In this document: in pieces, positions 1-64,000 of the stretch
Layout of the letters: each line of letters begins with the position of its first letter
How positions within the stretch are numbered: the stretch's first letter is position 1
Virus record (IMG/VR): IMGVR_UViG_3300032242_002041
Coordinates: 124,001-188,000 of that record
Strand: one strand, 5' to 3'
DNA length: 64,000 nucleotides
Translations under genes and position numbers: made by a program
Notes under the pieces: generated by a model
The model's input: the letters and a program-made list of their open reading frames with translations, nothing else
What the model was told of the DNA's origin: nothing
Database searches by the model: none

Positions 1-364
1 TAGCAGCTTCGCCTTGCTTCATTTCGTTAAGCATCTTATTAAGTTCATCTAAACGAATCTTGGCATCTGGAGTTGGAGTTACAATGATATCACTAGTACG
101 CAACTTCTTGATCATGCGCTCTTGGTGCAGTGTTTCCAACACAGGACGACCGTCTGGCAAGTAACTACGATGTAATGCGTCAGCAAGTTCTTCGCTTTGC
201 TGTGCTACATCACTTTCCAGGGCCTTTTGAATTGAATCTTGCCAGTGTGCGTGTAAGGTGTCTGGATAGATGACCAAACACATGTGATCTTCACCGGGTA
301 CCTGACGGAACAGGATGCAAACCTTACGGTCTCCATGTTTTCCTACGTGTTTCATAAATGCCAT
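1..364 (-). CDS. Hypothetical phage protein, 3' end outside window
   Basis: Manual translation from ATG at 364: MAFMKHVGKHGDRKVCILFRQVPGEDHMCLVIYPD... open to position 1. Confidence 0.8.
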   Translation of the reverse strand, partial: MAFMKHVGKHGDRKVCILFRQVPGEDHMCLVIYPDTLHAHWQDSIQKALESDVAQQSEELADALHRSYLPDGRPVLETLHQERMIKKLRTSDIIVTPTPDAKIRLDELNKMLNEMKQGEAA

Positions 365-365
365 T

Positions 366-581
366 TTATTCTCCTTGAGTTTCGCCGGCTTCAGCGTTTG
401 CTGCTTCTTCGTTGGCTTTCGCCTGAGCTATTACTGCTTCTAAAAATGAGTTGAGCTTGTCAAAGACAGCGCCCACCTGACTAACTTCTGCACCACGGAA
501 TGCACCACGGGTGCAGGCCAGGTCAATAATGTTCTTGATAGTATCAAGATCTGCGACTGTAATTTGTGTAGTATTTTCCAT
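366..581 (-). CDS. Hypothetical protein (71 aa)
   Basis: ORF track; TAAATA motif 5 nt upstream of ATG (587-592). Confidence 0.75.
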   Translation of the reverse strand: MENTTQITVADLDTIKNIIDLACTRGAFRGAEVSQVGAVFDKLNSFLEAVIAQAKANEEAANAEAGETQGE

Positions 582-627
582 ATAGATATTTACGACTAAT
601 ATATGCCGTTAATTTATTTTTACAAAG

Positions 628-652
628 AAAAACACCCCATTTAGGGGTGTTT
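628..652 (-). terminator. Intrinsic terminator
   Basis: AAACACCCC-TAAAT-GGGGTGTTT hairpin followed by T-run on - strand. Confidence 0.7.
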
Positions 653-668
653 CGGTAAAACTGACCTG

Positions 669-836
669 CTACTTTTTGTTTAGATAGTAGTTGGCAAAGG
701 CCAGCACCGATGAAAACACAGCATCGGTATAATCACCTTTGCCCAGGCTGTCTAGTGCAGTCGCAATTAAAAAACCAATAATAAACCAAGCAATTTCTAC
801 GGTATTATTTAAATACCATTGTCTAAATTTATTCAT
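669..836 (-). CDS. Small membrane protein (55 aa)
   Basis: Manual translation MNKFRQWYLNNTVEIAWFIIGFLIATALDSLGKGDYTDAVFSSVLAFANYYLTKK; two hydrophobic segments; overlaps stop of upstream ORF. Confidence 0.65.
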   Translation of the reverse strand: MNKFRQWYLNNTVEIAWFIIGFLIATALDSLGKGDYTDAVFSSVLAFANYYLNKK

Positions 837-1020
837 CTTCTTCTCCATTTAATTCTAAATCTTGCCCAACCATATCTACCATACAACTGTAGCAGGTAGG
901 GCAAAATGCTACAGGTAATATTCCAAAGTGTCCTTGTATGCCGCCTTCATCGTCTGAAAAATCACAGGCACATACATTACACTTGTGGTCGGTACCCACA
1001 TGTTCAAATCCTATAATCAT
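829..1020 (-). CDS. Small Cys-rich (zinc-finger-like) protein
   Basis: CNVC and CPTC pairs. Confidence 0.65.
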   Translation of the reverse strand: MIIGFEHVGTDHKCNVCACDFSDDEGGIQGHFGILPVAFCPTCYSCMVDMVGQDLELNGEEDE

Positions 1021-1021
1021 G

Positions 1022-1141
1022 CTATATCTTTAAGCACTCGGCACGATAAATCACAGTATATTCTGGTATAGTGCGCCAACTAAGGAAACCAAGCCATACA
1101 ACCATGCATATTGTAAAACCATACCAAAATTGTTTGGTCAT
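1022..1141 (-). CDS. Small membrane protein (39 aa)
   Basis: Manual translation MTKQFWYGFTICMVVWLGFLSWRTIPEYTVIYRAECLKI; tight operon packing. Confidence 0.55.
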   Translation of the reverse strand: MTKQFWYGFTICMVVWLGFLSWRTIPEYTVIYRAECLKI

Positions 1142-1359
1142 TCTCCAACTCCAAAATATTCATGTAATTTAGTTCGTAATCCACCCTGGCCAAACTGTTG
1201 GTTGTAACCATTATATTCTGCTTGTTTAGCACACTCTTCTATAATTGACTCAGCAAACTTTTCTAGTGTGGTAGTGCTAACAGAATGAGTCCTGATATCC
1301 TTGTTATCTTCAAACCAAATACCAGATTGTTTGGCAAGTTCTTTAATGCGAGTGTTCAT
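1138..1359 (-). CDS. Hypothetical protein (MNTRIKELAKQSG...)
   Basis: ORF track; coupled start/stop overlaps. Confidence 0.7.
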   Translation of the reverse strand: MNTRIKELAKQSGIWFEDNKDIRTHSVSTTTLEKFAESIIEECAKQAEYNGYNQQFGQGGLRTKLHEYFGVGE

Positions 1360-1526
1360 TAGTAATTTTCTTTTACAATATAGAAAGCAGGTTTCTTGTA
1401 TTCTTCTAAGATATTATTTTCTTTGATAAAACGATTCATATCGGGTGCTGTAAAAAACATCTTGTGAATAACCGGCTTGTGGGTTGCAGTATCTACTACA
1501 CTTAGGTACCAGGATTTAACTGCCAT
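1359..1526 (-). CDS. Hypothetical protein (55 aa, MAVKSWYLSV...)
   Basis: Internal ATG of the 1359..1751 ORF, 1 nt after the vWA gene stop. Confidence 0.65.
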   Translation of the reverse strand: MAVKSWYLSVVDTATHKPVIHKMFFTAPDMNRFIKENNILEEYKKPAFYIVKENY

Positions 1527-1527
1527 A

Positions 1528-2823
1528 TTAATGTTTACTTTCTTCTTCGTAGTAGGCATACTGTCCGAATGGTGGAACAATGGTCTTGGTACCGTGCATA
1601 ATAAACACAGTATCACAGTACTGTTCATCACCCCATGAACCGTTGGGATAACCGTCTGTGAACATGATGTGACGCTTGGGTTCGATTTCGTTGGCTTTAA
1701 AGTATTCAAATACACAATTAAAGTCTGTACCACCACCACCCGCAATTTCATAGCCTGTAATATCGTCTAAGTTTTCACTATCAAACTGCTGTGGATTGTA
1801 CACTTGTGTATCAAACGATAAGACATGAATACGATAGTTAGGGAACTGTTCCATGATACCTGCTACTTCTGCTAGGAAGTCTTTGAGCATGCTGTCTAGC
1901 ATCGAACCCGACGCATCGATACTGATAGCAATATCAATCATGGGATCCAACTTCATACCGGGCATGACCGCATCCATGTGCCACCCTCTACGACTGTTAC
2001 GCATCCAAGTGTAGTCACTCTTAATAGTACTCTCTAATTGCATACGCAACAGTTCGCGCCAGTTCATCTTGGGTGCAGTCATATCTTCGATGATACGTTT
2101 GACACCTGCGGGCAAGTTACCTGCACCATCCGACGCCGCCGCAGCCGCTAGTACAGCTTCTTTGATTTCGTCCTTGATCTTTTGACGTTCTTCTGCAGAT
2201 AACTTAGGCCGACCAGAACCACCTTTTTTACCCTGCTCGCCCTCTTCGTCGCCAGCACCATCGTTGCCTTCGCCATCTAAGTGTTCATCTAGCATCTTGT
2301 CAATTAAGTCACTGATGTCAATTTTTTCAGCATTCTCGTACAAAATGTCATAGATCTCTTCCGAGCTCATGTCCTGATATTTTGCATCATATAGGCAAGG
2401 CACGGTAGTGATAAACTCACCCACGCGATGTTTCTTCAAGTCGGCATTGACACAATAATCATTGGCAATATTAAACAGCTGAGGGTCACGATCACCGCGA
2501 CGACCAAAGTGGTCATACACACAATGTAGGACCTCATGACCAAACAGGAACTCAATCTCTTTGGGCTTGAGCATTTCTACAAAACGGCTATTGTAGTAAA
2601 AATTACGCCCGTCGGTTGCGGCAGTAGGACACCATTCGTCAGCATTGACCAACTTCAAACGTGTGGCCAAGTTACCAAAAAAGCTGGCACGAAGTAGTAG
2701 ACCCACACGAGCAGTAATCAGTTTTTCGCGGATTTCACGATCTAGTTTAGGGTCAGTAGGACCCAACAAGTTCTTGTACTTGCTGGATTCTTTTTTATTT
2801 GCTGTAGTAGTGGCTGTGCTCAT
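1528..2823 (-). CDS. vWA-domain / putative metallopeptidase (DUF2201-like), partner of MoxR ATPase
   Basis: HEVLH (HExxH) in N-domain; MIDAS-like IDASGS, GGGTDF and MFTDG in C-domain; acidic Gly-rich linker. Confidence 0.85.
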   Translation of the reverse strand: MSTATTTANKKESSKYKNLLGPTDPKLDREIREKLITARVGLLLRASFFGNLATRLKLVNADEWCPTAATDGRNFYYNSRFVEMLKPKEIEFLFGHEVLHCVYDHFGRRGDRDPQLFNIANDYCVNADLKKHRVGEFITTVPCLYDAKYQDMSSEEIYDILYENAEKIDISDLIDKMLDEHLDGEGNDGAGDEEGEQGKKGGSGRPKLSAEERQKIKDEIKEAVLAAAAASDGAGNLPAGVKRIIEDMTAPKMNWRELLRMQLESTIKSDYTWMRNSRRGWHMDAVMPGMKLDPMIDIAISIDASGSMLDSMLKDFLAEVAGIMEQFPNYRIHVLSFDTQVYNPQQFDSENLDDITGYEIAGGGGTDFNCVFEYFKANEIEPKRHIMFTDGYPNGSWGDEQYCDTVFIMHGTKTIVPPFGQYAYYEEESKH

Positions 2824-2851
2824 ACTGGTCCTTATTATTAACTATACTACT

Positions 2852-2880
2852 ATTATACTACGAATGGAATTTCTGGTCAA
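2852..2880 (-). promoter_or_regulatory. Sigma70-type early promoter
   Basis: TTGACC-17 nt-TATAAT on - strand. Confidence 0.85.
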
Positions 2881-4589
2881 CCTACGTATTGATCGTAGTG
2901 TATTCCTTGCCCTACAAGCCCTACAGTTTGTGCCACATTTTCTGGGCTTTCGCTGAACCCAATCAATACATCAGCACGGCTAACACCATGATTAACACTA
3001 TTAACCCAGAAATCAAACCCATCTTTTTCCGGAGCACGGTGCAACACATTGTGATAAAGTGCCGTGACAAAAGTTGATGTTGACCCATCTCCGTAAAAAT
3101 TATTATGGAATTCTATGCTCTCTATAAATCCTCCGGCAACATTGTGCAGTGACACGCCATGATCCAAGGCATTGATCCAGTAGCCTAGCCCAGCGGTATC
3201 TGGCGCACGGCCCAATGCAGCAGTATATAGTCGATAAACTTCGCCAGTTGGTTGTCCTGCACTAGAATCAAATGCAACCACGGTGTCAGAAAATTCAAGA
3301 CGTTGAATATTAGTTAATGTATCGGATCCATTAAAGGTAGATGATACTGTTATACCATCGGTATTCTTAGTGATAGTAGCAGTTGATGATGGGCCATAAA
3401 ACACCGCAGTATTAATCACACCATTCTTACCAACAAAGACATCATTGTGTGGAGTACTAAAATAATAATTGGGCAAAGGATCTTGTGTAAATGCCTGGCG
3501 TAGTGCAGATTCGGCTGAAGTGTTCCCCCATAGGTTCCATCCAAGAATAGATGATTGATGCCAATATTCAGCAAAAGTGTTATTTGGTTTTTGTATCCAT
3601 GATGTTTGTTCCCACGGCATATACCCGTCTATGCCAACACCAGTATTTCCATCACCTAATAGGTGTTGAGCAACATATACATAAGCCCGAAGTGCCAAGG
3701 CCTGTTCACAATAATTGGGTGCTGGTAAACTTGTTAAACCCGATAAGTTTCCCGAATATAGTAAATCTGGAATTACTATGTTATTACCAATTCCGGGATT
3801 GGCAGTTTGTACATGAAAACCGTCAAGTATTAATGAATTACCATATTTTTGAATTAAATTTTGAATAGTCTCAATTACGTTACCATCATCTAAGGTGTGG
3901 TAATAGCCTTCTACAATCTGGGACAAGTTATACATTGGTACTGTAGAGATTAACGGATCAATAAAGTAATTTGCTGAATTTGTCAAAGACCAAACGGCAT
4001 TGTCCCACATAGCTTGATAGGCTATTTGCCCTGTGTAAACTGAATGAACAGAATCAATTAAATTTTGCCAAAGACCCAGGTAAGAAGTTGTATCCAATCC
4101 ATACATGTTTGATCCAACATAAATTCCTTCTATATTATGTTGTTGGGCTATTTTTGCAATGGCCAGGTCATATGGAATGATAGTATTATTAAATATTTTA
4201 TCAAATGTTACGCCGGCTCCAAGTGAAACGGTTGAAGTCAGATTTGGATCAGCACCATTTCTTGATCCATCCGCATTAAAAGCACCGCAAGGCAATATTT
4301 GAATTTTTACAGATAGTCCAATTGAATGAGCATAATCTACGACCTTCCAGGTGTCAGCAATCATTGACAAGTCTGAGCCACCGGGCTTGCCAAAATTAAC
4401 ACGGCCCGTGCTCAAATCAATTGGGATTTCAAGTGCAAGTGTAATTGTGTTAAACCCAACACTTTTTATGTGATTTAATTGTGGAGCCATTTCTGCAATT
4501 GAATTTATTGCATAACCATTAAGATCATATTCTCCTGGGCTACTAAATCGATAATCAATTAGGACATTTTTTTCTGGCATAATATTCAT
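2877..4589 (-). CDS. Glycoside-hydrolase-like TIM barrel (GH113/GTA-like) fused to C-terminal DUF4214 domain
   Basis: VGFNTITL, IEGIYVGSNM and YTGQIAYQAMWD resemble GH113/GTA barrel; DTLTNIQRLEFSD; RLYTAALGRAPDTAGLGYW and LYHNVLHRAPEKDGFDFW are DUF4214-like. Confidence 0.65.
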   Translation of the reverse strand: MNIMPEKNVLIDYRFSSPGEYDLNGYAINSIAEMAPQLNHIKSVGFNTITLALEIPIDLSTGRVNFGKPGGSDLSMIADTWKVVDYAHSIGLSVKIQILPCGAFNADGSRNGADPNLTSTVSLGAGVTFDKIFNNTIIPYDLAIAKIAQQHNIEGIYVGSNMYGLDTTSYLGLWQNLIDSVHSVYTGQIAYQAMWDNAVWSLTNSANYFIDPLISTVPMYNLSQIVEGYYHTLDDGNVIETIQNLIQKYGNSLILDGFHVQTANPGIGNNIVIPDLLYSGNLSGLTSLPAPNYCEQALALRAYVYVAQHLLGDGNTGVGIDGYMPWEQTSWIQKPNNTFAEYWHQSSILGWNLWGNTSAESALRQAFTQDPLPNYYFSTPHNDVFVGKNGVINTAVFYGPSSTATITKNTDGITVSSTFNGSDTLTNIQRLEFSDTVVAFDSSAGQPTGEVYRLYTAALGRAPDTAGLGYWINALDHGVSLHNVAGGFIESIEFHNNFYGDGSTSTFVTALYHNVLHRAPEKDGFDFWVNSVNHGVSRADVLIGFSESPENVAQTVGLVGQGIHYDQYVG

Positions 4590-4609
4590 TTAACTTTTAT
4601 AATATTAAT

Positions 4610-4638
4610 ATTATAAACAAAATGGAATTTCTGGTCAA
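4610..4638 (-). promoter_or_regulatory. Sigma70-type early promoter
   Basis: TTGACC-17 nt-TATAAT; shares 20 identical nt with the promoter at 2863-2882. Confidence 0.85.
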
Positions 4639-4641
4639 CCG

Positions 4642-4944
4642 TTAATTATTTAGGTATTTTAACACGAACCAAGACATCTGGGCTTCGTTGTAGAAGTCTA
4701 AATGTACTTGGTTTTCATAATGGTAACGATTATGGAATCCTTCGCCTTTCATTACTGCCCAAGTATCTTTGTCCATCTCTGACAGACCTTTGTGATGTCG
4801 GATGGTAAACCCTAGCTCGCGTTTCATACGCCAACTTACCAACATGGTAGCACGACCGTATTCGTTCAGCAAGCGATGATGCAGTTCTTCAAACTCACGC
4901 ACACTATGGAATACGATCAAGTTCTTTTTAACGGTTGTCTTCAA
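4642..4944 (-). CDS. Small paralog-family protein (C-terminal F..L[KR][WFY] motif)
   Basis: Ends LDFYNEAQMSWFVLKYLNN. Confidence 0.75.
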   Translation of the reverse strand: MKTTVKKNLIVFHSVREFEELHHRLLNEYGRATMLVSWRMKRELGFTIRHHKGLSEMDKDTWAVMKGEGFHNRYHYENQVHLDFYNEAQMSWFVLKYLNN

Positions 4945-5149
4945 CAGGTAGTCCTTTTACTGTATCTATGGCCTTGCGAGCATATTGTTTAATATTATCT
5001 TCCCTACTCATACGTTCAATATCTTCTAAGGCAGTCATCATAATTTCTGCTTCCTCGGCTTGTTTATAAACCTTGTTACGCAGATTGCCAGCATCTAACC
5101 ACGACATAACTGTGGTTAGTACTTTGGCAATGATCATGCTCCATATCAT
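4928..5149 (-). CDS. Hypothetical protein
   Basis: ORF track; coupled overlaps. Confidence 0.7.
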   Translation of the reverse strand: MIWSMIIAKVLTTVMSWLDAGNLRNKVYKQAEEAEIMMTALEDIERMSREDNIKQYARKAIDTVKGLPVEDNR

Positions 5150-5379
5150 AAGAATCTTAACCTAAACATTAAGGCATCACGGTCATTGTTAAACCAATAA
5201 CAATCCTCGTGCGGCCCTTGAGTAATTACTGCGGCCGCAACATCTGGAAAATCTTTCCACCAAGCTATATTCCATTCACCTATGTTGGCCAAACACCAAG
5301 GCTCACACTCACTATAGTGAGTATAAGTCTTTACAGGAATGGTCAAGTGTGGGTTACGATCTATGGCCATTATGCCCAC
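5146..5379 (-). CDS. Small paralog-family protein
   Basis: Ends YWFNNDRDALMFRLRFL. Confidence 0.75.
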   Translation of the reverse strand: MGIMAIDRNPHLTIPVKTYTHYSECEPWCLANIGEWNIAWWKDFPDVAAAVITQGPHEDCYWFNNDRDALMFRLRFL

Positions 5380-5591
5380 CTTAACAGGAATGATACATAA
5401 TCTTGATTGTCATAAAATACAAACTTTGCTCTATTGTTATACACTTCATATCGCATACAAGTTGCATAGTCTATGAACTCTCGTCGACACCATGCTAAAA
5501 TTTCATCTAAGTCAAGAAACTCCAATGGAATATCGTGTTCCCATTTACCTGATGGGTAATTGCTGTTCCAATGACCAGGCTTTAAACTCAT
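5370..5591 (-). CDS. Small paralog-family protein
   Basis: Ends FVFYDNQDYVSFLLRWA. Confidence 0.75.
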   Translation of the reverse strand: MSLKPGHWNSNYPSGKWEHDIPLEFLDLDEILAWCRREFIDYATCMRYEVYNNRAKFVFYDNQDYVSFLLRWA

Positions 5592-5836
5592 TTGAACTTT
5601 AACCTAAACAGTGTAGCATCTGCAGGATCAATAAAGTAGAAAGCCGCGGCTTCATCAAAGAAAACATTAACATCTGAATTTTCGACTAACTCTGACCATA
5701 CTAAACTCAGCTTGTTTTCTCGACAAAATTTCTTCATTGCCCACATACGAAACGCCGGATCGTCAATATAAACCGCATGGCATTGATCTAGTACTGATTC
5801 TGCGGGCCTAGGAAGTTCGTAATTGTTTACATGCAT
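5588..5836 (-). CDS. Small paralog-family protein
   Basis: Ends FYFIDPADATLFRLKFK. Confidence 0.75.
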   Translation of the reverse strand: MHVNNYELPRPAESVLDQCHAVYIDDPAFRMWAMKKFCRENKLSLVWSELVENSDVNVFFDEAAAFYFIDPADATLFRLKFK

Positions 5837-6117
5837 CAGCGACCAAACTTTAATAAAAAGATTGTGTACTTTTTTTCGTCAATGATAGCATAATCAATAT
5901 TGACACCACCTGTGTAGCTGTCTATTGTGAGTTTGATGCCATAGTATTCACGCACATAATCGTCAAAGGTAAGGAATCCTTGGCCAACAGGTACTGCCTC
6001 CGCCAGCAGATCCCATTCCTGTTTAGCTTCGTGTAAACGGGCAAAATTACGAGTATCACCACCAATAATAGTATCCAAGCGGGCCGCTGTATTGGCGTAA
6101 TATTCGTCCTTACTCAC
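5836..6117 (-). CDS. Small paralog-family protein
   Basis: Ends YAIIDEKKYTIFLLKFGR. Confidence 0.75.
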   Translation of the reverse strand: MSKDEYYANTAARLDTIIGGDTRNFARLHEAKQEWDLLAEAVPVGQGFLTFDDYVREYYGIKLTIDSYTGGVNIDYAIIDEKKYTIFLLKFGR

Positions 6118-6394
6118 CTGTCCACCATTTGATTGTTTTTGCTCTAAGTTTGACCATAGTAAACTCGTGCCTATCTACTCTGTGTCGTCGAGCATCCCAC
6201 TGTGGTTTAATCAAGTAAACACCATTGGCATTTTCCAACCATACCTTGGTGCTACGAGCTACAAAGTCATCGTGTGTTTTAAAACACATCTTGCCGTTGT
6301 CCGCAGGGCTACAGTTGTACATGCACCAATAGCGCCACTTATCGCCAAAGACAGTACCGTCATACTTGGGATCTATTTCGTAATAGTAGTTCAT
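6110..6394 (-). CDS. Hypothetical protein
   Basis: ORF track; operon packing. Confidence 0.7.
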   Translation of the reverse strand: MNYYYEIDPKYDGTVFGDKWRYWCMYNCSPADNGKMCFKTHDDFVARSTKVWLENANGVYLIKPQWDARRHRVDRHEFTMVKLRAKTIKWWTGE

Positions 6395-6403
6395 AGTATT
6401 TGT

Positions 6404-7258
6404 CTAAGTTAAATCAACGTATGCTCCAAAATCAGCAAGATGGCCTACACTGTACTGATAGTGGTTGTACACTAGATAGTATCTGGGAGGATTGTATAAA
6501 AGTTCTGGAGTTGGGTTGTCTACAAAACAATCGCCCAATAAATCATTCCTTACAAAAAAAGCATTAGAGCCAACCACATTGGTAGCAACAAGTGAATATC
6601 CTTTTAACTTGGCAACCTCCGTTAGTGCAGTAAGACTTGAGCCCATATAATCAGATACATTACTCCAAACATAGTTGCTGTCAAAAACAGGCTTTTTAGA
6701 TACCGGCGGCGGAAATTTAGCATTGTATTCAATGCAAACAACCTTGGGTTGAAAATCAAGTGTCTCTAACAAATAGATATCCATACCATCAATATCAATG
6801 GATATAAAATCAATATCAGCAGGTTGACTGTCAATGCATTCGCATACCTGTTGTATAACTTGGTTTATGTTATTGGGTGTAGCGTATCCAATCAATACAG
6901 CAAGCTGTTCTTTTTCAATAAGTGATGCAAATTTAGACTGTATTGGTGCCTGTTGACTTGAGTTGCCTTCTACCCAGACACCCTTCCATCCTTGGTGTAG
7001 TAGGAAAAACGTATTGCACTCCAATCCATTTTCAACGCCAATCTCACAAAAGACTCCTTGTTTGATATCCAGACGTTTAAATATTTCGTTGAGTATGCCG
7101 TCCTCGTCGCTTTGAGAGTACACTTTAAATCCGTACGGTTCAAGTCGTTTAGGGTCGGACTTGCAGAAATCTTTTACCTTTTCAATTTCCTGGCGAGCCA
7201 AATAACCAGAATTTTCTTGAATTGTGGCTCGAAGCTCAAGATATTCGATTCTATTCAT
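6404..7258 (-). CDS. FkbM/Methyltransf_21-like SAM-dependent methyltransferase
   Basis: FCEIGVENG SAM-binding motif; FISIDIDGMD; VCIEYN. Confidence 0.75.
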   Translation of the reverse strand: MNRIEYLELRATIQENSGYLARQEIEKVKDFCKSDPKRLEPYGFKVYSQSDEDGILNEIFKRLDIKQGVFCEIGVENGLECNTFFLLHQGWKGVWVEGNSSQQAPIQSKFASLIEKEQLAVLIGYATPNNINQVIQQVCECIDSQPADIDFISIDIDGMDIYLLETLDFQPKVVCIEYNAKFPPPVSKKPVFDSNYVWSNVSDYMGSSLTALTEVAKLKGYSLVATNVVGSNAFFVRNDLLGDCFVDNPTPELLYNPPRYYLVYNHYQYSVGHLADFGAYVDLT

Positions 7259-7479
7259 TATGTTTTGTTACTCCATTTTAATTGAAAATACGTTTCCCAT
7301 TGTTCGTCTTTAAAATCAAACTCTACTGTAGCCGGCGATATAGGAGAACTCAACCAGTCATTTACTGCTGGAGTATAACGCCAGGTATAGTCTTGATCCG
7401 CCTGCAGACCATGTGCGTCAACCTGTTCCTTATACAGCCAAACAATGTTATAGTTATTTACAAGAATCTTAAGTGACAT
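7258..7479 (-). CDS. Small paralog-family protein
   Basis: Internal ATG (MSLKILVNN); ends FDFKDEQWETYFQLKWSNKT. Confidence 0.7.
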   Translation of the reverse strand: MSLKILVNNYNIVWLYKEQVDAHGLQADQDYTWRYTPAVNDWLSSPISPATVEFDFKDEQWETYFQLKWSNKT

Positions 7480-7663
7480 CTTGTCCTTGTGCAAATCTGT
7501 AAAAGCGATCGTTAGTTTTGATTCTTTTTTGTTCCTCTTCGGTATACATCCACAGATACTCCAGCACATCACTGCCACATCTTGGGCAAAGATGATAATC
7601 CTGGCGCTCATTTTCGCGAGCAAATAACTCACATTCAACGCAGATTAACGGACCTAACCCCAT
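7469..7663 (-). CDS. Small zinc-ribbon protein
   Basis: CVEC...CPRC. Confidence 0.65.
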   Translation of the reverse strand: MGLGPLICVECELFARENERQDYHLCPRCGSDVLEYLWMYTEEEQKRIKTNDRFYRFAQGQDVT

Positions 7664-7872
7664 CGTAGCATAAACCAAGTGTAATCTTCATCACGATCAA
7701 AAATATAATAATAATCGCCAGGCGGACTCTTGCTGTCAACCCTACATCGAAACGCTTCACGCCAGCGTTGCCCGTATTGTCTGGGTAGTTCTAAATGTTC
7801 AACAGGCAAGGTGCGCTTGGCATTCCAATATGCACGATTAAAGGCATCATCTAACACACTGACTCTAATCAA
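7654..7872 (-). CDS. Small paralog-family protein
   Basis: Ends YIFDRDEDYTWFMLRWG. Confidence 0.75.
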   Translation of the reverse strand: MIRVSVLDDAFNRAYWNAKRTLPVEHLELPRQYGQRWREAFRCRVDSKSPPGDYYYIFDRDEDYTWFMLRWG

Positions 7873-8195
7873 CTTGGATCACCATAACGAATCTTAAACC
7901 ACGATAATTCCTCATCGCCCTGCAAGTAAACAATGCTACCACCAAGCCTGATATTAAAACTCCAGTGTGGATTATTCATAGTATCACGGTCAATATGTTC
8001 TGACATGCCGTAGGTCTGTGTTAACCATTTTCTTACGCTATCAAACTCTAGCATTCTTGCGACCCTAATAAAATACTTAAAATGGTCGTTTGCGACGGTT
8101 GCGTTTACAGTATAGTTCATTGTTGCAGCCATTTCTGCCATAACTTGATCGTGGGCTTCTTTCCAGTAGTCATATTGAGTTTTCACGATTGCCAT
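7869..8195 (-). CDS. Small paralog-family protein
   Basis: Ends YLQGDEELSWFKIRYGDPS. Confidence 0.75.
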   Translation of the reverse strand: MAIVKTQYDYWKEAHDQVMAEMAATMNYTVNATVANDHFKYFIRVARMLEFDSVRKWLTQTYGMSEHIDRDTMNNPHWSFNIRLGGSIVYLQGDEELSWFKIRYGDPS

Positions 8196-8401
8196 TTTAA
8201 ATTAAACATTGTGGCATGAGCATCTTCTTTGATTCTAATTTGGTAGCGTTGATACTGCCACTCGGGCAAGCATCTATCCATCCACAATCCTTTTTGTTCT
8301 GGCGTATGTTTGGGCCCTATATTTTCCAAACACCATGCTTGAATATTTTCAATATATGCTTTGTTAGTACTAATAAAGGTAAATTGTTTACAAGTTTCCA
8401 T
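8183..8401 (-). CDS. Small paralog-family protein
   Basis: Ends IRIKEDAHATMFNLKWQS. Confidence 0.75.
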   Translation of the reverse strand: METCKQFTFISTNKAYIENIQAWCLENIGPKHTPEQKGLWMDRCLPEWQYQRYQIRIKEDAHATMFNLKWQS

Positions 8402-8414
8402 AATATAAAAGGTT

Positions 8415-8463
8415 GGAGGGCGGTGCGAACACAGCCCTGTGTAATACCGCTACACCACCCTCC
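8415..8463 (-). other. GC-rich structured RNA element (tRNA-like lacking anticodon arm, or terminator)
   Basis: GGAGGGTGGTG/CACCGCCCTCC 11-bp closing stem with internal hairpins. Confidence 0.45.
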
Positions 8464-8471
8464 TTGGACTA

Positions 8472-9557
8472 CTAGGCGGATGCCTGCAAAATATACTTGC
8501 CATAGCGTTGATGAAACTCATCAAAGTTCTTGAGCTTGGTAGGCTGGAACGGTAAGTTGTATGTGGTAAGCGCAATTCTAGCACCCATTACAACCAACTC
8601 GGTTTCAAAGTTCTTCATCATATAACCAAAGAAGTTATCTGCCATTTCGTGGAACTGTTTGTCCGATACCTTGGCTTCGATAGCGGCCTTAAGCTCGTAA
8701 CACATACTGATCACTAGGCTGTACATGGCTGATACTTCTTTAACATTCAGCTCTTTCTCCTTGCCCGACAAGATGTCTTCTGGCTTGGGCATACGACCAG
8801 CAATCTTACGGTGTGCCATAAACTTAATAGCAAGTCCTTCGCCTACTGTGCCAGAGATCAAATTGGTAATTGTATCATCATCGCCTTCTTCGTCTTCTAG
8901 CAATTCACTCACAAATGACCATGAACGTGGTGTTGCAAAGGCACGACTTGCTGACTTAGCATCAAAATCATAGAGATCTTGTTTAGCGTAACTCAAGTAA
9001 CCAACCACGTCTTTATGGATGTTCTTGTTCACAGCCCACTCTTGCCAAGCGGCAAAGTCACATTTCATTTCTTGGTGAATGAAACGATTTGCCAGTGGAG
9101 TAGGCATACGATATGTAACACCTTTGTCACTCTCACGATTACCTGCGGCCACTAACACTACATTCTTAGGCAAAAAGTATTTGCCAATGCGTCGATTTAG
9201 AATCAACTGGTAAGCCGCGGCCTGTACACTAGGCGCAGATGAGTTCATCTCATCTAAAAACAATACCACGATTGGATACTGTGCGGCATACTCTTCGTCT
9301 GGCAAGTCAATTGGAGCCGCCCAGTCCATCTTACCTAATTCTTTATTGTAAAAAGGAATACCGCGAATGTCTGTGGGCTCCATTTGACCCAAACGAAGGT
9401 CGATCATCACTCCACCGAGTTCGGCGGTAATGTCTGCTACTAACTCACTTTTACCAATACCAGGAGGACCCCAGAGGAATAATGGGCGTTGTTTTTTGAA
9501 TGCTTTGAGTAGACTCTTGCGAGCTTGCACCGAAGTGACTGTTCTTGTTTCTGACAT
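8472..9557 (-). CDS. MoxR-like AAA+ ATPase
   Basis: Walker A GPPGIGKS, Walker B LFLDE, AAGNR, PLANRF. Confidence 0.9.
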   Translation of the reverse strand: MSETRTVTSVQARKSLLKAFKKQRPLFLWGPPGIGKSELVADITAELGGVMIDLRLGQMEPTDIRGIPFYNKELGKMDWAAPIDLPDEEYAAQYPIVVLFLDEMNSSAPSVQAAAYQLILNRRIGKYFLPKNVVLVAAGNRESDKGVTYRMPTPLANRFIHQEMKCDFAAWQEWAVNKNIHKDVVGYLSYAKQDLYDFDAKSASRAFATPRSWSFVSELLEDEEGDDDTITNLISGTVGEGLAIKFMAHRKIAGRMPKPEDILSGKEKELNVKEVSAMYSLVISMCYELKAAIEAKVSDKQFHEMADNFFGYMMKNFETELVVMGARIALTTYNLPFQPTKLKNFDEFHQRYGKYILQASA

Positions 9558-9604
9558 AAGGGCTGTGTCCTATAAATTGTGATTAAAATTAACTACTAAA
9601 CTAC

Positions 9605-9633
9605 ATTGTACTACAAAATAAATTACTGGTCAA
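9605..9633 (-). promoter_or_regulatory. Sigma70-type promoter
   Basis: TTGACC-17-TACAAT. Confidence 0.8.
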
Positions 9634-9841
9634 GTGCTACGGCCGCTTCGTAACCTTGTGCTTCTAAGATAATATCACGAACACATTCGCGGTCAATCGA
9701 GTCACCGCAGAATTCACCACCTGTTGTATATAGACGACACTTGTAAAGTTGGGTGGCTAGGTTAATTTGGGTAGCGGTAAAGCCATAATCATAGACGCCA
9801 TTAGGGCCATAAAATTCAAGCATATAACGAGTAAAGTCCAT
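9623..9841 (-). CDS. Hypothetical protein
   Basis: ORF track; AAGGAG SD upstream. Confidence 0.75.
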   Translation of the reverse strand: MDFTRYMLEFYGPNGVYDYGFTATQINLATQLYKCRLYTTGGEFCGDSIDRECVRDIILEAQGYEAAVALDQ

Positions 9842-9870
9842 TCTTGCTCCTTATTATTAACTATACAACT

Positions 9871-9899
9871 ATTATAGCAAATAAGGACTTTTTGGTCAA
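9871..9899 (-). promoter_or_regulatory. Sigma70-type promoter
   Basis: TTGACC-17-TATAAT. Confidence 0.85.
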
Positions 9900-11194
9900 C
9901 CAGCGTTTTTTGTGCTGTAGTGTAGGGCTTTTTCCAGCAGGATATCTGCCATTTCTTTGGATTTACTTTTTCTAGAAAATGGTTCAAGTTCTGGATTTGC
10001 TAGAAATATTTCACGACGAGACAAATACTGTTTACTGGTATTGGTTTGCTCTAATTGAGTAAATGCCGCGGTTAAATTTGTTTTTAGTTCGTCAACAATT
10101 AGATCAAAAAACTCTTGACTAAAAAAGTGTTTCTTATTGTACTCGGCTATGGCTTGAGCCTCGCGCATTTTTTGTTCTCGAAGCCATGGATGCCAGTTGG
10201 CAATCTGCTGCATAAGATGTGCAATCTTTGTTAAACGTTCTTCAGGATCTGTACACTCATCATAGCGTTCATCCCAAATCATTCCAAATGTTTTAAACCC
10301 GTAACTGCGTAAGTATTCTAAACTGCCTTGTGTACCCGCTAAAATAAATGGTTGGCCGCAGGCAATGGGTCTTAGACTTTTTTCAGTTAGGTGCAACCGA
10401 TTGTCATCAAACAAGGTTTCTAACACCACTTCTATATCTGTAGCCGCATAATCTTCAATGTCAAAGTCTGCACTATAACTACTGTGAGCGTCGCTAATAG
10501 GAAAGAAATTTTCTAATACAGTCCTGGGTCTCCATGCAGGATTATTAAATCGATGTATTTCGTAATGTATGTCTAGTTCAGGTTCAACAGGATTAACACT
10601 AGTACGACAATTGTCGGGTAACCCTAGTCTAATCAAATGCTCAGCAAACTTTAAACGATATTCTCTGGTTCCGGCCCACGCACGATTGTAAATTAAGAAT
10701 GTTTGATTGACTTGCTTACTTTGTTTAACATACTCAGCATACCTGAACCAGTCTCTAGCAATTATAGCATGACTCCAGTAGTAAACCGGAATGAACTGAC
10801 AGGATTGATATTGTTCAATGTCAACAGATCGTTTTTCACTGTGCAATAACAAGGCCTGATCCCATAATATAGCAACTTGCCCACGAAAATTAAATTTAGG
10901 AAATGTGATATTTTTTCTTTTGAGTATTTCTTGTACTTGGGCACTGGGTTGGCTGTGTCTGGCTATACATTCATTGTTGTTGTATAGCTCATAGTTTAAC
11001 GGTTCTTGATCGTTACAAAAAATTTCAGGACTTAGATATAGTTCGGATTCAGACAGGGGTTCTTTGGCAGAAATTATATTGTTAACATCTCTTGATCCGT
11101 GTGGATAAAAGAAATAAACAACGACCGAGTCTTGGTACACACTCTCGGCAACAGTTTTGATATATTGATAGAGTCGATCTAGTGGGATACTCAT
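9896..11194 (-). CDS. Putative glycosyltransferase (GT10/fucosyltransferase-like TEK motif family), paralog 1
   Basis: VVLETLF...HLTEKSLRPIACGQPFI...GFKTF...DERYD. Confidence 0.5.
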   Translation of the reverse strand: MSIPLDRLYQYIKTVAESVYQDSVVVYFFYPHGSRDVNNIISAKEPLSESELYLSPEIFCNDQEPLNYELYNNNECIARHSQPSAQVQEILKRKNITFPKFNFRGQVAILWDQALLLHSEKRSVDIEQYQSCQFIPVYYWSHAIIARDWFRYAEYVKQSKQVNQTFLIYNRAWAGTREYRLKFAEHLIRLGLPDNCRTSVNPVEPELDIHYEIHRFNNPAWRPRTVLENFFPISDAHSSYSADFDIEDYAATDIEVVLETLFDDNRLHLTEKSLRPIACGQPFILAGTQGSLEYLRSYGFKTFGMIWDERYDECTDPEERLTKIAHLMQQIANWHPWLREQKMREAQAIAEYNKKHFFSQEFFDLIVDELKTNLTAAFTQLEQTNTSKQYLSRREIFLANPELEPFSRKSKSKEMADILLEKALHYSTKNAG

Positions 11195-11219
11195 TGATTA
11201 CACAACTATTGCCTGTACA

Positions 11220-11537
11220 CTATCGGCCGCGACCAGCTGACCTAGTGGGTGGTTTTTTAGCAGGACCAGCTGAAGGTTTGACCTTGACTTTTTTTTCTAC
11301 TGTAGCTGTAGCATCACTACCGTCTACGTGAGTCTTGCCCTGTTTCTTTGCCAAGGCACGTGCTAGTGTTTCGGACATTTTTGACATTTTATCTTCCTCT
11401 TGTTTAGCGTATATACGATCTATCAAACCTAATAACTCTTTTTTTGTGAGAGTCTTGCCCCATCCCGCATCTTTGCTGACAGGCGCCATTGGGCGGCCGA
11501 CGGGTCTGCCTGGGTCTATGTTTTTCTTTATTACCAT
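11220..11537 (-). CDS. Basic low-complexity hypothetical protein
   Basis: ORF track; Lys/Arg-rich. Confidence 0.6.
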   Translation of the reverse strand: MVIKKNIDPGRPVGRPMAPVSKDAGWGKTLTKKELLGLIDRIYAKQEEDKMSKMSETLARALAKKQGKTHVDGSDATATVEKKVKVKPSAGPAKKPPTRSAGRGR

Positions 11538-11542
11538 ATTTT

Positions 11543-11618
11543 TGGTGCCCCCACCATGATTCGAACACGGGACAACCGGTTTACAAAACCGGTGCTCTAC
11601 CAGCTGAGCTATAGGGGC
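11543..11618 (-). tRNA. tRNA-Thr(TGT)
   Basis: Cloverleaf GCCCCTA...TGGGGGC-ACCA; anticodon loop TT-TGT-AA; GTTCGAATC T-loop. Confidence 0.95.
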
Positions 11619-11626
11619 ATACTACT

Positions 11627-11842
11627 TCATTCCGTTACTGTTTCTACTACTGGTGCACGATAACTAGGACGACTTTTCATCACAGCGATCCTGCGTTGAA
11701 TTTTTGGTGCGGTCTTTTTACGGGCCGTGGCCAATAACTTTTCTAACTGTGCTACATTTAATGGACCCAAGCGTTCTCGACCATTTTTGGTACGCATTGG
11801 ATCTGCCCGACGACTTTTTTGATTTCCACCTTTGGCTGCCAT
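11627..11842 (-). CDS. Small basic hypothetical protein
   Basis: ORF track; SD AAGGA. Confidence 0.7.
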   Translation of the reverse strand: MAAKGGNQKSRRADPMRTKNGRERLGPLNVAQLEKLLATARKKTAPKIQRRIAVMKSRPSYRAPVVETVTE

Positions 11843-11898
11843 GTTGTTTCCTTATGTTATCTTTTACTTATTTGTAGCAATACATAAGATTAAAATTC

Positions 11899-11991
11899 TG
11901 GAGGAGGGCTAGGGATTCGAACCCTAGATGGACTGTTAAGGCCCATGTCCGCTTAGTAGGCGGATGCCTTCGACCGCTCGGCCAGCCCTCC
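11899..11991 (-). tRNA. tRNA-Ser(ACT), long variable arm
   Basis: Stem TCCGC/GCGGA with loop CT-ACT-AA; long variable arm; encoded CCA; U73. Confidence 0.85.
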
Positions 11992-11999
11992 CAAAATCG

Positions 12000-12164
12000 T
12001 TACTTGTTTAGAAATATGCCTTGTTTAAAGGCCTTAATTTTAGCGTGGGTGCTTTTGTTTGCAGCCATAATGCTACGACTGGCTTCGGCTCGTTTTTCGC
12101 TCTTGCTCCATTGTCCTGCTAGAGTGCGACTGAGTTCACTTGCTGTTTGTTGTGCTTTTGCCAT
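12000..12164 (-). CDS. Small basic hypothetical protein (54 aa)
   Basis: Manual translation MAKAQQTASELSRTLAGQWSKSEKRAEASRSIMAANKSTHAKIKAFKQGIFLNK. Confidence 0.7.
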   Translation of the reverse strand: MAKAQQTASELSRTLAGQWSKSEKRAEASRSIMAANKSTHAKIKAFKQGIFLNK

Positions 12165-12165
12165 G

Positions 12166-12393
12166 TTATTTTACCTTTGCCAAGTAGTCAATCAAACTAA
12201 CCTGCCCTGCTTGTATTTCGTAGAGTGCATCTACGCAGGTTACATAACGGGTAGTATCTTCGCGATGAATACGCTTGAGTTCACGTAGGCGTTGTGCGCC
12301 AATTAGCACCATATCATAGCGTCCGCCGCCGGCTTGTTGAACACACTTTTCCATATTGATCTCTGGTCCACGACTTGCGATTCTTGGTTTCAT
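12166..12393 (-). CDS. rpoZ: RNA polymerase omega subunit homolog
   Basis: GRYDMVLIGAQRLREL matches RpoZ (S/N)RY.LV...A.RAR.L; 75 aa. Confidence 0.75.
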   Translation of the reverse strand: MKPRIASRGPEINMEKCVQQAGGGRYDMVLIGAQRLRELKRIHREDTTRYVTCVDALYEIQAGQVSLIDYLAKVK

Positions 12394-12416
12394 GATCTCT
12401 CCTGTTTTAAAAGTAT

Positions 12417-12445
12417 ATTATACAGCATAATTTGGTAGTTGTCAA
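12417..12445 (-). promoter_or_regulatory. Sigma70-type promoter
   Basis: TTGACA-17-TATAAT. Confidence 0.9.
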
Positions 12446-13572
12446 TTGAATTCTATTGCATTGAATTTAGAAATTGCTCGATCTTGATACCATTGATATA
12501 GTGTGGTTTGAGCAACTGCAATATTCTGTCCAAAACGAGTTTTACACAACTGCCATTTTTGTTTTACATAATCCAAATCCGTTAGTAATTGGCGGTTAGT
12601 TTCGATGGCAGCAACAACACGGTCAATTGGATTGGCAATCGTGTCATAGCTGTGATCAACAATGTCGTCAAACAGGTCAAATCCAACCTGTCGTAAGTGT
12701 TCAACTGCTCCTACTCCGCTCAGTAATATGGGAAAATTGCACCCGTACACACTGTTTAAAAATTTTTCGGTAATCATAAAACTTGGAGATTCAAATGAGC
12801 TTTCAGAAACAACTTCTACAAAACTATGTTGATATCGATTGCGTAGTTTGTTATTAAAATTTGCTACATTGTCGAATATAATATTGGTGTTATAAATTTC
12901 ATAGTTGTCAGTGATCAGTTGTTGATTTTGATTTATTTTTTGGTACCCATTGGCCAATACCTGTGTAAGTTCACTGTGCCTTTCGTCAAACTGCCAAGAA
13001 ATATAATCAAGAAATTCAGACTTTGGATGTTGATCTAAATATGAAATGTCGCCGTACTGATCATAACCCATTCCAAATAGATAACTTAGCAATACAATAC
13101 GATGTGATCTAGCGTGCCTGTTTAGGCTAATAAATGTGTGAGTGGATTTAAAATTTTTGTCCAGTACTGGATTTAGTGTAGGGTAGGAGTTGGACTGATT
13201 AGTAACGTCTCCTCCCCATGGCACAAATTGTATATTGCTATTAGTTGTTTCTAAACTAGCATTTTCAAGACTGGTAAAAATAATAAATGTTTTGCGCGAA
13301 TTCCTTTGCGCTAGATTGTTTAACAAATCAATTCCAGCATTGGCTGCGTCATTCCAATAATTGTATTCAACACCAAGATTTAATAAATCCTTAATCCCAA
13401 GTATTACATTAGACTTTGTAGGTTGTAATGTAGATAAAAAGGTTTTAAATTTTTCAAGATTGCTGGTCCAAATATAATATGCTTCATAGTCGCAATCAAC
13501 TTGGGATAATACATTTTGAAATAGGTCGTAGGTAAAATTATCGCTAGGTCCTCTACTGACAGTAGTAATCAT
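12442..13572 (-). CDS. Putative glycosyltransferase (TEK motif family), paralog 2
   Basis: VVSESSF...ITEKF...FPI...GFDLFDDIVDHSYD. Confidence 0.5.
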   Translation of the reverse strand: MITTVSRGPSDNFTYDLFQNVLSQVDCDYEAYYIWTSNLEKFKTFLSTLQPTKSNVILGIKDLLNLGVEYNYWNDAANAGIDLLNNLAQRNSRKTFIIFTSLENASLETTNSNIQFVPWGGDVTNQSNSYPTLNPVLDKNFKSTHTFISLNRHARSHRIVLLSYLFGMGYDQYGDISYLDQHPKSEFLDYISWQFDERHSELTQVLANGYQKINQNQQLITDNYEIYNTNIIFDNVANFNNKLRNRYQHSFVEVVSESSFESPSFMITEKFLNSVYGCNFPILLSGVGAVEHLRQVGFDLFDDIVDHSYDTIANPIDRVVAAIETNRQLLTDLDYVKQKWQLCKTRFGQNIAVAQTTLYQWYQDRAISKFNAIEFN

Positions 13573-14198
13573 TGTGGGCCCCTAACTGCAAACCAATCGT
13601 GGTATAGCGTTTTGGCAGCATCAACATCGGGTGTCAACGACATTTCTTGAGTAATTTTTAAGTATTCAACAACAAAATTATCTACCGATTCAAGCATACT
13701 AGTTAAATTGATTGGTTTCATTGAGTACTTTGTTTTTAGTTGGTTTAAATTGGATAACTCGACCTTGTAGGTTGGTCGATAGGTGTAATGTAATTTTTTT
13801 TGATTATCGAGAACCCATGGCAAAAACTTATCGTCTAATTCAACGTAATAAAAATCATGATCTGTGCTGGAGATATGCTGCTCAAGATCTAAAAATTCAG
13901 CCGGGTGTATTGCATAGGCTATATGAGAAAACGGTTTAGAAAATAATGTATTAAAATAATTGTATAGCTCACGATTATAAAAATCTGGCCACACTCTATG
14001 AAACTCCTGCCAATTGGGATAGCAGTCAGAGACCTTAGAAAAAGAATAATGCTCGGCTCTACTATTAAATTTAGGGATTTCTCCATCAATAAGATTTTGT
14101 AGGGTAACCTGAGGTATTGTTTCTGGACTCAAACTGAATAGTCTGGTTAGAAAGTTGCCAGCGTGTCCGGGCATATACAGGATAAAAATATGTTTCAC
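13569..14198 (-). CDS. Hypothetical protein, possible sulfotransferase/P-loop-like fold
   Basis: N-terminal ILYMPGHAGNFL; TATAAATA at 14205-14212. Confidence 0.5.
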   Translation of the reverse strand: MKHIFILYMPGHAGNFLTRLFSLSPETIPQVTLQNLIDGEIPKFNSRAEHYSFSKVSDCYPNWQEFHRVWPDFYNRELYNYFNTLFSKPFSHIAYAIHPAEFLDLEQHISSTDHDFYYVELDDKFLPWVLDNQKKLHYTYRPTYKVELSNLNQLKTKYSMKPINLTSMLESVDNFVVEYLKITQEMSLTPDVDAAKTLYHDWFAVRGPQ

Positions 14199-14204
14199 GT
14201 TGGA

Positions 14205-14235
14205 TATTTATAATACCATATAGAGCATATAAATA
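14205..14235. promoter_or_regulatory. Back-to-back T4-like late promoters (TATAAATA on both strands)
   Basis: tatttata 14205-14212 (-) and TATAAATA 14228-14235 (+), each 6-9 nt from a start codon. Confidence 0.65.
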
Positions 14236-14244
14236 TTACTATAT

Positions 14245-14856
14245 ATGTCACAGCCAATTAGAAAAATCAAGCTGCCGCCTCCATCGGCAAAATTAATTGC
14301 TATGTTTAAAGAAGTAGCAGAAAGCAATCTGGTACCACAACCATTGGCAGAACCAAATTTAGCAATAAATTCAACATTTACCTTTGCATCACAGGAAATT
14401 AACCGCCAAGTACAACTTGAATATCTACAGTATATTCCTAATACCAAATTTAGAGCTTTTTTTGGTGTGATGAAAAACACAATGCCTGGTCATCCAAGCT
14501 CTATATCGCCACATACAGACCGTCGTAGGTTGATGTCGTTAAATTACTACATTGACCTGGGCGGCTCTGCTGTTGAAACAGTGTTTTATACTTTTCGTCA
14601 AAATTTTTTTGATGCACGTAAAAGCACACAATTGACGTATTTGAAAGCAGGAAAAAAAACAAAATCTGTAATACTTGATCAAGGATGGTATGCGTTCGAC
14701 GGGGACTTAGCACACAGCGTAGAAAATATTCTTACTACTCGAACTATATTATCATTGAGAATTGTCGAAGGTGACACTGACGAAAACTCAGTTAATAAAT
14801 ATGGCCTGTCAGATTTAATTCGAGATTATCCAGAACTCATTGGCGAGGAAATCTGA
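14245..14856 (+). CDS. 2OG-Fe(II) oxygenase-like (DSBH) protein
   Basis: PHTD (HxD) ... AHSV distal His. Confidence 0.6.
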   Translation: MSQPIRKIKLPPPSAKLIAMFKEVAESNLVPQPLAEPNLAINSTFTFASQEINRQVQLEYLQYIPNTKFRAFFGVMKNTMPGHPSSISPHTDRRRLMSLNYYIDLGGSAVETVFYTFRQNFFDARKSTQLTYLKAGKKTKSVILDQGWYAFDGDLAHSVENILTTRTILSLRIVEGDTDENSVNKYGLSDLIRDYPELIGEEI

Positions 14857-15557
14857 GCCAATACAAGCTGGGCAAAGTTTTTATTAGTAGCTACACCAGA
14901 ATGGAATAAATCTCTTGCCAAATCGACTCTTGAGGTCATAAAGTATTCGGCATTTATTATTTTAAGTTCAATGCCAGCAGTATTACATAATTGCGTTATT
15001 GCCAGTGCATTTTTTGCCGCATTCATTTCTGAGTTTAAATCGTTGAGTATCCATTTTCTATAAAACGGTCTTAGCTCTGCAGGAATAACATTATTTCTTA
15101 ATGTGTCAACATTACATCGTATTAACATATCTTCGTCGATAACTTCGATTCTTCTAATGTTTGGACGACACAGGATAACAAGTTTTGGTTTTATCTTGTC
15201 TAACCAATAATATGCTAATCTAAAAGCAGTATCATTGGAACACCCAGGCATTCCAAGATTGTAATTTTTTAATTTTATTTCGGTTGACACCAAATGTGTC
15301 CAGGTCTTCTCTAGAGGTAATCCGACTCCAAATGTATGGCTGCATCCTAAAAACATCACCGACGGTTCGGCATTGGTAAACTCAGCACATCGAAAACCAT
15401 AACTATTAAGTTTGTAAGTAAATGCAGCATTGAGCCACCCGTTAGCTTCAAGCTCGTGGTACCTTGATTCTAAATGCTTGTTATAAAATTCAACAGAATC
15501 CATGGCAATCCAGGAAAGCTCTTGTCCAGCAAGATTAGAATAAAGACTACGATGCAT
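14826..15557 (-). CDS. SGNH/GDSL-like hydrolase or acyltransferase
   Basis: FLGCSHTFG, NLGMPGCSN, DLFH. Confidence 0.65.
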   Translation of the reverse strand: MHRSLYSNLAGQELSWIAMDSVEFYNKHLESRYHELEANGWLNAAFTYKLNSYGFRCAEFTNAEPSVMFLGCSHTFGVGLPLEKTWTHLVSTEIKLKNYNLGMPGCSNDTAFRLAYYWLDKIKPKLVILCRPNIRRIEVIDEDMLIRCNVDTLRNNVIPAELRPFYRKWILNDLNSEMNAAKNALAITQLCNTAGIELKIINAEYFMTSRVDLARDLFHSGVATNKNFAQLVLAQISSPMSSG

Positions 15558-15564
15558 TATGGGT

Positions 15565-16677
15565 TTAAAATGTTAGTGGATAATATTTTGATCGAATCAT
15601 TGGTATAGCAAACAAATTGTCGGTGGTCATTCCAAAGTATTTTCCAGCCGAATCGTGATAGACATTTAACATTGATTTAACATAATCTTTAAACCATTTA
15701 GTATCTCTAGCACTATCAAACACTTCTTTACTTTGGCCTTGAAGCCTAGCTGTAGTGTAGTCGTTAGGATTATCAACTATCAACTTACAACCCCAATTGG
15801 CTATGTGTGGGTTTTTGCTGTTGGCCAAATCGCCATACCTTCCGGAGGCCAGGCTATATTCTAACCAATCAAATTTAATTGGACTGTGTAAATCATTGTA
15901 GTCAGCTAGATCTCTTGCATCTCGAGCATTAGGATGCTTGTTTTTTATATATTTAAACAGCATGTAGGATTGCTTGACATGTAATTCTGGTAAATCTGAA
16001 GTAAGGAAAAAGCATTCCATGCTAGGGCAATTCATTGGCCTAACATAATTGATATCATCTTGAAAACTATATACTCGGCCGTCTTCATCAAACTGTAATC
16101 TAGGCTTTTCGTATCCAATAATGGACATCACATCTCGGCCCATCATTGTGCATATTTTGTCATGCTCTACTTTCATGCCGCCATGCAAGTTAAATGTATA
16201 ACGTTCTGCTGTGTCCCAAATCCAATCTTCAGAGTGATACTTTTTTTCTAAAAATCCTAACTCTTCGTCGTCAACCATGATTTGACAATGGGGATCGTAC
16301 AGTCCTTTGTCAAAAAATTCATATACTTGACGATACTGTGATTGATATCTCTCGCCTTTTCTAACTCTGGTATACAGCATATCAATGTGTATATTATTGC
16401 GTTCAAATACTTTGTAAATGGTGTAGGCATCTGTGCCGCCACTGAAGTGTAGAACAATTGGTTTGTCTTGTGCTCTTGCTTTTTCAGCAACTTGGTGAGC
16501 TCGTATATCTAATAAACTATCCCAGCTGAGACTGGGCTCAACTGCCCAATTGACTGCATCAAACGCTGATTCAAAAAGATTGAATTTTATTTTTTGATTG
16601 GTTTTGTATGCGTAATTGGCAGCTTGAAATTTATTGAGAAAAAATTGATTGCCAACTTGATAGTGCATTTCATTCAT
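15565..16677 (-). CDS. PP-loop (adenine nucleotide alpha hydrolase-like) enzyme, paralog A
   Basis: LHFSGGTD, IIGYEKP, SDLPELHVKQ; start refined to MNEMHYQVG. Confidence 0.7.
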   Translation of the reverse strand: MNEMHYQVGNQFFLNKFQAANYAYKTNQKIKFNLFESAFDAVNWAVEPSLSWDSLLDIRAHQVAEKARAQDKPIVLHFSGGTDAYTIYKVFERNNIHIDMLYTRVRKGERYQSQYRQVYEFFDKGLYDPHCQIMVDDEELGFLEKKYHSEDWIWDTAERYTFNLHGGMKVEHDKICTMMGRDVMSIIGYEKPRLQFDEDGRVYSFQDDINYVRPMNCPSMECFFLTSDLPELHVKQSYMLFKYIKNKHPNARDARDLADYNDLHSPIKFDWLEYSLASGRYGDLANSKNPHIANWGCKLIVDNPNDYTTARLQGQSKEVFDSARDTKWFKDYVKSMLNVYHDSAGKYFGMTTDNLFAIPMIRSKYYPLTF

Positions 16678-16732
16678 AAAAATACTTATGCTGGGCATAA
16701 TTTTGATAATTAAATATATCCCCGGAGAAAAC

Positions 16733-17683
16733 ATGAAATATTTACTATTACTGTTGGCATTAATGGCGCCAATTATTGCCAATGCATTTGAGCCGCAAAA
16801 AAATCCTATTCAAATTGTTGTTTCGGCAGCACCAGGCGGCCCGGCTGACCAATTTGCCAGACTGTTTTCAGAATTTTTAACAACCCGTGGATATCCTGCT
16901 ACGGTAGTTAACAAACCAGGCGCTAATCGTACCTTGGGTGGTAATTATATCGAGTCCATTCCAGGTAATAATTATACCTTAATAGTTGGCACCAAATCAG
17001 ATTCCTTAATTAACACCATTGTAAAACCAGCTGGAATTCGATATAACGAAACAACATACACCCCGCTGGGAATGATTGGTTATGATTCCAACGTTTTCCT
17101 AATTAATAAATCACAAATACACAGCAGAGATATTACCATGTTCTTAGAAGAATATCGAGTCAACAACAAAAAAATTAATTTTGGTGTTCCTGGAATAGTT
17201 GCCGAGCTTGCTATCAGGGATTTTGTGCGGCCAACAGGCATAGAACCAACTATCTTACAATTTAAATCTTCCTCCGAAGTCACTGCCGCAGTGGCCGCAG
17301 GAACTGTACAAGTAGGAGTAAACGAGCTCACGGCATCGTTGCCTATGATTCGTTCAGGGTATGTTGGTGCGTTGGCAATTACAGCCCCACTAGGATCCAT
17401 TCATAGAAGTCCAAGTTTGCCTAATATTGAAGTAGTTCAAGAAGTTAATAAAAAATTTAATCGACACCACAATCAATGGTTTGGATTTTTTGGTCCTCAT
17501 GACATGAAACCTGAGGCTGTTAAATTTTACTCTGATATGATTGTTGCGTGGCAAACAGATCCTGTTGCTAAGGAAAAAATAGCCTTGCTAATTAATCCTA
17601 AAATAATGAACTCTCAGCAGTTTGAATCGTTCTATAGAGATCAGTTCGTGCAAGCCAAGAAGCTACTGCAAACCAGTGAATGA
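16733..17683 (+). CDS. Bug/TctC tripartite tricarboxylate transporter substrate-binding protein
   Basis: Signal peptide MKYLLLLLALMAPIIANA; APGGPAD, VVNKPGA, QWFGFFGP. Confidence 0.8.
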   Translation: MKYLLLLLALMAPIIANAFEPQKNPIQIVVSAAPGGPADQFARLFSEFLTTRGYPATVVNKPGANRTLGGNYIESIPGNNYTLIVGTKSDSLINTIVKPAGIRYNETTYTPLGMIGYDSNVFLINKSQIHSRDITMFLEEYRVNNKKINFGVPGIVAELAIRDFVRPTGIEPTILQFKSSSEVTAAVAAGTVQVGVNELTASLPMIRSGYVGALAITAPLGSIHRSPSLPNIEVVQEVNKKFNRHHNQWFGFFGPHDMKPEAVKFYSDMIVAWQTDPVAKEKIALLINPKIMNSQQFESFYRDQFVQAKKLLQTSE

Positions 17684-18341
17684 CATAACTATCTTTTATC
17701 AGGGTGCATCCGGCGGGTTTGCTCTATACTACTATCTACTACTAAGCGGCAAGTATCAGTATGATATCCCCACAGTAAAACAGATGATCGGCCAACAGTT
17801 TCCTGACTCGTTAAACAAAAATCGTTCAAGCTGGAAATCAAATGAGTTTTGGCCCGACAACGCTCAACTTAAAGATACACAGGGTAAAAAAATATTTCTA
17901 ATATGTAATCCATTGTTTGTTGATTCCATGTATGATATGCATAAAACTGTTAGCAATGATACTTACAAAATTTTACTCTACACTGATATACATCTACAGC
18001 TTCGTATGGCCTATGATAAGCAGGCCTACTGGTTTACATCAATAAGTCGACAAATGTTTAACGCACCTCGTAGCACTAAAAAGTATCTAAAGCGAATTAT
18101 TAATTCTAGCCTAGACTACAGGGATATTCAAGTAGATCCAGTATTTTTGGATGTAGTAGAAAAATTTTCACCAGATCAATTAATTAGACTGGAAGATTTT
18201 GTTAATTCTGCAACGATAAATAATTTTGCACCACCAAATCAGGATCAACGTGATTTTTTGAAATATTGGTTATCGTTGCAATCTCCTAAGGCAATACAGT
18301 TGATTGAAAAATACTATCGCACTCCTTTTACATTATGTTAA
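17676..18341 (+). CDS. Hypothetical protein, possible sulfotransferase/P-loop-like fold
   Basis: GTG start overlapping upstream stop; IFYQGASGGF. Confidence 0.5.
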   Translation: MNDITIFYQGASGGFALYYYLLLSGKYQYDIPTVKQMIGQQFPDSLNKNRSSWKSNEFWPDNAQLKDTQGKKIFLICNPLFVDSMYDMHKTVSNDTYKILLYTDIHLQLRMAYDKQAYWFTSISRQMFNAPRSTKKYLKRIINSSLDYRDIQVDPVFLDVVEKFSPDQLIRLEDFVNSATINNFAPPNQDQRDFLKYWLSLQSPKAIQLIEKYYRTPFTLC

Positions 18342-18796
18342 ATTTTGAATACATTGATTTACCACCTATCCCAGAGATCTTATATCCGGACATTTATGCA
18401 TCGTTTAGCACTCCGCAGTATAATATTCATAGCTCAGGATACAAGATATGCAACTGCCCAGAATCTGTATACAAGTGGGTAGCTACGGTGTTTGATCCAA
18501 ACATATACAAATATGATTGTGTAAATGCACAGGAAATAACTGCGGACATGATTATACACAAGGACTGGCGAAGAAAGCTAGTATATAATTTTATTCTTGA
18601 ATCAGGAAACGACAGCGTTGAAACTTGCTTTTATCGAGAAAAAAATCCTGCTACCCTAATAGAACGCCATATAATTGAACCGGGTCGCTGGCATAGACTT
18701 AATGTTGATGCATGGCACAATGCTCAAGGATTAACTCCTGGCGATCGTAGAGTAGCCCTGTGCGTATTCAAACAAGCTAACCGCGACAGTTCATAA
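18335..18796 (+). CDS. 2OG-Fe(II) oxygenase-like protein
   Basis: IHKD ... WHRLNVDAWHN. Confidence 0.6.
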   Translation: MLNFEYIDLPPIPEILYPDIYASFSTPQYNIHSSGYKICNCPESVYKWVATVFDPNIYKYDCVNAQEITADMIIHKDWRRKLVYNFILESGNDSVETCFYREKNPATLIERHIIEPGRWHRLNVDAWHNAQGLTPGDRRVALCVFKQANRDSS

Positions 18797-18801
18797 TTAA
18801 T

Positions 18802-19365
18802 ATGACTCAACTTGATCAAACAATTGTTAATAATTTTTATCGGAACAGAATTGAACCTGTTGCTGACGCACTACAGCGATTAAAAAGTCTAAAGTATTCT
18901 GGGCTCGCCCTGGTTAATAAAATTAACGCAACAGAATCAGTTGTGGATATAGGTTGCGGTAATAATATCTTCAAACAATTTATACCCAACTTAACGGGCG
19001 TTGACCCAATGTATGAGTCAGCTGACTATCAAACAGATCTTCAAAGTTTTGTAACAGATAAAAAATTTGATGTGGCATTTTGTTTGGGTAGTATTAACTA
19101 TGGCACAGTAGACAACATCACACAACAAATACAAAAAGTTATTGACTTGCTAACACCCGGTGGAAGAATTTATTGGCGCATTAAGTTAGGTCCGCATGCG
19201 CCAGGGGATATCAATAGTGCCGCTAACAAGTATCCGTGGACTCTAGCAGATATCTACCGGTTTGCTGAGCAGTTTGGATTCCGTGTGGCAGAACTTCAAG
19301 AGGAAGTGATAACCACTGGCGAACCAAACCCAGAACGCATATATGCGGAATGGACTAGACTATGA
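18802..19365 (+). CDS. Class I SAM-dependent methyltransferase
   Basis: VVDIGCG motif I; FDVAFCLGS. Confidence 0.8.
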   Translation: MTQLDQTIVNNFYRNRIEPVADALQRLKSLKYSGLALVNKINATESVVDIGCGNNIFKQFIPNLTGVDPMYESADYQTDLQSFVTDKKFDVAFCLGSINYGTVDNITQQIQKVIDLLTPGGRIYWRIKLGPHAPGDINSAANKYPWTLADIYRFAEQFGFRVAELQEEVITTGEPNPERIYAEWTRL

Positions 19366-20930
19366 AACAGTACGAAGTTGTCTTAATGACAGATACGTTC
19401 AAATACCACTGGCCTGCTTCGCGTCCATTGGCTATCTATCGCTTGGCCAGCCATTTGCGGGACAATGATATCACTGTAAAAACTGCAAATAAATTTTTGC
19501 ATATGACCATGGATCAATTCAAACGATGTATTGATCTTTATGTCTCTGACGCTACCGTACTTGTAGGCATCAGTGCCACAGTAATGTTTGATTACCCAAA
19601 GGGATGGTTTTTTGGCATTTCAGACGAGGAAATGTTAGAACGAATTGCTTATATTAAAAGTCGCAATCCTGCCGTAAAAGTAGTGGTAGGCGGAGCACAA
19701 GCCGATATTATGGACAACGAATTTTTACAAACCTTTAAGACCATTGACTATGTTTGCCAAGGTCAAGGCGAAAACATTCTACTGGCCATTTATCGACATC
19801 TTAAGTGGGGAGAAAAGCTACGATCCAGCGGACTTGAGTCGCCAAAAATTATAACAGAAAATTTTTACAAATACGAGGATTTTTGTTCAAGTAAGAACAC
19901 TTTTACCGAAGACGATGACATTGTGCCCAGAGAAGCACTACCGTTAGAAATTGCCCGCGGCTGTATTTTTAAATGTAAATTTTGTGCCTACGATTTAACA
20001 CAGAAAAAGTTTATGGACTACACAAAGACTTTTGATAACCTACGAGCTGAATTTATTAATAATTACGAAAATTTTCAAACCCAGCACTACTATACTTCGG
20101 ATGATTTGATCAACGACAGCGTGGAAAAGGTCGATATGTTGTTGGCTGTTACTGAATCTTTGCCTTTTAAAATTTATCTTGGCGGCTACATTCGTTTAGA
20201 TTTGGTGCGCAGATATCCAGACATGATTGAAAAATTAAAACGCATTGGGCTAGTAGGAGGGTTTGTTGGCATTGAAACCATCAATGATAAGAGCGGCCGC
20301 GCTGTAGGCAAAGGGCTAGGACGTCAACGTATCGAAGAAGCACTACAACAATGCAAGGATGTCTGGCAAGGGGAAGTTTATATACAAGCCGGGTTTATAC
20401 TTGGGTTGCCACACGACACAGTCGAAACAGGACCCGAGCTATACGAGTGGGGCAAGGCGGCAATTGATAATAGCCTAATTCATAAATTAAATATACAGCC
20501 GTTAAAAATTAACCCCAACCTAGGAAAATCTGACATAAACGAACATCCTGAAACTTATGGCTATCAAATTGAGTTAGAAGGTGCAAAGACAATATTTGCT
20601 CATCAAGCCCTGGTCAAAAAACCCAAAGGCATACACGACACAGCTGAGTGGAAAACAGAAACATATAATTCTAAACAAGCTGTAACAGACGCCGCACGAT
20701 ATAATACAGAATTAACACAGAGACAAGTAATACCTGAGTATGCCATAAGTCCGTTTGGATTGCCTATGATTTTGGCACTGCTACCCAAGGATCTTGCCGA
20801 ACAGTTTGTACGATATAATACCAGATTCATACCAGCCACAGACGAAATGACCAATAGATTTAAATCTGCATTGACAAGAAACTATAATAATTACGAACAA
20901 GCGTATTTTAAAAAGTTGTTACAACTTTAA
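19362..20930 (+). CDS. B12-binding radical SAM protein
   Basis: N-terminal cobalamin-type domain (VVVGGAQA, GQGE); ARGCIFKCKFC; FVGIET. Confidence 0.85.
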   Translation: MKQYEVVLMTDTFKYHWPASRPLAIYRLASHLRDNDITVKTANKFLHMTMDQFKRCIDLYVSDATVLVGISATVMFDYPKGWFFGISDEEMLERIAYIKSRNPAVKVVVGGAQADIMDNEFLQTFKTIDYVCQGQGENILLAIYRHLKWGEKLRSSGLESPKIITENFYKYEDFCSSKNTFTEDDDIVPREALPLEIARGCIFKCKFCAYDLTQKKFMDYTKTFDNLRAEFINNYENFQTQHYYTSDDLINDSVEKVDMLLAVTESLPFKIYLGGYIRLDLVRRYPDMIEKLKRIGLVGGFVGIETINDKSGRAVGKGLGRQRIEEALQQCKDVWQGEVYIQAGFILGLPHDTVETGPELYEWGKAAIDNSLIHKLNIQPLKINPNLGKSDINEHPETYGYQIELEGAKTIFAHQALVKKPKGIHDTAEWKTETYNSKQAVTDAARYNTELTQRQVIPEYAISPFGLPMILALLPKDLAEQFVRYNTRFIPATDEMTNRFKSALTRNYNNYEQAYFKKLLQL

Positions 20931-22387
20931 GTTTTAGAAAAGTAGTCTAATTTTTTTTGCTTGTATTGATCAACAAATTTATTAGTGTTAACGGCCAGCA
21001 CTTCAAAAGGATTTATTGTTGATTGTGCAGGGTGATATTTTGTCCACCAGCTGATAGATTCATAAACCACAGACATATCAAATATCATCCACGGGTTGCA
21101 CTTGATATTACCGGCAGATTGACGGTTAAGCTCATCACACAGGCCAATTGCTTGAGGTAGTGTTAATTGATCATTTTCCCATGCAACTAAACTAAGCCCT
21201 CGATCTCGTAATCCTCTACCCGATGGTATAGTTGTCTGTTTAACAGTTTCTTTATAGCCATACTTTGCGTAGTCCTGTTCAATAGGACTTAACACTTCGC
21301 CAGACCCGTTGTTTTGTTTAATTGACAAAGGAAACCAATACCACATGTCCATGGGTCGTTCGGTGTTTAGCCACTCACATATTTCTCTTTGTTTTTCAAC
21401 TGTGTCTTTAGGTAGCCCAGCAATAAAAGTACCGTAGATGAACAAGTCAGGATATTGTAGTCGAATGTCTTTTAGGTATTGTACCAGCAGGGTTGGATCA
21501 ACTGTTTTGCCTATAAGTCGACCTGTATCTTTGTTTAAGGAATCAATTCCAAAATGCACAGCAACTACTCCGGCTTTGACTAGTTTGTCTAATAGCCCGG
21601 GCTGTTTGTATAATAAATCGAGCCGCAGGAAGCAAACCACTTGAATAGGTTCGGGAATAAGAGTTGAAATATGTAGTAGTAAGTTGGCTTTTTCGTCAGT
21701 GTCATTAAACGTGCTATCTATTATTGAAAATTTGGTAATACCATAGTGTTGATAGGCATACAGGAATTCGTCAACAATGGCCTGCTCGCTCTTTTCAAAA
21801 TCTTGTTTACGGACGCCAATTGCACTGTGGTTGCAAAATGAACATTTAAAAATACAACCTCTTGAAAAAGTCACAACCTGAAATTCGTTAGGATCAACAA
21901 AGTCAGTGGGCAAATATTTGATACTAAACGCACTGGCCTTCATGTCGTTAGGATAGTCACGACTGGCGTTTACCAGCTGATTGGCGGATTTAACTGTGCT
22001 AGGATTTTGAAGTATTTCTAGAACAGCAGTTTCGGCGAAACCCTCCACATAGTAATCGGCATTGGCATAGTTTAAGCGCAATACTCGTTCGCCAAAAATT
22101 ATAATTTTAGCATCGGGGACTATGATTTTGATCTTGGTGTAGAGCAACTCCCAGTCATTGTACCTTTTGTCCAGGGTAGAAACCATGCATATAAATTCTG
22201 GTTGGTTATTTTTGATTATGCTGGACAACTCATCCACAGTAAAATCATGAAGAAAATCAACTACATCTACTTGAATGTTGTGCCCTCTAAGAAAGCTGGC
22301 CATGACATGTGCAGCAGAATTACGTTTAATTCCTTGACGATATCCGTTGTATTGATTCCAATTGTCTGAGAATATTAAACCGTGCAT
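20927..22387 (-). CDS. B12-binding radical SAM protein (paralog of 19362..20930)
   Basis: SRGCIFKCSFC; IDSTFN; HFGIDS; TAAATA 7 nt upstream. Confidence 0.85.
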   Translation of the reverse strand: MHGLIFSDNWNQYNGYRQGIKRNSAAHVMASFLRGHNIQVDVVDFLHDFTVDELSSIIKNNQPEFICMVSTLDKRYNDWELLYTKIKIIVPDAKIIIFGERVLRLNYANADYYVEGFAETAVLEILQNPSTVKSANQLVNASRDYPNDMKASAFSIKYLPTDFVDPNEFQVVTFSRGCIFKCSFCNHSAIGVRKQDFEKSEQAIVDEFLYAYQHYGITKFSIIDSTFNDTDEKANLLLHISTLIPEPIQVVCFLRLDLLYKQPGLLDKLVKAGVVAVHFGIDSLNKDTGRLIGKTVDPTLLVQYLKDIRLQYPDLFIYGTFIAGLPKDTVEKQREICEWLNTERPMDMWYWFPLSIKQNNGSGEVLSPIEQDYAKYGYKETVKQTTIPSGRGLRDRGLSLVAWENDQLTLPQAIGLCDELNRQSAGNIKCNPWMIFDMSVVYESISWWTKYHPAQSTINPFEVLAVNTNKFVDQYKQKKLDYFSKT

Positions 22388-22404
22388 GTTTTGATATTTA
22401 GCCC

Positions 22405-22434
22405 AAAAAACCCTGCGATTTTTACATCGCAGGG
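22405..22434 (-). terminator. Intrinsic terminator
   Basis: CCCTGCGAT/ATCGCAGGG stem followed by TTTTTT. Confidence 0.8.
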
Positions 22435-23027
22435 CCGTTGCCGTTCTTGAAACCTACTTCACCACCTTCTGCCTCGATACGTTTGATAACGTCTTCAAAC
22501 AAGATAGGTGCAAAGTCCGGGGTTTGTTCTACGCATACGCAATGGTAGCGTGGATCAATCTCATCATTGTAAAGAAGTTCACCTGTTTTAACATTAACAC
22601 CACGAATTTTCTTTACGCGATTAGCGTGAAGGTGTCCGTGAATATTAACACCAAAGCGACCAAGACTTTCTGGGTGAACCGGAATATGACTAAGAATCAT
22701 CCCATTCATCACATGGTATCCACGTAGACTTCTAAAGTAAGGAGTATAGTCCTCATCCTTAAAGATGTCGTGATTGCCACGTATGAGAACTTTGTCACCG
22801 TTTAGCCTATCCAGAATAGGCAAGGCTTTGCGGTTAATAACCACATCACCCAAATGGTAAACCTTGTCATTTGGACGGACACGTTCGTTCCATGCGGCAA
22901 CCATGGCTTCGTCCATTTCCTTGGGATCAGTCCATGGGCGAAGTTTTGTAACACCATCCGTGCGGGTGAAGCGACACACACCAGCATGACCAAAGTGTGT
23001 ATCGCTTGTTAAAAATACTGCTGGCAT
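22422..23027 (-). CDS. Calcineurin-like metallophosphoesterase
   Basis: SDTHFGH, HLGD, GNHD, HGHLH. Confidence 0.9.
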   Translation of the reverse strand: MPAVFLTSDTHFGHAGVCRFTRTDGVTKLRPWTDPKEMDEAMVAAWNERVRPNDKVYHLGDVVINRKALPILDRLNGDKVLIRGNHDIFKDEDYTPYFRSLRGYHVMNGMILSHIPVHPESLGRFGVNIHGHLHANRVKKIRGVNVKTGELLYNDEIDPRYHCVCVEQTPDFAPILFEDVIKRIEAEGGEVGFKNGNGPAM

Positions 23028-23059
23028 ATTCGGCTCCTTTCTTCGATGATCTATACGCT

Positions 23060-23088
23060 ATTGTACTACAACTGGTAAAACTTGTCAA
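23060..23088 (-). promoter_or_regulatory. Sigma70-type promoter
   Basis: TTGACA-17-TACAAT. Confidence 0.85.
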
Positions 23089-23090
23089 TC

Positions 23091-23167
23091 TGGTGCCCCT
23101 GGTAGGATTCGGACCTACAGATCCCGCCCTCTTAAAGCGGTGACTTTACCAGTTTGTCTACAGGGGT
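23091..23167 (-). tRNA. tRNA-Leu(AAG)-like, atypical (short variable loop, A1:C72 mismatch, TCCGAAT T-loop)
   Basis: Stem CCGCT/GGCGG with loop TT-AAG-AG; encoded CCA. Confidence 0.6.
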
Positions 23168-23171
23168 ATGA

Positions 23172-23203
23172 TGGATATAAGAGGCAGATTTGAACTGACA
23201 ATT
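23172..23203 (-). pseudogene. 3' tRNA remnant (T-arm + CCA)
   Basis: GTCAG-TTCAAAT-CTGCC-TCTTATA-T-CCA; 5' half replaced by the CDS ending at 23204. Confidence 0.45.
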
Positions 23204-24298
23204 TTACAAATTATGTATGCGGTGGTGTAACCAATTTCGCAGAGGGCCAATAAAGTGCTCACGATTTTGAATCCACCAATGATTGTGATCTAACACATTT
23301 TTTAATTTTCTGTAAACAATAAAAGAATCTTTTCTGGCCAGATCAAGCATGGATTGCCAGGCCGCTTGCCATCGTTCACCATCATCGGTTATTTGATCAT
23401 ACGATTCATCTATTATAGAATCAAATGTTTGAAACCCTAGTTGATTTAGGTTGTAAAGGAAATTAGCTGAGCCGAATACTATAAATGGTCTTTTGGCAAA
23501 TAACGGCTTGGCTGTTTTTTCTGTAGGAAAAAAATGATCGTTATTAAAATATGGGGTTCTTGCGGTAGTTTCGGCTACAACACTATAATTCGAGTCGGCA
23601 TAAATTTTCCATGGCACACGGTTTGATTCTCTTTGTTGAAAGGGTACTCCATGACTTCCAGTTATATAACTATGAAAAGAAAGTCCACCGTTGAGTTTTT
23701 CACATACTTGATCTGTTTCGTATTTTTCAAGTCCAGGAGTACGATAAATTGTTTTGCAATTAATATCAGCATTGTTGGAGGTGTAGTTTACAAAACTTTT
23801 TGTTAACAAAGAAGATTGTTTTAGTTGATTAAACAAATAATCTCTATGAGGTTTTTTCAAGCCCAGCAATATATCAAATATATTTTCTTTTGATGTAGAG
23901 TAATTTTGATCTTCAAATTTGTTAAAAGGTGTGCCTACTTCTAACAACATCCAGGGAACCATGAAATAATTTTGATTGTTTATTTTGTCTCCGGTTACTA
24001 AAAGTATATTAGAATTAATATAATATTTTGCAAGTCTATCTTCATAATCGGGCCAAGGAATCCATTCTTTACTAAACACAATAACTAAATCAAACAAAGA
24101 CAAATCAAGTGCTAGTTGTGTAAAAGACTGGCATTGAACTACTGCTATTTTTTTACCGCAATTAAATCGAAATCGAGTATAATTACTGTAGTAATACTTG
24201 CTGTCGATTGGCAGGATATCGTAATGAGGAAATAATTCTCCTGGGCGAATTTCAAACGATTCTAAACAGTGGTCAATATTATATATTTGATTAAACAT
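23204..24298 (-). CDS. Putative glycosyltransferase (TEK motif family), paralog 3
   Basis: VVAETT...FPTEKTAKPL...PFIVFG...GFQTFDSIIDESYD; TAAATA at 24309-24314. Confidence 0.5.
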   Translation of the reverse strand: MFNQIYNIDHCLESFEIRPGELFPHYDILPIDSKYYYSNYTRFRFNCGKKIAVVQCQSFTQLALDLSLFDLVIVFSKEWIPWPDYEDRLAKYYINSNILLVTGDKINNQNYFMVPWMLLEVGTPFNKFEDQNYSTSKENIFDILLGLKKPHRDYLFNQLKQSSLLTKSFVNYTSNNADINCKTIYRTPGLEKYETDQVCEKLNGGLSFHSYITGSHGVPFQQRESNRVPWKIYADSNYSVVAETTARTPYFNNDHFFPTEKTAKPLFAKRPFIVFGSANFLYNLNQLGFQTFDSIIDESYDQITDDGERWQAAWQSMLDLARKDSFIVYRKLKNVLDHNHWWIQNREHFIGPLRNWLHHRIHNL

Positions 24299-24323
24299 AG
24301 CAGAAACATATTTAATATAGAGT

Positions 24324-24401
24324 TGGAGCAACGGGTAGGATTTGAACCTACGGTGTTAGGGATTTGCAGTCTCTCGCATTGGGCCACTCTGCCACCGTTG
24401 C
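24324..24401 (-). tRNA. tRNA-Cys(GCA)
   Basis: Cloverleaf, loop CT-GCA-AA, U73-CCA. Confidence 0.95.
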
Positions 24402-24407
24402 ATTGTT

Positions 24408-24482
24408 TGGCTCCCCTCGACAGATTCGAACTGCCACGATCGGTTTTGGAGACCGACATGCTACCGTTAACATCAAAGGGGA
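24408..24482 (-). tRNA. tRNA-Trp(CCA)
   Basis: Cloverleaf, loop CT-CCA-AA. Confidence 0.95.
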
Positions 24483-24487
24483 ATACT

Positions 24488-24561
24488 TGGAGCGGGATAA
24501 GAGAATCGAACTCTTGACCGAAGATTGGAAATCTGCTGTTTTACCATTAAACTAATCCCGC
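24488..24561 (-). tRNA. tRNA-Gly(TCC)
   Basis: Cloverleaf, loop TT-TCC-AA. Confidence 0.95.
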
Positions 24562-24580
24562 TTAGGATTTTACTACAATT

Positions 24581-24656
24581 TGGCTCCGGTCCCTGGAATC
24601 GAACCAGGCTTCATGGATTAACAGTCCACCGCCTACACCGTGTTTGCTTGACCGGA
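24581..24656 (-). tRNA. tRNA-Asn(GTT)
   Basis: Cloverleaf, loop CT-GTT-AA. Confidence 0.95.
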
Positions 24657-24662
24657 TTTGTC

Positions 24663-24864
24663 TAGTGTTAAAATTACTATTCTATGTTTAAGAGACTCTG
24701 GCCTGTGCTGGTTAACCCAGTCATTGCGCGGATCTCTCCTTGTTGCGTCGTTTACACAGCATCAGCAGGCTGTGGTTTCCTGGATTACAGGCTGACTTGA
24801 CAAGGATGGTTATCTTCCTTAACAGTTAGGATTGCTTACTCTTTCGCACACAATCTTAACACTA
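24663..24864 (-). ncRNA. Unassigned ~200-nt structured RNA inside the tRNA array
   Basis: 13-bp terminal stem TAGTGTTAAGATT/AATTTTAACACTA; internal GCCTGT/ACAGGC, CACAGC/GCTGTG, CTGG/CCAG, TCCT/AGGA. Confidence 0.55.
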
Positions 24865-24870
24865 AACAAC

Positions 24871-24946
24871 TGGCGCTCCCAGCGAGATTCGAACTCGCGT
24901 ACTCACCGTGAAAGGGTGATGTCCTAGGCCTCTAGACGATGGGAGC
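24871..24946 (-). tRNA. tRNA-Glu(TTC)
   Basis: Cloverleaf, loop CT-TTC-AC. Confidence 0.95.
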
Positions 24947-24963
24947 ATCTAAACAATAATTCT

Positions 24964-24992
24964 ATTATACAACTACAAATTACATTTGTCAA
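24964..24992 (-). promoter_or_regulatory. Sigma70-type promoter of tRNA array
   Basis: TTGACA-17-TATAAT. Confidence 0.9.
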
Positions 24993-25036
24993 CTAGATAA
25001 AAATTTTTATAGTCGATTAAGCCAATAAATAAATTT

Positions 25037-25807
25037 ATGTCCACATATAACATAGAAGTACATGATAATTTAATAGCTCCAGATTTGCATGAAAAAATTT
25101 ATCAATATATAAAAACACTTACCTTTACAGGAGTTTGGTTGGAAGCCAAACGAGTTGAATTTGATTATAGTCTCAACAGTCCCAAAAATCCAGCCGACTG
25201 GATGTTGTATCAAAGTATGGGCAGAGAACTACAATTACATCGGTGCCCGTTAGCCAGCGACGAGCACAGTTTAAAGGCCTTTCCGCCAATTTATTTGTTA
25301 TGGAAAGAGATAAATCGTCGACTAGACAATCAATTTGAGTTAGCTGGGAATCCAGAAGGCATGGCTACTCCGTTAAAAATTCCAACTCCGCAAGATTCTA
25401 ATTTAAAAACAGGATGGCGTGCCTATATAAATGCCCACTATAATACACACGCAGGACACGGCGGCGACGGTTATGCACATCGAGATACACCGTTAGAATA
25501 TAATGATGAAAACACTGTTACTATGCTGTATATTGCTAATCCAGATTGGTATCCATCATGGTCGGGCGATTTAAAATTCTACGGCGAAGATCCCGAAGGA
25601 CTATCCAAAGATCATCAACAGTTTAATCGTGGTATACAGCAACGACGAAATTACAATGTTGGGTGGTTAGATCAAGGACGTGTAGTAAGTCCAGTTCCCG
25701 GACGTTTGATTGTATATGATGGACGTTGTCTACACGGAACTACTTTACCAAGTTCTCCTCTTGAAACACCAATTATTAAAATAGCATTTCGTGCTAGACG
25801 AAAATAA
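25037..25807 (+). CDS. 2OG-Fe(II) oxygenase (prolyl-hydroxylase-like)
   Basis: AHRD, WSGDL, LHG, KIAFR; TAAATA at 25026-25031. Confidence 0.8.
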   Translation: MSTYNIEVHDNLIAPDLHEKIYQYIKTLTFTGVWLEAKRVEFDYSLNSPKNPADWMLYQSMGRELQLHRCPLASDEHSLKAFPPIYLLWKEINRRLDNQFELAGNPEGMATPLKIPTPQDSNLKTGWRAYINAHYNTHAGHGGDGYAHRDTPLEYNDENTVTMLYIANPDWYPSWSGDLKFYGEDPEGLSKDHQQFNRGIQQRRNYNVGWLDQGRVVSPVPGRLIVYDGRCLHGTTLPSSPLETPIIKIAFRARRK

Positions 25808-25809
25808 TT

Positions 25810-25894
25810 TGGTGGGCCAGGAAAGATTCGAACTTTCGTACTCAGAGAGGGGAGATTTACAGTCTCCTGGTTTTAGCCACTCACCCACCGACCC
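25810..25894 (-). tRNA. tRNA-Tyr(GTA)
   Basis: Cloverleaf with variable arm, loop CT-GTA-AA. Confidence 0.95.
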
Positions 25895-25895
25895 A

Positions 25896-25967
25896 TATAG
25901 TAAAACGCACTGGCCACTTTTGTGTTTGCTTCCAGAATAATCGGACCGTCCAATGCGCTTTACTATA
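25896..25967 (-). ncRNA. Long-stem structured element directly 5' of tRNA-Tyr
   Basis: 18-bp stem TATAGTAAAGCGCATTGG/CCAGTGCGTTTTACTATA; its G-U pairs work only on the - strand. Confidence 0.5.
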
Positions 25968-26034
25968 CTATCATCTATACTAGGTTGTTGCCGCCAACTG
26001 TTCATCCGATAGCCCGCCCGTTTGTGTTGTTTAT

Positions 26035-26063
26035 AGTATAACACAGGTCCTCGTTACCTGCAA
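26035..26063 (-). promoter_or_regulatory. Sigma70-type promoter
   Basis: TTGCAG-17-TATACT. Confidence 0.6.
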
Positions 26064-26076
26064 CCACTTTGAACCA

Positions 26077-26247
26077 TTAATCTTCTATTTGATGATAAAC
26101 TGTATCACGTGCCTGAAGCATTTCTGTTGCACGACGAATCTTATTCTGAAACAGTCTTGTTTTCATTTCTTCGGTTAGTGTTAAATTACTAACTTCCCAA
26201 GCCTGTTTGACAATACGATCATTTAGTTTACTATAATCTGTGTCCAT
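26077..26247 (-). CDS. Hypothetical protein (56 aa)
   Basis: Manual translation MDTDYSKLNDRIVKQAWEVSNLTLTEEMKTRLFQNKIRRATEMLQARDTVYHQIED; AAGGA SD. Confidence 0.65.
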   Translation of the reverse strand: MDTDYSKLNDRIVKQAWEVSNLTLTEEMKTRLFQNKIRRATEMLQARDTVYHQIED

Positions 26248-26264
26248 GTTCTTTCCTTTAAAAT

Positions 26265-26301
26265 AAAAAACCCCGGAGTGTTTAAAGTTCCGGGGTTTTT
26301 T
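26265..26301. terminator. Intrinsic terminator (bidirectional), candidate attenuator
   Basis: AAAAAACCCCGGA-11 nt-TCCGGGGTTTTTT. Confidence 0.85.
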
Positions 26302-26325
26302 GAATAAAAATTAAAAACTTACTAT

Positions 26326-26424
26326 TCAATCGTCCCATCCCTCTGTTTCTAGTCCACAGCCATTGACCCACGCCCAAATCATATTTGGTAGTGTGGCTAA
26401 GAGTAGATAGTTCGAATGTTTCAT
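26326..26424 (-). CDS. Putative leader peptide (32 aa)
   Basis: MKHSNYLLLATLPNMIWAWVNGCGLETEGWDD; starts 11 nt after a -10 box and precedes a terminator. Confidence 0.45.
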   Translation of the reverse strand: MKHSNYLLLATLPNMIWAWVNGCGLETEGWDD

Positions 26425-26434
26425 GTTAGTAAGT

Positions 26435-26463
26435 ATTATACACGGTTATTTATCTCTTGTCAA
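26435..26463 (-). promoter_or_regulatory. Sigma70-type promoter with nested TAAATA
   Basis: TTGACA-17-TATAAT; TAAATA in spacer. Confidence 0.9.
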
Positions 26464-26528
26464 CCCCTGTCAGACAACAAATTTGTTTTAATTGTCAGCC
26501 AAGTTACCTGCTACTAAATATTGGCTCA

Positions 26529-27737
26529 ATGCAAGCAACTCACCCTGTTCTTTTTGCAGACTCTAAAGCGCCATTTGATACTGTTGCTAAAAATGGCTAT
26601 TATCAAGTTGGCAATCAATTTTTTAATCATAAGATATCAGCTTTGATAGAAGCTACAAAAACCAATCAATCCGTACAATGGCATTTCAATGATCCGGTAT
26701 GGAATAAAATAAACTGGCGCAGCAATGATTCAATACCGGTTACATATTGGTATCAAGAACGAGCAAAACAATTAAGAGACAAATATGATTATCTGATCTT
26801 GGCATTCAGCGGAGGCAGAGACAGTCATAATGTATTACATAGTTTTATTGATAATGATATTCATTTAGATGAAGTCTGGTGCGATTGGCCGCTTCAACAT
26901 ACTGAAGGAAAGTTTGATTTAAATCCACATGATTGTTCTCCAGAGAACATGCCAAGCGAGTGGACCTATAGTATTAAACCAGAACTAGATCGACTGGCTC
27001 AATCGCATTCTCTTACAAAAATTACCATAACTGATTCTACTTCTACATTGGCTGACGAAAATGCCGAAGATACTTTGATGATATCTCAATACGCATTTTA
27101 TGCCACTGTCAAACGTTTTAGAGAATTAGATACTATTGTTCGACAGCGCAGTAAAAAATACGCTCGGGTAGGAGTCATTGTAGGCATTGAAAAACCACAA
27201 TATCTAATAATCAACGGCTTTATGTCATTGTTTTTTAGCGACAGCACCATGCAGATAAAATCTGACAGCATTGGAGACTGTACTAGAGAAGTTGAATATT
27301 TCTATTGGTCAGCTGATCTGCCCGAGTTGGTTAGATCGCAAGGACATGCAATCCTTGATTACCTAAGAGCCAATCCATGGGCACAGCAATTGCAATCTTT
27401 TGCATCAATTAAAAATAATCTTACAGTTACCATTGATACTCCAGAACAAAGCCAGGCCTGGAGAAATTTAATAAACTACGCAATTTATCCACAATGGGAC
27501 AATAAATTTCAAGTAGCTAAACCTATTGATTTTTTATACAATAATGAATATTATTCTTGGCTGACCAGTCATCAAGATCTCAGGGCATTACAAAGTCATC
27601 GTAATGCCTTGGATAACTCACTAAAATTGGTAGATCACAGATTTTTTAAAAAAGCACACAATAATGCAATTTTAAATTATAAACCTTTTACTACAAAATT
27701 TTTACCAGTTGGAAAACTAGAAAATTTACTAGATTAG
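26529..27737 (+). CDS. PP-loop enzyme, paralog B
   Basis: LAFSGGRDS, IVGIEKP, EYFYWSADLPE; TAAATA at 26515-26520. Confidence 0.75.
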   Translation: MQATHPVLFADSKAPFDTVAKNGYYQVGNQFFNHKISALIEATKTNQSVQWHFNDPVWNKINWRSNDSIPVTYWYQERAKQLRDKYDYLILAFSGGRDSHNVLHSFIDNDIHLDEVWCDWPLQHTEGKFDLNPHDCSPENMPSEWTYSIKPELDRLAQSHSLTKITITDSTSTLADENAEDTLMISQYAFYATVKRFRELDTIVRQRSKKYARVGVIVGIEKPQYLIINGFMSLFFSDSTMQIKSDSIGDCTREVEYFYWSADLPELVRSQGHAILDYLRANPWAQQLQSFASIKNNLTVTIDTPEQSQAWRNLINYAIYPQWDNKFQVAKPIDFLYNNEYYSWLTSHQDLRALQSHRNALDNSLKLVDHRFFKKAHNNAILNYKPFTTKFLPVGKLENLLD

Positions 27738-27738
27738 T

Positions 27739-28671
27739 TTACCGAGTTTCTGATATTTGTTTTTCGTAACGATGTACCAAGGCTTTTATTTGCAGTACAC
27801 GCAAATTAAAAAATTCTTCGGTTGACATTTTTGGTTTCCTAAACATAGGAGGACTCATATCCGATGAACTGCTTATGTAATCTGCTCCAAGTTTTTCTTG
27901 TGCTTGATCTAAGATGCGGGCAATTTCCTGTCGCTTGGCCACAGGCATTTTAACATTTGCTACAGTGCTCATAAAAATTGTTGGAGTATTAAATCCTTGC
28001 TCGGATAACGTTTTAATTTCGGGAACTAACGGATTTCTAGTAGGGCAACTGATTCCTAATATTTTTAAGTTGGGATTTTTTGATTTGAAGATTTGATAAT
28101 TTGATACTCGCTCAATTACAAAGTTAATAGGCTCTCCAGCAGCCATTTGAGTCAACGCATCATAGTTGGCTTTATAAACAATATACCTAACTTTAAATCC
28201 TAACTTTTCGCCAATAATAAGTGCAGTTAAATGTGTGGCATTTCCGTAGCCGGTTCCGCCAACAGTAATTTCTTTTTGACCTTTTAGGCTAGCGATTCCT
28301 TGTTGAGTATTACCGATGTTAGTGATTACCGCCCAACAAGCATCACCTTGGGTAGCAACAGGAACATAATCGGATTCATTAATTAACCCCTGTCTTGCAT
28401 TTTCAACAAACGACGGCGCTACTGTGGCCAACCGTGTTTGTGGATTTTGATCCATGGTTTTCAATGCAATGACACCTTGTGCCCCTGGTTTAAATTCTAA
28501 TATAAATTCATATTTATTTTGGCTTCGATTGGCTATGTCCAGCATTTTAATATATGGTGTTGCATTTGGTTGATTGGCGGCAGCTCCAAATTCAATAACA
28601 ATTGTTTCTTGCGCCAACACAGATTGAAATGCTGTTATACAAGCTAATAGACTCAATATTTTTTTAATCAT
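27739..28671 (-). CDS. Bug/TctC-like substrate-binding protein
   Basis: Signal peptide MIKKILSLLACITAFQSVLA; EFKPGAQG, GGTGYGNATHL, IKTLSEQG. Confidence 0.75.
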   Translation of the reverse strand: MIKKILSLLACITAFQSVLAQETIVIEFGAAANQPNATPYIKMLDIANRSQNKYEFILEFKPGAQGVIALKTMDQNPQTRLATVAPSFVENARQGLINESDYVPVATQGDACWAVITNIGNTQQGIASLKGQKEITVGGTGYGNATHLTALIIGEKLGFKVRYIVYKANYDALTQMAAGEPINFVIERVSNYQIFKSKNPNLKILGISCPTRNPLVPEIKTLSEQGFNTPTIFMSTVANVKMPVAKRQEIARILDQAQEKLGADYISSSSDMSPPMFRKPKMSTEEFFNLRVLQIKALVHRYEKQISETR

Positions 28672-28715
28672 AACATTAATAGTTAGTCGACCTTTGCACA
28701 AGCTATAAATATTCC

Positions 28716-29762
28716 ATGCTTAATATACAAGACATTCGTCAAGTACAGATAGAACTCACCACTCGGTGCAATGCTCGTTGCCCGATGTGCATGAGAAATT
28801 ATCGCGGCCTGGATTTCAATTCTGGATATCCTGAAACAGAACTTACTTTAGATAACATAAAACAAATTTTGCAACCAGAATTTTTAAAGCAATTAACTAA
28901 AGGAATAAGCTTCAACGGCAATTTAGGCGATTTTGGGCTAGCCCGAGATGCACAAGAAATAGTACAATGGTTAACAGATCAAGGTGTTCCAGTATACATC
29001 AATTCTAACGCTAGTATGCGTACACCAGACTGGTGGGCCCGACTGGCCCGTCCTGGAGTCAGAATTGGATTTGCCATTGATGGATTAGCGGATACGCACA
29101 GTTTGTACAGACAAGATACCGATTGGCACCGAGTAATAGCCAATGCAACTGCATTTATTCAAGCAGGCGGGCATGCTATTTGGCGCTTTATTCCTTTTGA
29201 TCATAACCAACATCAAGAACAAGCCTGTAAAGATTTAGCTAAAGAACTAGGTTTTTTTCAATTTGAAAATATTAACGAAGGCCGCAACCGCGGGCCTGTA
29301 TATTCTAGACTAGGAGAGTTCAGTCATTGGCTTGGCGAACCTTTTACCGATCAAGAAAAACTAAACCCACCTGATATAAAATCAATGTTAGAAAGTCATG
29401 TTACTTGGTTTGACTATCGTACGGTTAAATCTAACAAAGACACCCAGCCATTAAATTTAATCTGTAATCATAAGCGTATTAAAGAAATTTATATTGCAGC
29501 AGACGGAACTGTTTACCCATGTTGCTTTTTGGGCTTTTATCCCACAACAATGAATCATCCTGGTAATAAAGAATTAAAACCAATGATTAAAAATAACAAC
29601 GCCCTAGAATATCCATTGGAAGAATGCATTAATTGGTTTAACGAAGTTGAAAAATCTTGGGATCGTTCCAGTATTGCCGACGGTAGATTATACACTTGTG
29701 TTAATACTTGTGGGCAACATGACACTCCTATTTTTGCAAAACACAAACAAGAGATAATATGA
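28716..29762 (+). CDS. Radical SAM protein with C-terminal SPASM/Twitch-like domain
   Basis: CNARCPMC; YIAADGTVYPCC; CVNTC; TATAAATA 4 nt upstream. Confidence 0.85.
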   Translation: MLNIQDIRQVQIELTTRCNARCPMCMRNYRGLDFNSGYPETELTLDNIKQILQPEFLKQLTKGISFNGNLGDFGLARDAQEIVQWLTDQGVPVYINSNASMRTPDWWARLARPGVRIGFAIDGLADTHSLYRQDTDWHRVIANATAFIQAGGHAIWRFIPFDHNQHQEQACKDLAKELGFFQFENINEGRNRGPVYSRLGEFSHWLGEPFTDQEKLNPPDIKSMLESHVTWFDYRTVKSNKDTQPLNLICNHKRIKEIYIAADGTVYPCCFLGFYPTTMNHPGNKELKPMIKNNNALEYPLEECINWFNEVEKSWDRSSIADGRLYTCVNTCGQHDTPIFAKHKQEII

Positions 29763-30637
29763 CCAATAGAATAGTAATAGATAAATTAGAATTTTACATC
29801 ACTAACGTATGTAATCTGACTTGTAGTGGATGTAATAGATATAATAATTATAAGTTTGCTGGCTGGGAAAATTGGAATGATTATGAAAAGATTTTTGAAC
29901 AATGGGCAGAAAAAATTGACATTATTAAACCGGTAATATTAGGTGGAGAACCTTTGCTTAATCCCACTATCAACGAGTGGATCAACGGAATTCAGCGAAT
30001 ATGGCCCGCCCACTACTCGCCACAAATTCAAAGCAATGGAACACGTATAGATTTGGTTGACGGGTTATACAACGCATGTCGTAAATCGGGTACATGGATT
30101 GGCATTAGCCTTCATGTGCAAGACGATAGAGATGCTATTTTTAATCGTATTAGAAATTTTTTAGTGCATCCAATTAACGAAACAACTGACAGTAGCTCAC
30201 AACACGGATCAAATTGTCAATTTGTTGATGCAAATAACGTACAAGTGCATGTATGGTTATCTGATCATTTTACACAAAACAATATTATAGAAGGCCCTAT
30301 GGGAGAATTTAAACTATACAATAGTGATCCTATTCTGGCACACAATAACTGTGCATTTGTTAAATTTAAAAATTATCATTTTATCAATGGAAAAATTCAC
30401 AAGTGTGGACCAGCTCCCCTAATGCAACAATTTGATCAGCAGTATCCTTTTAGTATATCAGATGAGGATCGTGCGCTTATACACAGTTATCGAGGGTTAT
30501 CGGTAGATGAATTTGACGAGCGTGGTGAAGAATTTTTCCGTACCATAGATGATCCTATACCACAGTGTAAATTTTGTCCTGAATCATATGAGTATAAAAA
30601 AATACAATTTTCAAATCTAAAGCCTAACAAAATTTAA
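29759..30637 (+). CDS. Radical SAM protein
   Basis: CNLTCSGC; LGGEPLL; C-terminal CKFC. Confidence 0.85.
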   Translation: MTNRIVIDKLEFYITNVCNLTCSGCNRYNNYKFAGWENWNDYEKIFEQWAEKIDIIKPVILGGEPLLNPTINEWINGIQRIWPAHYSPQIQSNGTRIDLVDGLYNACRKSGTWIGISLHVQDDRDAIFNRIRNFLVHPINETTDSSSQHGSNCQFVDANNVQVHVWLSDHFTQNNIIEGPMGEFKLYNSDPILAHNNCAFVKFKNYHFINGKIHKCGPAPLMQQFDQQYPFSISDEDRALIHSYRGLSVDEFDERGEEFFRTIDDPIPQCKFCPESYEYKKIQFSNLKPNKI

Positions 30638-30642
30638 TCAAT

Positions 30643-30667
30643 AAAAAAGGCACCAAAGTGCCTTTTT
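30643..30667. terminator. Bidirectional terminator between convergent genes
   Basis: AAAAAAGGCAC-CAAA-GTGCCTTTTT. Confidence 0.8.
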
Positions 30668-30687
30668 AAACTCTAATTGGAATCTAA

Positions 30688-31140
30688 TTAGAATGAGTAC
30701 TTAACACCGGCTGTTACAATGTTACCATTGTAGGCTTTGGTAATGTTGTTGCCCTTTTGGTAAGCATAGTCTGCAACCAAATTGATTTTAGAAGTAACTG
30801 GATACGCAACACCAGCACCAGCGAACCCAGCGCCGCCATTGGAAGTCTTTGGACTTTGTGGATCAATATAAGCAACACCAGCACGAACATTGGTTTGTAC
30901 AGGACCTAGTTTAATTACATCGTAGCTGACACTTGCTGTGTAACGATTAACGTCAACACGTTGAGTTGTGCTACGATCTGCAGTAGCTTGAATACCAACT
31001 TTGCCAAAAGATTGACCTGCAGAGATACCAACCAAGTTACTGTCGGAACCCATGTTGCGTCCGCCATATACACCAACATCGGCGGCACTGACCAGCCCAG
31101 CGGATACAGTTAATGCTACTGCTAAAAATAGTTGTTTCAT
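30688..31140 (-). CDS. Small outer-membrane beta-barrel protein (OmpA/Ail/Lom-like)
   Basis: Signal peptide; alternating beta-strands; C-terminal GVKYSF. Confidence 0.8.
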   Translation of the reverse strand: MKQLFLAVALTVSAGLVSAADVGVYGGRNMGSDSNLVGISAGQSFGKVGIQATADRSTTQRVDVNRYTASVSYDVIKLGPVQTNVRAGVAYIDPQSPKTSNGGAGFAGAGVAYPVTSKINLVADYAYQKGNNITKAYNGNIVTAGVKYSF

Positions 31141-31261
31141 TTGATTTATTTCCTTTTAAGAATGGGCACAGATTTATGTCCCGTGAATAATATTTAGTGG
31201 GTTTTACTGATGGACAGCAAAAATGCCAACTTTTTGTTAGTTTTTGGAGTTAACGGCGTAT

Positions 31262-31288
31262 AAAAAGAAACCCGCCGAAGCGGGTTCT
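31262..31288 (-). terminator. Intrinsic terminator downstream of tmRNA
   Basis: AACCCGC-TTCG-GCGGGTT followed by TCTTTTT. Confidence 0.85.
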
Positions 31289-31289
31289 A

Positions 31290-31645
31290 CTATTTTCTGT
31301 TACGAGGTATAATTACCCTAAGCAGTGATTAAACTGCTAAAGATTGACGTTGTGCTGTACGAGCAGAGAACTTAACGTTCTTACCTGAAACAGTTACTTC
31401 GCCTGTATTTGCGTTTGCATTTACGAGATTTGCTTCTTCGACCGAGCTTCCCCAGTCCTAACGGCTTTAGCTTTGCCGATTCTCCAATAGCCCTTGTGTG
31501 CCAATCGATACCAAATTCATCCCCACCGAAGCATACTGTTTTCACCCTCCGAACTTCACGCTGGGTAACGCATCACAATACACTTCGGTGGAGATGTCGG
31601 GGCTTGAACCCGAGTCTTGCTCACCCTACTTCTATCTTCAACGAA
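31290..31645 (-). ncRNA. ssrA: Circularly permuted (two-piece) tmRNA
   Basis: Acceptor piece GACTCGGGTTCAAGCCCCGACATCTCCA (to 31589) precedes 5' piece GGGGATG (31524); intervening self-complementary stem; tag ORF 31418-31329 ANANTGEVTVSGKNVKFSARTAQRQSLAV; outer ends approximate. Confidence 0.85.
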
Positions 31646-31777
31646 TTTTATTTTGTGGCATACTTTTTTAAGTCGACCACTACTAAACCCTTTATGTTGG
31701 ACAAGAGTTCGACCAACTTTTACTCTAAGACACAGTTTGCCTTCACTACGAAGGAATTACAACAATTCTTTTAAAAC

Positions 31778-32020
31778 TTAAATAATCTGGACCAGAGCTT
31801 GAGCTGGCGGCGGTGTAAAAGTGTTTAACAAGGCAATCCACTCGTCGGCTGCTGCTTCTGTAGTCCAAATTCTAACACCGGCTGAGTGATCTATATTGCG
31901 AGCACCGGTACCATTTGTTGTTCCAGCACTAACGCATTCGTCTAGTTTTTGAGACATAGTGTCAGTTTCTGCGGGAGTAGCGTCGCGACCAAACGATACT
32001 ACTGTAATAATTGTAGACAT
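31778..32020 (-). CDS. Hypothetical protein, tandem duplicate 1
   Basis: Shares RIWTTEAAADEW...PPPAQA with 32040..32297. Confidence 0.75.
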   Translation of the reverse strand: MSTIITVVSFGRDATPAETDTMSQKLDECVSAGTTNGTGARNIDHSAGVRIWTTEAAADEWIALLNTFTPPPAQALVQII

Positions 32021-32039
32021 ATAAATTCCTTTTTAATTT

Positions 32040-32297
32040 TTAAGAACCAACCGTAATCACCATTGCTTGTGCAGGTGGCGGAACGATTGCATTAACCGAT
32101 GTTAGCCACTCGTCGGCTGCTGCTTCTGTAGTCCAAATTCTAATCGTTGGACCAGTTAAAGGCGTAGTACTAGCAGTAGCCCTAGAGCCATTGGTAGTAC
32201 CGGCAGCTATGCAATTGGCCAGTTCATTTTCAATTGCAGTACTTTCTGCTGCAGTCAACACTCGTCCTAAGATGACATAAGTTGTAATTATAGACAT
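32040..32297 (-). CDS. Hypothetical protein, tandem duplicate 2
   Basis: As above; identical upstream SD region. Confidence 0.75.
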   Translation of the reverse strand: MSIITTYVILGRVLTAAESTAIENELANCIAAGTTNGSRATASTTPLTGPTIRIWTTEAAADEWLTSVNAIVPPPAQAMVITVGS

Positions 32298-32337
32298 ATA
32301 AATTCCTTTTTAATTTTAATGCTTAATACTAAACAAT

Positions 32338-32505
32338 TCAGTTGTATCCTTTAACTGCTTTTCCGTCAATTTTAGGATTACCACGGGCACACACTTCTAA
32401 ATACTTTTCACGGTTGCGCTCTTCGGGTAACGGACCACAACCTAAGCGATCCCACTCTTTGTCAGAATAAAAAAACTGTTTTACAGGTTTGTTGTTTTGC
32501 TCCAT
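32338..32505 (-). CDS. Hypothetical protein (55 aa)
   Basis: Manual translation MEQNNKPVKQFFYSDKEWDRLGCGPLPEERNREKYLEVCARGNPKIDGKAVKGYN. Confidence 0.6.
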   Translation of the reverse strand: MEQNNKPVKQFFYSDKEWDRLGCGPLPEERNREKYLEVCARGNPKIDGKAVKGYN

Positions 32506-32580
32506 ACCCGAGTATTTAGCGTATTATTTGATTTTAATCTTAAAACTTAATTTGAGTACAGGGCCGTAAGCAAAAATATT

Positions 32581-32622
32581 ATTATACAGGTTAGTGCTAG
32601 GGGTTGCAACCCCTAGCTAACC
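32581..32622 (-). promoter_or_regulatory. Sigma70-type promoter with -35 centred in a 22-bp perfect palindrome
   Basis: TTGCAA-17-TATAAT; GCTAGGGGTTGCAACCCCTAGC at 32596-32617. Confidence 0.7.
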
Positions 32623-32625
32623 ATT

Positions 32626-33564
32626 TTAACTACGTTTGATTTGATCAACTAATCCAGGAGTGAAATAGTCTTGATACTTGTCATATACCACCTGTGTTGC
32701 CTGAGCAAAACGAGCTTGCTCTTGGGTTGACATTTTAACAACTTCAATGCCATCCGCTATGCAACGGTCTTGCACCAATTTGATATCAGCAACACTTAAA
32801 TCACGCTCGTGACTGGCAGCAACTCGAGCAGCATCGGCTACAACTGTTTGCAATTCTGGGCTTAATGTATTCCAAAAATCTGTGCCAACCAAAATACTAG
32901 TTAAAAACAAACTGTGCTCTGTGTGGTTTACAACCTTGGATACTCGATCTTGACCTAGGGCATAAACACGTGGGTAGGTACTTTCACCAACAGTAACATC
33001 GGCTTGTTCTAAACCTGTGGCTAACTCTTCTAACTCCATTGGCACTACATCGGCGCCAACTGCTTTAAATGTGTCAATAGCAACAGGGCTATGACTTGTG
33101 CGAATTTTCAAACCGCGCAGATCTTCAATCTTGGCAACTGTTTCGTTTCCTGGAATAATGCGGAAGCCGCCTGAGTATGTAAATGCCAGACCTTTAACCT
33201 TCTTGGACTCTTGAAGACTGTCCAATAACTGTTGGCCCACTGCTCCTTCAAATACACGACTAGCATGATCGTGATCAGTGAACAAGAATGGTAAGTCTAA
33301 TGCAAAAAAGTCTTTGTTTACTTTGCCCAGGGTAATGGTGTAGGTTTGACTCATTTCAATTTTACCAGCATCCAATAAATCTAACAATTCGTGTTTGGTC
33401 ACTACGACATTGTTGTTATATTTTTTTGAGTATTCGCCCATGGTCATAACTTCGATATCTAATTGGCCTGGCGCACGAGCATTTACTTCTGCGGCAAATA
33501 CCTTAGCTGCGCGAATGAATAGTTCAATTGGTTCGTGGGCCAATACCCATTTAATATGTTTCAT
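32626..33564 (-). CDS. TRAP transporter substrate-binding protein (DctP-like), no signal peptide
   Basis: ALDLPFLF, GFR, DLRGLKIR, VVPM, TEHS. Confidence 0.85.
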   Translation of the reverse strand: MKHIKWVLAHEPIELFIRAAKVFAAEVNARAPGQLDIEVMTMGEYSKKYNNNVVVTKHELLDLLDAGKIEMSQTYTITLGKVNKDFFALDLPFLFTDHDHASRVFEGAVGQQLLDSLQESKKVKGLAFTYSGGFRIIPGNETVAKIEDLRGLKIRTSHSPVAIDTFKAVGADVVPMELEELATGLEQADVTVGESTYPRVYALGQDRVSKVVNHTEHSLFLTSILVGTDFWNTLSPELQTVVADAARVAASHERDLSVADIKLVQDRCIADGIEVVKMSTQEQARFAQATQVVYDKYQDYFTPGLVDQIKRS

Positions 33565-33700
33565 GTAATCTCCGTTTGATTTTAGAGCTTGCGAAAGATT
33601 TCGCTTACGGGCGGCGTTCCACGTGTAACACAGTGGTAAAAGGGTCGTACCCTAGGCGTCTGCTGAATCCGACGTCAACTGGCTGTTGGCGTTGCTAGTT
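33565..33700 (-). promoter_or_regulatory. Structured 5' leader (candidate riboswitch) of the dctP-like gene
   Basis: Starts just after TATAAATA (33702-33709); hairpins CAAC/GTTG, AGGGT/ACCCT, CCAC/GTGG, GCGAAA/TTTCGC; GC-rich relative to the genome. Confidence 0.45.
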
Positions 33701-33709
33701 TTATTTATA

Positions 33710-34894
33710 TTAAAATTTTGAAAAGTTATTAATTCCGGTATCTTGATAATCTGCAGGTCCTAGGCAATAAAACGGGCTTAAAAATCCTACAAATCCTACA
33801 GGGTTACCTAATTCATGATTAAAAAACTTGTCATCAATATTATCGACTAGTAATTTAAGTCCGGCCTGCCAGGCTCGATATGCGTCAGTTTCTTTAAAAT
33901 TGGTGTAAAACCAAAAATCCATTTCATTATAAAAACTATTGGTAGGTTTGGCTGTTTGAAATGTGGCCGGATCATAGTCGGGATAGATCAACGGTTTAAC
34001 CATCTGTTCGTAGGCTGTCCTATGAGCAATACTATGGTTGGGCCAACGTACTAGATACTGTAAAAATTTATTCTGCGGCAACATAAACCAATTTTTAATA
34101 ATATGGGCTTGTTTATGCACGATCTCCGGCAGGTCAGGAGTCCAGTAAAAATACTCGTTGGTAATGTTATCGTAATCGCCCATGACCGAATTACTATGGT
34201 TGGCCTGTAGATCCATAAAATACACATACCATTTACCATCTCGAATGCACATTTTGGGTTTATCTATTCCGTACAATACACAGATACGCTTGCCACGGTC
34301 AGCATCACGGCGGTGATCAATATAGCCTACATTGTCGTGTTTGAAAGCATGCCCGGGTTGGAAATAATCCTTGCTTTTAAACACCCAGGTTTCGTCTAGC
34401 TCGCCTTTTAACATGTTTTCTGAATAGTCGTGCATGGTAACTTTTACAGCAGGATGATTAACAGTGATCCAGTTCAACAAGGGCTTTGCAGCAAATTCCC
34501 ATTCGCTTAGTGTGTTTTCGCACTTGGTGTTGTAGGGATCATTGTGTACATTCTTTTCACCGGTTTTAGGATAACGGAATACTACTTCGTCAAGATGTAT
34601 GCCATTGTTAAGAAAACTATAGATAGCTGTGGTACTGTCCCCACCGCCCGATGCTTCTACACGTATCCAGTCGTACTGTTCTCTAAGTTGTTGGGCCCGC
34701 AGGCGATACAATTCTTTAATTGATAACTGCGGTTCAATTTCCCAATTAATTTTATCAAACACATCACGATTAAATTGCCACTCAGGAAAATGCCTGGTCT
34801 TGGTAGACTCAATTAACGCTTCTACTTTACCATAGAATGTTTTGTCACCTACGTGATAGTAACCTAATTTGCGATTGTTTTCTAATTTAAACAT
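33710..34894 (-). CDS. PP-loop enzyme, paralog C
   Basis: VEASGGGDS, LYGIDKP, EYFYWTPDLPEIVHKQ. Confidence 0.75.
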   Translation of the reverse strand: MFKLENNRKLGYYHVGDKTFYGKVEALIESTKTRHFPEWQFNRDVFDKINWEIEPQLSIKELYRLRAQQLREQYDWIRVEASGGGDSTTAIYSFLNNGIHLDEVVFRYPKTGEKNVHNDPYNTKCENTLSEWEFAAKPLLNWITVNHPAVKVTMHDYSENMLKGELDETWVFKSKDYFQPGHAFKHDNVGYIDHRRDADRGKRICVLYGIDKPKMCIRDGKWYVYFMDLQANHSNSVMGDYDNITNEYFYWTPDLPEIVHKQAHIIKNWFMLPQNKFLQYLVRWPNHSIAHRTAYEQMVKPLIYPDYDPATFQTAKPTNSFYNEMDFWFYTNFKETDAYRAWQAGLKLLVDNIDDKFFNHELGNPVGFVGFLSPFYCLGPADYQDTGINNFSKF

Positions 34895-34929
34895 ATTTTA
34901 TATTTGGTGGGCTGAGAAGGAAAGATGCT

Positions 34930-35004
34930 TGGTGGGCCTTGCTGGGAACGATCCAGCGACCAAGGTCTTATGAGGACCCTGCTCTACCACTGAGCTAAAG
35001 GCCC
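34930..35004 (-). tRNA. tRNA-Ile2(CAT) (lysidine type), atypical T-loop ATCGTTC
   Basis: Loop CT-CAT-AA; body resembles enterobacterial ileX (TTGGTCGCTGG...CCAGCA..GCC-ACCA). Confidence 0.8.
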
Positions 35005-35046
35005 ACAAAACACCCTTGTCTGATTTGCTTTATTTCAGCTTCTTTA

Positions 35047-35075
35047 ATTATACGGAGTTTCTTAGGAAATGTCAA
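35047..35075 (-). promoter_or_regulatory. Sigma70-type promoter
   Basis: TTGACA-17-TATAAT. Confidence 0.9.
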
Positions 35076-35123
35076 CCATTTAGCCCGGTCTCGATCGGTT
35101 TCGTCTGCTTTAACCAGAAAACA

Positions 35124-35495
35124 CTAAGGCTCGTAGTTGTCAAGAAACTGTTGTAAATTACCGTAAAGATTGACCATTACCGCTTCCCGACTACCAAAAA
35201 ATACAATCTTTTTAGGCACACCCTTGACTGCATGAATATAGTAAGGCATTTGCATTTTACGATCTAACTTTAAAATAGTTGTTTGATTAAACAGTAACGG
35301 ATTATCAATAGCGTACGAGTAATGTTCTAGTGCTAGGTCGTCTACAAATACCTGATATCCAAGTCCAGTTAATCTCATGCCACCGTCACGGCGAATATTA
35401 AACCACCAAGCTGGCAAGGCCGACGCCCCACTGATACGTTGCTCGTCAGGTAGTAATGCTATTAATTCTTCTGTAAGTTTCTTTTTATCGCGCAC
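35124..35495 (-). CDS. Hypothetical phage protein
   Basis: ORF track; operon packing. Confidence 0.75.
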   Translation of the reverse strand: MRDKKKLTEELIALLPDEQRISGASALPAWWFNIRRDGGMRLTGLGYQVFVDDLALEHYSYAIDNPLLFNQTTILKLDRKMQMPYYIHAVKGVPKKIVFFGSREAVMVNLYGNLQQFLDNYEP

Positions 35496-35496
35496 A

Positions 35497-35784
35497 TTAA
35501 GGATAAATTTGATCGCCTGACTTTAATAGAACCACCGTAAATTTATCAGTTTTAAATTGCGTGTTGAGTTTACGGGCTAAATTTTTAGCATGTCCGGGAT
35601 TACTAAATGAAACCTTTTTATACTTGGGTCCAGGGTACTGAACCAGTATATTTGAGGTTTTAAGATTGATGGGCTTGGTATCATAGAATACAGCCCATAC
35701 ACCTTCGCTGGCCAATACTTGCTCAGTCTTGTAAGTGGCCTTGTTGGTGTGCTCAATTAACACGTTGGGTTTTGGTCTTGACAT
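35497..35784 (-). CDS. Hypothetical phage protein (MSRPKPNVL...)
   Basis: ORF track; TAAATA at 35790-35795. Confidence 0.8.
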   Translation of the reverse strand: MSRPKPNVLIEHTNKATYKTEQVLASEGVWAVFYDTKPINLKTSNILVQYPGPKYKKVSFSNPGHAKNLARKLNTQFKTDKFTVVLLKSGDQIYP

Positions 35785-35833
35785 AAAGTTATTTATGCCA
35801 AAATATAGGTATATTTAGAATGTTTTACACAGG

Positions 35834-36049
35834 TTAAAACTGTCCGCCACTCATGTGTACTGTAATTACTTCTTCTTCTTTTTGAGAAATTTTAGCTGTT
35901 TGCTCACGTAGATCATGCAGTTCTAACAATAATCTAGTGATATCGGCATGTAGATCTTTGGCATCGGTCATGGTCATAACAAAATCTCTGGCTCCGCGAG
36001 CTTCGTGCCCACGCACACGATCAACAAACTTAGTGAGATGTATGGTCAT
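35834..36049 (-). CDS. Hypothetical protein
   Basis: Internal ATG MTIHLTKFVDRV. Confidence 0.7.
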   Translation of the reverse strand: MTIHLTKFVDRVRGHEARGARDFVMTMTDAKDLHADITRLLLELHDLREQTAKISQKEEEVITVHMSGGQF

Positions 36050-36485
36050 GGGCTTCTTGTTCGGAATAGAATGGACCTTGATATGGATATCGTTGTAGCA
36101 CAATCAGCTTTGGTGCTTGCACTGTGCGCCAGTGGCGACCTTTTTTAACATTATACCAACCTGCGGCAAGCCACGACTTACTTTTATTTGTTTTGGTATA
36201 AACAGGTAACTGTTGCGGAACGTCCCACATGGGATTATATATACGACCGGTGACAGGATAGCCGTGTACATGATTTACAGTTACACTTGGTTTGGCTTTT
36301 TTAACTGGCGTCTCAAACTCAATATTAACTTGCCGAGCAACCATTTTTATAGTTTTAAATTGTGCTATTTGGTTATTGATTTTAACTTGATAACCACCGT
36401 CGCAAGCTTCGATGTTGCCAATTTTTTGGTTGTCTTTTTGCAAGATCCAAAACTGTTTGTCGATTACGGGTTTTGCTATAATCAT
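36030..36485 (-). CDS. Hypothetical protein
   Basis: MIIAKPVIDKQFWIL...; coupled overlap. Confidence 0.75.
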   Translation of the reverse strand: MIIAKPVIDKQFWILQKDNQKIGNIEACDGGYQVKINNQIAQFKTIKMVARQVNIEFETPVKKAKPSVTVNHVHGYPVTGRIYNPMWDVPQQLPVYTKTNKSKSWLAAGWYNVKKGRHWRTVQAPKLIVLQRYPYQGPFYSEQEAHDHTSH

Positions 36486-36676
36486 TTGTTTAACTCCTTT
36501 TTTCTGCATTCTTCTTGCACCTTAACTGGTATGTCTGGGTGCCATCCGCCCATTAGTTGGCGGCAATCATACGTTACAACAACTACCTCACCTTTACTAG
36601 TTGGCCAAAAAGCTAACACTAGCACTACAAGTATAATACCAAATGTTGTAGTCGTCCAGAATAGATCCTTAGCCAT
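36482..36676 (-). CDS. Small membrane-anchored protein
   Basis: TFGIILVVLVLAFWP hydrophobic segment; two Cys. Confidence 0.65.
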   Translation of the reverse strand: MAKDLFWTTTTFGIILVVLVLAFWPTSKGEVVVVTYDCRQLMGGWHPDIPVKVQEECRKKELNK

Positions 36677-37670
36677 TGAGCACTCCTTTGTAGGTTTCAT
36701 TCATCCAACGACCAAAACTATCTGCCGACTCACTGCACTTGTTCAATTCGTACTTGCCACAAAATTGCATAAAACGCACACCCACTTGCCCAATGTCCTT
36801 GTGACTAATCTGTTCACGAATACATTGATCAACTACAGCCTTAACTTCTTCGGGCTGTGCTGTAAGATCAATTAATGTACGATTACGTTCATAATCGTCT
36901 AGCACACGATGTTCTACACCGTCTGGATCAGTCCAGCGTTGTAACATCATGTTGTTCCATGAGTAGCCTTGTTTCGCACGATCCTCAAACGCCTCCGTAA
37001 GGCCAACCTTGTTCTTAGTGCCCTTAGTGCGGACACCCGGGTAAGCCGAGAACACGTTATCCGACGAATCGCCGCGCATACACTTCTCGAAGAGTAACCA
37101 TTCTGGGTTAGGAATTTGCTTAGGTTCTTTAGTTTTCTTATCGATGACTGCTTTTCCTTTAGCATCAAAGATTCCTTCTATTGTAATTAATTCGTCTGTG
37201 ATACCGTTGTACTGTTTGACATTTTGTGCTACTAATTGAACAAAGTCAGTATCACTGCTGATAATAACGTGTTCGTCTTGGGGGTGTAATGCAATCCAGC
37301 GAGCAATGATATCGTCGCCTTCTGCTGTAGGACATCTAATGACTGAGCAATTAGTCCTTTCAGACAAGTATTTAGTCAAATTATCGTACGTTTCCCAGAA
37401 CATTTTATCTTCTTCTGCTTGCTCTTCGGTTAGAGCCGCACGGGCCACAGCACGGTTATTTTTGTAGGGCTTGTACATGTCCTTGCGCCAACTGCGCCCT
37501 TCTAGAGCAAAGACCACGTGATTTGCTTCGAATCTACGGGCCATTTTGTTGGCTGCCATTAGGGTGATGTGTAGAGCAAATCCAATCTTTTCCCAGGTGT
37601 CGCTGGCACGAAATGCTCCATGCCGGGCTCTAAAGAATAAGTTAGCTGTATCTATAAGGACATATTTCAT
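36669..37670 (-). CDS. rnh: T4 RNase H-like 5'-3' exonuclease / flap endonuclease
   Basis: LIDTAN, EGDDIIA, SSDTDF, GDSSDNV. Confidence 0.9.
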   Translation of the reverse strand: MKYVLIDTANLFFRARHGAFRASDTWEKIGFALHITLMAANKMARRFEANHVVFALEGRSWRKDMYKPYKNNRAVARAALTEEQAEEDKMFWETYDNLTKYLSERTNCSVIRCPTAEGDDIIARWIALHPQDEHVIISSDTDFVQLVAQNVKQYNGITDELITIEGIFDAKGKAVIDKKTKEPKQIPNPEWLLFEKCMRGDSSDNVFSAYPGVRTKGTKNKVGLTEAFEDRAKQGYSWNNMMLQRWTDPDGVEHRVLDDYERNRTLIDLTAQPEEVKAVVDQCIREQISHKDIGQVGVRFMQFCGKYELNKCSESADSFGRWMNETYKGVLNG

Positions 37671-37676
37671 ACTAAC

Positions 37677-37705
37677 AGTATAGCAGAAATCGTGCTAAAG
37701 GTCAA
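37677..37705 (-). promoter_or_regulatory. Sigma70-type promoter
   Basis: TTGACC-17-TATACT. Confidence 0.8.
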
Positions 37706-38406
37706 ATGAATTTGTTAGATATAATATAATCGAGCATAAAACGGTGAAAAGCACTATGCCCGTCTCGACCAAAATGCCAAGAACCGGGCATAACTGTGTC
37801 TATACCTCGTGAGCGAATAATAGCATCATAAGTTTGACCAGGGTCGTATGGTCCAATGTAATTGGTGCCCCAGTTGTGTTGGTTTTTTATTTTTGAAAAG
37901 TCGTTGTTGCCATTAAAAAATATATGACGTATATTTTGGTCAGTCAGTTCCTGATGAAAGGCCCAAATTTCGTCATGTGCCTGTTGGGTTTTTTCCTGCC
38001 AATCAACATCGGCAATAAAATGTTTGTATCGTTCTTGTAACCCCACATGAACGTCGTCTAGTCCACTGGCGCCTATTTGGTAAGTTCTACCATCGTAGGT
38101 CCATTCTTCGCGTTCCCAAGTGCTCCATTGTATGATAATTAACAAATCTGGATGATCTCGCCCAGCACCAGCTAGCCATTCACGTGTGGTTCGTATAATA
38201 CGACTATTACTACTGGCACTCTCAGCATCACATCTAAATGCTGATTTTAGAGTCAGACTTAACAATCGCCCCCAACTGACTGCAAGATTTGCTGGGTGTG
38301 GACTACGTCCTAGATAAAACAAACTAGGATCGTCTTCAGCAAATGCATGTGGATTTACTGCTTCTGCGCCGGCGGTATGGCTGTCACCGTTTACGTATAG
38401 TATCAT
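37702..38406 (-). CDS. SGNH-like hydrolase/acyltransferase
   Basis: YVNGDSH, SSN, HFGRDGH. Confidence 0.7.
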   Translation of the reverse strand: MILYVNGDSHTAGAEAVNPHAFAEDDPSLFYLGRSPHPANLAVSWGRLLSLTLKSAFRCDAESASSNSRIIRTTREWLAGAGRDHPDLLIIIQWSTWEREEWTYDGRTYQIGASGLDDVHVGLQERYKHFIADVDWQEKTQQAHDEIWAFHQELTDQNIRHIFFNGNNDFSKIKNQHNWGTNYIGPYDPGQTYDAIIRSRGIDTVMPGSWHFGRDGHSAFHRFMLDYIISNKFI

Positions 38407-39038
38407 AATAATTTGTTTTCCTGAATATACTTATACAACACATCGGCCCATTGAGCTTGTGCTGTTTCTGGATAGTGATTAAGTTTTGTATGGGTGTAGC
38501 CAGCTTTTTTGAGATACCAATAGTAACTTAAATCATTCTCGTATGGACCTAAAAAATTACCATGCCAATCATACTGTTTTCCGGCATGTAAAAATGGCAT
38601 GACTGCATTAAAAAATAAGTGCCTTACATTGTTTTCTTTATAGTGGCAATGAAGTTTGTAAATATGCTCATGTGTTGATTGACTTTTAAATTCTCTTGTT
38701 GCTTGATTCTGATCTATCACCCAAGTTTTATATTTCTGTGCCAAGTCTGGAGGTAAGCTATCGTGCCCTCCGGCATTGACATCATAATAACTGTTGCCTT
38801 TTTGCCACTCTTCTCTTTCCCAGCTGGTCCATCCAATTATTACAAATATGTCTTTTAAATTTGCCTGTGCAATAAAGTTGCTAGCAGTTCTTAAAATTCT
38901 AGGATTACTACCGCCTTGTTTGGCATTGTTAACTAATCTTAGTCCTAAACGACTGGTTAGTAAACGGGGCCAAGCCTGTGCTGGATCGTCTAGTTCAGCG
39001 CCGGCGCTGTGACTGTCACCGTTGACATACAATATCAT
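38403..39038 (-). CDS. SGNH-like hydrolase/acyltransferase (tandem paralog)
   Basis: YVNGDSH, GGSN, NHY. Confidence 0.7.
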   Translation of the reverse strand: MILYVNGDSHSAGAELDDPAQAWPRLLTSRLGLRLVNNAKQGGSNPRILRTASNFIAQANLKDIFVIIGWTSWEREEWQKGNSYYDVNAGGHDSLPPDLAQKYKTWVIDQNQATREFKSQSTHEHIYKLHCHYKENNVRHLFFNAVMPFLHAGKQYDWHGNFLGPYENDLSYYWYLKKAGYTHTKLNHYPETAQAQWADVLYKYIQENKLL

Positions 39039-39421
39039 GATACTTCAGATCTGCCGTCCCCAATGTCGCGAGTTTTAACCACACGATCTCGTTCTGGATT
39101 CATAGCTTCGTATTGTTCGTAGGTTTCTAAAACCACGTTACGACATACAGCAGTAAACCAACGATCTACTATGTCGGCATCACTATCTTTGGGATCCATT
39201 TGATATCCGGCACGAACCAAATTGGCTACAAATTTATCATTCCAATCTAGTTCAAATGCACCGTTTTGCATGTTCTCTGGATCTACTTCCATACTAAGAA
39301 TATTAACATAAGGCTCGCCCTTTTCGGTAGCAATTTCTTTTTCAGTCTTTGCTACTTTTTTTGGCTTGGGTTCGGCCTTGACTTCCGGCGCCTTCTTTTT
39401 GAATCGATCAAATATGCCCAT
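39035..39421 (-). CDS. Hypothetical phage protein
   Basis: ORF track. Confidence 0.75.
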   Translation of the reverse strand: MGIFDRFKKKAPEVKAEPKPKKVAKTEKEIATEKGEPYVNILSMEVDPENMQNGAFELDWNDKFVANLVRAGYQMDPKDSDADIVDRWFTAVCRNVVLETYEQYEAMNPERDRVVKTRDIGDGRSEVS

Positions 39422-39429
39422 TGGGTCCT

Positions 39430-40665
39430 TTAGAGTCTTGTGTTACCGTAGTGAATCACACGGTAGTTGTCAGTGGATGTTAATTTACGCCACGGATCAA
39501 CAATAATACTTCCTGGTAGTATTGGGCAATATGGTTGTGTATCTAATTGATCACCTGTGTATTCGTAAGTGATTTTACGATTGTGTGCCCATAAAAACAC
39601 TGCTGGGTAATCTACTGTGTCTACTACTTCGTCTTTATTGTCAGCAAGTGGATCAACATACGCAACAGGCAAGCCCGCTTCTTTGACATAGAAACCAACA
39701 AGAGTTGAATAACTACCGATACAGTATTCAACATCTGGCTTGTAGGCCTTGCCATGGATAACAACGGGCAACCCAGACTTCTTGGCTTCTTCAACCAAAA
39801 ACAAGGCCAAGTTTTTTGCTTGAATTTCTCTAGCATGCATAACAGTATCAAACAAGTCATAGCCTACTTGGTATTCTTCAGCTAACCAACGTAGAGCAAT
39901 ATTATCACGTGGATGGCAAGCACCGGCATCACCCATACCAGCTGTCATATACTTAGGACCCATGATACGCATTGTACTCTTAGCCAGCGCATCTGTAACA
40001 ACATCAACGTTGATGTTGCCAATTTTCAAAGCAAAGTCTTGAATCATATTTACTAGACCAACCTTGGCACTGATAAATGTGTTATAGAAAATCTTAATAG
40101 CTTCGCACTCGTCCCATGTGCCAACTTCGTAGCGTGGATTGTTCTGCATAATGGTGTCGTACAATGCTCTAAGTTCGCCTGCAACACCTGTCAAGCTACC
40201 GTCCTCGGTGCCCAACATAATCATCTCTGGATTGACCATGTCCCACTTGACACTGCCCATGGCGATCAAATAAGGATTGTAAACAAATTCGTGTTTGGAA
40301 TCTAACAGGGGAATAAACTTCTTGCGAGTAGTTCCGGGCAATACTGTACTAATTAACACTACTTTTTTAGGAGTTGTAGCATACTGATTTACATTATTGA
40401 TAGCATCAATAACGGCATCATGTCCAAAGTCTCGAGGAGTCATATGACTTGATGGAACTGACCCATCATATCCTTCGGTGTGCGGAGTAGGAACAGCAAT
40501 AAAAATCCACTCGCTTTCGTTAACAAGTTCTTCGATACTGCATACTTTTACACTATCGCTAGTGCGTGGATAGATATCAAAACCGCGTACTTCGTGCTTT
40601 TCAGCAAATACTTCTGCACAATCTAATCCTAATTTTCCAATTCCTATGAAGCCAATCTTAGCCAT
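39430..40665 (-). CDS. ugd: UDP-glucose/GDP-mannose 6-dehydrogenase
   Basis: GIGKLG Rossmann, IAVPTP, STVLPG, YNP, EAIK, GACHPRD, GKAYK. Confidence 0.9.
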   Translation of the reverse strand: MAKIGFIGIGKLGLDCAEVFAEKHEVRGFDIYPRTSDSVKVCSIEELVNESEWIFIAVPTPHTEGYDGSVPSSHMTPRDFGHDAVIDAINNVNQYATTPKKVVLISTVLPGTTRKKFIPLLDSKHEFVYNPYLIAMGSVKWDMVNPEMIMLGTEDGSLTGVAGELRALYDTIMQNNPRYEVGTWDECEAIKIFYNTFISAKVGLVNMIQDFALKIGNINVDVVTDALAKSTMRIMGPKYMTAGMGDAGACHPRDNIALRWLAEEYQVGYDLFDTVMHAREIQAKNLALFLVEEAKKSGLPVVIHGKAYKPDVEYCIGSYSTLVGFYVKEAGLPVAYVDPLADNKDEVVDTVDYPAVFLWAHNRKITYEYTGDQLDTQPYCPILPGSIIVDPWRKLTSTDNYRVIHYGNTRL

Positions 40666-40721
40666 GAGTTTCCTTTAATATTGAATGCTACAGACTAATT
40701 TATCTGGGTTTGGGCAGGGTG

Positions 40722-41471
40722 TCAAGATTTTTTAAACACTGGAATAGGATTCATTTTGTGTAGACTGCGAGCACGTATCTCTTGATATTTTTGTAGGCGT
40801 TCAAGTTCCAAGCTATTTTTTACTAAAATAGTGCCTTCGTCTTGTTGCATGGCAAGTTCCAAATCAACATAAGTCATTCCGCCTAGTTGATCTTCGTCTG
40901 TACGTCCATCATCCCATAAACCGTCTGTAGGAGGAGCATCAATGATGTCTTTGAGTACACCTAGTTCACGACCCATTTGCCATACTTCTGTTTTGTAGCA
41001 ATCAGCAATAGGACTGATATCCACACCGCCATCACCGTATTTGGTATAAAAACCTACACCAAAGTCTTCTACTTTGTTACCTGTACCTACCACAATACCC
41101 GAAACACTTTGAGCAATTTGATAAAGTGTAACCATACGCAAGCGACTGCGACTGTTGGCAAATCCTAACAAGTTGTTGTAGGTGGCCAAGCGGCCTTCAA
41201 ACTCATCAAAGACAGTGGTTAAGTCAATGATCTCGTGACGCACATTGTCAAAGCGTTCAGCAAGCCAGGCACCTTGGCGCATACTAAGATCGTGTAGTTC
41301 TGGACGCTGACGAATAGGCATGGTTACTGCCACAGTATTCAACCCAGTGCGAGCGCAGAGTGCGCTGACTACAGCACTGTCAATGCCGCCACTAATGCCA
41401 ACTACCAATGATTTTATATTGGCTTGTTGAGCATAGTTCTTAATCCAGGCTGTAATTTGATCTTGTAACAT
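40722..41471 (-). CDS. nadE: NH3-dependent NAD+ synthetase
   Basis: GISGGIDS, RSRLRM, GTGN, FYTKYGDG, PTDGL, TDEDQLG. Confidence 0.92.
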   Translation of the reverse strand: MLQDQITAWIKNYAQQANIKSLVVGISGGIDSAVVSALCARTGLNTVAVTMPIRQRPELHDLSMRQGAWLAERFDNVRHEIIDLTTVFDEFEGRLATYNNLLGFANSRSRLRMVTLYQIAQSVSGIVVGTGNKVEDFGVGFYTKYGDGGVDISPIADCYKTEVWQMGRELGVLKDIIDAPPTDGLWDDGRTDEDQLGGMTYVDLELAMQQDEGTILVKNSLELERLQKYQEIRARSLHKMNPIPVFKKS

Positions 41472-41475
41472 TATT

Positions 41476-41739
41476 TTAATATCCTTTTAATTTTAATACC
41501 AACATTTCTTTTGTACTGTACCAACGAGTCCATATCGCACGATCACCAGGACCAGAAATAATATACTGAGCACGATAGGCTAGAGTAAGCCATAACCACC
41601 GACCACTGGCATGGCAACGTCTTGGCCATAGCGACCATTTTAAATCAGTACAGGCCCGTTTTAAAAATCGTTCTTCGCTATAATGATCTGGCATACTGAG
41701 ATCCGGAATTGGCATACTATAACTAAATCCTGGCCACAT
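41476..41739 (-). CDS. Hypothetical protein
   Basis: ORF track. Confidence 0.65.
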   Translation of the reverse strand: MWPGFSYSMPIPDLSMPDHYSEERFLKRACTDLKWSLWPRRCHASGRWLWLTLAYRAQYIISGPGDRAIWTRWYSTKEMLVLKLKGY

Positions 41740-42077
41740 TATGTAATATTATGTTCCCAAAATTGAACCTTCAACCGAGTTTCAGGATCAAGTGTTGCCG
41801 GATCCTTTGCTTGCATTAATTCAACCCATTTCATGTAAGCCTTCCTGCCATCGCCTTGTGCTTTGGCACGCCGCCCACATTCTTCACACACGTGAAATGC
41901 CTGAACTAAAATTTTTCCATCTTTTTTAGGATAGACTTCAAAATCTTCTTTAGTAAATTTATCCACACACCCATTAAATGTGCAAACCACTTCCATGGTC
42001 ACTGGGTCTAAAAAAGCTACATCAACTTTCTTTTTTGACATTTTTTTAATCATTACTTGCCCCAACCATTGCCCCAC
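41739..42077 (-). CDS. Hypothetical protein
   Basis: ORF track; CEEC; exact start uncertain. Confidence 0.6.
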   Translation of the reverse strand: MGQWLGQVMIKKMSKKKVDVAFLDPVTMEVVCTFNGCVDKFTKEDFEVYPKKDGKILVQAFHVCEECGRRAKAQGDGRKAYMKWVELMQAKDPATLDPETRLKVQFWEHNIT

Positions 42078-42919
42078 AAGTCTACATGTAAACGTGGACT
42101 ATAATTAAATCCACGTTCACAGCAAATATTGGCAATGTTTAGTTTATTTGATTCATACGGATCTACAACACCGCCTTGTGGCATTAGATAGACAACACCT
42201 GTAAATCCACCTGCACGAAAAGCATCAACGGCCCGAACAGCTTCATTGACATGATCTTCAGTTTCAACAACAAACTTAAGATATACGTGTCCGTATGTTT
42301 GATATTCGGCAACAATATCAGGACAAATGGCATCTTCCCAACGTTCGCCACTGGCACTTAGTTTAGCACTGACACTAAAGGTAACTTCTTTGTCTTCACA
42401 ACCATAGGTCCAAAAATTGTCAACCAAAAACTTTTTAAAATCTTCAGATAATGCTTGGGTGCCATTGGTTTCAAATGTAAGATTTTTTAAATCTGCCATA
42501 CGAGGATGACTCAACAATTCACCATAAGCACGTTGCCAACCTAGCAACGGCTCTCCACCTGTAATAACCAAGTGTACATCATTGCCGTTGTTCTGTGCCC
42601 ACTGACGATTGGGAGTTAGATCTGTCATATGTGTTACAAGTTCTTCTGTAGTGTAACTAGGCGATAAATGCTTAAATGCAGGATGCCACGACGCATAGCT
42701 GTCACATCCTGTTTCTACCAAGGGCAAGTCCAAAAAGTTATTGTACATATGGACAACTTCGGCTACATCGTCGGCACCTGTGCTCTTCTCACCTGGCTTA
42801 CAACCAAACCCACTACAGGTAAAGTTACAGCCATAAGTGCGTAAGAACACACTAGGCACACCAACAAAGCGTCCTTCGCCTTGTAAACTATAAAATATTT
42901 CGCTTACTTTTATTTTCAT
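42053..42919 (-). CDS. queE: 7-carboxy-7-deazaguanine synthase (radical SAM)
   Basis: SEIFYSLQGEG, FLRTYGCNFTCSGFGC, ITGGEP, ETNG, PRLHVDLW. Confidence 0.9.
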   Translation of the reverse strand: MKIKVSEIFYSLQGEGRFVGVPSVFLRTYGCNFTCSGFGCKPGEKSTGADDVAEVVHMYNNFLDLPLVETGCDSYASWHPAFKHLSPSYTTEELVTHMTDLTPNRQWAQNNGNDVHLVITGGEPLLGWQRAYGELLSHPRMADLKNLTFETNGTQALSEDFKKFLVDNFWTYGCEDKEVTFSVSAKLSASGERWEDAICPDIVAEYQTYGHVYLKFVVETEDHVNEAVRAVDAFRAGGFTGVVYLMPQGGVVDPYESNKLNIANICCERGFNYSPRLHVDLWGNGWGK

Positions 42920-43413
42920 TTCCACCAATCTTCCCAAGGAAAAACAATCCACACGTCTTCTTCAGCCTTATTTAGGTCAACGGCTGAGTAGCTAACATTT
43001 AATTCACTAGTACTCGCTTCATTATCTACTAACACAGCAACACGAACAGTATCGCCCCAGATCTCTTGCCACTTTGGATTGTCCGGTAAACTACTACTCA
43101 TCCAATCTTCTCGGATCCAATTTAGTGTAGCACCCGAGTCGTTAATATCGTCCACAATAAGAATACGCCGTTGTTCAAAGGCATCTTCACTCATCCATAG
43201 GTTCGATTCGGGTTGGCTAGTATCATCACGCAAACTAACCTTAAGACATTCCATTGGACATTCTAAGTACTGACTAATTAGATTAGCTGGCACTAGTCCG
43301 CCACGAGTAAGTCCAACTACATAATCAGGCCGCCATGGATCCAGTGCCATTTGACGTAGGATTTCTTGTGTTTGTGCTTCGACATCTTGCCAGGTATAAT
43401 ATACTTTTTTCAT
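42916..43413 (-). CDS. Purine phosphoribosyltransferase (type I PRTase)
   Basis: GLTRGG, ILIVDDINDSGAT, WIVFPWE. Confidence 0.88.
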   Translation of the reverse strand: MKKVYYTWQDVEAQTQEILRQMALDPWRPDYVVGLTRGGLVPANLISQYLECPMECLKVSLRDDTSQPESNLWMSEDAFEQRRILIVDDINDSGATLNWIREDWMSSSLPDNPKWQEIWGDTVRVAVLVDNEASTSELNVSYSAVDLNKAEEDVWIVFPWEDWWK

Positions 43414-43419
43414 GTTACA

Positions 43420-43448
43420 ATTATACAATACTTGCCAACACTTGTCAA
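43420..43448 (-). promoter_or_regulatory. Sigma70-type promoter
   Basis: TTGACA-17-TATAAT. Confidence 0.9.
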
Positions 43449-43451
43449 GAA

Positions 43452-44165
43452 TTATTCTATATGTAATTGATCGTTTATGTTTTTAATGATTTGTAATTTG
43501 GCATCGGCATTTCGACTACCATGCCAATGAACGATTCTGGATTCCTCAAGACGGCAACCATTCCAATTATCGGTATAGTCCTTGGCATCTTGTGGCCCAG
43601 GCAACCAAGGTCCTTGATAGGCCATGTGTGGCATGCGAGCCTGTTCTATAGTTAGTCCTTGCTCCCACATCATTTTGTTCAGAATAACCTGTTCGGTATT
43701 CCATTCTTCCATGTCCCAATTTTCTGCCATGTTCAAACCAAAATTCCAAATGTCTTGACTCATTTCGGCTGGATAGTATCTAACATCGGCGTTGAAGAAA
43801 TGTGGTATGTCTTGGAACTGTCTTGGATCAGTGTAGTTGAACATACGGAATTCTTTGAAATGGCCAAAGAAATCGACCGGTGCAATGGCCTGCACGTCTA
43901 TGCCACAGTATAAAATATTACAAGGCTCACTGCGCCACAGATCGTAAATTTCAAAAAAGTTTTTACGGAATGTATCTCTAATGTTATCGGTTTCTTCGTT
44001 GTAAAAAACCAATTCCCAATCACCTTGAACAAAGCGTTTTAAACTTTTCAAAGTAATTTCGTGCATCTCCATATATTTGGAGTATATGTCACCTTCGTCA
44101 CTGCGATCCTTAAACCATTCTGGACTTTTAATTTTATGTAAACTGCGAACTAGATAATTTTTCAT
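43452..44165 (-). CDS. Putative GT-A nucleotide-diphospho-sugar transferase
   Basis: ILYCGID, NTEQVILN, IVHWHG; inside sugar operon. Confidence 0.55.
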   Translation of the reverse strand: MKNYLVRSLHKIKSPEWFKDRSDEGDIYSKYMEMHEITLKSLKRFVQGDWELVFYNEETDNIRDTFRKNFFEIYDLWRSEPCNILYCGIDVQAIAPVDFFGHFKEFRMFNYTDPRQFQDIPHFFNADVRYYPAEMSQDIWNFGLNMAENWDMEEWNTEQVILNKMMWEQGLTIEQARMPHMAYQGPWLPGPQDAKDYTDNWNGCRLEESRIVHWHGSRNADAKLQIIKNINDQLHIE

Positions 44166-45109
44166 TGTTGTAACCATTCTGTATGTTGAGAAGACCATTG
44201 AACAAATTGTTCAATGCCTGATGTGCCGGTATATTTAGGTTCAAATCCTGCGGCAAGTATTTTTTTGTTGCTGACGCTATACCTGGCACCGTGCCCTGGG
44301 CGATCTGCCGACTTTACTTCATACCGTAAATCTTGACCAAACAACTGACTGATATATTGAGCGGTGGTCAACAAAGGTTGCTCAGAGTCACCACCCAGGT
44401 TATAAGTATCTACAAATCCGTTCAATGGGCTATACAACAAGAACTGTATGGCTTGGGCACAATCTTCCACATGTAACCAAGCACGTTGATCGGTGTTGCC
44501 GTTGTGGTCTCCGTGTAAAGTTATGGTTTCTTGCTGTAATATAGAACGAACCACCAAACTAAAAAACTTGCCAGGCAATTGTCTGGCACCGTAGATATTT
44601 TGTGCTCGCAATATAGTACAAGGAATTTTATAACTTTGTGCCCAGGCCGATACCAACATTTCGCCTGCGGCTTTGGTGCCACTATAAGGACTACGACAAT
44701 TTAGTGGGTCTTGTTCGGTCCAAGAATCGTTGTTGACGTTTGGGCCATACACTTCTCCGCTGGAAACGTAAATGAATCTTTTTAAATTTTTACTGGTATG
44801 TGCGTATTCCAACATGTTGGCAGTCAAAACTACATTGTCCTCAACTGCCTTGAGTGGATCTTGTAACGTATCTCCTACCTGTGCATTGGCTGCACAATGC
44901 ACAATGTAATCAATTGCTATTGTTGTGGGAAGTTTTTGAACTAGGTCAACTCGGTCAGCAAAATCAGGATGGCTGTCAATGACCCACTGTAATCGTTTGC
45001 TGATGTTTCTAATGACGCATACAATGTGGTAGTCTGTTTCTTTTAAAAAATAATCCAGTGCATGATGCCCCAGGAATCCTGTAGCGCCGGTTAGCAATAG
45101 AGTTGTCAC
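44162..45109 (-). CDS. NAD-dependent epimerase/dehydratase
   Basis: GATGFLG, SSGEVYG, YSGTK; GTG start. Confidence 0.88.
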   Translation of the reverse strand: MTTLLLTGATGFLGHHALDYFLKETDYHIVCVIRNISKRLQWVIDSHPDFADRVDLVQKLPTTIAIDYIVHCAANAQVGDTLQDPLKAVEDNVVLTANMLEYAHTSKNLKRFIYVSSGEVYGPNVNNDSWTEQDPLNCRSPYSGTKAAGEMLVSAWAQSYKIPCTILRAQNIYGARQLPGKFFSLVVRSILQQETITLHGDHNGNTDQRAWLHVEDCAQAIQFLLYSPLNGFVDTYNLGGDSEQPLLTTAQYISQLFGQDLRYEVKSADRPGHGARYSVSNKKILAAGFEPKYTGTSGIEQFVQWSSQHTEWLQQ

Positions 45110-45627
45110 AGTGATTCCTGATCTACAAATTTGGGCCAAGCACGGTCTTTGTCACTGACTACCGCAGGTTCATGAAGCCAAGGCAGGCCAAGATCTGAAT
45201 CGTTCCAGACAATGCCTGTTTCTGCGGTTGGTGCATAGTAGCCATCCAAGTGATACTGTATAACAGTGTCTGGCTCCAAGGTCAATACACCATGATAGCA
45301 ACCGGGTGGAACTATTAACATACTAGGGTCTTGGTCAGTTAAAGTAAAACTAAAAATCTTACCGTAATTTGGACTATTTCGACGACCATCGACAAATATG
45401 TCCTGTATGGTACCTTTGATCACTGAGATAGCTTTACAAGTGCGATTGGGCTGGCGCTGTGCGTGTAGGCCTCTAAGCGTATATGCTTTTTTGGTATAAG
45501 AAGTGTTGGTCTGCAAAAAGTCGTTAGCAAATCCTGCATCGGCAAGACGTTGCTTGTTATAAGTTTCACTAAACCATCCGCGATTGTCATGAAACTTTGT
45601 TAGGTTTACTAGTAGGTGATCTTGCAT
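45106..45627 (-). CDS. rmlC: dTDP-4-dehydrorhamnose 3,5-epimerase
   Basis: FHDNRGWFSE, LRGLH, PPGCYHG, VSDKD. Confidence 0.9.
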   Translation of the reverse strand: MQDHLLVNLTKFHDNRGWFSETYNKQRLADAGFANDFLQTNTSYTKKAYTLRGLHAQRQPNRTCKAISVIKGTIQDIFVDGRRNSPNYGKIFSFTLTDQDPSMLIVPPGCYHGVLTLEPDTVIQYHLDGYYAPTAETGIVWNDSDLGLPWLHEPAVVSDKDRAWPKFVDQESL

Positions 45628-46667
45628 TAGATTTTAAGCCAGCGATCGTTTTTGAGTGTCCAAGTAACCATTTGTTTGATACGGGTGTCAAAATCATACT
45701 TGGGTTCCCAACCTAACCCTTTCATGTATTCGCCACTGAGACTGTAACGAAAATCGTTACCAGGACGCTCTGGATCGTGTCCTACCATGACATATTTTAA
45801 TTCTCGTCCTAGTAAGGTAGCAATTTTCTGGGCCACAACTAAATTACTAATTTCCAATTGACCAACAATGTTAAACTTGGGGCAAGTGGCACCGCCAAAG
45901 TCACTGGCCAGTGGAAAGCCCTTGTGTGGCAAGTCCATAATGAACATGGTGGCATCGGCTACATCTGCGGCATGCACCCAGTGGCGCAGTCCACTTTGAG
46001 TTCCTGTGGCTTCGTCACAGTAGATGACAACAGTTTCATCTGCCAATACCTTACGCACAACCAATGGAATAAACTTTTCTGGACTTTGACGCTCGCCAAA
46101 CACGTTCATGGTGTGCGTACAGTAGATAGGCATGCCAAAGGTGTTTTCGTAGGCAATGCACAATTCTTCACCGCCGGCCTTGGTGGCACTATAAGGACTG
46201 CGACTGTTGTAGCGATCCCACTCTTGGTACTCCACACCTTCGGGGGCATCTCCAAACACTTCGTCTGTACCAAAATATATAAACTTTTCTAATTTGGGCA
46301 AATAATGTCTAGCGTAGTCCAACAGGTTACAGGTTCCTACCACGTTGTCTTGCACAAACATCATAGGGTTTTCGATCGAACGAGTAACGTGGCTACCTGC
46401 GGCCATGTGAATGATAAAATCAACAGGACCAATTTGATGTGCCAACTGTGGGTTAATTTCGGCACGTAAATCATGATAAATGAACTTTAGGCGGCTCATG
46501 GCATCTGTGCCAAACTCTTGACTCAATTCATACAGTCGATTTAGATTGCCTGAAAAGTCCAAACGATCTAGACAGGTAATTTCATATTCTTCGTGTTTGA
46601 GCAAGCGACGAATCATATGGTGCCCAATGAATCCTGCACCACCGGTTACTAATACAGTTTTTTTCAT
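45627..46667 (-). CDS. rmlB: dTDP-glucose 4,6-dehydratase-like
   Basis: GGAGFIG, AAGSHV, TDEVFG, PYSATK, EKFIP, RPGNDFRY. Confidence 0.88.
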   Translation of the reverse strand: MKKTVLVTGGAGFIGHHMIRRLLKHEEYEITCLDRLDFSGNLNRLYELSQEFGTDAMSRLKFIYHDLRAEINPQLAHQIGPVDFIIHMAAGSHVTRSIENPMMFVQDNVVGTCNLLDYARHYLPKLEKFIYFGTDEVFGDAPEGVEYQEWDRYNSRSPYSATKAGGEELCIAYENTFGMPIYCTHTMNVFGERQSPEKFIPLVVRKVLADETVVIYCDEATGTQSGLRHWVHAADVADATMFIMDLPHKGFPLASDFGGATCPKFNIVGQLEISNLVVAQKIATLLGRELKYVMVGHDPERPGNDFRYSLSGEYMKGLGWEPKYDFDTRIKQMVTWTLKNDRWLKI

Positions 46668-47488
46668 CGTTGAGTTCTTATTTCAAATTGTTGCATTTGG
46701 CCATTTACATCGTTTTCTCGTAGCACTTGCCAAGGATCTTGTTTACCAGATTTGACATTGTCCCAGAATGTAGGATTTAATCCTTGACTTTTTAAATACT
46801 CATTGAGTTTGTCGCATTCCTTGAATCGTATCTGTGATGTTGGAGGGTAGTGAAAATCTCTAGGATTGCTAGGATTACCTTCTAATAACTCACGTTCTTT
46901 ATAAGTAGCATCTAAGTTATTACCAGTGAGGTCGGCACGATCGTGCAGGACATCGACTTCAATACGCTGATAAATGTCTACACAATATGCATTTTGACTT
47001 AACCAAGCATCGTTCATACTATGTAAACTCAAATGACCGATTACATCTAGCCAGGCCCTGGGCACAATGGGAAATATACTGTAGGGATGATCGTTGTGAG
47101 TATGAACTGCCAGGAGTTTAAACTGGCCGGTGTACTTGCAAATTTCAGTATCCCAGCCTTGTGTTTCCATTACAGCATCATCGTTCCAGAAAAACATCCA
47201 ATCTGCTGAACTAGCGTGTGCCAAGGTGTTTACATAATCGTGTAATCGACTATACCCCATTGGGTCAAAACTCATGGCAGTATAATGCACTCCCATGTCA
47301 TCCAATTTGGGCTGTAGTTTTTCTTGAAAATGTTCAATACCGACAGTATCATCGGTATCTAGTCCTAACAAAACCTGTATACTATCTAGGTCTGTGGTTA
47401 ATTCTAGCAACCCAACAAGGCTACGATCCAATGCCGCTGTGCGGCCTCGTGTGGGTAATAATATGGCTATTTTGTATTCGTTTGTCAT
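46664..47488 (-). CDS. GT2-family glycosyltransferase
   Basis: ILLPTRGR, FFWNDD; TATAAATA at 47497-47504. Confidence 0.8.
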   Translation of the reverse strand: MTNEYKIAILLPTRGRTAALDRSLVGLLELTTDLDSIQVLLGLDTDDTVGIEHFQEKLQPKLDDMGVHYTAMSFDPMGYSRLHDYVNTLAHASSADWMFFWNDDAVMETQGWDTEICKYTGQFKLLAVHTHNDHPYSIFPIVPRAWLDVIGHLSLHSMNDAWLSQNAYCVDIYQRIEVDVLHDRADLTGNNLDATYKERELLEGNPSNPRDFHYPPTSQIRFKECDKLNEYLKSQGLNPTFWDNVKSGKQDPWQVLRENDVNGQMQQFEIRTQR

Positions 47489-47534
47489 CGTGCGAATATT
47501 TATATGCGTATATTATTAGGCAAATAAATCTTCA

Positions 47535-48050
47535 TTAGTCTTCGTAAGTAGCTGAATTAGCACCATGTTCAAACACTTCTACAGATTTAATCCTAACTGT
47601 TGGATTGATCGGATAACGCATGTCGCCACTAGCCAACAGTTCAGCCATTTTGTTATAGGCCAGTTTGGCAAACATTTCACAGCCTACTCCGGGCACAATG
47701 CGCAGATCACACAAGGCACCGCGTTCATACGGCAACTTGCTTAGATGATTTTTGCTGTCAACATTTACAATTTCGTTCATGTGTTTGAAAAAATCTAACA
47801 TTGGATCGTCTTCGGCCACGACCAAAGTATGATCAAACATATAGTCTGCCCATGCTTTGAATTCTTTCAAACCACCAAAGTCCATACACCAGTTTTTGTC
47901 ATCTAGTGTATCACATTCAAAGATTAATTTGATACCAATTGAGTATCCGTGAAGTGTTGAGCAGTGACTATGAGTCGCTCTCCACTGTCTAAAACAGCAT
48001 GAAAGTCCGCGATCGTTGCCGTAAGTTTTTGTTGAATAGTACTTTGCCAT
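47535..48050 (-). CDS. queD: 6-carboxy-5,6,7,8-tetrahydropterin synthase
   Basis: CSTLHGY, MDFGGLKEFK, FDHT, FEHGANSA. Confidence 0.88.
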   Translation of the reverse strand: MAKYYSTKTYGNDRGLSCCFRQWRATHSHCSTLHGYSIGIKLIFECDTLDDKNWCMDFGGLKEFKAWADYMFDHTLVVAEDDPMLDFFKHMNEIVNVDSKNHLSKLPYERGALCDLRIVPGVGCEMFAKLAYNKMAELLASGDMRYPINPTVRIKSVEVFEHGANSATYED

Positions 48051-48054
48051 TTGT

Positions 48055-48133
48055 TTCTCCTATGTTAGATTATAGCATAGGCGGCAGAGTTTGTAAAGCG
48101 GGAGTGACGCCAAGACCGCTGTGAATCTATTTA
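48055..48133 (-). promoter_or_regulatory. queD leader: preQ1-I-like pseudoknot, anti-SD hairpin and overlapping promoters
   Basis: TAAATA 48128-48133; P1 AGCGG/CCGCT; TTTACA-17-TATAAT (48069-48097); CCTATG/CATAGG hairpin covers the SD. Confidence 0.55.
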
Positions 48134-48288
48134 TTATCGCTGTTTGGTGCTTCTGGTTTTGTTGATGGCATTACCTTATCTATAGCAGGATTGATATAGG
48201 GTTCTACCACAGTTTTTTGGGCAGTGCCCCAACCAATGGCAGAGAAGAAGCCAATTACTATCCAGGTTCCAATCAATTCAATGATCAT
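48127..48288 (-). CDS. Small membrane protein (53 aa)
   Basis: Manual translation MIIELIGTWIVIGFFSAIGWGTAQKTVVEPYINPAIDKVMPSTKPEAPNSDNK. Confidence 0.65.
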   Translation of the reverse strand: MIIELIGTWIVIGFFSAIGWGTAQKTVVEPYINPAIDKVMPSTKPEAPNSDNK

Positions 48289-48653
48289 TTTTTATAATTA
48301 CCTTTACCCGGTATTGTATTTCGTACACCGCCCACCGGATCCTCGACATCACCCGTTCTGCGTGGAATAAGATGAATATGGGGATACATAACAGTCTGTC
48401 CAGCAGCCGTGCCACTGTTATACCCAATGTTGAAACCATCGCATTCTCCTTGTTCAACCATGTGATTACCATCGGCTAGTGCTTGTTCCATGGCCTGCAC
48501 AATCCAATTTGGATTGTCATGTTTGGGAACATATAATCTATGACCCGGAGTACACGGATACCGGTCTAGGAATACTGCAACCAATGGACGTTCTTTGATC
48601 TTTTCAGTCCATGGTGCTATTCCGGCTTGTTGTGCTTCTAGTAGTGTTGTCAT
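48285..48653 (-). CDS. HIT-family nucleotide hydrolase
   Basis: AGQTVMYPHIHLIPR histidine triad. Confidence 0.9.
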   Translation of the reverse strand: MTTLLEAQQAGIAPWTEKIKERPLVAVFLDRYPCTPGHRLYVPKHDNPNWIVQAMEQALADGNHMVEQGECDGFNIGYNSGTAAGQTVMYPHIHLIPRRTGDVEDPVGGVRNTIPGKGNYKK

Positions 48654-48654
48654 T

Positions 48655-51306
48655 TTAATCTATCCAAAATCTAAGTTCGTGCATTAGTCGATATTGATTC
48701 TGCTGGGTTCCCATAACACTGAAACGATACATGGTCTTTTTATCAATCATGTTAGTGTATAATGCTCTAACATACGCTGTAGTTTGATTCTGTATTGCTA
48801 GTTTTTTGTTAGTGTACACTATATTGCCGCTGTTGTCAACACCAGTCGGCATCTTTGCCTCCACATTGCCTGATAATACCACAGGCTTGACACCAGCATA
48901 TACTCCAAGATCACCAAACTGATCTTCGGTATAACGATATCCGGTTTCAGCCCAAGCACCGACTATGTTATTAACCTTGGTTATTAATCCTGGAGTAATG
49001 TTGGTTGTAACGTGCATCAAGCTGGCCTGTGTGCTAAAGCCACCATCTCGGTAAGTGGCCACATTGTCTAGGATGCCTGAATTGGTAACAGTGCCCCAAG
49101 CACCACCAAACGCCATCCAGGGATTGGTGTTTAGGTTGGTAAACTGAGCACCATAGGTAAACTTACCGTTTTTATAAATTTCTGGAATACCTACAGAGTA
49201 TTGTGTGGGCTTTTGTAGCATTCCAGGTCCTTGATCGTTACCAAAAAATGCATTACGATTTTCTGTAGCAACACGCATATTGCCATAGGTTACTGGTGTG
49301 CCATTAACCAGATATTCTGCGTGGCTAGTTAAATTGTATTGATCAGTGTGTTCAGTGTTATAACCAAAACTATTCATGCCTGACACATTCATAAATTTAA
49401 GGTTGGTTGTAAACCCACGACCTACACTGTCAGTGACCAATGTATCGCTATCATCAAGCCCTAGACCCATTACGTATCCACGTATTGGTGCAAATCCTTT
49501 GCCACCACTTAGTGGTATTGACATATCGCCCACGGGCTGAAATACTTTAGTCGTGTCTAGTAAATTAAAACCAAAATAGTTAGTTGAGCTGGCTGCCAGC
49601 ACGGTGTTGACTTGTGCATTACTCATCCACGGCCATACCTGTTTAATCGCCGTAACAGTTGCCTGAGTAGTGGTACTGGCCGTGTCTCCTAATTTGCTGA
49701 GATAGATAGCTTTTTGTTGTGTACCATTGCCGCTATAACTGATTGCTGTAGCAAGATACATGCTATTATCTGGCCCTTTAACAAACACAATACCATTGGC
49801 ACCGCCGGCTGCACTGGCATTAATTGCCTTTTCAAGAGCCACCGATTGTCCTACAAAAGCATCAATGATGGCGGCATAGCTGGCCACATATTTGTTTTCT
49901 TTAGTGTGTATTAATACTTGTGCGCCGGTAGTACTTCCCCAACCAGTTGCGGCTAATACGATGTCAGTTAACCCGTCGCCGTTAACGTCTACAAGTTTAG
50001 GATTATAGTTTGCAGAAGTTTTAGTATCATACCCAACCAGGGTAGTATCAGTAACATCTATAAATGTGCCACCACCTTTGTTTTTTAAGAATTGTATCTC
50101 ACTGAAGTCAGGCCATGCTCCATTAGTAAACCAAGGTCTACTAAAAATAACAGCACTAGTTAATCCAGAGTTGTCAAAGTCAAACGCTAACGCTCTATAA
50201 TCGGTCGCTCCGCTAAAACCGTAACTATCCCATTTAGGTAAAAAGAATCTTGAGCCTGGCAAAGTACTGATCTTGGTTATTTCAAAGTCTAGTGTGCCGC
50301 GATTGGTGTCGGTCATAGCCCAGCTATATAAATTTGTGCTACAAGTTTTGCAACTAGTTACTCCAGAGTCTGTTAGAATAACCGTACTAGTGCCGTTGCC
50401 CATAAAATCAGCAATAGCTACTGAAGCAGCAGATCCACCATAATCCAGCCCCGACACAGTATGAGCAACAAAATTATTAGTACGCGAACCAAATACAACC
50501 TTACTACCTGTTGTAAAGATATCGTCAATGCCATCACCGTTGATGTCGTAGACTGCACTGTCATGACCATTAATACCGAGTCCTAAATCAACTCTAGTAA
50601 AACTTGAACCGTTATTAAGAAATAACCAACCAGATCCAATATTAGCACCATTATCTGTATTTGGTGAAACGTACATACTTTTTCTTCCACTACCATTAAA
50701 GTCACCAAACTTTACACTAGGTTCTGTACCTAAAATTACATTATCCGTTCCTGTGAACCATTTACTAGTTTTGTTTACTAACTGACCGTTTTCCCAATCA
50801 AAAATGTTCAAATTATATGTAGGATAACTACCGCCATTGGTTGTACCAGAGCGACCTGCTGTAACAAGTTGTTGACCCGTTCCGGCAAGATTTTCAGCGT
50901 ATAATGCACTTGAATCGTATTCGTACACTGCACTATTAATCGGAGTAACTGATCCAACACGAACCGGCGTGGCATATGGAACATAGGTATTTGTGGGTGT
51001 AGTGGTTGTGGGTGTAGTAGTGGGTGTAGTGGTTGTGGGTGTAGTGGTTGTAGTGGGTGCGGTAGTGGGTGTAGTGGTTGTAGTGGTTGTGGGTGTAGTA
51101 GTGGGTGTAGTGGTTGTGGGTGTAGTAGTGGGTGTAGTAGTAGGTGTGGTGGTTGTGGGTGTAGTAGTGGGTGTAGTAGTAGGTGTGGTAGGACCTGTAC
51201 CTTGGGTAGGGGGCGCAGATGTACCTGGATTGTTTGCGCCTCCACCGCCGCCAGCACAAGCTACTAATTGTAGTACTACTGTTGCTAAAAGCAAAATCCG
51301 TTTCAT
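48655..51306 (-). CDS. Large lipoprotein: Thr/Pro linker + FG-GAP/VCBS repeats + probable C-terminal beta-barrel
   Basis: Lipobox LVAC; GDFNGSG, DINGDGIDD, DVNGDGLTD repeats; beta-rich C-terminus. Confidence 0.75.
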   Translation of the reverse strand: MKRILLLATVVLQLVACAGGGGGANNPGTSAPPTQGTGPTTPTTTPTTTPTTTTPTTTPTTTPTTTTPTTTPTTTTTTTPTTAPTTTTTPTTTTPTTTPTTTTPTNTYVPYATPVRVGSVTPINSAVYEYDSSALYAENLAGTGQQLVTAGRSGTTNGGSYPTYNLNIFDWENGQLVNKTSKWFTGTDNVILGTEPSVKFGDFNGSGRKSMYVSPNTDNGANIGSGWLFLNNGSSFTRVDLGLGINGHDSAVYDINGDGIDDIFTTGSKVVFGSRTNNFVAHTVSGLDYGGSAASVAIADFMGNGTSTVILTDSGVTSCKTCSTNLYSWAMTDTNRGTLDFEITKISTLPGSRFFLPKWDSYGFSGATDYRALAFDFDNSGLTSAVIFSRPWFTNGAWPDFSEIQFLKNKGGGTFIDVTDTTLVGYDTKTSANYNPKLVDVNGDGLTDIVLAATGWGSTTGAQVLIHTKENKYVASYAAIIDAFVGQSVALEKAINASAAGGANGIVFVKGPDNSMYLATAISYSGNGTQQKAIYLSKLGDTASTTTQATVTAIKQVWPWMSNAQVNTVLAASSTNYFGFNLLDTTKVFQPVGDMSIPLSGGKGFAPIRGYVMGLGLDDSDTLVTDSVGRGFTTNLKFMNVSGMNSFGYNTEHTDQYNLTSHAEYLVNGTPVTYGNMRVATENRNAFFGNDQGPGMLQKPTQYSVGIPEIYKNGKFTYGAQFTNLNTNPWMAFGGAWGTVTNSGILDNVATYRDGGFSTQASLMHVTTNITPGLITKVNNIVGAWAETGYRYTEDQFGDLGVYAGVKPVVLSGNVEAKMPTGVDNSGNIVYTNKKLAIQNQTTAYVRALYTNMIDKKTMYRFSVMGTQQNQYRLMHELRFWID
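50995..51195 (-). repeat. Coding tandem repeat (PTTT/PTTTT)n
   Basis: Imperfect 12-15 nt units such as CCCACAACCACTACA and CCCACTACTACA. Confidence 0.9.
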
Positions 51307-51337
51307 TGTATAACCTAGATTAATTAACAATACTAGT

Positions 51338-51366
51338 ATTATACAAGAAACGGATTTTCAGGTCAA
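51338..51366 (-). promoter_or_regulatory. Sigma70-type promoter
   Basis: TTGACC-17-TATAAT. Confidence 0.85.
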
Positions 51367-51396
51367 ACGGTAAATCTGTAGCTTTTTTACAACGGT

Positions 51397-52203
51397 TTAT
51401 CTAGGCGCAAAGTCCTGTTGTAGTTTAATATTATCCATAAATTCTTTTTTAGTTCCAGGATCTGTATTAAACGCACCTTTAAGTACTGTAGTCTGTGTTA
51501 GACTACTGTGCGCCATAATGCCTCGGTTTTCGCAACAACCGTGTGTAGCTTGAATATAAACTCCAACATTCTCACTGTCGGTTGCCCGCATTATTTCTCT
51601 CGCGATGTCATTGCATAGCTCTTCTTGCAAAGTACCACGCCTAGCGCACCACTGAGCTATCCTAGTATATTTGCTAAGACCAATGAGTTTATTTGCGGCA
51701 ATAATACCAATATAAGCAACACCACTGACAGGTTGATGGTGATGACTACACATGCTACGGAGCTCACTACGAACCACAAGCATACCTTCGTAACGATCCG
51801 CTGAGTCATTTGGAAAAGCTGTTGCATCTGGTGCTGGATCATATCGACCTCCCATAATTTCGTTATAATACATTTTAGCTAGACGTCTAGCGGTACCTTT
51901 ACTGTTAGGATCATTTTCACGATCAATTAATAGTGTGTCCAGTACCTGTTCAAATGCCACCGTGGCTTCATTGATTAGTTGTTCTTTATCACCTTCATGT
52001 AAATAATCACTGATATTATCGCCTGCCCAGAAACGCTTCTTATCACGTTTCATCTTAAAGCGGATAGCATCGGCTAAATTTGCTTCTTTATAGCCCTTAT
52101 CGTCCATGCCAACATCTTCATAGCCTGGGTGATACGGTGCTTCTTCTACTAATTTAGAATTAGCCAATGCGTTTTTTAAGTCTTCTGATGTAAATGTTGT
52201 CAA
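51397..52203 (-). CDS. folE: GTP cyclohydrolase I
   Basis: DPNSKGTARR, SMCSHH, GLSK, LQEEL, HGCCENRG; TTG start. Confidence 0.95.
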   Translation of the reverse strand: MTTFTSEDLKNALANSKLVEEAPYHPGYEDVGMDDKGYKEANLADAIRFKMKRDKKRFWAGDNISDYLHEGDKEQLINEATVAFEQVLDTLLIDRENDPNSKGTARRLAKMYYNEIMGGRYDPAPDATAFPNDSADRYEGMLVVRSELRSMCSHHHQPVSGVAYIGIIAANKLIGLSKYTRIAQWCARRGTLQEELCNDIAREIMRATDSENVGVYIQATHGCCENRGIMAHSSLTQTTVLKGAFNTDPGTKKEFMDNIKLQQDFAPR

Positions 52204-52211
52204 TTCTTTTT

Positions 52212-52279
52212 CTCCGAGTTATAGGGTCGTGGATGACCAGTCTTGTTACTATTGTAACAGTTATTTAGACCGTTGTCTA
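52212..52279 (-). promoter_or_regulatory. folE promoter and preQ1-I-like leader pseudoknot
   Basis: TAGACA-17-TACAAT with nested TAAATA; GGTC-ATCCAC-GACC-CTATAACTC-GGAG. Confidence 0.55.
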
Positions 52280-52283
52280 CAAG

Positions 52284-52877
52284 TTAATCAATTATTTTAA
52301 TTTTTCGGCAATCTGGATATGCTATGAATTTAGGCGCTTCGTTAACCAGTGGCAGTAATTGACTTCCTAATTCTGCTTCTTCCGTTGTGGGTTTATAGTG
52401 ATAACCTACGTGGAACACTTCTTGTGCTTGCCAGGGCACAATCCTCAGGTCACGACCATCATAGCGTTGAGCCAACATTACCTTGTAGGCCACAGGATCA
52501 TCTAGCAAGATAGCACCACAGCGACCAATCTCTAATGGCTTGGTGCGCCCAAAACTTACACAAGTTAATGTGCCAGGACGATACATGTTGCGCTCTAATC
52601 TGCGAGCACTATCCCAAATCCTAGTAAATTCAAATTTATATTCACCAATCCATTCTTGTCTGTTTGGGTGTTCGTGATAACTGTACTTGATACCCAGCTT
52701 GTGCATGGTCATAGGCACACTCAAATATGTAAAAGGAGTAAAACAAGTTTCTTTTACACGGTCGTATCTCATACATAATTCAATAGCATGAGTACAACAG
52801 TCAGTCATTACAGTATAAGGAGCACCTGTGTACTCGGCTAACTCTTGTTCAAATTTTAGTATACTGTCAAAGCTCAT
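52284..52877 (-). CDS. Short DegT/DnrJ-like PLP-dependent sugar aminotransferase
   Basis: CCTHAIEL, WDSA, SFGRTKPL, GAI. Confidence 0.75.
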   Translation of the reverse strand: MSFDSILKFEQELAEYTGAPYTVMTDCCTHAIELCMRYDRVKETCFTPFTYLSVPMTMHKLGIKYSYHEHPNRQEWIGEYKFEFTRIWDSARRLERNMYRPGTLTCVSFGRTKPLEIGRCGAILLDDPVAYKVMLAQRYDGRDLRIVPWQAQEVFHVGYHYKPTTEEAELGSQLLPLVNEAPKFIAYPDCRKIKIID

Positions 52878-53824
52878 TGATTATACCACTTCCATACATG
52901 GTTAATTATATCTGTCATAACAAATTTTGGTTGCCAGCCACTGACCTTTGTAAACTTGCCAGCATCAGCTGTTAGAATAGCTGGGTCACCTTCGCGCTTT
53001 GGTCCATGTAACATGGGAATATTAACGCCGGTAATCTGTGCAGACGCACGAACAATTTCAAGATTACTATATCCAGTGTTAGTACCGAGATTATAGATGT
53101 CGCTAGGAATAGTTCGATCCATTGCCAAGATATGTGCCTCGGCCAAGTCTTCCACGTGAATATAATCACGAATACAAGTGCCATCTGGTGTAGGATAATT
53201 AGTTCCATACAAAGTAAAATCTTGTTTGTTTTTAACTGATTCTAATACTCGAGCAATAATATGTGTTGCACCTGCGGCTTGTCCATGCCGGGCTAGGCTA
53301 TCTGCACCACACGCATTAAAATAACGAAAACTCACATAGTCTAAACCATAAGCACGATGATAACTGGCCAACATCCAATCAATCATCAACTTGCTTTCGC
53401 CATACGGGCTGATCGGTTCTTTGGGATCAATTTCCTGCACAGGAGTTATGACGGGATTGCCGTAGGTTGCAGCACTGCTACTAAAAATAAATCTAACTTG
53501 TTTATCGTGATTCCTAATCAAATAGTCTAGTAGGATTTTAGTTTTGATAAAATTGTTGTTGTAGTACTCTTGAGGATCTTGCATACTAGGACCAACTAAG
53601 CTGGTACCAGCACAATGAATAACAGCGTCTGGACAAAATCGCTTGATAGCATCCAGCCCTAGCTCAGCTGCAAAGTCTCCAGTATGCCACTGGCACGGAA
53701 CAGGAATCAAGTTACCAGGAGGCATTACCCGATCAATCGCTAATACATCGTGCCCGTCATCCACTAATTTTAATAATGTTTCCCCGCCAATGAATCCAGC
53801 AGCACCAGTGACTACTACTTTCAT
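52874..53824 (-). CDS. galE: UDP-glucose 4-epimerase
   Basis: GAAGFIG, SSSAATYG, PYGESK, RYFNACG, DGTCIRDYIHVEDLA. Confidence 0.9.
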   Translation of the reverse strand: MKVVVTGAAGFIGGETLLKLVDDGHDVLAIDRVMPPGNLIPVPCQWHTGDFAAELGLDAIKRFCPDAVIHCAGTSLVGPSMQDPQEYYNNNFIKTKILLDYLIRNHDKQVRFIFSSSAATYGNPVITPVQEIDPKEPISPYGESKLMIDWMLASYHRAYGLDYVSFRYFNACGADSLARHGQAAGATHIIARVLESVKNKQDFTLYGTNYPTPDGTCIRDYIHVEDLAEAHILAMDRTIPSDIYNLGTNTGYSNLEIVRASAQITGVNIPMLHGPKREGDPAILTADAGKFTKVSGWQPKFVMTDIINHVWKWYNQ

Positions 53825-55026
53825 CCTTCAATTTTCCTTACGTGATACTTGGCTTGGCTTACATGATCGCGATAACGATTGCCTGCACGATTCCACTGTT
53901 CACCGTTACCTTCTAAGATGTCCACAATACGATCCACAGTGCCATCAGTCCAGTCACTGATCAGGCCTGTATTGTGATGTAATTCACCTAACAAGTTTTC
54001 TAACTTGTGATAAGCGTCATCAATGCTCCAAGGAACATATAACCTGTTAGGATCGTCAGCAAAAGTTTCAGGGAAACTGCGATAAGCAGGATAAAGCACA
54101 TTAGAGCCAAGTGTGTCTGCTTCCGAGACGGTGTTGCTGACCCAGTCTTGTAAAGCACAATTAAACAATACCCGAGTATCATTGAGCAAATTATAGTAAT
54201 CATTTTTCTTTAAGTTTTCATAGATTGTAAGTTTACCTTCGCTTTGCAAAACTCTTGCTCTAGTTACATATTCTGAATTATTACTACGCAATGGACCACC
54301 TTGGAATATGGCAAATTCAATATCTTTATGACGACCTTGGCTATAGTACATGTCAATCAAATCCATAAAGAAACCTGGTTGTTTCTCTTGGTCAAATCTA
54401 GCTGCAAACCCCACTCGGATCTTACGTTCATTAAATGGTTTAATATTTTGAGCGCCACCAATGCGTTCTAGCACCTCTTCTTTGCCAAAAGCAAGTCCAG
54501 AGATATTGTAGATTGGAGCCGACCAACCTGCAATACGCATATGAGCCACCATCTCTTCGTTAGTGGCCAACACACCTGTTACGAACTCATTGACCATCTT
54601 CTCATATAAGTCCATCCACTTGGCCATACCCCAGACATGAACAAAGTCGTCTGGATCAATTGCTTGTGCCAGACAACGCACAAAGACCTTAGGACGTTGC
54701 TCCGCTGGAATTTGATCCATAATGTATGGCAACGATTCGATGCCTGGCTGGAACATGTCTTCAAAGTAGATAACGTCTTCACTAGTTACATCACCGTTAC
54801 GCATCATTTGAACCAAGTTCATCATTTGACTCATGCCAAAGTAACTGCGACCGTGTGCGTCTAGCACCTGTCCAACACTAATACTTTGCGTGTTGTCAAT
54901 AGTATTGCCAGGAACATAGACTACATCTAGTCCACGACGATCAAATACACGCCGATTCCATTCTGTAAGTTGTAGAGTGTAGCGAGCCTCATATGACTCC
55001 AAGCCCATATAGAATAATTTACGCAC
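53821..55026 (-). CDS. GT-B (GT4-like) glycosyltransferase
   Basis: GTG start VRKLFYMGLE; FAARFDQEKQP; EADTLG; YRSFPE. Confidence 0.7.
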   Translation of the reverse strand: MRKLFYMGLESYEARYTLQLTEWNRRVFDRRGLDVVYVPGNTIDNTQSISVGQVLDAHGRSYFGMSQMMNLVQMMRNGDVTSEDVIYFEDMFQPGIESLPYIMDQIPAEQRPKVFVRCLAQAIDPDDFVHVWGMAKWMDLYEKMVNEFVTGVLATNEEMVAHMRIAGWSAPIYNISGLAFGKEEVLERIGGAQNIKPFNERKIRVGFAARFDQEKQPGFFMDLIDMYYSQGRHKDIEFAIFQGGPLRSNNSEYVTRARVLQSEGKLTIYENLKKNDYYNLLNDTRVLFNCALQDWVSNTVSEADTLGSNVLYPAYRSFPETFADDPNRLYVPWSIDDAYHKLENLLGELHHNTGLISDWTDGTVDRIVDILEGNGEQWNRAGNRYRDHVSQAKYHVRKIEG

Positions 55027-55246
55027 GGCGATATCCTGAGAATCTACGAGTATCTTCTTCCCACATGTTTTTGGCATTCTTGCCTTGAGTAAATTTGTTA
55101 TACTGTTGCCAGGCATAAGAACGGAAGTTGTAGAGATCTTCTTCTCTATAACGGTATCCGTAGTCACGACAGAATTCCAAGTAGTTTGACAAATCTTCTA
55201 ATGCTTGAAGAGCTCTTGGGTTTACACGATGTTGGGGTTTGCCCAT
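55019..55246 (-). CDS. Hypothetical protein
   Basis: ORF track. Confidence 0.7.
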   Translation of the reverse strand: MGKPQHRVNPRALQALEDLSNYLEFCRDYGYRYREEDLYNFRSYAWQQYNKFTQGKNAKNMWEEDTRRFSGYRRA

Positions 55247-55256
55247 GATAGTTCCT

Positions 55257-55718
55257 TTAAATTACAGTTGATTGTGTTGGACGAGTAAGATTATAACTAA
55301 TGGAGCATCCGTTCTCGCCGTCTTCGGATACTTCAATTACTACAGCACGACCGGGATAGCGTTCGGCTATCTTTAAATATAAATCATCGGCAATCATTTC
55401 ACATGATTTCCAGTCTAGTTCTAAAACGGGATTCGAAACAATTCCGTTATTGGAATAGAGATTTTCAAGCCACCGTTTGAATTGGATGAATTCGATATCT
55501 CTGTCGTTATGGAAGACATCGATTGACACCCGGAAATGAAAGATATGGCGATGAGGACTGGCCAAAAACGATACATCATATTCTCCTGCTGTGCATAATG
55601 CTGGGTCTGTTGCAGCCGCTGGATAGCGATGAATGCCTTCCTTACGGAATGTAACCCAAATTTGTCTCTGGGCTGCCGCTTTAATGCGTTCAATAGTTTC
55701 GCGTTCTTGTTGTATCAT
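55257..55718 (-). CDS. T-fold QueD paralog, DpdL-like (candidate CDG decarboxylase)
   Basis: LASPHRHIF fits the LxxxHRHxF signature recalled for DpdL; SCEMIA, SEDGENG. Confidence 0.6.
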   Translation of the reverse strand: MIQQERETIERIKAAAQRQIWVTFRKEGIHRYPAAATDPALCTAGEYDVSFLASPHRHIFHFRVSIDVFHNDRDIEFIQFKRWLENLYSNNGIVSNPVLELDWKSCEMIADDLYLKIAERYPGRAVVIEVSEDGENGCSISYNLTRPTQSTVI

Positions 55719-56890
55719 TTCTGGTGGCTTTCTATATTAGTATTATTAAACGAGTCAATGGCATCATACATATCTGGAAAAATTGCACGACTATTTAATT
55801 TTCTATCTTGGTCTAATTTGTTAAATTCTTCTACTGTATATTCAAGTCCGTCCCAATTGGATTTATAGGGAGTTCGATCGTCGTTTAACGAGGCAATTAC
55901 GTTGTCAATGCCAAGAATATTTGAATAATCATTTTTAGAAATTCGCTGTCTAACCAACTCTCTCTGGTGATCAGTTAGTCGTTGAATTGCCCACGGACCA
56001 CCATTATCTCTCAGATTGTAGATATTAATAGTTATTGCTCGATGAGATATATTCAAAGTTTGATGCACCAAATCAATAAAATCCCAAATTGACAACGAGT
56101 TAATATTCATAAACACCATGTTAAAACTAAGGTGATGCTTTGCAATCAAGTTAATTGTGTGTAAATTTTCTAAGAAAACATTCCATTTTCCGGGCCAACG
56201 AATATATTCATATTGTTCTGCAATTGATTCTCCGCTAACTAACCATTGTACATTACTAAACTGTTTCAACAATTCAAAAATTTTATTTTCGTGTATTAGG
56301 CTAAGATTAGTATTAACACAAATACGACAAGATTTATTAACTTCTAATAATTTTCTTAAGACTATTTCGTTTTCTTTTATCATCAACGGCTCGCCACCAG
56401 CAAGATATATTTCTTTAAGGTCGGCAGCAGATTCTAAAACATAATCTAACAAATCTCCTTTGGCTTCTTTCATCTTAACTACTTGATATTTCTGTTCGGC
56501 CCATAGTGAGCTGAGCTCAGGGTCACAATATATGCAGGCAAAATTGCAGGTATTGTTCCAACGCAAATCAAGATATTTTAAATTAAAGTTATCAATATTG
56601 TTGTAAAACTCATCACCAAGATGGTTATATTTCTTTTTAAAATGATGTTGTAAAGTATGAGTACCAATCTGAGAGTGGCAATTTTTACACCCTTCAACCG
56701 GAATATCATTTAACATCATTGTTTTGATATCGAGATTATTAGAGCCGCTTATTGTGTCTTTGATTGCAGGAGTTTTATTAATATTACCTAATTTATTTTT
56801 ACTCACACAACAATTTTCTATATTGCCTTGGGGGTCAATATACAGTGAAACCCACGGCGCTGGACAGAAATGTTTATTATCTATGGTCAT
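55715..56890 (-). CDS. Twitch-domain radical SAM protein
   Basis: N-terminal CPAPW...CC; CNFACIYC; AGGEPL. Confidence 0.85.
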   Translation of the reverse strand: MTIDNKHFCPAPWVSLYIDPQGNIENCCVSKNKLGNINKTPAIKDTISGSNNLDIKTMMLNDIPVEGCKNCHSQIGTHTLQHHFKKKYNHLGDEFYNNIDNFNLKYLDLRWNNTCNFACIYCDPELSSLWAEQKYQVVKMKEAKGDLLDYVLESAADLKEIYLAGGEPLMIKENEIVLRKLLEVNKSCRICVNTNLSLIHENKIFELLKQFSNVQWLVSGESIAEQYEYIRWPGKWNVFLENLHTINLIAKHHLSFNMVFMNINSLSIWDFIDLVHQTLNISHRAITINIYNLRDNGGPWAIQRLTDHQRELVRQRISKNDYSNILGIDNVIASLNDDRTPYKSNWDGLEYTVEEFNKLDQDRKLNSRAIFPDMYDAIDSFNNTNIESHQK

Positions 56891-57216
56891 TTTTGTAGCA
56901 ATTCCATAGTTACAATTTTACCAATTGATTCAGATAAGTTTTCATCAGGGGTAACAATGTGTAGTTTAATCCGTTCTTCGTCTTTTTTGTGGTCATAATA
57001 TTTGGTTTCAATTACTGTACCACCCGATACCTGTTGTACACGGAAGCGTATTGGATCCGGAAGTTCGAGACAATCTTTCGTCTCAACGTCACAGTCATCA
57101 AAACTGACGCTAATACTTCCACGTCCAATCCTAGCAGGTTTACTTTTTTCTTCACTTAATTCGTAACTAAAATCCCAACCCCATGCAACTATCTTTGCCC
57201 ATAACCATCTAATCAT
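56887..57216 (-). CDS. Hypothetical protein
   Basis: ORF track. Confidence 0.65.
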   Translation of the reverse strand: MIRWLWAKIVAWGWDFSYELSEEKSKPARIGRGSISVSFDDCDVETKDCLELPDPIRFRVQQVSGGTVIETKYYDHKKDEERIKLHIVTPDENLSESIGKIVTMELLQK

Positions 57217-57728
57217 TTGATAACCTCGTCCTTTGTGTATTTAGACCAGTCAGTAAACACCTCACGTTTTTGTAAATCGTGTAACGAGTGGCACCAGACG
57301 CCTGGGTTTGTTGCTGCAAAATCTCGGTCATCAATTTTAAGAGTAGCATTGTATCCAAACTGTTTAATATAAGGAAGTTTAACGCTAATCATTGGAATGA
57401 AGTTATGGAATTCTACCAGTGCGGATTCAAGTAATCCTTCTGCCTGTTGAATATCTAAATCCAAAGTACATAACCAGCCAGCTTCCAAGCAGTCTTGTAC
57501 CATGACTTCCCAATCACGCCATGCATCACCGTCATTTTTATCCAATGCTGGAAAACTCTGATTGGCACCAAAGTAGATATGTTCAATGTTGTTATTCTTT
57601 GCTTCCTGTTGGACGATTTGTGAATCCTGTACACCTACTACAAATAGTGTACGGCGTCCAAACGCAGGGGTATGTTCTACTTCGGTTCCTGTAAAGAAAC
57701 TTACTTCTTCGTGTCCTGCTCTAATCAT
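57213..57728 (-). CDS. Hypothetical protein in the deazaguanine cluster
   Basis: MIRAGHEEVSFFTGTEVEH...HIYFGANQSF...TNPGVWCH. Confidence 0.75.
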   Translation of the reverse strand: MIRAGHEEVSFFTGTEVEHTPAFGRRTLFVVGVQDSQIVQQEAKNNNIEHIYFGANQSFPALDKNDGDAWRDWEVMVQDCLEAGWLCTLDLDIQQAEGLLESALVEFHNFIPMISVKLPYIKQFGYNATLKIDDRDFAATNPGVWCHSLHDLQKREVFTDWSKYTKDEVIK

Positions 57729-57927
57729 TTTGTTCTGTATTATAATGGGTGGATGGATTATTTTCTTGTTTAAGTATAACAATTTGTTTTTTTAATTGCA
57801 ACCTTTGTTTCTTCAAATCAGTTAGTTCAACATCATCAAACACACCGGTGCTTTCCAAACCGTCAATTCTTTTGTTGAGTGCGTGGTGTGCTTCTTCTAA
57901 ATGTTTAATTCTTCTTTCCCAAGACAT
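57721..57927 (-). CDS. DUF465/YdcH-like coiled-coil protein
   Basis: HLEEAHHALNKRI...LKKQRLQLKKQI. Confidence 0.65.
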   Translation of the reverse strand: MSWERRIKHLEEAHHALNKRIDGLESTGVFDDVELTDLKKQRLQLKKQIVILKQENNPSTHYNTEQND

Positions 57928-59627
57928 TAGGCCTCCAGATTATCTAGTTTTGATTCATCTAAATCGGCATCATCTCCATCAATGCCATCGTTTGATTCCT
58001 CTACTTCAAATAATGCATTAAATTGACTGTGTGCGTTTTTGGCTTTTTTACCTTTGAATCCGCGTGTGCCTACAATGTCCATCCAGTAACGATCATAAGA
58101 CTCAATAATGGCTTCGGCTTCGGCACGATCAGGCGTAGCAAAGATGGCTTCTACAATGTCTTTAAATCGTGTATGATCTCCGTTTTGATCCCACATCATG
58201 GCGGGCCAAGATCCGTTGTCATATTCACGATTAGCTCTTTGTACAGCTTCTAGGTGCATCCAAACATTATGGCCCATTAGTAATGCATAACTAAAACTAT
58301 CCCACGATGTCTTGCCTTCTTTGCCAATCTTGTTCAACATACCAGGTTGATAGTAACAAACATCCTTCATTTGTAACTGTAGACTGATTGGACTCTCGTC
58401 AAAGTGATCAACAAGACCATCGGCTACTACCGCTTGTCCATACGGACGAGTATCTGTTGAATACTTTTTATCGTCCGCAATTGGACTCATTCGATAGCAC
58501 CACTTTTCGTTGTGTGGAAGGTCGATGTGGTGGTAGACTTGCCCATTTGCTGTAGCCAAAAACGGCGAAGCACAATCAAAACTAATAGTAAAAGAAGGAT
58601 TAACATACTTACGAACTGCACGTTGAATGTCTGTAAGTAATACTGCCCACTCTAATTTACTTGTGCCCAAGAAGTGCATCCAATCATGCACACCTTCTTT
58701 TAACAAGCCATCGTGGCGTAATGCTACAAGTCTACGCAGGACCAAATGCACATCGCACATGTTCTGACCACCCATTGACCAACCATCAAAGTGTGTGTCT
58801 GGGTATATGGCAGGGTCACAATAGTGTTTCATTGTTTCATACCAACGATCTGCGTCAGCGTGATTGGCACCTTGTAAAACATTAAGAACTTTCATGCCAC
58901 CATTCTTGGCGCCCTTGCGGTGCTTCATGTAATAGTCATTATTATATTTGGTAGCAGCCACAGCTTCTTCTAGTGTAGTAATGCCACACTTGGCGCTGGC
59001 GTGTTTGTCATGTATGACCCAGGTTGGTATATCAAGTGTCATACCATAGTCGGCAACACCATCTAACCATTTGAGTACAGCTTCACGTTTCTTCTGTGCA
59101 GCATCTAATAGATTTTGATAATTTTTAACATGATCAATCTTAATGTATTTGGTATTACCATTCTTATCGTGCTTGGGGGTACCATCGGGTTTAAGATCCG
59201 GCACATGCTCAACACCCTTGGCCCGGAGCTCGGCCATCTTGGCCAACACCACTGGACTTGTTGGGTCGCGCCACTCACCTTCCCATAGACCTTTGGCAAT
59301 TTGGAATCCACCTGAGTCGCCTAGCATTACAGTGCCAGGTTCACGATTACGAACCATATCCTCTGACCAGTCTTGTTTGGTTAGATCCAAGTTGGCATGT
59401 CCACCCGAATACAAAGACCACTTATATGGAAATAAGCTCTTGGCGCTGTTAAGCCAGTTCATCATTTCCATATCTTTCATGCCAGCTGGCATACGAGTTT
59501 TTGGGTCTACATACGGTCCGTTTACTGGATCTCGTTGTTTACCTATGTAAGTGGCATAGAAACCACTAATAGCTGGCAAGAACACAGCATAATCGTTTTG
59601 TTTGGCTGTAAGATTATCTTGAGTCAT
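57927..59627 (-). CDS. TGT-superfamily guanine transglycosylase (DpdA-like)
   Basis: LGDSGGFQ, MTLD, VLQG, HFLG, SFDCASP; co-located with folE/queD/queE. Confidence 0.8.
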   Translation of the reverse strand: MTQDNLTAKQNDYAVFLPAISGFYATYIGKQRDPVNGPYVDPKTRMPAGMKDMEMMNWLNSAKSLFPYKWSLYSGGHANLDLTKQDWSEDMVRNREPGTVMLGDSGGFQIAKGLWEGEWRDPTSPVVLAKMAELRAKGVEHVPDLKPDGTPKHDKNGNTKYIKIDHVKNYQNLLDAAQKKREAVLKWLDGVADYGMTLDIPTWVIHDKHASAKCGITTLEEAVAATKYNNDYYMKHRKGAKNGGMKVLNVLQGANHADADRWYETMKHYCDPAIYPDTHFDGWSMGGQNMCDVHLVLRRLVALRHDGLLKEGVHDWMHFLGTSKLEWAVLLTDIQRAVRKYVNPSFTISFDCASPFLATANGQVYHHIDLPHNEKWCYRMSPIADDKKYSTDTRPYGQAVVADGLVDHFDESPISLQLQMKDVCYYQPGMLNKIGKEGKTSWDSFSYALLMGHNVWMHLEAVQRANREYDNGSWPAMMWDQNGDHTRFKDIVEAIFATPDRAEAEAIIESYDRYWMDIVGTRGFKGKKAKNAHSQFNALFEVEESNDGIDGDDADLDESKLDNLEA

Positions 59628-59630
59628 CTA

Positions 59631-60353
59631 TTATTTAGACTGTGCTGGAATGATATAAGTGTAAGTAGCCAATCCAGAATCAACAGTAATCTGTGCTGCG
59701 CCATCGTCGCTGATCTTCATAACTTTATCGCCGGTTAAATCTAAAATACTAATAACTGTTTTAATTGGCCAACTCCAAGCACGTTTAAGAGTACCTGTTA
59801 CACCTGGGTGGAACACAAAGTTACCTGCGTGTGTTGAATGGTCGCCGAAGAAGAATTTTAAATCGCCGTCTTCTGTTTTTGCTTGAAAGTTAACTTCTTC
59901 GGCATTGGCACTGGCCTGCATCTTCAATCGTTGAATAGCTGCTACAGTTGGTTCAAACTCAACGTGCCAAGGAACGCCTTTAAATTTAACTGTTTTGGCC
60001 TTTTGATCAACATGTTCGGCAGCCATAAAGCGATAATTATTTTTAAAGTCGCCGGTGGCATTTTTAAAATTAATACCATCTAGTGCCCCGGTATCTTTCT
60101 TTGTTACACCAAGTTCTGCACCTTCTTTATACTCTGGCAAGTTTAATAAAATATTAAGTTTAGCCAAATTTGGCATGCCAAACAAACCAATAAACTCTGG
60201 CACCGGGTTGGTATATTTGCCTTCTACAATTACGCTACGATCTTCAGCAATACCAAATATTTCGGTTGCCTTGTCATCGCCTGTAATTTTAACTAGGTCA
60301 ATACAGCCTAATTTGTGTGTGTGTTCTACTAAGTCTAGTAAATGATCTTTCAT
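59631..60353 (-). CDS. Probable sliding clamp (T4 gp45-like)
   Basis: 240 aa, size and alpha/beta pattern of gp45; near DNA polymerase; weak motif support. Confidence 0.6.
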   Translation of the reverse strand: MKDHLLDLVEHTHKLGCIDLVKITGDDKATEIFGIAEDRSVIVEGKYTNPVPEFIGLFGMPNLAKLNILLNLPEYKEGAELGVTKKDTGALDGINFKNATGDFKNNYRFMAAEHVDQKAKTVKFKGVPWHVEFEPTVAAIQRLKMQASANAEEVNFQAKTEDGDLKFFFGDHSTHAGNFVFHPGVTGTLKRAWSWPIKTVISILDLTGDKVMKISDDGAAQITVDSGLATYTYIIPAQSK

Positions 60354-60372
60354 ATAATTCTCCTTGTTGTTG

Positions 60373-60401
60373 ATTGTACGTGGTTTATTTAGATTCTGCA
60401 A
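60373..60401 (-). promoter_or_regulatory. Sigma70-type promoter with nested TAAATA
   Basis: TTGCAG-17-TACAAT. Confidence 0.65.
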
Positions 60402-61344
60402 CGGGTTTAGGTAATATTTGTGCCAAGGCCTGGCCACCACGGTATGATTGCCATTTTCCTGGTTTACGAAATTCTATCCAGGTCCACGGCCCGTTGTCGT
60501 GATAGGTAAAGTGTTGTTCAAATCCTAAACTTTCAGCAAACGATAGAATCAGTGACCCCGGTGTGTACAGCCCTGTTGTTGCTTCAACTGCTTTGACCCC
60601 TTCCCATCGATCACAGTCATTAAAGGTCATTAAGAGCATGCCCCCTGGGCGCATCTTTCTATAAAGTTCTATTAGGTATTGACGAATTATTTCAAAAGGT
60701 CTATGGTTAAAATAATTCCAAGCAAGTACTAATCCAAATTGATTATTGGGCAATTGCCACAATATATCCTGATCTTGATCTTCTCGTATTGTGTAAGTTC
60801 GTAATCTACGTTGATATGCTTCATTGAACTGTGATAAAACTGGTTTTAACAGTTCATAATCTTCGTCAACAAGATATATAGGATCATTGTTAACCATGTT
60901 GTGTATCCAAGATTCTACTCCAGGACGCAAAATCATAGTTGTATTTTGCCAACCAGAAACTCGCGTAATGCGATTTATGAGAAGTTCTCGAGTCTGGTCT
61001 GATACAGGCAAACGACTACTAAGAACATTATTAACATACTCGTTTGGGTCTCTCCATTTGTACCAACTATATCGATAAGAACGAAATTCTTCATATGTTT
61101 TATAACTATTTTGTAGGTATGGCTGTTCTTCTTTTCTAATTTGATCGTATACTTGACGTTTAATAGTGTTGAATGCACTTTCAAATTGATCAAATGAATT
61201 TAGTACATCGGAACGCAGATTTTCTAATTCTGAATGCTGAGATATTTGAATAATTTTTTGTAATTCTGCGTCAGCAAACCGTTTGGCATCTATTGCGGTT
61301 ATAGAACACAGTTGATTGTAGTAGTTAACTAGATCGCTTAACAT
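60385..61344 (-). CDS. Coiled-coil + degenerate SAM-methyltransferase-like protein
   Basis: FGLVLAWNYFNH...MRPGGMLL. Confidence 0.55.
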   Translation of the reverse strand: MLSDLVNYYNQLCSITAIDAKRFADAELQKIIQISQHSELENLRSDVLNSFDQFESAFNTIKRQVYDQIRKEEQPYLQNSYKTYEEFRSYRYSWYKWRDPNEYVNNVLSSRLPVSDQTRELLINRITRVSGWQNTTMILRPGVESWIHNMVNNDPIYLVDEDYELLKPVLSQFNEAYQRRLRTYTIREDQDQDILWQLPNNQFGLVLAWNYFNHRPFEIIRQYLIELYRKMRPGGMLLMTFNDCDRWEGVKAVEATTGLYTPGSLILSFAESLGFEQHFTYHDNGPWTWIEFRKPGKWQSYRGGQALAQILPKPVAESK

Positions 61345-61345
61345 A

Positions 61346-64000
61346 TTACCACTCAAATAAAGTTTGGAAGGTATTTTCGGTGTTAGTAGCTGCCGCTAGA
61401 TCCCATTCCAACACACCTAACAAATTGTCTAATTTTTGATCTACCACTGTGGCTTCCATTTCGCTGTCATCAAATGGTAGTTCTTTAAACCACGTAGGAA
61501 GATGTGTTTCATCAGTAGGATAACCTATTGACGTCCAGCCCAGTGGGTTTGCTTTAAGTTTGCAAACAATAGTTTTCATGCCATCTACAATTTGCATACT
61601 ATACTTGTCACTGTTCATACGACGCAAATTGTTCCAGTTAAGTGCGGCACGGACATGTCCTGGCATGTTGGCTTTGCCTAGGCGTTCTTCTTCCTTGCCA
61701 TATTTGGTCAAGTTGTTTACACGCTTAGGACTACCCTTTTCCCAACCTGGACGTTCTTTGAACTTGTACTTGAACTCGCGAATCTTTTCAATGATTTCTT
61801 CACGACTTGTGCCAATTAGTACCTCATCAAGAATTTGACTTAGGAATTCTTGAATAACCTTAGGAGTATCACTACGCTTGAGATCTAATCCCATGGCTTT
61901 TACTTTACCCGGTGATCCGTGTGTGTCTACACGCTTGTTTTCTTTGTCGTAGTACATGACAGCATACCGCTTTTTAGTAATAAACAAGCCTTTACTGGCA
62001 ACAATCTCACGTCCACCTTTAATAACATCGCCCATCTCCCTAGGCACGTGAAATGCTTGTTCCATAAAACCTGGAAAGCTATCGTTAACTTGATCAGCAA
62101 TACTGTTATACAGTCGAACGGCAATTTCACGACTCCAGGTCATGTTGCCTGCTTCTATTTCTTTTTGTAGTACAGGATACGCTGTAAAATAACACGAGTC
62201 TGTATCACCATATATAATTGCCTCGCCTACGTGATCATACACACCTGTGATACATTCGTTCACATACGCATCCATATGCCGGGCAATTGCACGACCAGTA
62301 AGAGTTGTGGATTGACCAATACGCTTATCAAAGAAACGGCAACCAGGATTAAGAATAGCACCATAGAGACTGTTGAGGTTAATCTTTTTAACAAGTTGAC
62401 GCTTGTCCCAGTATTCTTCATCTTCTGCATTTTTACACTCCTTTAATCGGGCCTGCATCTCTTTACGTTCAGCATACCAACGTTTTAACAATCCTGGAAT
62501 AACAGCTTCCTTCTCATAGGTAAAGATAGTACCGTTAGCGGTAATCATCCAAGGATGATTGCTATCAAAAATTATCTTCCATATGTCAGCGGCACTGTGT
62601 ACACTCTCCTCACCGTCTTTCCAGTCAATGGTAATTTCTGTACCTACTTCGGTATTCATGACTGCTTCGTATTCTAAACTTCCAAACAGGCCTTCCCATG
62701 CCCCGGCAAATGAGCTACCTGCTCGCATCTTATCACCAATATAGCGTTCAGTCATTATAGGTCGGAGTTGTCCTACAATAGTTTCAGGTCCCATATTAAG
62801 TGCTCTAATAGCACTTGGATACAGTGAGTTAATATCTATACTACCTACATACTCGTGTATGCCTTTTTTTGGAAACGCAACATAGGCACCTGCGGCTTGT
62901 GTGTCTTCATCCGAATAGCGTTCCTTGCGATTAGGCACAACCATACCACGCTCGTGTGCTTCGTTAATAATTGCTTGTTCTGTTACAGCTACAGCACCCA
63001 TTGTAGTTTGTAGTAACACTGTGTTTTCGTGTGCTAGGGTATTGGCCAAATCCAAGAACTTTAATTTCTTATCCAGCTTGGCAAGAATCATTGTGTCCTG
63101 ACGGTTATATTCGATAAACTTTTTAAAGTTTTGATTGTACAATTGATCAAGTGTGCCTTCAAACACCGTCTTGGTTTCTTGTAACTCATATTCAGCAATA
63201 GCATCCAAACTATAACTATGGCGTTCTTCGTATGTGTACTTGCGATACAGTTGCATATAGTCCATATGCACACGACCAATTAAATCGTAGGTTTCGTTTT
63301 CTGCACCAAAGCGTTCGAACATACGTTTCTTAGGGTACTGGTTCCACAGGCAAAATCTGCGTGTATCATCCTTGCTGAGAATACGTGTAACACGATTTAC
63401 TGTGTAGGGTATATCATAACCCTCTGAGTTCCAACCGGATAGTGCATCGGCGTCTTCGATAAGGTCCAAGAATGTTTTTAACATTTCATCTTCACGCTCA
63501 AAGACGACGCAGTTTTCAAACTCCTTGGCAATTTCGTTCGCAGTTGCACGACTCATATGCTTGGGCGGAACAACTAGCGTGACCATTTGATCGAGCCATT
63601 GCAAGTAGACCGAGATTGCAGTGATAGCATTAAATGGATCTGTTGTTGGTGAGAAACCACGTTCGGGATCAAAGTCTACTTCAATGTCAAAGAATGCTAC
63701 GTTTAACTTGGGACCATCTTGCCCTTTGTAGTTTTCTTCTAAGCACCGAAAGATTGGATTGATATCACTCTCATACAGTTGCTTGCCTGACTGTATGCGA
63801 ATTTCTTTACGAAACTCTTTGTTGTTGCGTGTGCTGAATCTACTGACAGGTGTGCCGAATAGGCTTAGGAATTTACCACGAGGATCCTCGTAATAAAATA
63901 CATAGTTGGCCGGATATTCTTGATAGGTTCTACGTCCATCCTTCCGTTCAACTACATGAATACGATCGTGTTCACGATCAAATAGTGCATCTACATAACT
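61346..64000 (-). CDS. Family B DNA polymerase (T4 gp43-like); start just beyond window
   Basis: Frame open from 64000 (SYVDALFDREH); FFDIEVD, SIDINSLYPS, KINLNSLYG, YGDTDS. Confidence 0.97.
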   Translation of the reverse strand, partial: SYVDALFDREHDRIHVVERKDGRRTYQEYPANYVFYYEDPRGKFLSLFGTPVSRFSTRNNKEFRKEIRIQSGKQLYESDINPIFRCLEENYKGQDGPKLNVAFFDIEVDFDPERGFSPTTDPFNAITAISVYLQWLDQMVTLVVPPKHMSRATANEIAKEFENCVVFEREDEMLKTFLDLIEDADALSGWNSEGYDIPYTVNRVTRILSKDDTRRFCLWNQYPKKRMFERFGAENETYDLIGRVHMDYMQLYRKYTYEERHSYSLDAIAEYELQETKTVFEGTLDQLYNQNFKKFIEYNRQDTMILAKLDKKLKFLDLANTLAHENTVLLQTTMGAVAVTEQAIINEAHERGMVVPNRKERYSDEDTQAAGAYVAFPKKGIHEYVGSIDINSLYPSAIRALNMGPETIVGQLRPIMTERYIGDKMRAGSSFAGAWEGLFGSLEYEAVMNTEVGTEITIDWKDGEESVHSAADIWKIIFDSNHPWMITANGTIFTYEKEAVIPGLLKRWYAERKEMQARLKECKNAEDEEYWDKRQLVKKINLNSLYGAILNPGCRFFDKRIGQSTTLTGRAIARHMDAYVNECITGVYDHVGEAIIYGDTDSCYFTAYPVLQKEIEAGNMTWSREIAVRLYNSIADQVNDSFPGFMEQAFHVPREMGDVIKGGREIVASKGLFITKKRYAVMYYDKENKRVDTHGSPGKVKAMGLDLKRSDTPKVIQEFLSQILDEVLIGTSREEIIEKIREFKYKFKERPGWEKGSPKRVNNLTKYGKEEERLGKANMPGHVRAALNWNNLRRMNSDKYSMQIVDGMKTIVCKLKANPLGWTSIGYPTDETHLPTWFKELPFDDSEMEATVVDQKLDNLLGVLEWDLAAATNTENTFQTLFEW

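Follow-up and report, generated by a model that had tools for sequence, protein, structure and literature searches.

A phage glycosyltransferase family linked to DpdL-type 7-deazaguanine genes and the possibility of a glycosylated DNA base

Introduction

Does an interleaved run of 7-deazaguanine and sugar genes in an uncultured giant freshwater phage specify a glycosylated DNA base? The window analyzed here is a 64 kb stretch of a phage genome of at least 228 kb. Between positions 42053 and 59627 every gene is encoded on the minus strand, and packing is tight, with frequent overlaps of stop and start codons. Related loci of the clade likewise interleave deazaguanine with sugar genes in a single conserved co-directional array, within which the sugar cassette is variable. 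The explanation that we favor, as slightly more likely than not and with its chemistry untested, is a DpdL-type 7-deazaguanine DNA-modification module extended by a dedicated glycosyltransferase (GT) that glycosylates the base. If this is true, such phages, the cultured Pseudomonas phage PA5oct among them, carry a sugar-bearing DNA base that has not yet been described.

A 7-deazaguanine pathway without QueC

The genes predicted to synthesize 7-carboxy-7-deazaguanine (CDG), and two that accompany them, are as follows.

51397-52203, minus strand: folE, GTP cyclohydrolase I (Pfam GTP_cyclohydroI, 8e-39)
48285-48653, minus strand: HIT-family protein (Pfam HIT, 1e-9)
47535-48050, minus strand: queD, 6-carboxytetrahydropterin synthase (Pfam PTPS, 7e-15; PHROG QueD-like, 2e-35)
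42916-43428, minus strand: purine/xanthine-guanine phosphoribosyltransferase, PRT (Pfam Pribosyltran, 5e-17)
42053-42952, minus strand: queE, 7-carboxy-7-deazaguanine synthase, radical SAM (PHROG QueE-like, 2e-52)

NCBIfam FolE models match FolE at 1e-31 to 6e-39, every one under its cut-off. The N-terminal motif of QueE is matched by NCBIfam QueE models, while a Pfam search with this protein returned no match. Neither QueC nor QueF was detected by tblastn in the 64 kb window. Because the window is only part of that genome, a QueC encoded elsewhere is not excluded; the initial annotation's claim of a pathway without QueC thus holds for the window alone.

The PRT also matches a PDB purine PRT (1e-11) and NCBIfam XPRT (3.5e-14). 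It adjoins queE in about 70 of 80 queE-centred clade loci, is found next to QueE in BUCT-ZZ01 and PA5oct, and occurs in QueC-type loci as well. Its likely role, inferred from gene linkage only, is salvage of guanine set free by base exchange. The position of the HIT gene between folE and queD is kept across the clade.

DpdL, the DpdA-like enzyme and the replication genes

The upstream part of the array, extending to the DNA polymerase, contains the following genes.

55257-55718, minus strand: DpdL, a QueD-paralogous T-fold protein (motif LASPHRHIF, fitting LxxxHRHxF)
55715-56890, minus strand: radical SAM protein with an N-terminal twitch domain (NCBIfam NF033640, 4e-66, exceeding the cut-off)
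56887..57216, minus strand: small protein, 109 aa, variably present
57213..57782, minus strand: conserved protein between dpdA and dpdL, about 171 aa from its conserved start
57927-59627, minus strand: DpdA-like guanine transglycosylase, 566 aa (GDSGGFQ motif, TGT-like fold)
59631-60440, minus strand: clamp-like protein, 269 aa
within 59631..63604, minus strand: 323-aa protein with a weak methyltransferase signal
61346-63604, minus strand: polB, family-B DNA polymerase, upstream of dpdA

DpdL was defined by Cui et al. (2023, PMC10516641) as a proposed 7-carboxy-7-deazaguanine decarboxylase, an activity that has never been demonstrated. In tblastn comparisons, the window protein matches the DpdL of ACP17 (53%, 4e-37) and that of phiST (32%, 1e-9). 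The adjacent radical SAM gene is absent from most relatives and is interpreted as an accessory insertion in this phage. The 57213 protein occurs in nearly all clade loci and has a homolog next to ACP17 DpdA (HMM 6e-40 to 8e-41); it had no match in Pfam, PHROG or NCBIfam, and the 109-aa protein had none in family searches that included Pfam.

The 566-aa protein has no sequence match in Pfam (TGT included), PHROG or the PDB, and lacks the CxCxxC zinc motif. Its AlphaFold model (pLDDT 90) has just two significant PDB fold matches, a bacterial TGT (5lpt, 1.7e-6) and an archaeosine TGT (ArcTGT; 1iq8, 6e-4). Residues D104, S105, G107, D199, H318, G321 and D351 show full or almost full conservation across 49 diverse relatives, and hhalign relates the protein to the ACP17/X1/BUCT DpdA family (97.8%, E 7e-13). 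An insertion of 50-55 aa at about residues 122-176 is indicated by hhalign and by matches falling in two stretches. We conclude that the protein is a long, divergent member of the TGT superfamily, remotely related to TGT and DpdA.

The order polB, 323-aa gene, 269-aa gene, dpdA is kept in all clade loci, and polB, the 269-aa gene and dpdA also occur together in PA5oct, Vibrio phage 2.275.O and L265. In Phosso, the pair formed by polB and the clamp homolog is instead followed by dpdL and the GT in place of dpdA. Family searches with the 269-aa protein gave no match.

The initial annotation fared well here: its folE, queD, queE, LxxxHRHxF T-fold protein and galE are upheld by profile matches and the motif; its GT-B enzyme by the fold; its TGT/DpdA-like enzyme with an insertion of about 55 aa by the fold matches, GDSGGFQ and hhalign; and its mention of a DpdL-type decarboxylase proposed for dDG by Cui et al. 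Its neighboring polB also held, whereas its adjacent "clamp" held only in part, the annotation of the Phosso homolog as a sliding clamp being the sole support.

A glycosyltransferase that follows DpdL

Directly downstream of dpdL is the gene on which the proposal turns.

53821..55026, minus strand: GT-B (GT4-like) glycosyltransferase; the listed ORF extends to 55167

The conserved start is likely the GTG at 55026. The Pfam Glycos_transf_1 match is sub-threshold, and the AlphaFold model (pLDDT 79) retrieves GlgM, BshA, MshA, PimA/B and SenB with Foldseek (E 1e-10 to 1e-8, TM 0.5-0.63). These closest solved structures are GT4 enzymes working on small molecules or lipids. In BFVD the best named match is an ACP17 GT-family-1 protein (TM 0.69/0.80), and neither search places T4 DNA glucosyltransferases among the nearest structures. 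Invariant residues are kept across lineages of the family that share just 21-28% identity. No publication on this family was found in the literature searched.

The initial annotation held that a GT unlinked to dpdA in other genomes would refute its proposal. This was tested, and the outcome is strongly in its favor. In 80 IMG/VR viral loci picked by GT similarity alone, many of them just 4-7 kb long, at least one 7-deazaguanine gene is present in every case (DpdL in 59, DpdA in 55, QueE in 39 and FolE in 38), most commonly in the order DpdL-GT-DpdA, the genes lying 0-60 bp apart. When 185,579 species genomes were scanned, only seven matches emerged, all on MAG contigs and all with DpdL adjoining the GT. 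Among 50,697 phage records, the full-length GT is found only in DpdL-positive phages, namely PA5oct-like phages (11 records), ACP17, X1, BUDD, BCSR5, BUCT-ZZ01 and Phosso. No GT away from deazaguanine genes was seen in 87 independent retrievals and 18 cultured-phage records with a full-length member.

Six cultured lineages (PA5oct, ACP17, X1/BUDD, BCSR5, BUCT-ZZ01 and Phosso) have the GT near DpdL. In all of them except BCSR5, where the distance is about 2.7 kb, nothing or only dpdA lies between the two genes, and in all six the GT directly adjoins DpdL or DpdA. These lineages are unrelated, vary in gene order and use two DpdA subfamilies; GT-DpdL adjacency has outlasted rearrangement in the absence of other shared synteny. 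In most, no further sugar gene accompanies the GT. DpdL and the GT are both missing from loci that combine the window's DpdA type with QueC or QueF. Across loci, the GT follows DpdL rather than DpdA, and the family is phage-restricted, occurring only beside DpdL/DpdA genes.

Sugar genes

Further sugar-related genes, and one large interposed gene, lie within the array.

52874-53824, minus strand: galE, UDP-glucose 4-epimerase (NCBIfam TIGR01179, 296.9 bits vs a cut-off of 262.3)
52284..52877, minus strand: DegT-like protein of reduced length, 197 aa (Pfam DegT, 4e-12, covering a short segment)
48655..51330, minus strand: FG-GAP repeat protein, 891 aa (Pfam FG-GAP)
46664-47488, minus strand: second putative glycosyltransferase, 274 aa
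45627-46667, minus strand: dTDP-glucose 4,6-dehydratase-like protein (rmlB-like), sugar cassette
45106-45627, minus strand: RmlC, sugar cassette
44162-45139, minus strand: second 4,6-dehydratase-like SDR, sugar cassette
43452-44198, minus strand: unknown 248-aa protein, sugar cassette

The galE start overlaps the GT stop codon, and GalE matches a PDB GalE at 4.6e-72. The DegT-like protein aligns with enzymes of about 380 aa in two short stretches and retains the Lys of SFxxxK; its length is conserved in 34 clade homologs (192-222 aa). The call of a DegT-like aminotransferase is therefore only partly upheld, as the protein is a remnant relative to its family. The GT2 and GT-A-like calls also held in part: the 46664-47488 product, which adjoins queD throughout the clade, rests solely on a weak PHROG glycosyltransferase match (6e-9) without a match in Pfam or the PDB, and the 43452-44198 product matched nothing in family searches (Pfam, PHROG), which leaves that GT-A call unverified. 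The rmlBC placed between queD and queE is present, as rmlB-like and rmlC. Close relatives differ in what the cassette at 43452..46667 contains and in how long it is (2.6-5 kb). The FG-GAP gene is variable and missing from many relatives, and its product likely stands outside the pathway.

Proposed pathway

By homology, FolE, QueD and QueE would convert GTP to CDG; DpdL, QueC being absent, would remove the carboxyl group to give 7-deazaguanine, although this activity is undemonstrated; and the DpdA-like enzyme, encoded near polB, would put the deazaguanine in place of guanine in phage DNA. The remaining steps are inferred from linkage only. The GT may transfer a hexose to 7-deazaguanine, either as the free base before insertion or in DNA afterwards, so that virion DNA would contain a glycosylated 7-deazaguanine rather than plain dDG. 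Because GalE overlaps the GT gene, the donor in the clade is probably UDP-galactose or UDP-glucose. GalE, the DegT remnant, the HIT protein, the second GT and the dehydratase/epimerase cassette may supply or extend the sugar. Since 7-deazaguanine lacks a hydroxyl group, the sugar would have to be joined through an N- or C-glycosidic bond; the acceptor could be the exocyclic N2, the position used in huimycin, or the C7-H freed by decarboxylation, both being candidates only. A precedent exists in HuiG (GT4 family), to which the transfer of GlcNAc onto N2 of a 7-deazapurine base has been assigned. No GT4-like enzyme that acts on DNA is known to form an N- or C-glycosidic bond of this kind.

PA5oct has the same DpdA-GT-DpdL trio as the window phage. 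Its DNA withstands enzymes with G in their sites, and nucleases that recognize hypermodified DNA act against this phage. The only phage with measured dDG is phiST, which differs in having DpdL without the GT. As phiST makes dDG in this way, the GT is dispensable for decarboxylation and insertion, and the product of the GT could be something else. Expression of ACP17 dpdL and dpdA without the GT in E. coli yielded no dDG. The glycosylation proposal is weakened by the lack of a chemical datum from any GT-bearing phage, by the type of bond it requires, by the undemonstrated activity of DpdL and by the absence of T4 DNA glucosyltransferases from the nearest structural matches. The initial suggestion of dDG/dCDG or an undescribed sugar-decorated base is supported overall, but plain and glycosylated dDG cannot be distinguished from sequence.

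Alternative explanations

One unlikely alternative is that the DNA contains plain dDG (or dCDG), and that the GT and sugar genes serve to glycosylate another target, for example a virion protein, a glycan of the host envelope or a small molecule, being clustered for co-expression only. This is consistent with dDG formation by phiST, with the small-molecule and lipid enzymes closest to the GT in structure, with a variable cassette resembling surface-glycan diversity, and with the abundance of other auxiliary metabolic genes in the window. Against it, the GT was never found apart from deazaguanine genes, its adjacency to DpdL is kept despite rearrangement, and in most lineages it stands without another sugar gene.

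Also improbable is that the GT acts on a free base or nucleotide intermediate, the sugar being a transient handle or side product and the final base dDG. The DpdL-GT-DpdA order of the large marine group agrees with a succession of steps at the level of the base, HuiG-type enzymes use the free base as acceptor, the co-encoded PRT could produce nucleotides, and the ACP17 pair alone gave no dDG. However, the module has no conserved glycosidase or other sugar-removing enzyme, and phiST does without this step. TGT-family enzymes can accommodate a bulky group at position 7, as in queuine, and insertion of a glycosylated base is thus at least as plausible.

Slightly less likely again is replacement before replication. 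Here the PRT would turn CDG or 7-deazaguanine into a ribonucleotide, as in tubercidin biosynthesis, which would be reduced, phosphorylated to a dNTP and incorporated by the polymerase, leaving DpdA a proofreading or secondary role. In support, the PRT is almost always near queE, including in BUCT-ZZ01, PA5oct and marine loci; in the tubercidin pathway, a PRT acts on CDG and decarboxylation comes afterwards; and G is completely replaced in DpdA3-type phages. However, this PRT is also encoded with QueC-type clusters of the same DpdA family, and a general role such as guanine salvage therefore fits; moreover, DpdA is universally retained, and Cui et al. favor post-replication insertion (PMC10516641).

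Modification of tRNA rather than DNA, raised initially for the phage GUN tRNAs, is suggested by the TGT-like fold and by tRNA-Asn(GTT) and tRNA-Tyr(GTA) genes in the window (anticodons GUU and GUA), but it is very unlikely given the lack of a Pfam TGT match and zinc motif, the absence from the window of a preQ1/queuine pathway or detected preQ1 riboswitch, the homology to ACP17/X1 DpdA, the location beside polB and the clamp-like gene throughout the clade, and the coincidence of the homologous PA5oct system with G-specific restriction resistance.

Flanking genes

Two genes flank queE beyond the range initially described.

40722-41471, minus strand: nadE, NAD+ synthase
39430-40665, minus strand: nucleotide-sugar dehydrogenase (ugd)

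Both had been overlooked, as had the PRT near queE, the radical SAM gene near dpdL, the HIT gene and the second dehydratase-like SDR. In queE-centred clade loci, nadE is present in 30 of 80 and ugd in 44 of 80. It is conceivable, in principle, that the NadE-like PP-loop enzyme encoded close to queE amidates CDG, a possibility that counts against the favored explanation. Many further auxiliary metabolic genes are found within the window.

Gene content and order

The cluster belongs to an uncultured jumbo phage, the protein set of which recurs on contigs of 228-345 kb. All sequencing runs containing the region are freshwater or pond metagenomes, stored as assembled contigs, and in a megablast comparison with 50,697 deposited phage genomes the region had no nucleotide-level relative. 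From 63604 down to about 37700 every gene lies on the minus strand in tight packing, stop and start codons often overlapping. A promoter and terminator scan did not rise above shuffled expectation; the few near-consensus sites in intergenic gaps precede the genes for a purine phosphoribosyltransferase (PRT), queD, an FG-GAP protein and folE.

Table. Genes of the cluster in the direction of transcription, starting at polB
61346-63604, minus: polB
60385-61356, minus: 323-aa protein
minus: clamp-like protein, 269 aa
57927-59627, minus: tRNA-guanine transglycosylase (TGT)-like protein, 566 aa (DpdA)
minus: DUF465 protein, 68 aa
minus: unknown, 189 aa
minus: unknown, 109 aa
55715-56890, minus: radical SAM protein
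55257-55718, minus: T-fold protein (DpdL)
53821-55026/55167, minus: GT-B glycosyltransferase (GT)
minus: GalE, start overlapping the GT stop
minus: DegT remnant, 197 aa
minus: FolE
minus: FG-GAP protein
minus: HIT protein
minus: QueD
minus: putative glycosyltransferase, 274 aa (GT274)
minus: RmlC, flanked by two 4,6-dehydratase-like SDRs
minus: unknown, 248 aa
minus: PRT
minus: QueE
minus: two small ORFs
40722-41471, minus: NadE, about 600 bp downstream of queE
minus: nucleotide-sugar dehydrogenase

Deazaguanine synthesis genes and DpdL

Matches in Pfam or PHROGs support folE, queD and queE, all three of which had been called from sequence alone together with a second T-fold protein carrying the motif LxxxHRHxF. 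The latter call also held. This motif, which defines DpdL and stands in place of the CxxxHGH of QueD (Cui, Hutinet et al. 2023, PMC10516641), reads LASPHRHIF in the window and occurs as well in the DpdL homologues of ACP17, phiST, X1, BUCT-ZZ01 and marine phages. By tblastn the protein is 53% identical to the DpdL of ACP17 (4e-37) and 32% identical to that of phiST (CGPG_00067; 1e-9), the two DpdLs named in PMC10516641. We identify it as DpdL by motif and homology; the decarboxylation of 7-carboxy-7-deazaguanine (CDG) to 7-deazaguanine is proposed for this family and has not been demonstrated for any member.

DpdL, DpdA, FolE, QueD and QueE are thus co-encoded in the window and QueC is not. 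No match to QueC or QueF was found there by Pfam or by tblastn with the Vibrio-phage proteins, a search that covers only 64 kb of a genome of at least 228 kb, and the window does not qualify as a preQ0, preQ1 or archaeosine-type system (QueC, Gat-QueC, QueF or ArcS). NadE and QueC belong to the same PP-loop superfamily. As a substitute for QueC, NadE was set aside: it is a full-length NAD+ synthase above the family cut-off (TIGR00552, 168 bits against 64; QueC model only 1e-6), and it occurs in just 30 of 80 relatives.

The PRT gene accompanies DpdL-type and QueC-type clusters of this DpdA family alike. From this distribution we infer that PRT is best explained by salvage of the guanine freed in base exchange. 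The rival is a route through the nucleotide, as in tubercidin biosynthesis.

The transglycosylase-like protein DpdA

The 566-aa protein has no family match in Pfam, PHROGs, NCBIfam or the PDB (phmmer), and a 51-sequence profile of its family found nothing significant in the PDB, TGT appearing at E 1.4; its placement comes only from fold search and hhalign. The AlphaFold model (pLDDT 90) has a TGT-type TIM-barrel fold, and its only significant PDB matches are bacterial TGT 5lpt (1.7e-6) and ArcTGT 1iq8 (6e-4), with low TM-scores (0.28-0.40). In an alignment of 49 relatives (27-61% identity) a DSGGFQ motif is present, D104, S105, G107, H318, G321 and D351 are invariant and D199 is nearly so. The protein therefore has the catalytic-Asp motif and further conserved acidic residues of such an enzyme, the nucleophilic Asp itself remaining unidentified. 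It aligns with the DpdA of ACP17, X1 and BUCT-ZZ01 with 97.8% probability by hhalign (E 7e-13) and more weakly (75%) with DpdA3 of phiST; the subfamilies DpdA1, DpdA2 and DpdA4 were not in the comparison. The insertion of about 55 aa described in the initial annotation was confirmed as residues 122-176, which are inserted relative to most of the family and modelled with high confidence.

Base exchange on DNA by this protein has support from context only, namely its position beside polB and the resistance, at G-containing sites, of the DNA of its relative PA5oct. The initial annotation had offered as an alternative a tRNA-guanine transglycosylase. This was not borne out, as the protein has neither a match to Pfam TGT (PF01702) nor the CxCxxC of the CxCxxC...H zinc site.

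The glycosyltransferase

The call of a GT-B glycosyltransferase held for the fold, which is GT4-like with two Rossmann-like domains. Foldseek against the PDB returned GlgM, SPS, BshA, MshA, PimA/B and SenB (E 2e-10 to 1e-7; TM-scores 0.5-0.63), of which GlgM, BshA, MshA, PimA/B and SenB (E 1e-10 to 1e-8) are retaining GT4 enzymes. The top named viral structure match is an ACP17 protein labelled in UniProt as glycosyltransferase family 1. Over residues 195-345 there is a Pfam Glycos_transf_1 match, but at 13.5 bits it stays below the cut-off of 26.4. R210, E214, K215, E302 and E320 are invariant, with a spacing that differs from the canonical EX7E. A GTG start at 55026 is preferred because the N-terminus MRKLYYMGLE...RYT is conserved. 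The neighbouring GalE scores above the curated GalE cut-off. The sugar donor of the GT is inferred from this adjacent GalE and its acceptor from the linkage to DpdL; transfer activity is itself an inference.

The DegT-like aminotransferase of the initial annotation held only in part, being a 197-aa remnant. Because of their variation among close relatives, neither the radical SAM gene nor the rml genes were accepted as core components. The radical SAM gene (55715-56890; N-terminal-twitch type, NF033640, 4e-66) intervenes between dpdL and the 109-aa gene; it is missing there in most relatives, a few of which have weaker paralogues elsewhere. Comparison with loci L169-L248 from close relatives shows a hypervariable sugar cassette at 43452-46667, between GT274 and PRT, where the relatives carry 2.6-5 kb of differing SDR, dehydratase and unknown genes and RmlC is found only in the genome studied here. 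Such variation is what one would expect if diversifying selection acts on the structure being made.

Linkage of the glycosyltransferase to DpdL

The initial annotation held that its proposal of a glycosylated DNA base would be refuted if the GT proved unlinked to dpdA in other genomes. The comparison was made and linkage was found. Among 80 IMG/VR loci of close relatives (DpdA 64-94% identical to that of the window) one gene order is conserved, polB - 323 aa - 269 aa - dpdA - 189 aa - dpdL - GT, followed by galE - DegT remnant - folE - HIT - queD - GT274 - ... - PRT - queE. Variable elements within this set are the rml-type cassette and the genes for the radical SAM and FG-GAP proteins. Since the loci are related, this order alone could be inherited synteny.

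Outside this clade, loci were chosen by GT similarity only, with an alignment of the GT and distant relatives (21-28% identity). All 80 IMG/VR loci so retrieved, many of them no longer than 4-7 kb, have one or more deazaguanine genes in the flank (59 loci for DpdL, 55 for DpdA, 39 for QueE and 38 for FolE). Most often the genes stand in the order DpdL-GT-DpdA, 0-60 bp apart. A scan of 185,579 bacterial and archaeal species genomes, one for each species, yielded just seven GT loci, all of them on MAG contigs with DpdL adjoining; the GT family is therefore essentially confined to phages. The contigs with the DpdA-DpdL-GT module (L249-L255) are binned into MAGs with the labels Haliscomenobacter, Chitinophagales, Rickettsiales, Phycisphaerae and Syntrophomonadaceae. 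The phage module in these MAGs most likely reflects phage contamination of the bins, and the labels say little about hosts, pointing at best weakly to Bacteroidota in the case of the freshwater clade.

With the family HMM, six lineages of cultured phages were found to have the GT within or next to their DpdL cluster.

Table. Arrangement of GT, dpdA and dpdL in cultured phages
BUCT-ZZ01: folE - 447 aa - dpdA - dpdL - GT
X1/BUDD: GT - dpdA - dpdL - queE
ACP17: dpdA - GT - dpdL - queE
BCSR5: GT about 2.7 kb from dpdL, adjoining a 446-aa protein, possibly DpdA
PA5oct-like: dpdA gp168 - GT gp167 - dpdL gp166
Phosso: dpdL - GT, with dpdA far off in the genome

A tblastn search of the whole phage collection with three different GT members as queries recovered only these six lineages and one remote group. 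The phages phiST, RHph_I1_18, Bakedbeans, Ahp1, D479 and MA9V-3 have DpdL without a GT within 9 kb. Vibrio phage 2.275.O and locus L265 combine the DpdA type of the window with QueC or QueF and have neither DpdL nor GT; hence the GT follows DpdL and not DpdA generally. Our association counts are of loci and not of independent evolutionary events, but at least eight lineages with differing gene orders are represented.

Comparison with known systems

Among the closest known pathways is that of Cellulophaga phage phiST (FolE, QueD, QueE, DpdL and DpdA3; PMC10516641), which places the 7-deazaguanine nucleoside (dDG) in DNA. Shared with the window are a CDG pathway without QueC, a homologous DpdL with its motif, and a remote TGT-like DpdA adjoining replication genes. 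In contrast, phiST has no GT, and its DpdA3 is only 259 aa long and weakly related to the 566-aa protein; the window adds the GT-B enzyme, GalE, PRT and further sugar enzymes. Among DpdL phages, DNA has been analysed for phiST alone, and there are no chemical data for any GT-carrying phage. dDG was not obtained in E. coli from dpdL and dpdA of either phiST or ACP17, and Cui et al. suggested that other enzymes may be needed (PMC10516641). In ACP17 the GT sits between the dpdA and dpdL genes used in that attempt.

Pseudomonas phage PA5oct (Wroclawvirus) encodes a DpdA of the same family (32% identity, HMM 1e-166) in the trio DpdA gp168 - GT gp167 - DpdL gp166 (NC_071039.1 222985-226130), with polB upstream and PRT (gp163) and QueE (gp162) nearby. 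Unlike the window, the trio has no adjoining GalE, DegT-like gene or second glycosyltransferase, and its DpdL has HFH where the motif has HRH. PA5oct is subject to restriction by END nucleases, which respond to hypermodified DNA, and a modified G was inferred from its QueE and a PTPS gene, with neither base nor GT identified (PMC12191111). gp166-168 are annotated as hypothetical and the nature of the modification is unpublished.

A precedent for glycosylation of such a base exists in huimycin (PMC7439116) and dapiramicin (bioRxiv 10.64898/2026.04.15.718813), which share with the pathway inferred for the window a 7-deazaguanine base derived from FolE-QueD-QueE, a GT4-type GT-B enzyme and a UDP-sugar. 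The GT4 enzyme HuiG was assigned the attachment of GlcNAc to N2 of the 7-deazapurine base (PMC7439116), and in the predicted dapiramicin pathway RmlB/RmlD-type enzymes make a 6-deoxy sugar (bioRxiv 10.64898/2026.04.15.718813). These are, however, actinomycete secondary metabolites on preQ0, with QueC present, the product is an N2-glycoside of the free base, and neither DpdA nor DNA is involved. The likeness of HuiG to the phage GT rests on shared fold.

T4-type systems encode GT-B enzymes with base-modification genes and transfer sugar from a UDP-sugar onto the modified base in the major groove; the variety of sugars among T-even relatives fits an arms race with restriction systems. The base in T-even glucosyl-hmC is a different one, and the acceptor is the hydroxyl on hmC. 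Close similarity to T4 AGT or BGT (GT63/GT72) was not seen, the T4 enzymes being absent from the top 50 PDB matches of the GT, and a cyanophage 'DNA alpha-GT' ranks only 26th among its BFVD matches. In glycosylated queuosine, the GT4-like QTMAN and QTGAL likewise decorate a 7-deazaguanine derivative in nucleic acid, the acceptor there being the cyclopentenediol hydroxyl of queuosine in tRNA, whereas no queuosine pathway is present here. QTMAN-like bacterial clusters at ranks 34 and 47 among the language-model look-alikes of the GT are no more than a lead.

The remote GT group is found in Xanthomonas phage PhiXhv-12 (PV764601.1 120910-124996; HMM 8.7e-22), in PhiXhv-15, PhiXhv-16 and Ep026, and in Erwinia phage Ep032. 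The PhiXhv-12 protein lacks the N-terminal GLExYExRYT. Its gene lies in the order Gat-QueC fusion (QueC 2e-49 plus a GATase domain), PIG-L family de-N-acetylase, remote GT and GFO/IDH/MocA oxidoreductase, and the GT4 and PIG-L pair resembles MshA/MshB and BshA/BshB. It is possible that this group represents a second, different glycosylated deazaguanine system.

Proposed pathway and significance

By homology, FolE, QueD and QueE would convert GTP to CDG, and DpdL, the activity of which is unproven, would decarboxylate CDG to 7-deazaguanine. A DpdA-type enzyme encoded with replication genes would act on DNA. The GT would then add a sugar, either to the product of DpdL or to dDG already in DNA; this step is inferred, and its acceptor atom, sugar and timing are undetermined. 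We propose it because, whatever the lineage and despite rearrangements, the family is tied to DpdL alone, because catalytic-type residues are invariant across the family, because GalE adjoins and deazaguanine and sugar genes are interleaved within the clade, because the variable sugar cassette sits between GT274 and PRT and, by analogy, because of the HuiG precedent. One unproven idea is that decarboxylation would leave the pyrrole ring with an exposed, nucleophilic C7-H open to C-glycosylation, which would account for the GT following DpdL. A C7-glycosylated base would be 7-substituted, the kind accepted by TGT-family enzymes; queuine and preQ1 are substrates of this kind.

A bolder joint reading is that a GT-B family restricted to phages and not recognised before is the hallmark of a new DNA hypermodification, glycosylated 7-deazaguanine, and we regard it as no less likely to fail than to hold. 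In this reading the sugar would be C-glycosidic at the C7 freed by DpdL or N-glycosidic at N2, and the variable cassettes would diversify it. The carriers would be an abundant freshwater jumbo-phage clade and many marine phages, with PA5oct, ACP17, X1, BCSR5, BUCT-ZZ01 and Phosso among cultured ones.

Eight 7-deazaguanine derivatives are known in phage DNA, none of which, to our knowledge, bears a sugar, and sugar-decorated DNA bases have so far been mainly pyrimidines. In the literature searched we found no glycosylated deazaguanine in DNA and no GT tied to DpdL, and on DpdL itself nothing besides Cui et al. (PMC10516641). What is new here is the addition of a signature GT family to the known 7-deazaguanine DNA modification systems, with a prediction that covers several cultured phages. 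If correct, this would make glycosylated 7-deazaguanine a new natural DNA base of the purine type. The still unidentified modified G of PA5oct, a jumbo phage relevant to therapy, would be accounted for, and perhaps also the failed reconstitution of dDG with ACP17 genes. The DpdL-GT pair would be a simple genomic marker predicting the modification in metagenomes, and the GT a possible new enzyme for labelling nucleic acids. Phage engineering, sequencing, escape from restriction and CRISPR, and detection by modification-dependent nucleases are all affected by such a base. With more than 7,600 homologues, and 897 clusters at 50% identity, DpdA forms a very abundant family.

Other features of the region

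Over residues 160-270 the 323-aa protein (60385-61356) matches SAM methyltransferase domains, though below threshold (E about 1e-3); its position is conserved and its sequence diverges fast (30-50% identity among relatives). A glycosidase-like identity for the 189-aa protein between dpdA and dpdL was set aside, the atlas look-alikes being sub-threshold only (score 0.77). At 37702-39421 the sugar dehydrogenase is followed by a tandem pair of DUF6071 proteins and a 128-aa protein related to a PA5oct 'virion structural protein' (phrog_13349). Nearly all relatives share this arrangement, with one to three DUF6071 copies.

A permuted, two-piece tmRNA lies at 31238-31678 on the minus strand (Rfam 31386-31646; RF04321, 70.5 bits), for which ARAGORN predicts a tag peptide. 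Permuted tmRNAs are typical of a few bacterial groups, and this one may be a host hint. The window has 10 tRNA genes, at 11.5-35 kb. Four more radical SAM genes are clustered in 18802-22387 and 28716-30637, one with a B12-binding domain (19362-20930) and the others at 20927-22387, 28716-29762 and 29759-30637; a methyltransferase (18802-19365) and a weakly matched 2OG-Fe(II) oxygenase (25037-25807) are also encoded. Genes for a TRAP-transporter solute-binding protein (32626-33564; DctP family, 3e-54) and a TctC-like tricarboxylate receptor homologue (27739-28701) are unusual auxiliary genes for a phage.

Follow-up and report, generated by a model that had tools for sequence, protein, structure and literature searches.

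A 45-base RNA pseudoknot in front of a QueD-like (7-deazaguanine/pterin pathway) gene was conserved, with compensatory mutations, in well over a hundred freshwater phage contigs. It appeared to be an undescribed, apparently phage-restricted riboswitch candidate that resembles the preQ1-I riboswitch in topology, although membership of that family was not supported. The element was located in a 64,000-nt stretch of phage DNA (hereafter the window; positions 124,001 to 188,000 of the IMG/VR record IMGVR_UViG_3300032242_002041), within a 228-kb phage record. The initial annotation had proposed here a preQ1-I-like pseudoknot upstream of phage queD, coupled to a hairpin occluding the Shine-Dalgarno sequence (SD) and to a bypass promoter. 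All the sequence features it had listed were present, and the observation was confirmed. Its interpretation, a phage riboswitch variant sensing a deazaguanine intermediate, whose pseudoknot competes with the anti-SD stem, was supported only in part.

Architecture and conservation of the pseudoknot

The genes in this part of the window, and all features of the element, were encoded on the minus strand:

48128-48133 (-): TAAATA motif, 7 nt upstream of P1, overlapping the TAG stop of an upstream 53-aa ORF; possibly a phage late-type promoter
48116-48120 (-): P1 5' strand, AGCGG, pairing with 48097-48101
48112-48115 (-): L1, UCUU, whose second base (C 48114) was invariant in relatives and whose length varied from about 4 to 9 nt
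48108-48111 (-): P2 5' strand, GGCG, inside the P1 loop, complementary to 48080-48083
48102-48107 (-): L2, UCACUC (usually UCAUC in relatives), ending in the invariant C 48102 directly 5' of the P1 3' strand
48097-48101 (-): P1 3' strand, CCGCU
48084-48096 (-): L3, UUACAAACUCUGC, with invariant A at every second position followed by an invariant UC.GC block (consensus YUCUGC)
48080-48083 (-): P2 3' strand, CGCC, shared with the predicted alternative fold occluding the SD and start codon
48059-48081 (-): predicted SD-occluding hairpin, CCUAUG (48081-48076), an 11-nt loop and CAUAGG (48064-48059), covering AGG of the SD AGGAG (48061-48057)
48045-48086 (-): predicted outer helix, UGCCG (48086-48082) with UGGCA (48049-48045), closing over the SD hairpin and covering part of the start codon
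48069-48097 (-): internal sigma-70-like promoter, TTTACA (48097-48092), a 17-nt spacer and TG-n-TATAAT (48074-48069), with a predicted start near 48061-48063, inside the 3' arm of the hairpin
47535-48050 (-): QueD-like PTPS-family protein of 171 aa, the gene inferred to be regulated, with its ATG at 48050

The P1 strands enclosed a 14-nt loop, UCUUGGCGUCACUC, ending in C at 48102, and the 3' tail consisted of UUACAAACUC followed by UGC (48096-48084). In a single sequence none of this was exceptional, as the fold had z = -1.3 and promoter-like sites were no commoner in the region than in shuffled sequences. A reading of P1 as an intrinsic terminator was rejected, since it has 5 bp, a 14-nt loop and no U-tract, and a terminator scan did not call it.

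Comparative evidence, by contrast, showed that the element is real and far more than chance. A scan of viral contigs for relatives of the QueD-like protein identified 457 loci, and among the best 80 of these, 76 displayed the same element upstream, one more displayed it with a single P1 mismatch, and three lacked it. P1 sequences differed in a compensatory way (AGCGG/CCGCU, AGAGG/CCUCU, UGCGG/CCGCA, AUCGG/CCGAU, ACCGG/CCGGU, AGUCG/CGACU and AGUGG/CCACU), as did those of P2 (GGCAU/AUGYC, GACGC/GUGUC, GGCG/CGYC, GGCA/UGCC and GGGC/GUCC, with the 7-bp versions AUGGCAU/AUGUCAU and AUGACGC/GUGUCAU). In the 46 distinct leaders of this set, collected only by homology of the downstream protein and without P2 playing any part in their choice, P1 was 100% paired and P2 was 86.5% paired, and 9 of the 10 pairs (4 of 5 in P1, all 5 in P2) showed changes on both sides. 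Sliding the partner strand gave 36-53% pairing and lowered the covariation score from 0.555 to 0.05-0.13. A covariation model built from these leaders (R1) and a pattern scan of the conserved core added more loci, and the same held on 101 aligned hits (99.8% for P1, 82.4% for P2), although 63 of these 101 had been pre-selected by a pattern covering L2 and L3 and by P1 complementarity. Because the sequences are related, significance derived from shuffling is inflated, and the slid-partner controls are the safer comparison. Frequent G-U pairs placed the structure on the sense RNA. The alignment of the 101 hits was model-based, a MAFFT alignment of all 109 leaders having been discarded because it mis-slid the P1 5' strand. 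A free-register best-helix test for P2 separated cognate from swapped tails only weakly (4.65 against 4.35 bp), because most sequences share a GGC/GYC core, and fixed-register counts were therefore preferred.

The unpaired core was invariant in the set gathered by protein homology, although the downstream proteins were only 27-50% identical to that of the window. Invariant alignment columns comprised G5, C7, the C closing L2 (column 25, C in all 46 of these sequences and in 100 of 100 distinct sequences), the first C of the P1 3' strand, A33, A35, A37, T39, C40, G42 and C43.

Distribution and gene context

The element was linked one-to-one with QueD-like genes. R1 scored 48.8 bits at the site, the next hit in the 228-kb genome scoring 12 bits, and no copy was found ahead of FolE or of the QueE-like gene. 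Five related phage genomes of 265-382 kb (four of them 91-100% complete, one 72%) each harbored exactly one motif, immediately ahead of the only QueD-like gene. Of 120 pattern hits, 82 had a 5-bp P1, of which 81 were real motifs and one (locus L204) looked like a chance match. Most of the pattern-found leaders sat directly ahead of a QueD-like gene, while in three an extra gene lay between, the QueD-like gene being the second of the operon, and in two no start codon was called. A degenerate second copy (20.5 bits, P1 no longer fully paired) was found on contig L103 (8-54, plus strand), 1 kb upstream of the intact one and ahead of a 309-aa methyltransferase-like gene, and may be a decaying duplicate.

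The window protein matched PF01242 (7e-15) and phrog_2389 (2e-35), but scored only 33.7 bits against a cut-off of 89 with the QueD equivalog. It is non-canonical, HGY replacing HGH and the first zinc-binding His being replaced. The proteins fell into six subfamilies, of which just one keeps all the canonical zinc-binding residues (HGH and the first zinc His) and one other keeps only the first His. Among relatives of the canonical subfamily only 10 of 80 carried the element, which is therefore a lineage-restricted leader and not a universal feature of phage queD.

In GTDB species genomes, a pattern scan gave 23 hits, of which 18 were chance and 5 were true elements. These five lay on short MAG contigs of 4-8 kb (L224, L229, L235, L237 and L239), binned into Bacteroidota and Nitrospira MAGs, that carried the QueD-like gene and are probably mis-binned phage fragments, and none on a long cellular contig. 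The sigma-70 promoters and strong SD sites argue against a Bacteroidota host. A blastn search of annotated phage records with the locus found no match, and searches of the literature, within the searchable library, found no description of the motif. Among assembled contigs of relatives in public RNA runs, one freshwater metatranscriptome contig was 100% identical over exactly 48043-48121 (79 bases, aptamer plus platform) with unrelated flanks on both sides, which indicates that the leader is shared, or exchanged as a module, between different phages, but says nothing about 5' ends.

Genes of the GTP to 7-deazaguanine pathway were encoded nearby. FolE lay 3.4 kb upstream (51397-52203, minus strand), and a QueE-like radical-SAM enzyme at 42053-42952 (phrog_2076; 54% identical to the QueE-like gene that follows the QueD-like gene in locus L207), together with a phosphoribosyltransferase (42916-43428) and a NadE-type NAD synthetase (40722-41471), all on the minus strand. 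The phage route described so far is FolE-QueD-QueE-QueC plus DpdA (PMC6884629) and is thus incomplete here. No TGT/DpdA was detectable, even in complete relatives, the QueC hit examined in the window was the NadE-type PP-loop protein, and only weak, partial QueC hits appeared in the relatives. This suggests a 7-deazapurine (or pterin) made at the base or nucleotide level rather than inserted by transglycosylation; such a product is plausible, but preQ1 is not an obvious one.

A dense set of nucleotide-sugar genes surrounded the QueD-like gene (39430-47488 and 52284-53824, minus strand), including RmlB- and RmlC-like genes, two further epimerase/dehydratases, a UDP-glucose dehydrogenase-like gene and a DegT fragment. 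The pathway genes also sat next to a glycosyltransferase-like gene (N-terminal ILLPTRGR motif), which was a conserved neighbour of QueD-like genes in other loci. An 891-aa protein with FG-GAP repeats (48655-51330, minus strand) lay between FolE and the HIT-family gene, with a strong TTGACC-17-TATAAT site just upstream (51366-51338). The 228-kb record also contained sixteen Radical_SAM (PF04055) matches, 11 of them above the family cut-off and some with SPASM domains (for example at window 55715-56890), an unusually large number for a phage. The window further encoded a permuted tmRNA (31386-31646, minus strand; RF04321, 70.5 bits) and ten tRNA genes on the minus strand between 11546 and 35004, several clustered at 24327-24946.

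Expression platforms and promoters

The same aptamer was joined to three different platforms, in which the P2 3' strand was predicted to pair also with the SD or start codon region. Type I, as in the window, has the CCUAUG/CAUAGG hairpin over the SD, which was the consensus structure of the 36 type I leaders, and the outer UGCCG/UGGCA helix over the start codon rests on the MFE fold only. Type II has GYCAUUG paired with CAAUGGC across the AUG. Type III has GUCAUC paired with GAUGRC, the whole P2 3' strand being included in some leaders (AAGUCAUC paired with GAUGACUU). In MFE folds the P2 3' strand paired with the ribosome-binding site (RBS) region in 36 of 36 type I, 16 of 16 type II and 31 of 40 type III leaders. 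Forbidding those bases from pairing, which mimics a formed pseudoknot, cost 4-6 kcal/mol and lowered paired SD bases from 3.25 to 1.39 of 4 in type I and paired AUG bases from 3.0 to 1.44 of 3 in type II, while in type III the modelled effect was small (AUG 2.75 to 2.17, SD unchanged). The simplest reading is a translational ON switch. However, this polarity is inferred from nearest-neighbour folding without pseudoknot energies, and the occluding helices are invariant within each type, so that covariation neither supports nor contradicts them.

Promoter-like sites differed between platforms. The internal TTTACA-17-TATAAT site scored 11 of 12, with an upstream extended -10 TG. A site scoring at least 9 of 12 at the same place, with the -35 in L3 and the -10 in the hairpin loop, occurred in 34 of 36 type I leaders and in 0 of 56 type II/III leaders. 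Many type II leaders had TTGACx-16/17-TATAAT ending about 7 nt before P1, so that the aptamer would begin the mRNA, whereas such a promoter was found in 1 of 36 type I leaders. TAAATA lay within 30 nt upstream of P1 in 29 of 36 type I leaders. On the coding strand of the window, 17 of 27 TAAATA sites, often as CTAAATA, lay within 110 nt upstream of an ORF start (e.g., at 60391, 57243, 44237, 42974, 35817, 31196 and 22400), which fits a late-type promoter such as those of T4-like phages. The bypass promoter proposed in the initial annotation was thus supported by conservation but not by transcript mapping, as the assembled contigs from public RNA runs gave no readable 5' ends.

Relation to known pseudoknots and possible function

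The Rfam preQ1-I model (RF00522) scored 9.3 bits at the site (E = 6.9) against a gathering cut-off of 39, the weakest of seven chance-level hits in the 228-kb genome, and none of its sub-threshold hits fell on the motif in five related genomes. Rfam searches at gathering and permissive thresholds on the window, the local region and 11 related loci gave only chance hits at the element (freshwater-2, Mu-gpT-DE, PsrR1 and snoU49, each matching just the SD or an AU-rich stretch), with no PreQ1 hit in the window or the local region. The element shares with preQ1-I, as described in PMC10622847, a minimal H-type pseudoknot with a 5-bp P1 topped by a G-C pair, a short P2 between the P1 loop and the 3' tail, an invariant C closing L2 next to P1 (whose role in ligand pairing would be by analogy), and adenines in L3, in addition to its pathway context. 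It departs from the preQ1-I description in its L1, long and variable, where the conserved ligand-contacting U after P1 is replaced by a variable base (column 6: T36, A32, C32 of 100), the invariant base being C one position later. In its 13-nt L3 a run of 4-5 adenines directly before P2 is replaced by adenines at alternate positions and an extra invariant YUCUGC. The P2 3' strand is not the SD but lies 20-40 nt upstream of it, and the modelled polarity is ON, whereas preQ1-I sequesters the SD or forms a terminator in an OFF switch.

Other H-type pseudoknot riboswitches (SAM-II/SAM-V, guanidine-III, fluoride) are of a similar size class, with covarying helices, highly conserved loops that presumably line the pocket, and control of translation. 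Their gene association differs, and no sequence or model similarity was found, no Rfam family reaching its threshold on the window or on 10 related loci. THF-II (folE motif) and THF-I riboswitches regulate genes of the GTP-cyclohydrolase/pterin branch and recognise a guanine-like (pterin) face, but are cellular and form hairpin or three-way-junction folds, and FolE itself was not preceded by the present motif. The T4 gene 32 mRNA pseudoknot and ribosomal-protein leader pseudoknots are likewise 5'-leader pseudoknots tied to one gene. They repress translation on protein binding and tolerate sequence change in their loops, while here the loops are invariant and knot formation should open the RBS.

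The favoured explanation, held with some confidence, is that the element is the ligand-sensing domain of a previously undescribed riboswitch-type leader. In this view, a compact H-type pseudoknot (P1 of 5 bp, P2 of 4-7 bp) would form a binding pocket from its almost invariant unpaired nucleotides (C in L1, UCAUC in L2, A.A.A.YUCUGC in L3). When the knot is stabilised, presumably by a ligand, the P2 3' strand would be withdrawn from its downstream partner and the RBS would open, turning ON translation of the QueD-like enzyme. In type I leaders, the internal promoter would give a short transcript lacking the aptamer and the 5' arm, which would escape control, whereas longer transcripts from upstream genes or from the TAAATA motif would carry the switch. 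The analysis itself established the two helices, the conserved core, the link with QueD-like genes, the modular platforms and the conserved promoter-like hexamers, while ligand binding, its effect on expression, ON polarity and promoter use are inferences. The ligand is probably a guanine-faced compound of the GTP to 7-deazapurine/pterin pathway, a deazaguanine intermediate being only one candidate. About as likely as not, the element is a new riboswitch class, found so far only in phage sequences (large freshwater phages of about 265-380 kb and related contigs), for which 7,8-dihydroneopterin triphosphate, GTP or guanine, CDG or another 7-deazapurine may be ligands. In one lineage it would be combined with an internal promoter, the same DNA encoding both a regulated and an unregulated mRNA.

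The association with a single gene family, in one copy per genome and with no other pathway gene carrying the motif, fits autoregulation by the encoded protein as well as it fits a metabolite sensor, and ON logic is unusual for a biosynthetic gene. A translational operator bound by the QueD-like protein or by another phage regulator, as with the T4 gene 32 and ribosomal-protein leaders, is thus the leading alternative, as conserved unpaired nucleotides can serve protein recognition just as well. It was nonetheless considered unlikely, because the RNA core is invariant while the proteins have diverged and differ in metal-site residues, because freeing the RBS upon knot formation would mean positive autoregulation, and because the element is very small and closed, like small-molecule pseudoknot aptamers.

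A divergent but genuine preQ1-I riboswitch binding preQ1 or preQ0 was judged less likely still, given the sequence and model differences above and the absence of an encoded QueC or QueF-type step to preQ0/preQ1. A ligand-independent structure (for example a 5'-end stabiliser, RNA thermometer or folding chaperone for the leader), whose knot and occluding fold equilibrate without any effector, would agree with two alternative folds that are short and of similar predicted stability, and with no ligand being known, but would not need near-invariance of about 15 unpaired positions across 100 distinct sequences, and appeared very unlikely. Least likely was the possibility, set beforehand as a refuting condition, that conservation reflects only promoter hexamers and an SD hairpin. 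L3 and the hairpin loop do double as -35 and -10 hexamers in type I leaders, but types II and III keep the whole aptamer without an internal promoter, downstream of the promoter and in the transcript, and the compensatory changes and G-U pairs in P1 and P2 cannot be explained by promoter function.

Known riboswitch classes are cellular, and phages usually just carry copies of them. A class found only on phage contigs, with about a hundred distinct representatives, would be a new orphan aptamer of the smallest size class, whose clear covariation makes it directly usable for ligand screening and structural work. The ON logic and the promoter embedded in the aptamer, both inferred, are unusual regulatory designs, and the preQ1-I-like topology with a different conserved core offers a natural test of how far that fold can be re-tuned. 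The element could also reveal how large phages time or gate a 7-deazapurine/pterin pathway, which here lacks the usual QueC and DpdA steps, hinting at nucleotide-level synthesis of a modified base.

Follow-up and report, generated by a model that had tools for sequence, protein, structure and literature searches.

A very small leader motif upstream of a phage folE gene, probably a riboswitch-like element that hides the ribosome-binding site

Does the folE gene of a freshwater jumbo phage start with a small regulatory RNA, or only with a hairpin that happens to precede its ribosome-binding site? The question arose from an earlier note, based on sequence alone, which placed at positions 52212-52240 of the DNA analysed here a minimal H-type pseudoknot sequestering the folE Shine-Dalgarno (SD) sequence, considered it a sister motif of the queD leader, and inferred that both genes are under end-product feedback by ultra-small riboswitches. 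The DNA (hereafter the window) is a stretch of 64,000 nucleotides, bases 124001-188000 of the 228-kb IMG/VR virus record IMGVR_UViG_3300032242_002041, which CheckV rates 66% complete; the DNA sequencing runs that hold it are freshwater and lake metagenomes. All long ORFs around the motif lie on the minus strand, among them a 268-aa ORF (51397..52203, minus strand) that is a GTP cyclohydrolase I, FolE (Pfam PF01227, E 8e-39; PHROG 2197), whose N-terminus is conserved in relatives and whose UUG start codon is at 52203-52201.

Read on the minus strand, the leader is TAGACA-17-TACAAT-agtaacaagacu-GGUC-AUCCAC-GACC-CUAUAACUC-GGAG-aaaaagaa-UUG. The 5' strand of the stem P1, GGUC (52238-52235), pairs with GACC (52228-52225) and encloses the hexaloop AUCCAC (52234-52229), which ends in C52229. 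The tail CUAUAACUC (52224-52216), with the conserved core UAACUC, leads into the SD sequence GGAG (52215-52212), and a spacer given as 7 nt (8 nt in the leader as written out) separates it from the UUG. The loop bases UCC (52233-52231) are complementary to GGA (52215-52213) of the SD and could form a second helix, P2. The motif proper spans 27 bases, 52238..52212, so that the interval of the earlier note adds two bases, CU, at the 5' side. The observation is confirmed: the sequence is exactly as described. Upstream lies a sigma-70-like promoter with a -35-like hexamer TAGACA (52274..52279) and a -10-like hexamer TACAAT (52251..52256), 10 of 12 matches and TG before the -10, ending 12 nt before P1. 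The predicted transcription start is near 52244, which would place the motif at the extreme 5' end of the mRNA. In relatives, 130 of 154 contexts have a promoter scoring at least 9 of 12, with the -10 ending 6-12 nt before P1. The start position is inferred from sequence only; metatranscriptome runs hold only contigs of relatives, give no 5' ends and may contain DNA, and so provide no evidence on it.

As a single sequence the fold is unremarkable, with a minimum free energy of -4.8 kcal/mol and a z-score of +0.45 against shuffles, and the case that it is more than chance therefore rests on comparison with relatives. To determine whether the motif is conserved in homologous leaders, which the earlier note had set as a test, we searched IMG/VR for FolE homologues. 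Of the best 80 of at least 599 matches, 63 loci show the same element, while some relatives (loci L002 and L008) have lost the hairpin yet keep ACUCGGAG. We then searched viral sequences with a pattern that fixes only the loop and the tail (ATCCWC, 4-9 free bases, AACTCGGAG), which returned at least 118 stretches. Among the 80 listed, 63 have a stem of at least 3 bp flanking the loop; 55 of these precede a FolE homologue (40-88% identity, a single one being only 40% identical), three precede an ORF of 129-132 aa, which in one checked contig (L066) lies just upstream of folE, and two run off contig ends. The 17 listed hits without a stem lie in no such context. The same pattern in bacterial and archaeal genomes gave a chance-like stem distribution and no SD-plus-start context among 120 sampled hits, in a partial scan that does not prove absence. 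In the phage's own 228-kb genome the motif occurs once, and CTCGGAG occurs only three times, so the tail is not a generic ribosome-binding context. A covariance model built on 45 diverse copies (R1) scores the folE leader at 43.9 bits (E 2e-12) and nothing else in the window above 10.9 bits.

In all, we collected 193 distinct versions of the motif in phage contigs. The loop is AUCCAC in 109, AUCCUC in 70, AUCCCC in 9, ACCCWC in 3, AUACCUC in 1 and GUCCUC in 1; the loop-terminal C is present in all 193; and loop position 5 is A, U or C but never G. The SD is GGAG in 189. In 181 of 193 instances GGAG is followed by a spacer of 5-9 nt and then UUG or AUG, so that the SD itself is the 3' end of the element at normal spacing from the start codon; overall the start is UUG in 107 and AUG in 85. 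The length from P1 through GGA is 23-27 nt in most copies and 27 nt in the window. Insertions on the 5' side of the UAACUC core are A/U/C-rich (CUAUAACUC, UUAAUAACUC, ACAACAAAUAACUC). A scan that left both loop and SD free (TAGAC, 6-7 free bases, GTCTATAACTC) returned 129 hits, of which 126 had AUCC[A/U/C]C and GGAG, indicating that both elements are under strong purifying selection.

The stem, in contrast, covaries freely (GAC/GUC, GUC/GAC, GCA/UGC, GCC/GGC and others, with at least 7 distinct combinations). In our alignment of the motif, pair 6-16 reads UA 19, AU 16, CG 9 and GC 1 with no unpaired case, pair 7-15 reads CG 38, AU 4 and GC 3, and pair 4-18 has four Watson-Crick types. Three of the four core pairs change on both sides and 94% of cells are paired, although this fraction is inflated because the instances were gathered with a filter requiring a stem of at least 3 bp. 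The covariation score is 0.389 against 0.100 in shuffles (0 of 500 as high) and at most 0.05 when partners are slid. Since every FolE-linked hit of the stem-free pattern had such a stem, P1 is nonetheless real.

P2 cannot covary much, because both of its strands are almost invariant. Matched changes were seen in two lineages, that is, in two evolutionary events, too few for statistics. Three contigs with different flanks have the loop ACCCWC, and all three have CGGGAG instead of CGGAG, which turns U-A into C-G; a targeted scan found no ACCCWC loop with plain GGAG, and in the census GGGAG occurs only with ACCCWC loops. Six contigs have the loop AUACCUC, and all six have AU-AGGAA instead of UC-GGAG, which moves the third pair to the other side of CC:GG; AGGAA occurs only with this loop. 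One outlier outside the 193 (L431) has U at the loop-terminal position and has lost GGAG as well. By a rough nearest-neighbour estimate P2 is near zero net stability, and since P1 is weak and only 3 bp in some relatives, the fold would need an additional stabiliser.

We next asked whether the queD leader carries a related element. The queD-like 6-pyruvoyl-tetrahydropterin synthase gene (47535..48050, minus strand; Pfam PF01242, PHROG 2389) has its SD GGAG at 48060-48057 and is preceded by an H-type pseudoknot at 48122..48078 (minus strand). Its P1 is AGCGG (48120-48116) with CCGCU (48101-48097), the unpaired C is at 48102, P2 is GGCG (48111-48108) with CGCC (48083-48080), and L3 is UUACAAACUCUGC (48096-48084). 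On an alignment of QueD-homologue leaders chosen by protein homology alone, from 80 loci, both a 5-bp P1 (AGCGG/CCGCU, UGCGG/CCGCA, AGAGG/CCUCU, GUCG/CGAC, GUGG/CCAC, CCGG/CCGG) and a 5-bp P2 (GGCAU with AUGUC, GACGC with GUGUC, GGCG with CGCC) covary: 96.8% of cells are paired, 8 of 10 pairs change on both sides, none of 500 shuffles does as well, and slid controls are low. We first read this element as a TTTACA-17-TATAAT promoter, but abandoned that reading because in many relatives the same sequence is a covarying RNA downstream of a separate promoter that ends just before P1; the match is most likely coincidental. The covariance model of this leader (R2) is unique in the window (50.8 bits), and in 198 folE-centred loci it hits 12 times, each time before a QueD homologue of 39-88% identity.

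The two leaders share the order P1-L1-P2a-L2(..C)-P1'-L3-P2b, the loop-terminal C and the tail ..UA(A)AYUC.. (UAUAAAYUC in the queD type). They differ in size and in what P2 pairs with: the queD type is about 45 nt, with a loop of 14-18 nt, a 5-bp P2 that does not involve the SD, an L3 of 13-14 nt, and the SD 20-35 nt further downstream. Neither model finds the other motif, R1 matching only the SD part of the queD leader, and we rejected at model level the idea that both leaders are the same motif. The shared GUCA(C)UCC pointed out in the earlier note is not a homologous element, since in folE it is the P1 strand plus loop and in queD it is the end of P2 plus L2; nor is the queD element ultra-small.

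Among cultured phages, BLAST of the 38-nt motif gave only noise, and R1 found nothing in the five with the closest FolE. However, Vibrio phage 2.275.O carries QueF, a COG1738 transporter, QueC, an amidotransferase and FolE, and there R2 hits the queC leader (AGCGG-ACCGUAACC-CCGCU-AUAUAAAUUC-AGGAG-aaaauaa-AUG; 17.6 bits, E 7e-5) and the folE leader (UGCGG-UAAGUAAUC-CCGCA-UUAAAAAAACUA..; 12.3 bits, E 0.006). Leaders of this general design thus precede three different enzymes of one pathway (folE, queD and queC) in different phages, and the queC version, like the folE motif, runs straight from ..AUUC into the SD.

The known element most similar to the folE motif is the preQ1-I riboswitch (Rfam RF00522), in particular translational members such as that of Thermoanaerobacter tengcongensis. 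Both have a short P1 hairpin followed by an A-rich tail, an unpaired C immediately 5' of the P1 3' strand and no separate expression platform, and both are associated with 7-deazaguanine (queuosine-precursor) genes. In class I the loop pairs with the first bases of the SD in a marginal P2 to give an H-type pseudoknot, and the same pairing is proposed for the folE motif on the strength of the two lineages with matched changes; SD occlusion by this class has been described (PMC4735710). In the folE motif, however, the loop is 6 nt instead of about 10-12, L1 is A (or AU if P2 is only CC with GG) rather than UUC/UC, L2 is reduced to one base plus the C, and L3 is 6-9 nt, with only two conserved A's in (N)UAACUC, against the class I consensus AUAAAAAACUA. 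The base before P2' is C rather than the A that contacts preQ1 in class I, the total length is 23-29 nt against 34 nt, the motif was found in phage contigs only, and the downstream gene is folE, which is not a typical target in bacteria.

At the gathering threshold, Rfam found only tRNAs and a permuted tmRNA in the whole window, and permissive scans of both leaders, of 16 queD loci and of 5 cultured-phage loci gave no significant family. RF00522 gives no hit on the folE leader at E up to 10, even when only 40 nt were searched. On the queD leader it gives 9.3 bits against a threshold of 39 bits, no better than six other weak matches in the genome, although it aligns P1, the UC-C junction and the UAnAAA tail in the right register. 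It gives the folE leader of the Vibrio phage only 12.5 bits, at chance level, and misses its queC leader. Neither leader of our phage qualifies as a class I preQ1 riboswitch by this model. Other small H-type pseudoknot riboswitches that occlude the SD (preQ1-II, preQ1-III, SAM-II/SAM-V, guanidine-III) follow the same logic, in which ligand-stabilised helices include or cover the ribosome-binding site, but they are larger (about 41-100 nt) with unrelated consensus sequences, and none was reported by Rfam on the folE leader at E up to 10.

We consider it most likely, with a probability of about 0.55, that the folE mRNA begins with a miniature preQ1-I-like translational OFF switch of 23-29 nt that senses a 7-deazaguanine intermediate. 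In this view, the motif would be a minimal H-type pseudoknot with a P1 of 3-5 bp, an L1 of one base (A), a 3-bp P2, an L2 of one variable, flipped base plus the invariant C, and an A-rich L3 lying along the P1 minor groove. By default the SD would be free and FolE made; when a pathway metabolite (preQ0, preQ1, CDG or similar) accumulates, it would slot in opposite the loop C, between P1 and P2, stabilise the otherwise marginal P2, hide the SD and shut off translation of the first pathway enzyme, which is how translational class I preQ1 switches work. The analysis itself demonstrates P1, its gene-specific conservation, its place just before the SD and start codon, and the co-occurrence of a related pseudoknot before queD, whereas the formation of P2 in vivo, ligand binding, the identity of the ligand, the OFF logic and end-product feedback are inferred, without ligand-binding or expression data. 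The interpretation given in the earlier note is therefore only partly supported. Besides the failure of the Rfam model, a P2 of only 3 bp with two events behind it, an L1 of only one or two bases, the C in place of A before P2' and a transcription start that is only predicted, it speaks against our reading that the folE-type motif was seen only before folE (or the small ORF next to it) and that the significant hits of R2 (E up to 0.001) precede only QueD homologues, while a ligand-sensing class might be expected to be shared among pathway genes. Also, this partial genome shows no QueC or QueF, leaving the pathway without an identified end product: the apparent QueC hit turned out to be NAD synthase, and Pfam models for TGT and QueF found nothing. 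We read the Vibrio-phage queC leader, the queD type and the folE motif as a graded series of preQ1-I-like pseudoknots, the folE motif being the most reduced, a homology that is inferred and not demonstrated.

Of the alternatives, a translational operator for a protein survives best, although we consider it unlikely. The hairpin would then be the binding site of a phage-encoded, or FolE/QueD-derived, repressor that blocks the adjacent SD, as in the T4 gp32, gp43 and RegA operators and the MS2 coat-protein hairpin, which are also short hairpins with a conserved loop next to the SD or start codon of a phage gene. An invariant loop on a freely covarying stem is the classic signature of a protein-bound hairpin, each motif type is tied to one gene family, as expected for autoregulation, and P1 is too weak to fold alone in some relatives. 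However, the matched loop and SD changes are explained by RNA-RNA pairing rather than by a protein site, the queD relative is a true pseudoknot with a covarying P2, related leaders precede three enzymes of one pathway, and T-fold enzymes are not known to bind RNA.

Less likely still is a constitutive element without a sensor, in which a 5'-terminal hairpin would protect the mRNA from decay while weak loop-SD pairing and the frequent UUG start keep FolE translation low. The predicted position at the 5' end of the transcript, the UUG start in 107 of 193 instances and the relatives that lost the hairpin, showing that it is dispensable, agree with this. But a stabiliser needs neither an invariant loop and loop-terminal C nor a conserved UAACUC tail, and the restriction to 7-deazaguanine pathway genes argues for gene-specific logic. 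Similarly doubtful is a riboswitch of this architecture for a ligand outside the 7-deazaguanine series, such as GTP (the FolE substrate), a pterin (H2-neopterin triphosphate or CPH4) or a folate. folE is atypical for preQ1 control in bacteria, folE-associated folate riboswitches exist (THF-II, also called the folE motif), the base before P2' differs from class I and RF00522 fails; yet related leaders precede queD and queC, which are specific to deazaguanine synthesis, and no THF-I or THF-II hit appeared in Rfam at E up to 10. Finally, a chance hairpin or a DNA-level signal is effectively excluded: although the single sequence folds no better than shuffles, the inverted repeat scores as terminator-like on the non-coding plus strand and a promoter match overlaps the queD motif, the neighbouring genes are all on the minus strand, no U-run follows the hairpin there, and stem complementarity is kept while the stem sequence is not, which fits an RNA helix and not a protein-DNA site.

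No Rfam 15 family matches the motif, and full-text literature searches found no description of a riboswitch or structured RNA before phage folE, queD or queC. An SD-sequestering pseudoknot of the preQ1-I kind is already known; the folE motif, probably a variant of this kind, stands out by its reduced size, its abundance, with hundreds of instances in freshwater and marine viral contigs, and its occurrence, on present evidence, in phages only. Riboswitches are reported to be rare in phages (McCown et al. 2017, PMC5473149), and class I preQ1 aptamers, at 34 nt, are regarded as the smallest. The motif would control the entry enzyme of the pathway that phages use to replace G in their DNA with 7-deazaguanines, an anti-restriction strategy. 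If it binds a ligand, it would set a new lower size limit for natural aptamers, provide a compact part for synthetic biology, and show that phages regulate DNA-modification metabolism by their own metabolite sensing, while the graded series would document how an aptamer can be miniaturised. A further reading, which we hold only tentatively, is that the folE motif is the smallest natural riboswitch aptamer and forms, together with the larger queD-type and queC-type leaders, a phage-encoded regulon that meters synthesis of 7-deazaguanine bases for DNA hypermodification, possibly sensing preQ0 or CDG rather than preQ1. Even if the partner is a protein, the element is a new and widespread phage translational operator.

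The remaining genes of the region agree with a phage 7-deazaguanine pathway. A YCTAAATA box, considered as a general phage promoter, has a genome count equal to the chance expectation. In addition to FolE and the QueD-like protein, the window encodes a protein with a weakly QueE-like N-terminus (42053..42952) and a purine phosphoribosyltransferase-like protein (42916..43428). A 566-aa protein (57927..59627) gave no Pfam, PHROG, NCBIfam or PDB sequence match, but carries the motif GDSGGFQ, and its nearest named clusters, by language-model similarity only, are viral TGT-like and DpdA families, suggesting a probable DpdA/TGT-like gene.

The leader of queD, at 48078-48122 of the window on the minus strand, is a well-supported H-type pseudoknot, in which both P1 and P2 covary across 49 sequences. 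It has no Rfam family, and in the phage contigs that we searched its covariance model hit, at E up to 0.001, only before QueD homologues. Related leaders can be found in a cultured phage, Vibrio phage 2.275.O (MG592671.1), which carries QueF, a COG1738 transporter, QueC, an amidotransferase and FolE. In this phage, the leaders lie at 8346-8389 and 9804-9843 of the locus examined (L811), before queC and before folE, and the queC leader is a 34-nt design that runs directly into the SD. This phage gives an experimentally tractable relative. A possible further variant of the same design, judged by eye, precedes folE in Sinorhizobium phage Phosso (PV764938.1, locus L798, about 1400-1467). As read there, the leader consists of UGUGG-ACAUAAAACGCUC-CCACA followed by a long A-rich tail and AGGAG, after a TTGACA..TCTAAATA promoter, although neither the folE-type nor the queD-type model scores it.

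In many relatives (96 of 154 related folE promoters) a conserved YCTAAATA box lies in the spacer between the -35 and the -10 of the folE promoter, and in the window this box is at 52261-52268 on the minus strand. The box resembles T4-type late promoters, but its overall count in this genome equals the chance expectation, so it is not a general promoter signal. In addition, an inverted repeat (TGTTAC-AATA-GTAACA, 52243-52258, minus strand) overlaps the -10 hexamer of the folE promoter in the window and is present in close relatives (ctgttataatagtaaca); it could be an operator or a coincidence.

In some phages the folE-type motif precedes an ORF of 129-132 amino acids with no Pfam match, as seen in the phage contigs L066 (2559-2593), L114, L119 and L140. 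In L066 this ORF lies just upstream of folE, suggesting a two-gene operon under the motif. A different departure is found in the leader of a FolE homologue in IMGVR_UViG_3300002307_000172 (L431), which has the loop AUCCAU, with the terminal C changed to U, and AGAGAG in place of GGAG. This variant is either a decayed copy or a copy with altered specificity.

An 891-aa protein is encoded between queD and folE (48655-51330, minus strand), with a signal or lipoprotein-like N-terminus and a long Thr/Pro repeat (PTTTPTTT...), and it has its own strong promoter-like site, TTGACC-17-TATAAT, at 51366-51338. Auxiliary metabolism genes sit near the pathway, also on the minus strand. These genes encode an NAD synthase (40722-41471), a protein with a QueE-like N-terminus (42053-42952), a xanthine/hypoxanthine phosphoribosyltransferase-like protein (42916-43428) and a twitch-domain radical SAM protein (55715-56890). 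No QueC was found in this 66%-complete genome. Finally, the phage encodes a permuted tmRNA (31386-31646, minus strand, 70.5 bits) and ten tRNA genes between 11546 and 35004 on the same strand, several of them clustered. Permuted tmRNA genes are also reported in the marine Melnitz-like myophages (PMC9004378).
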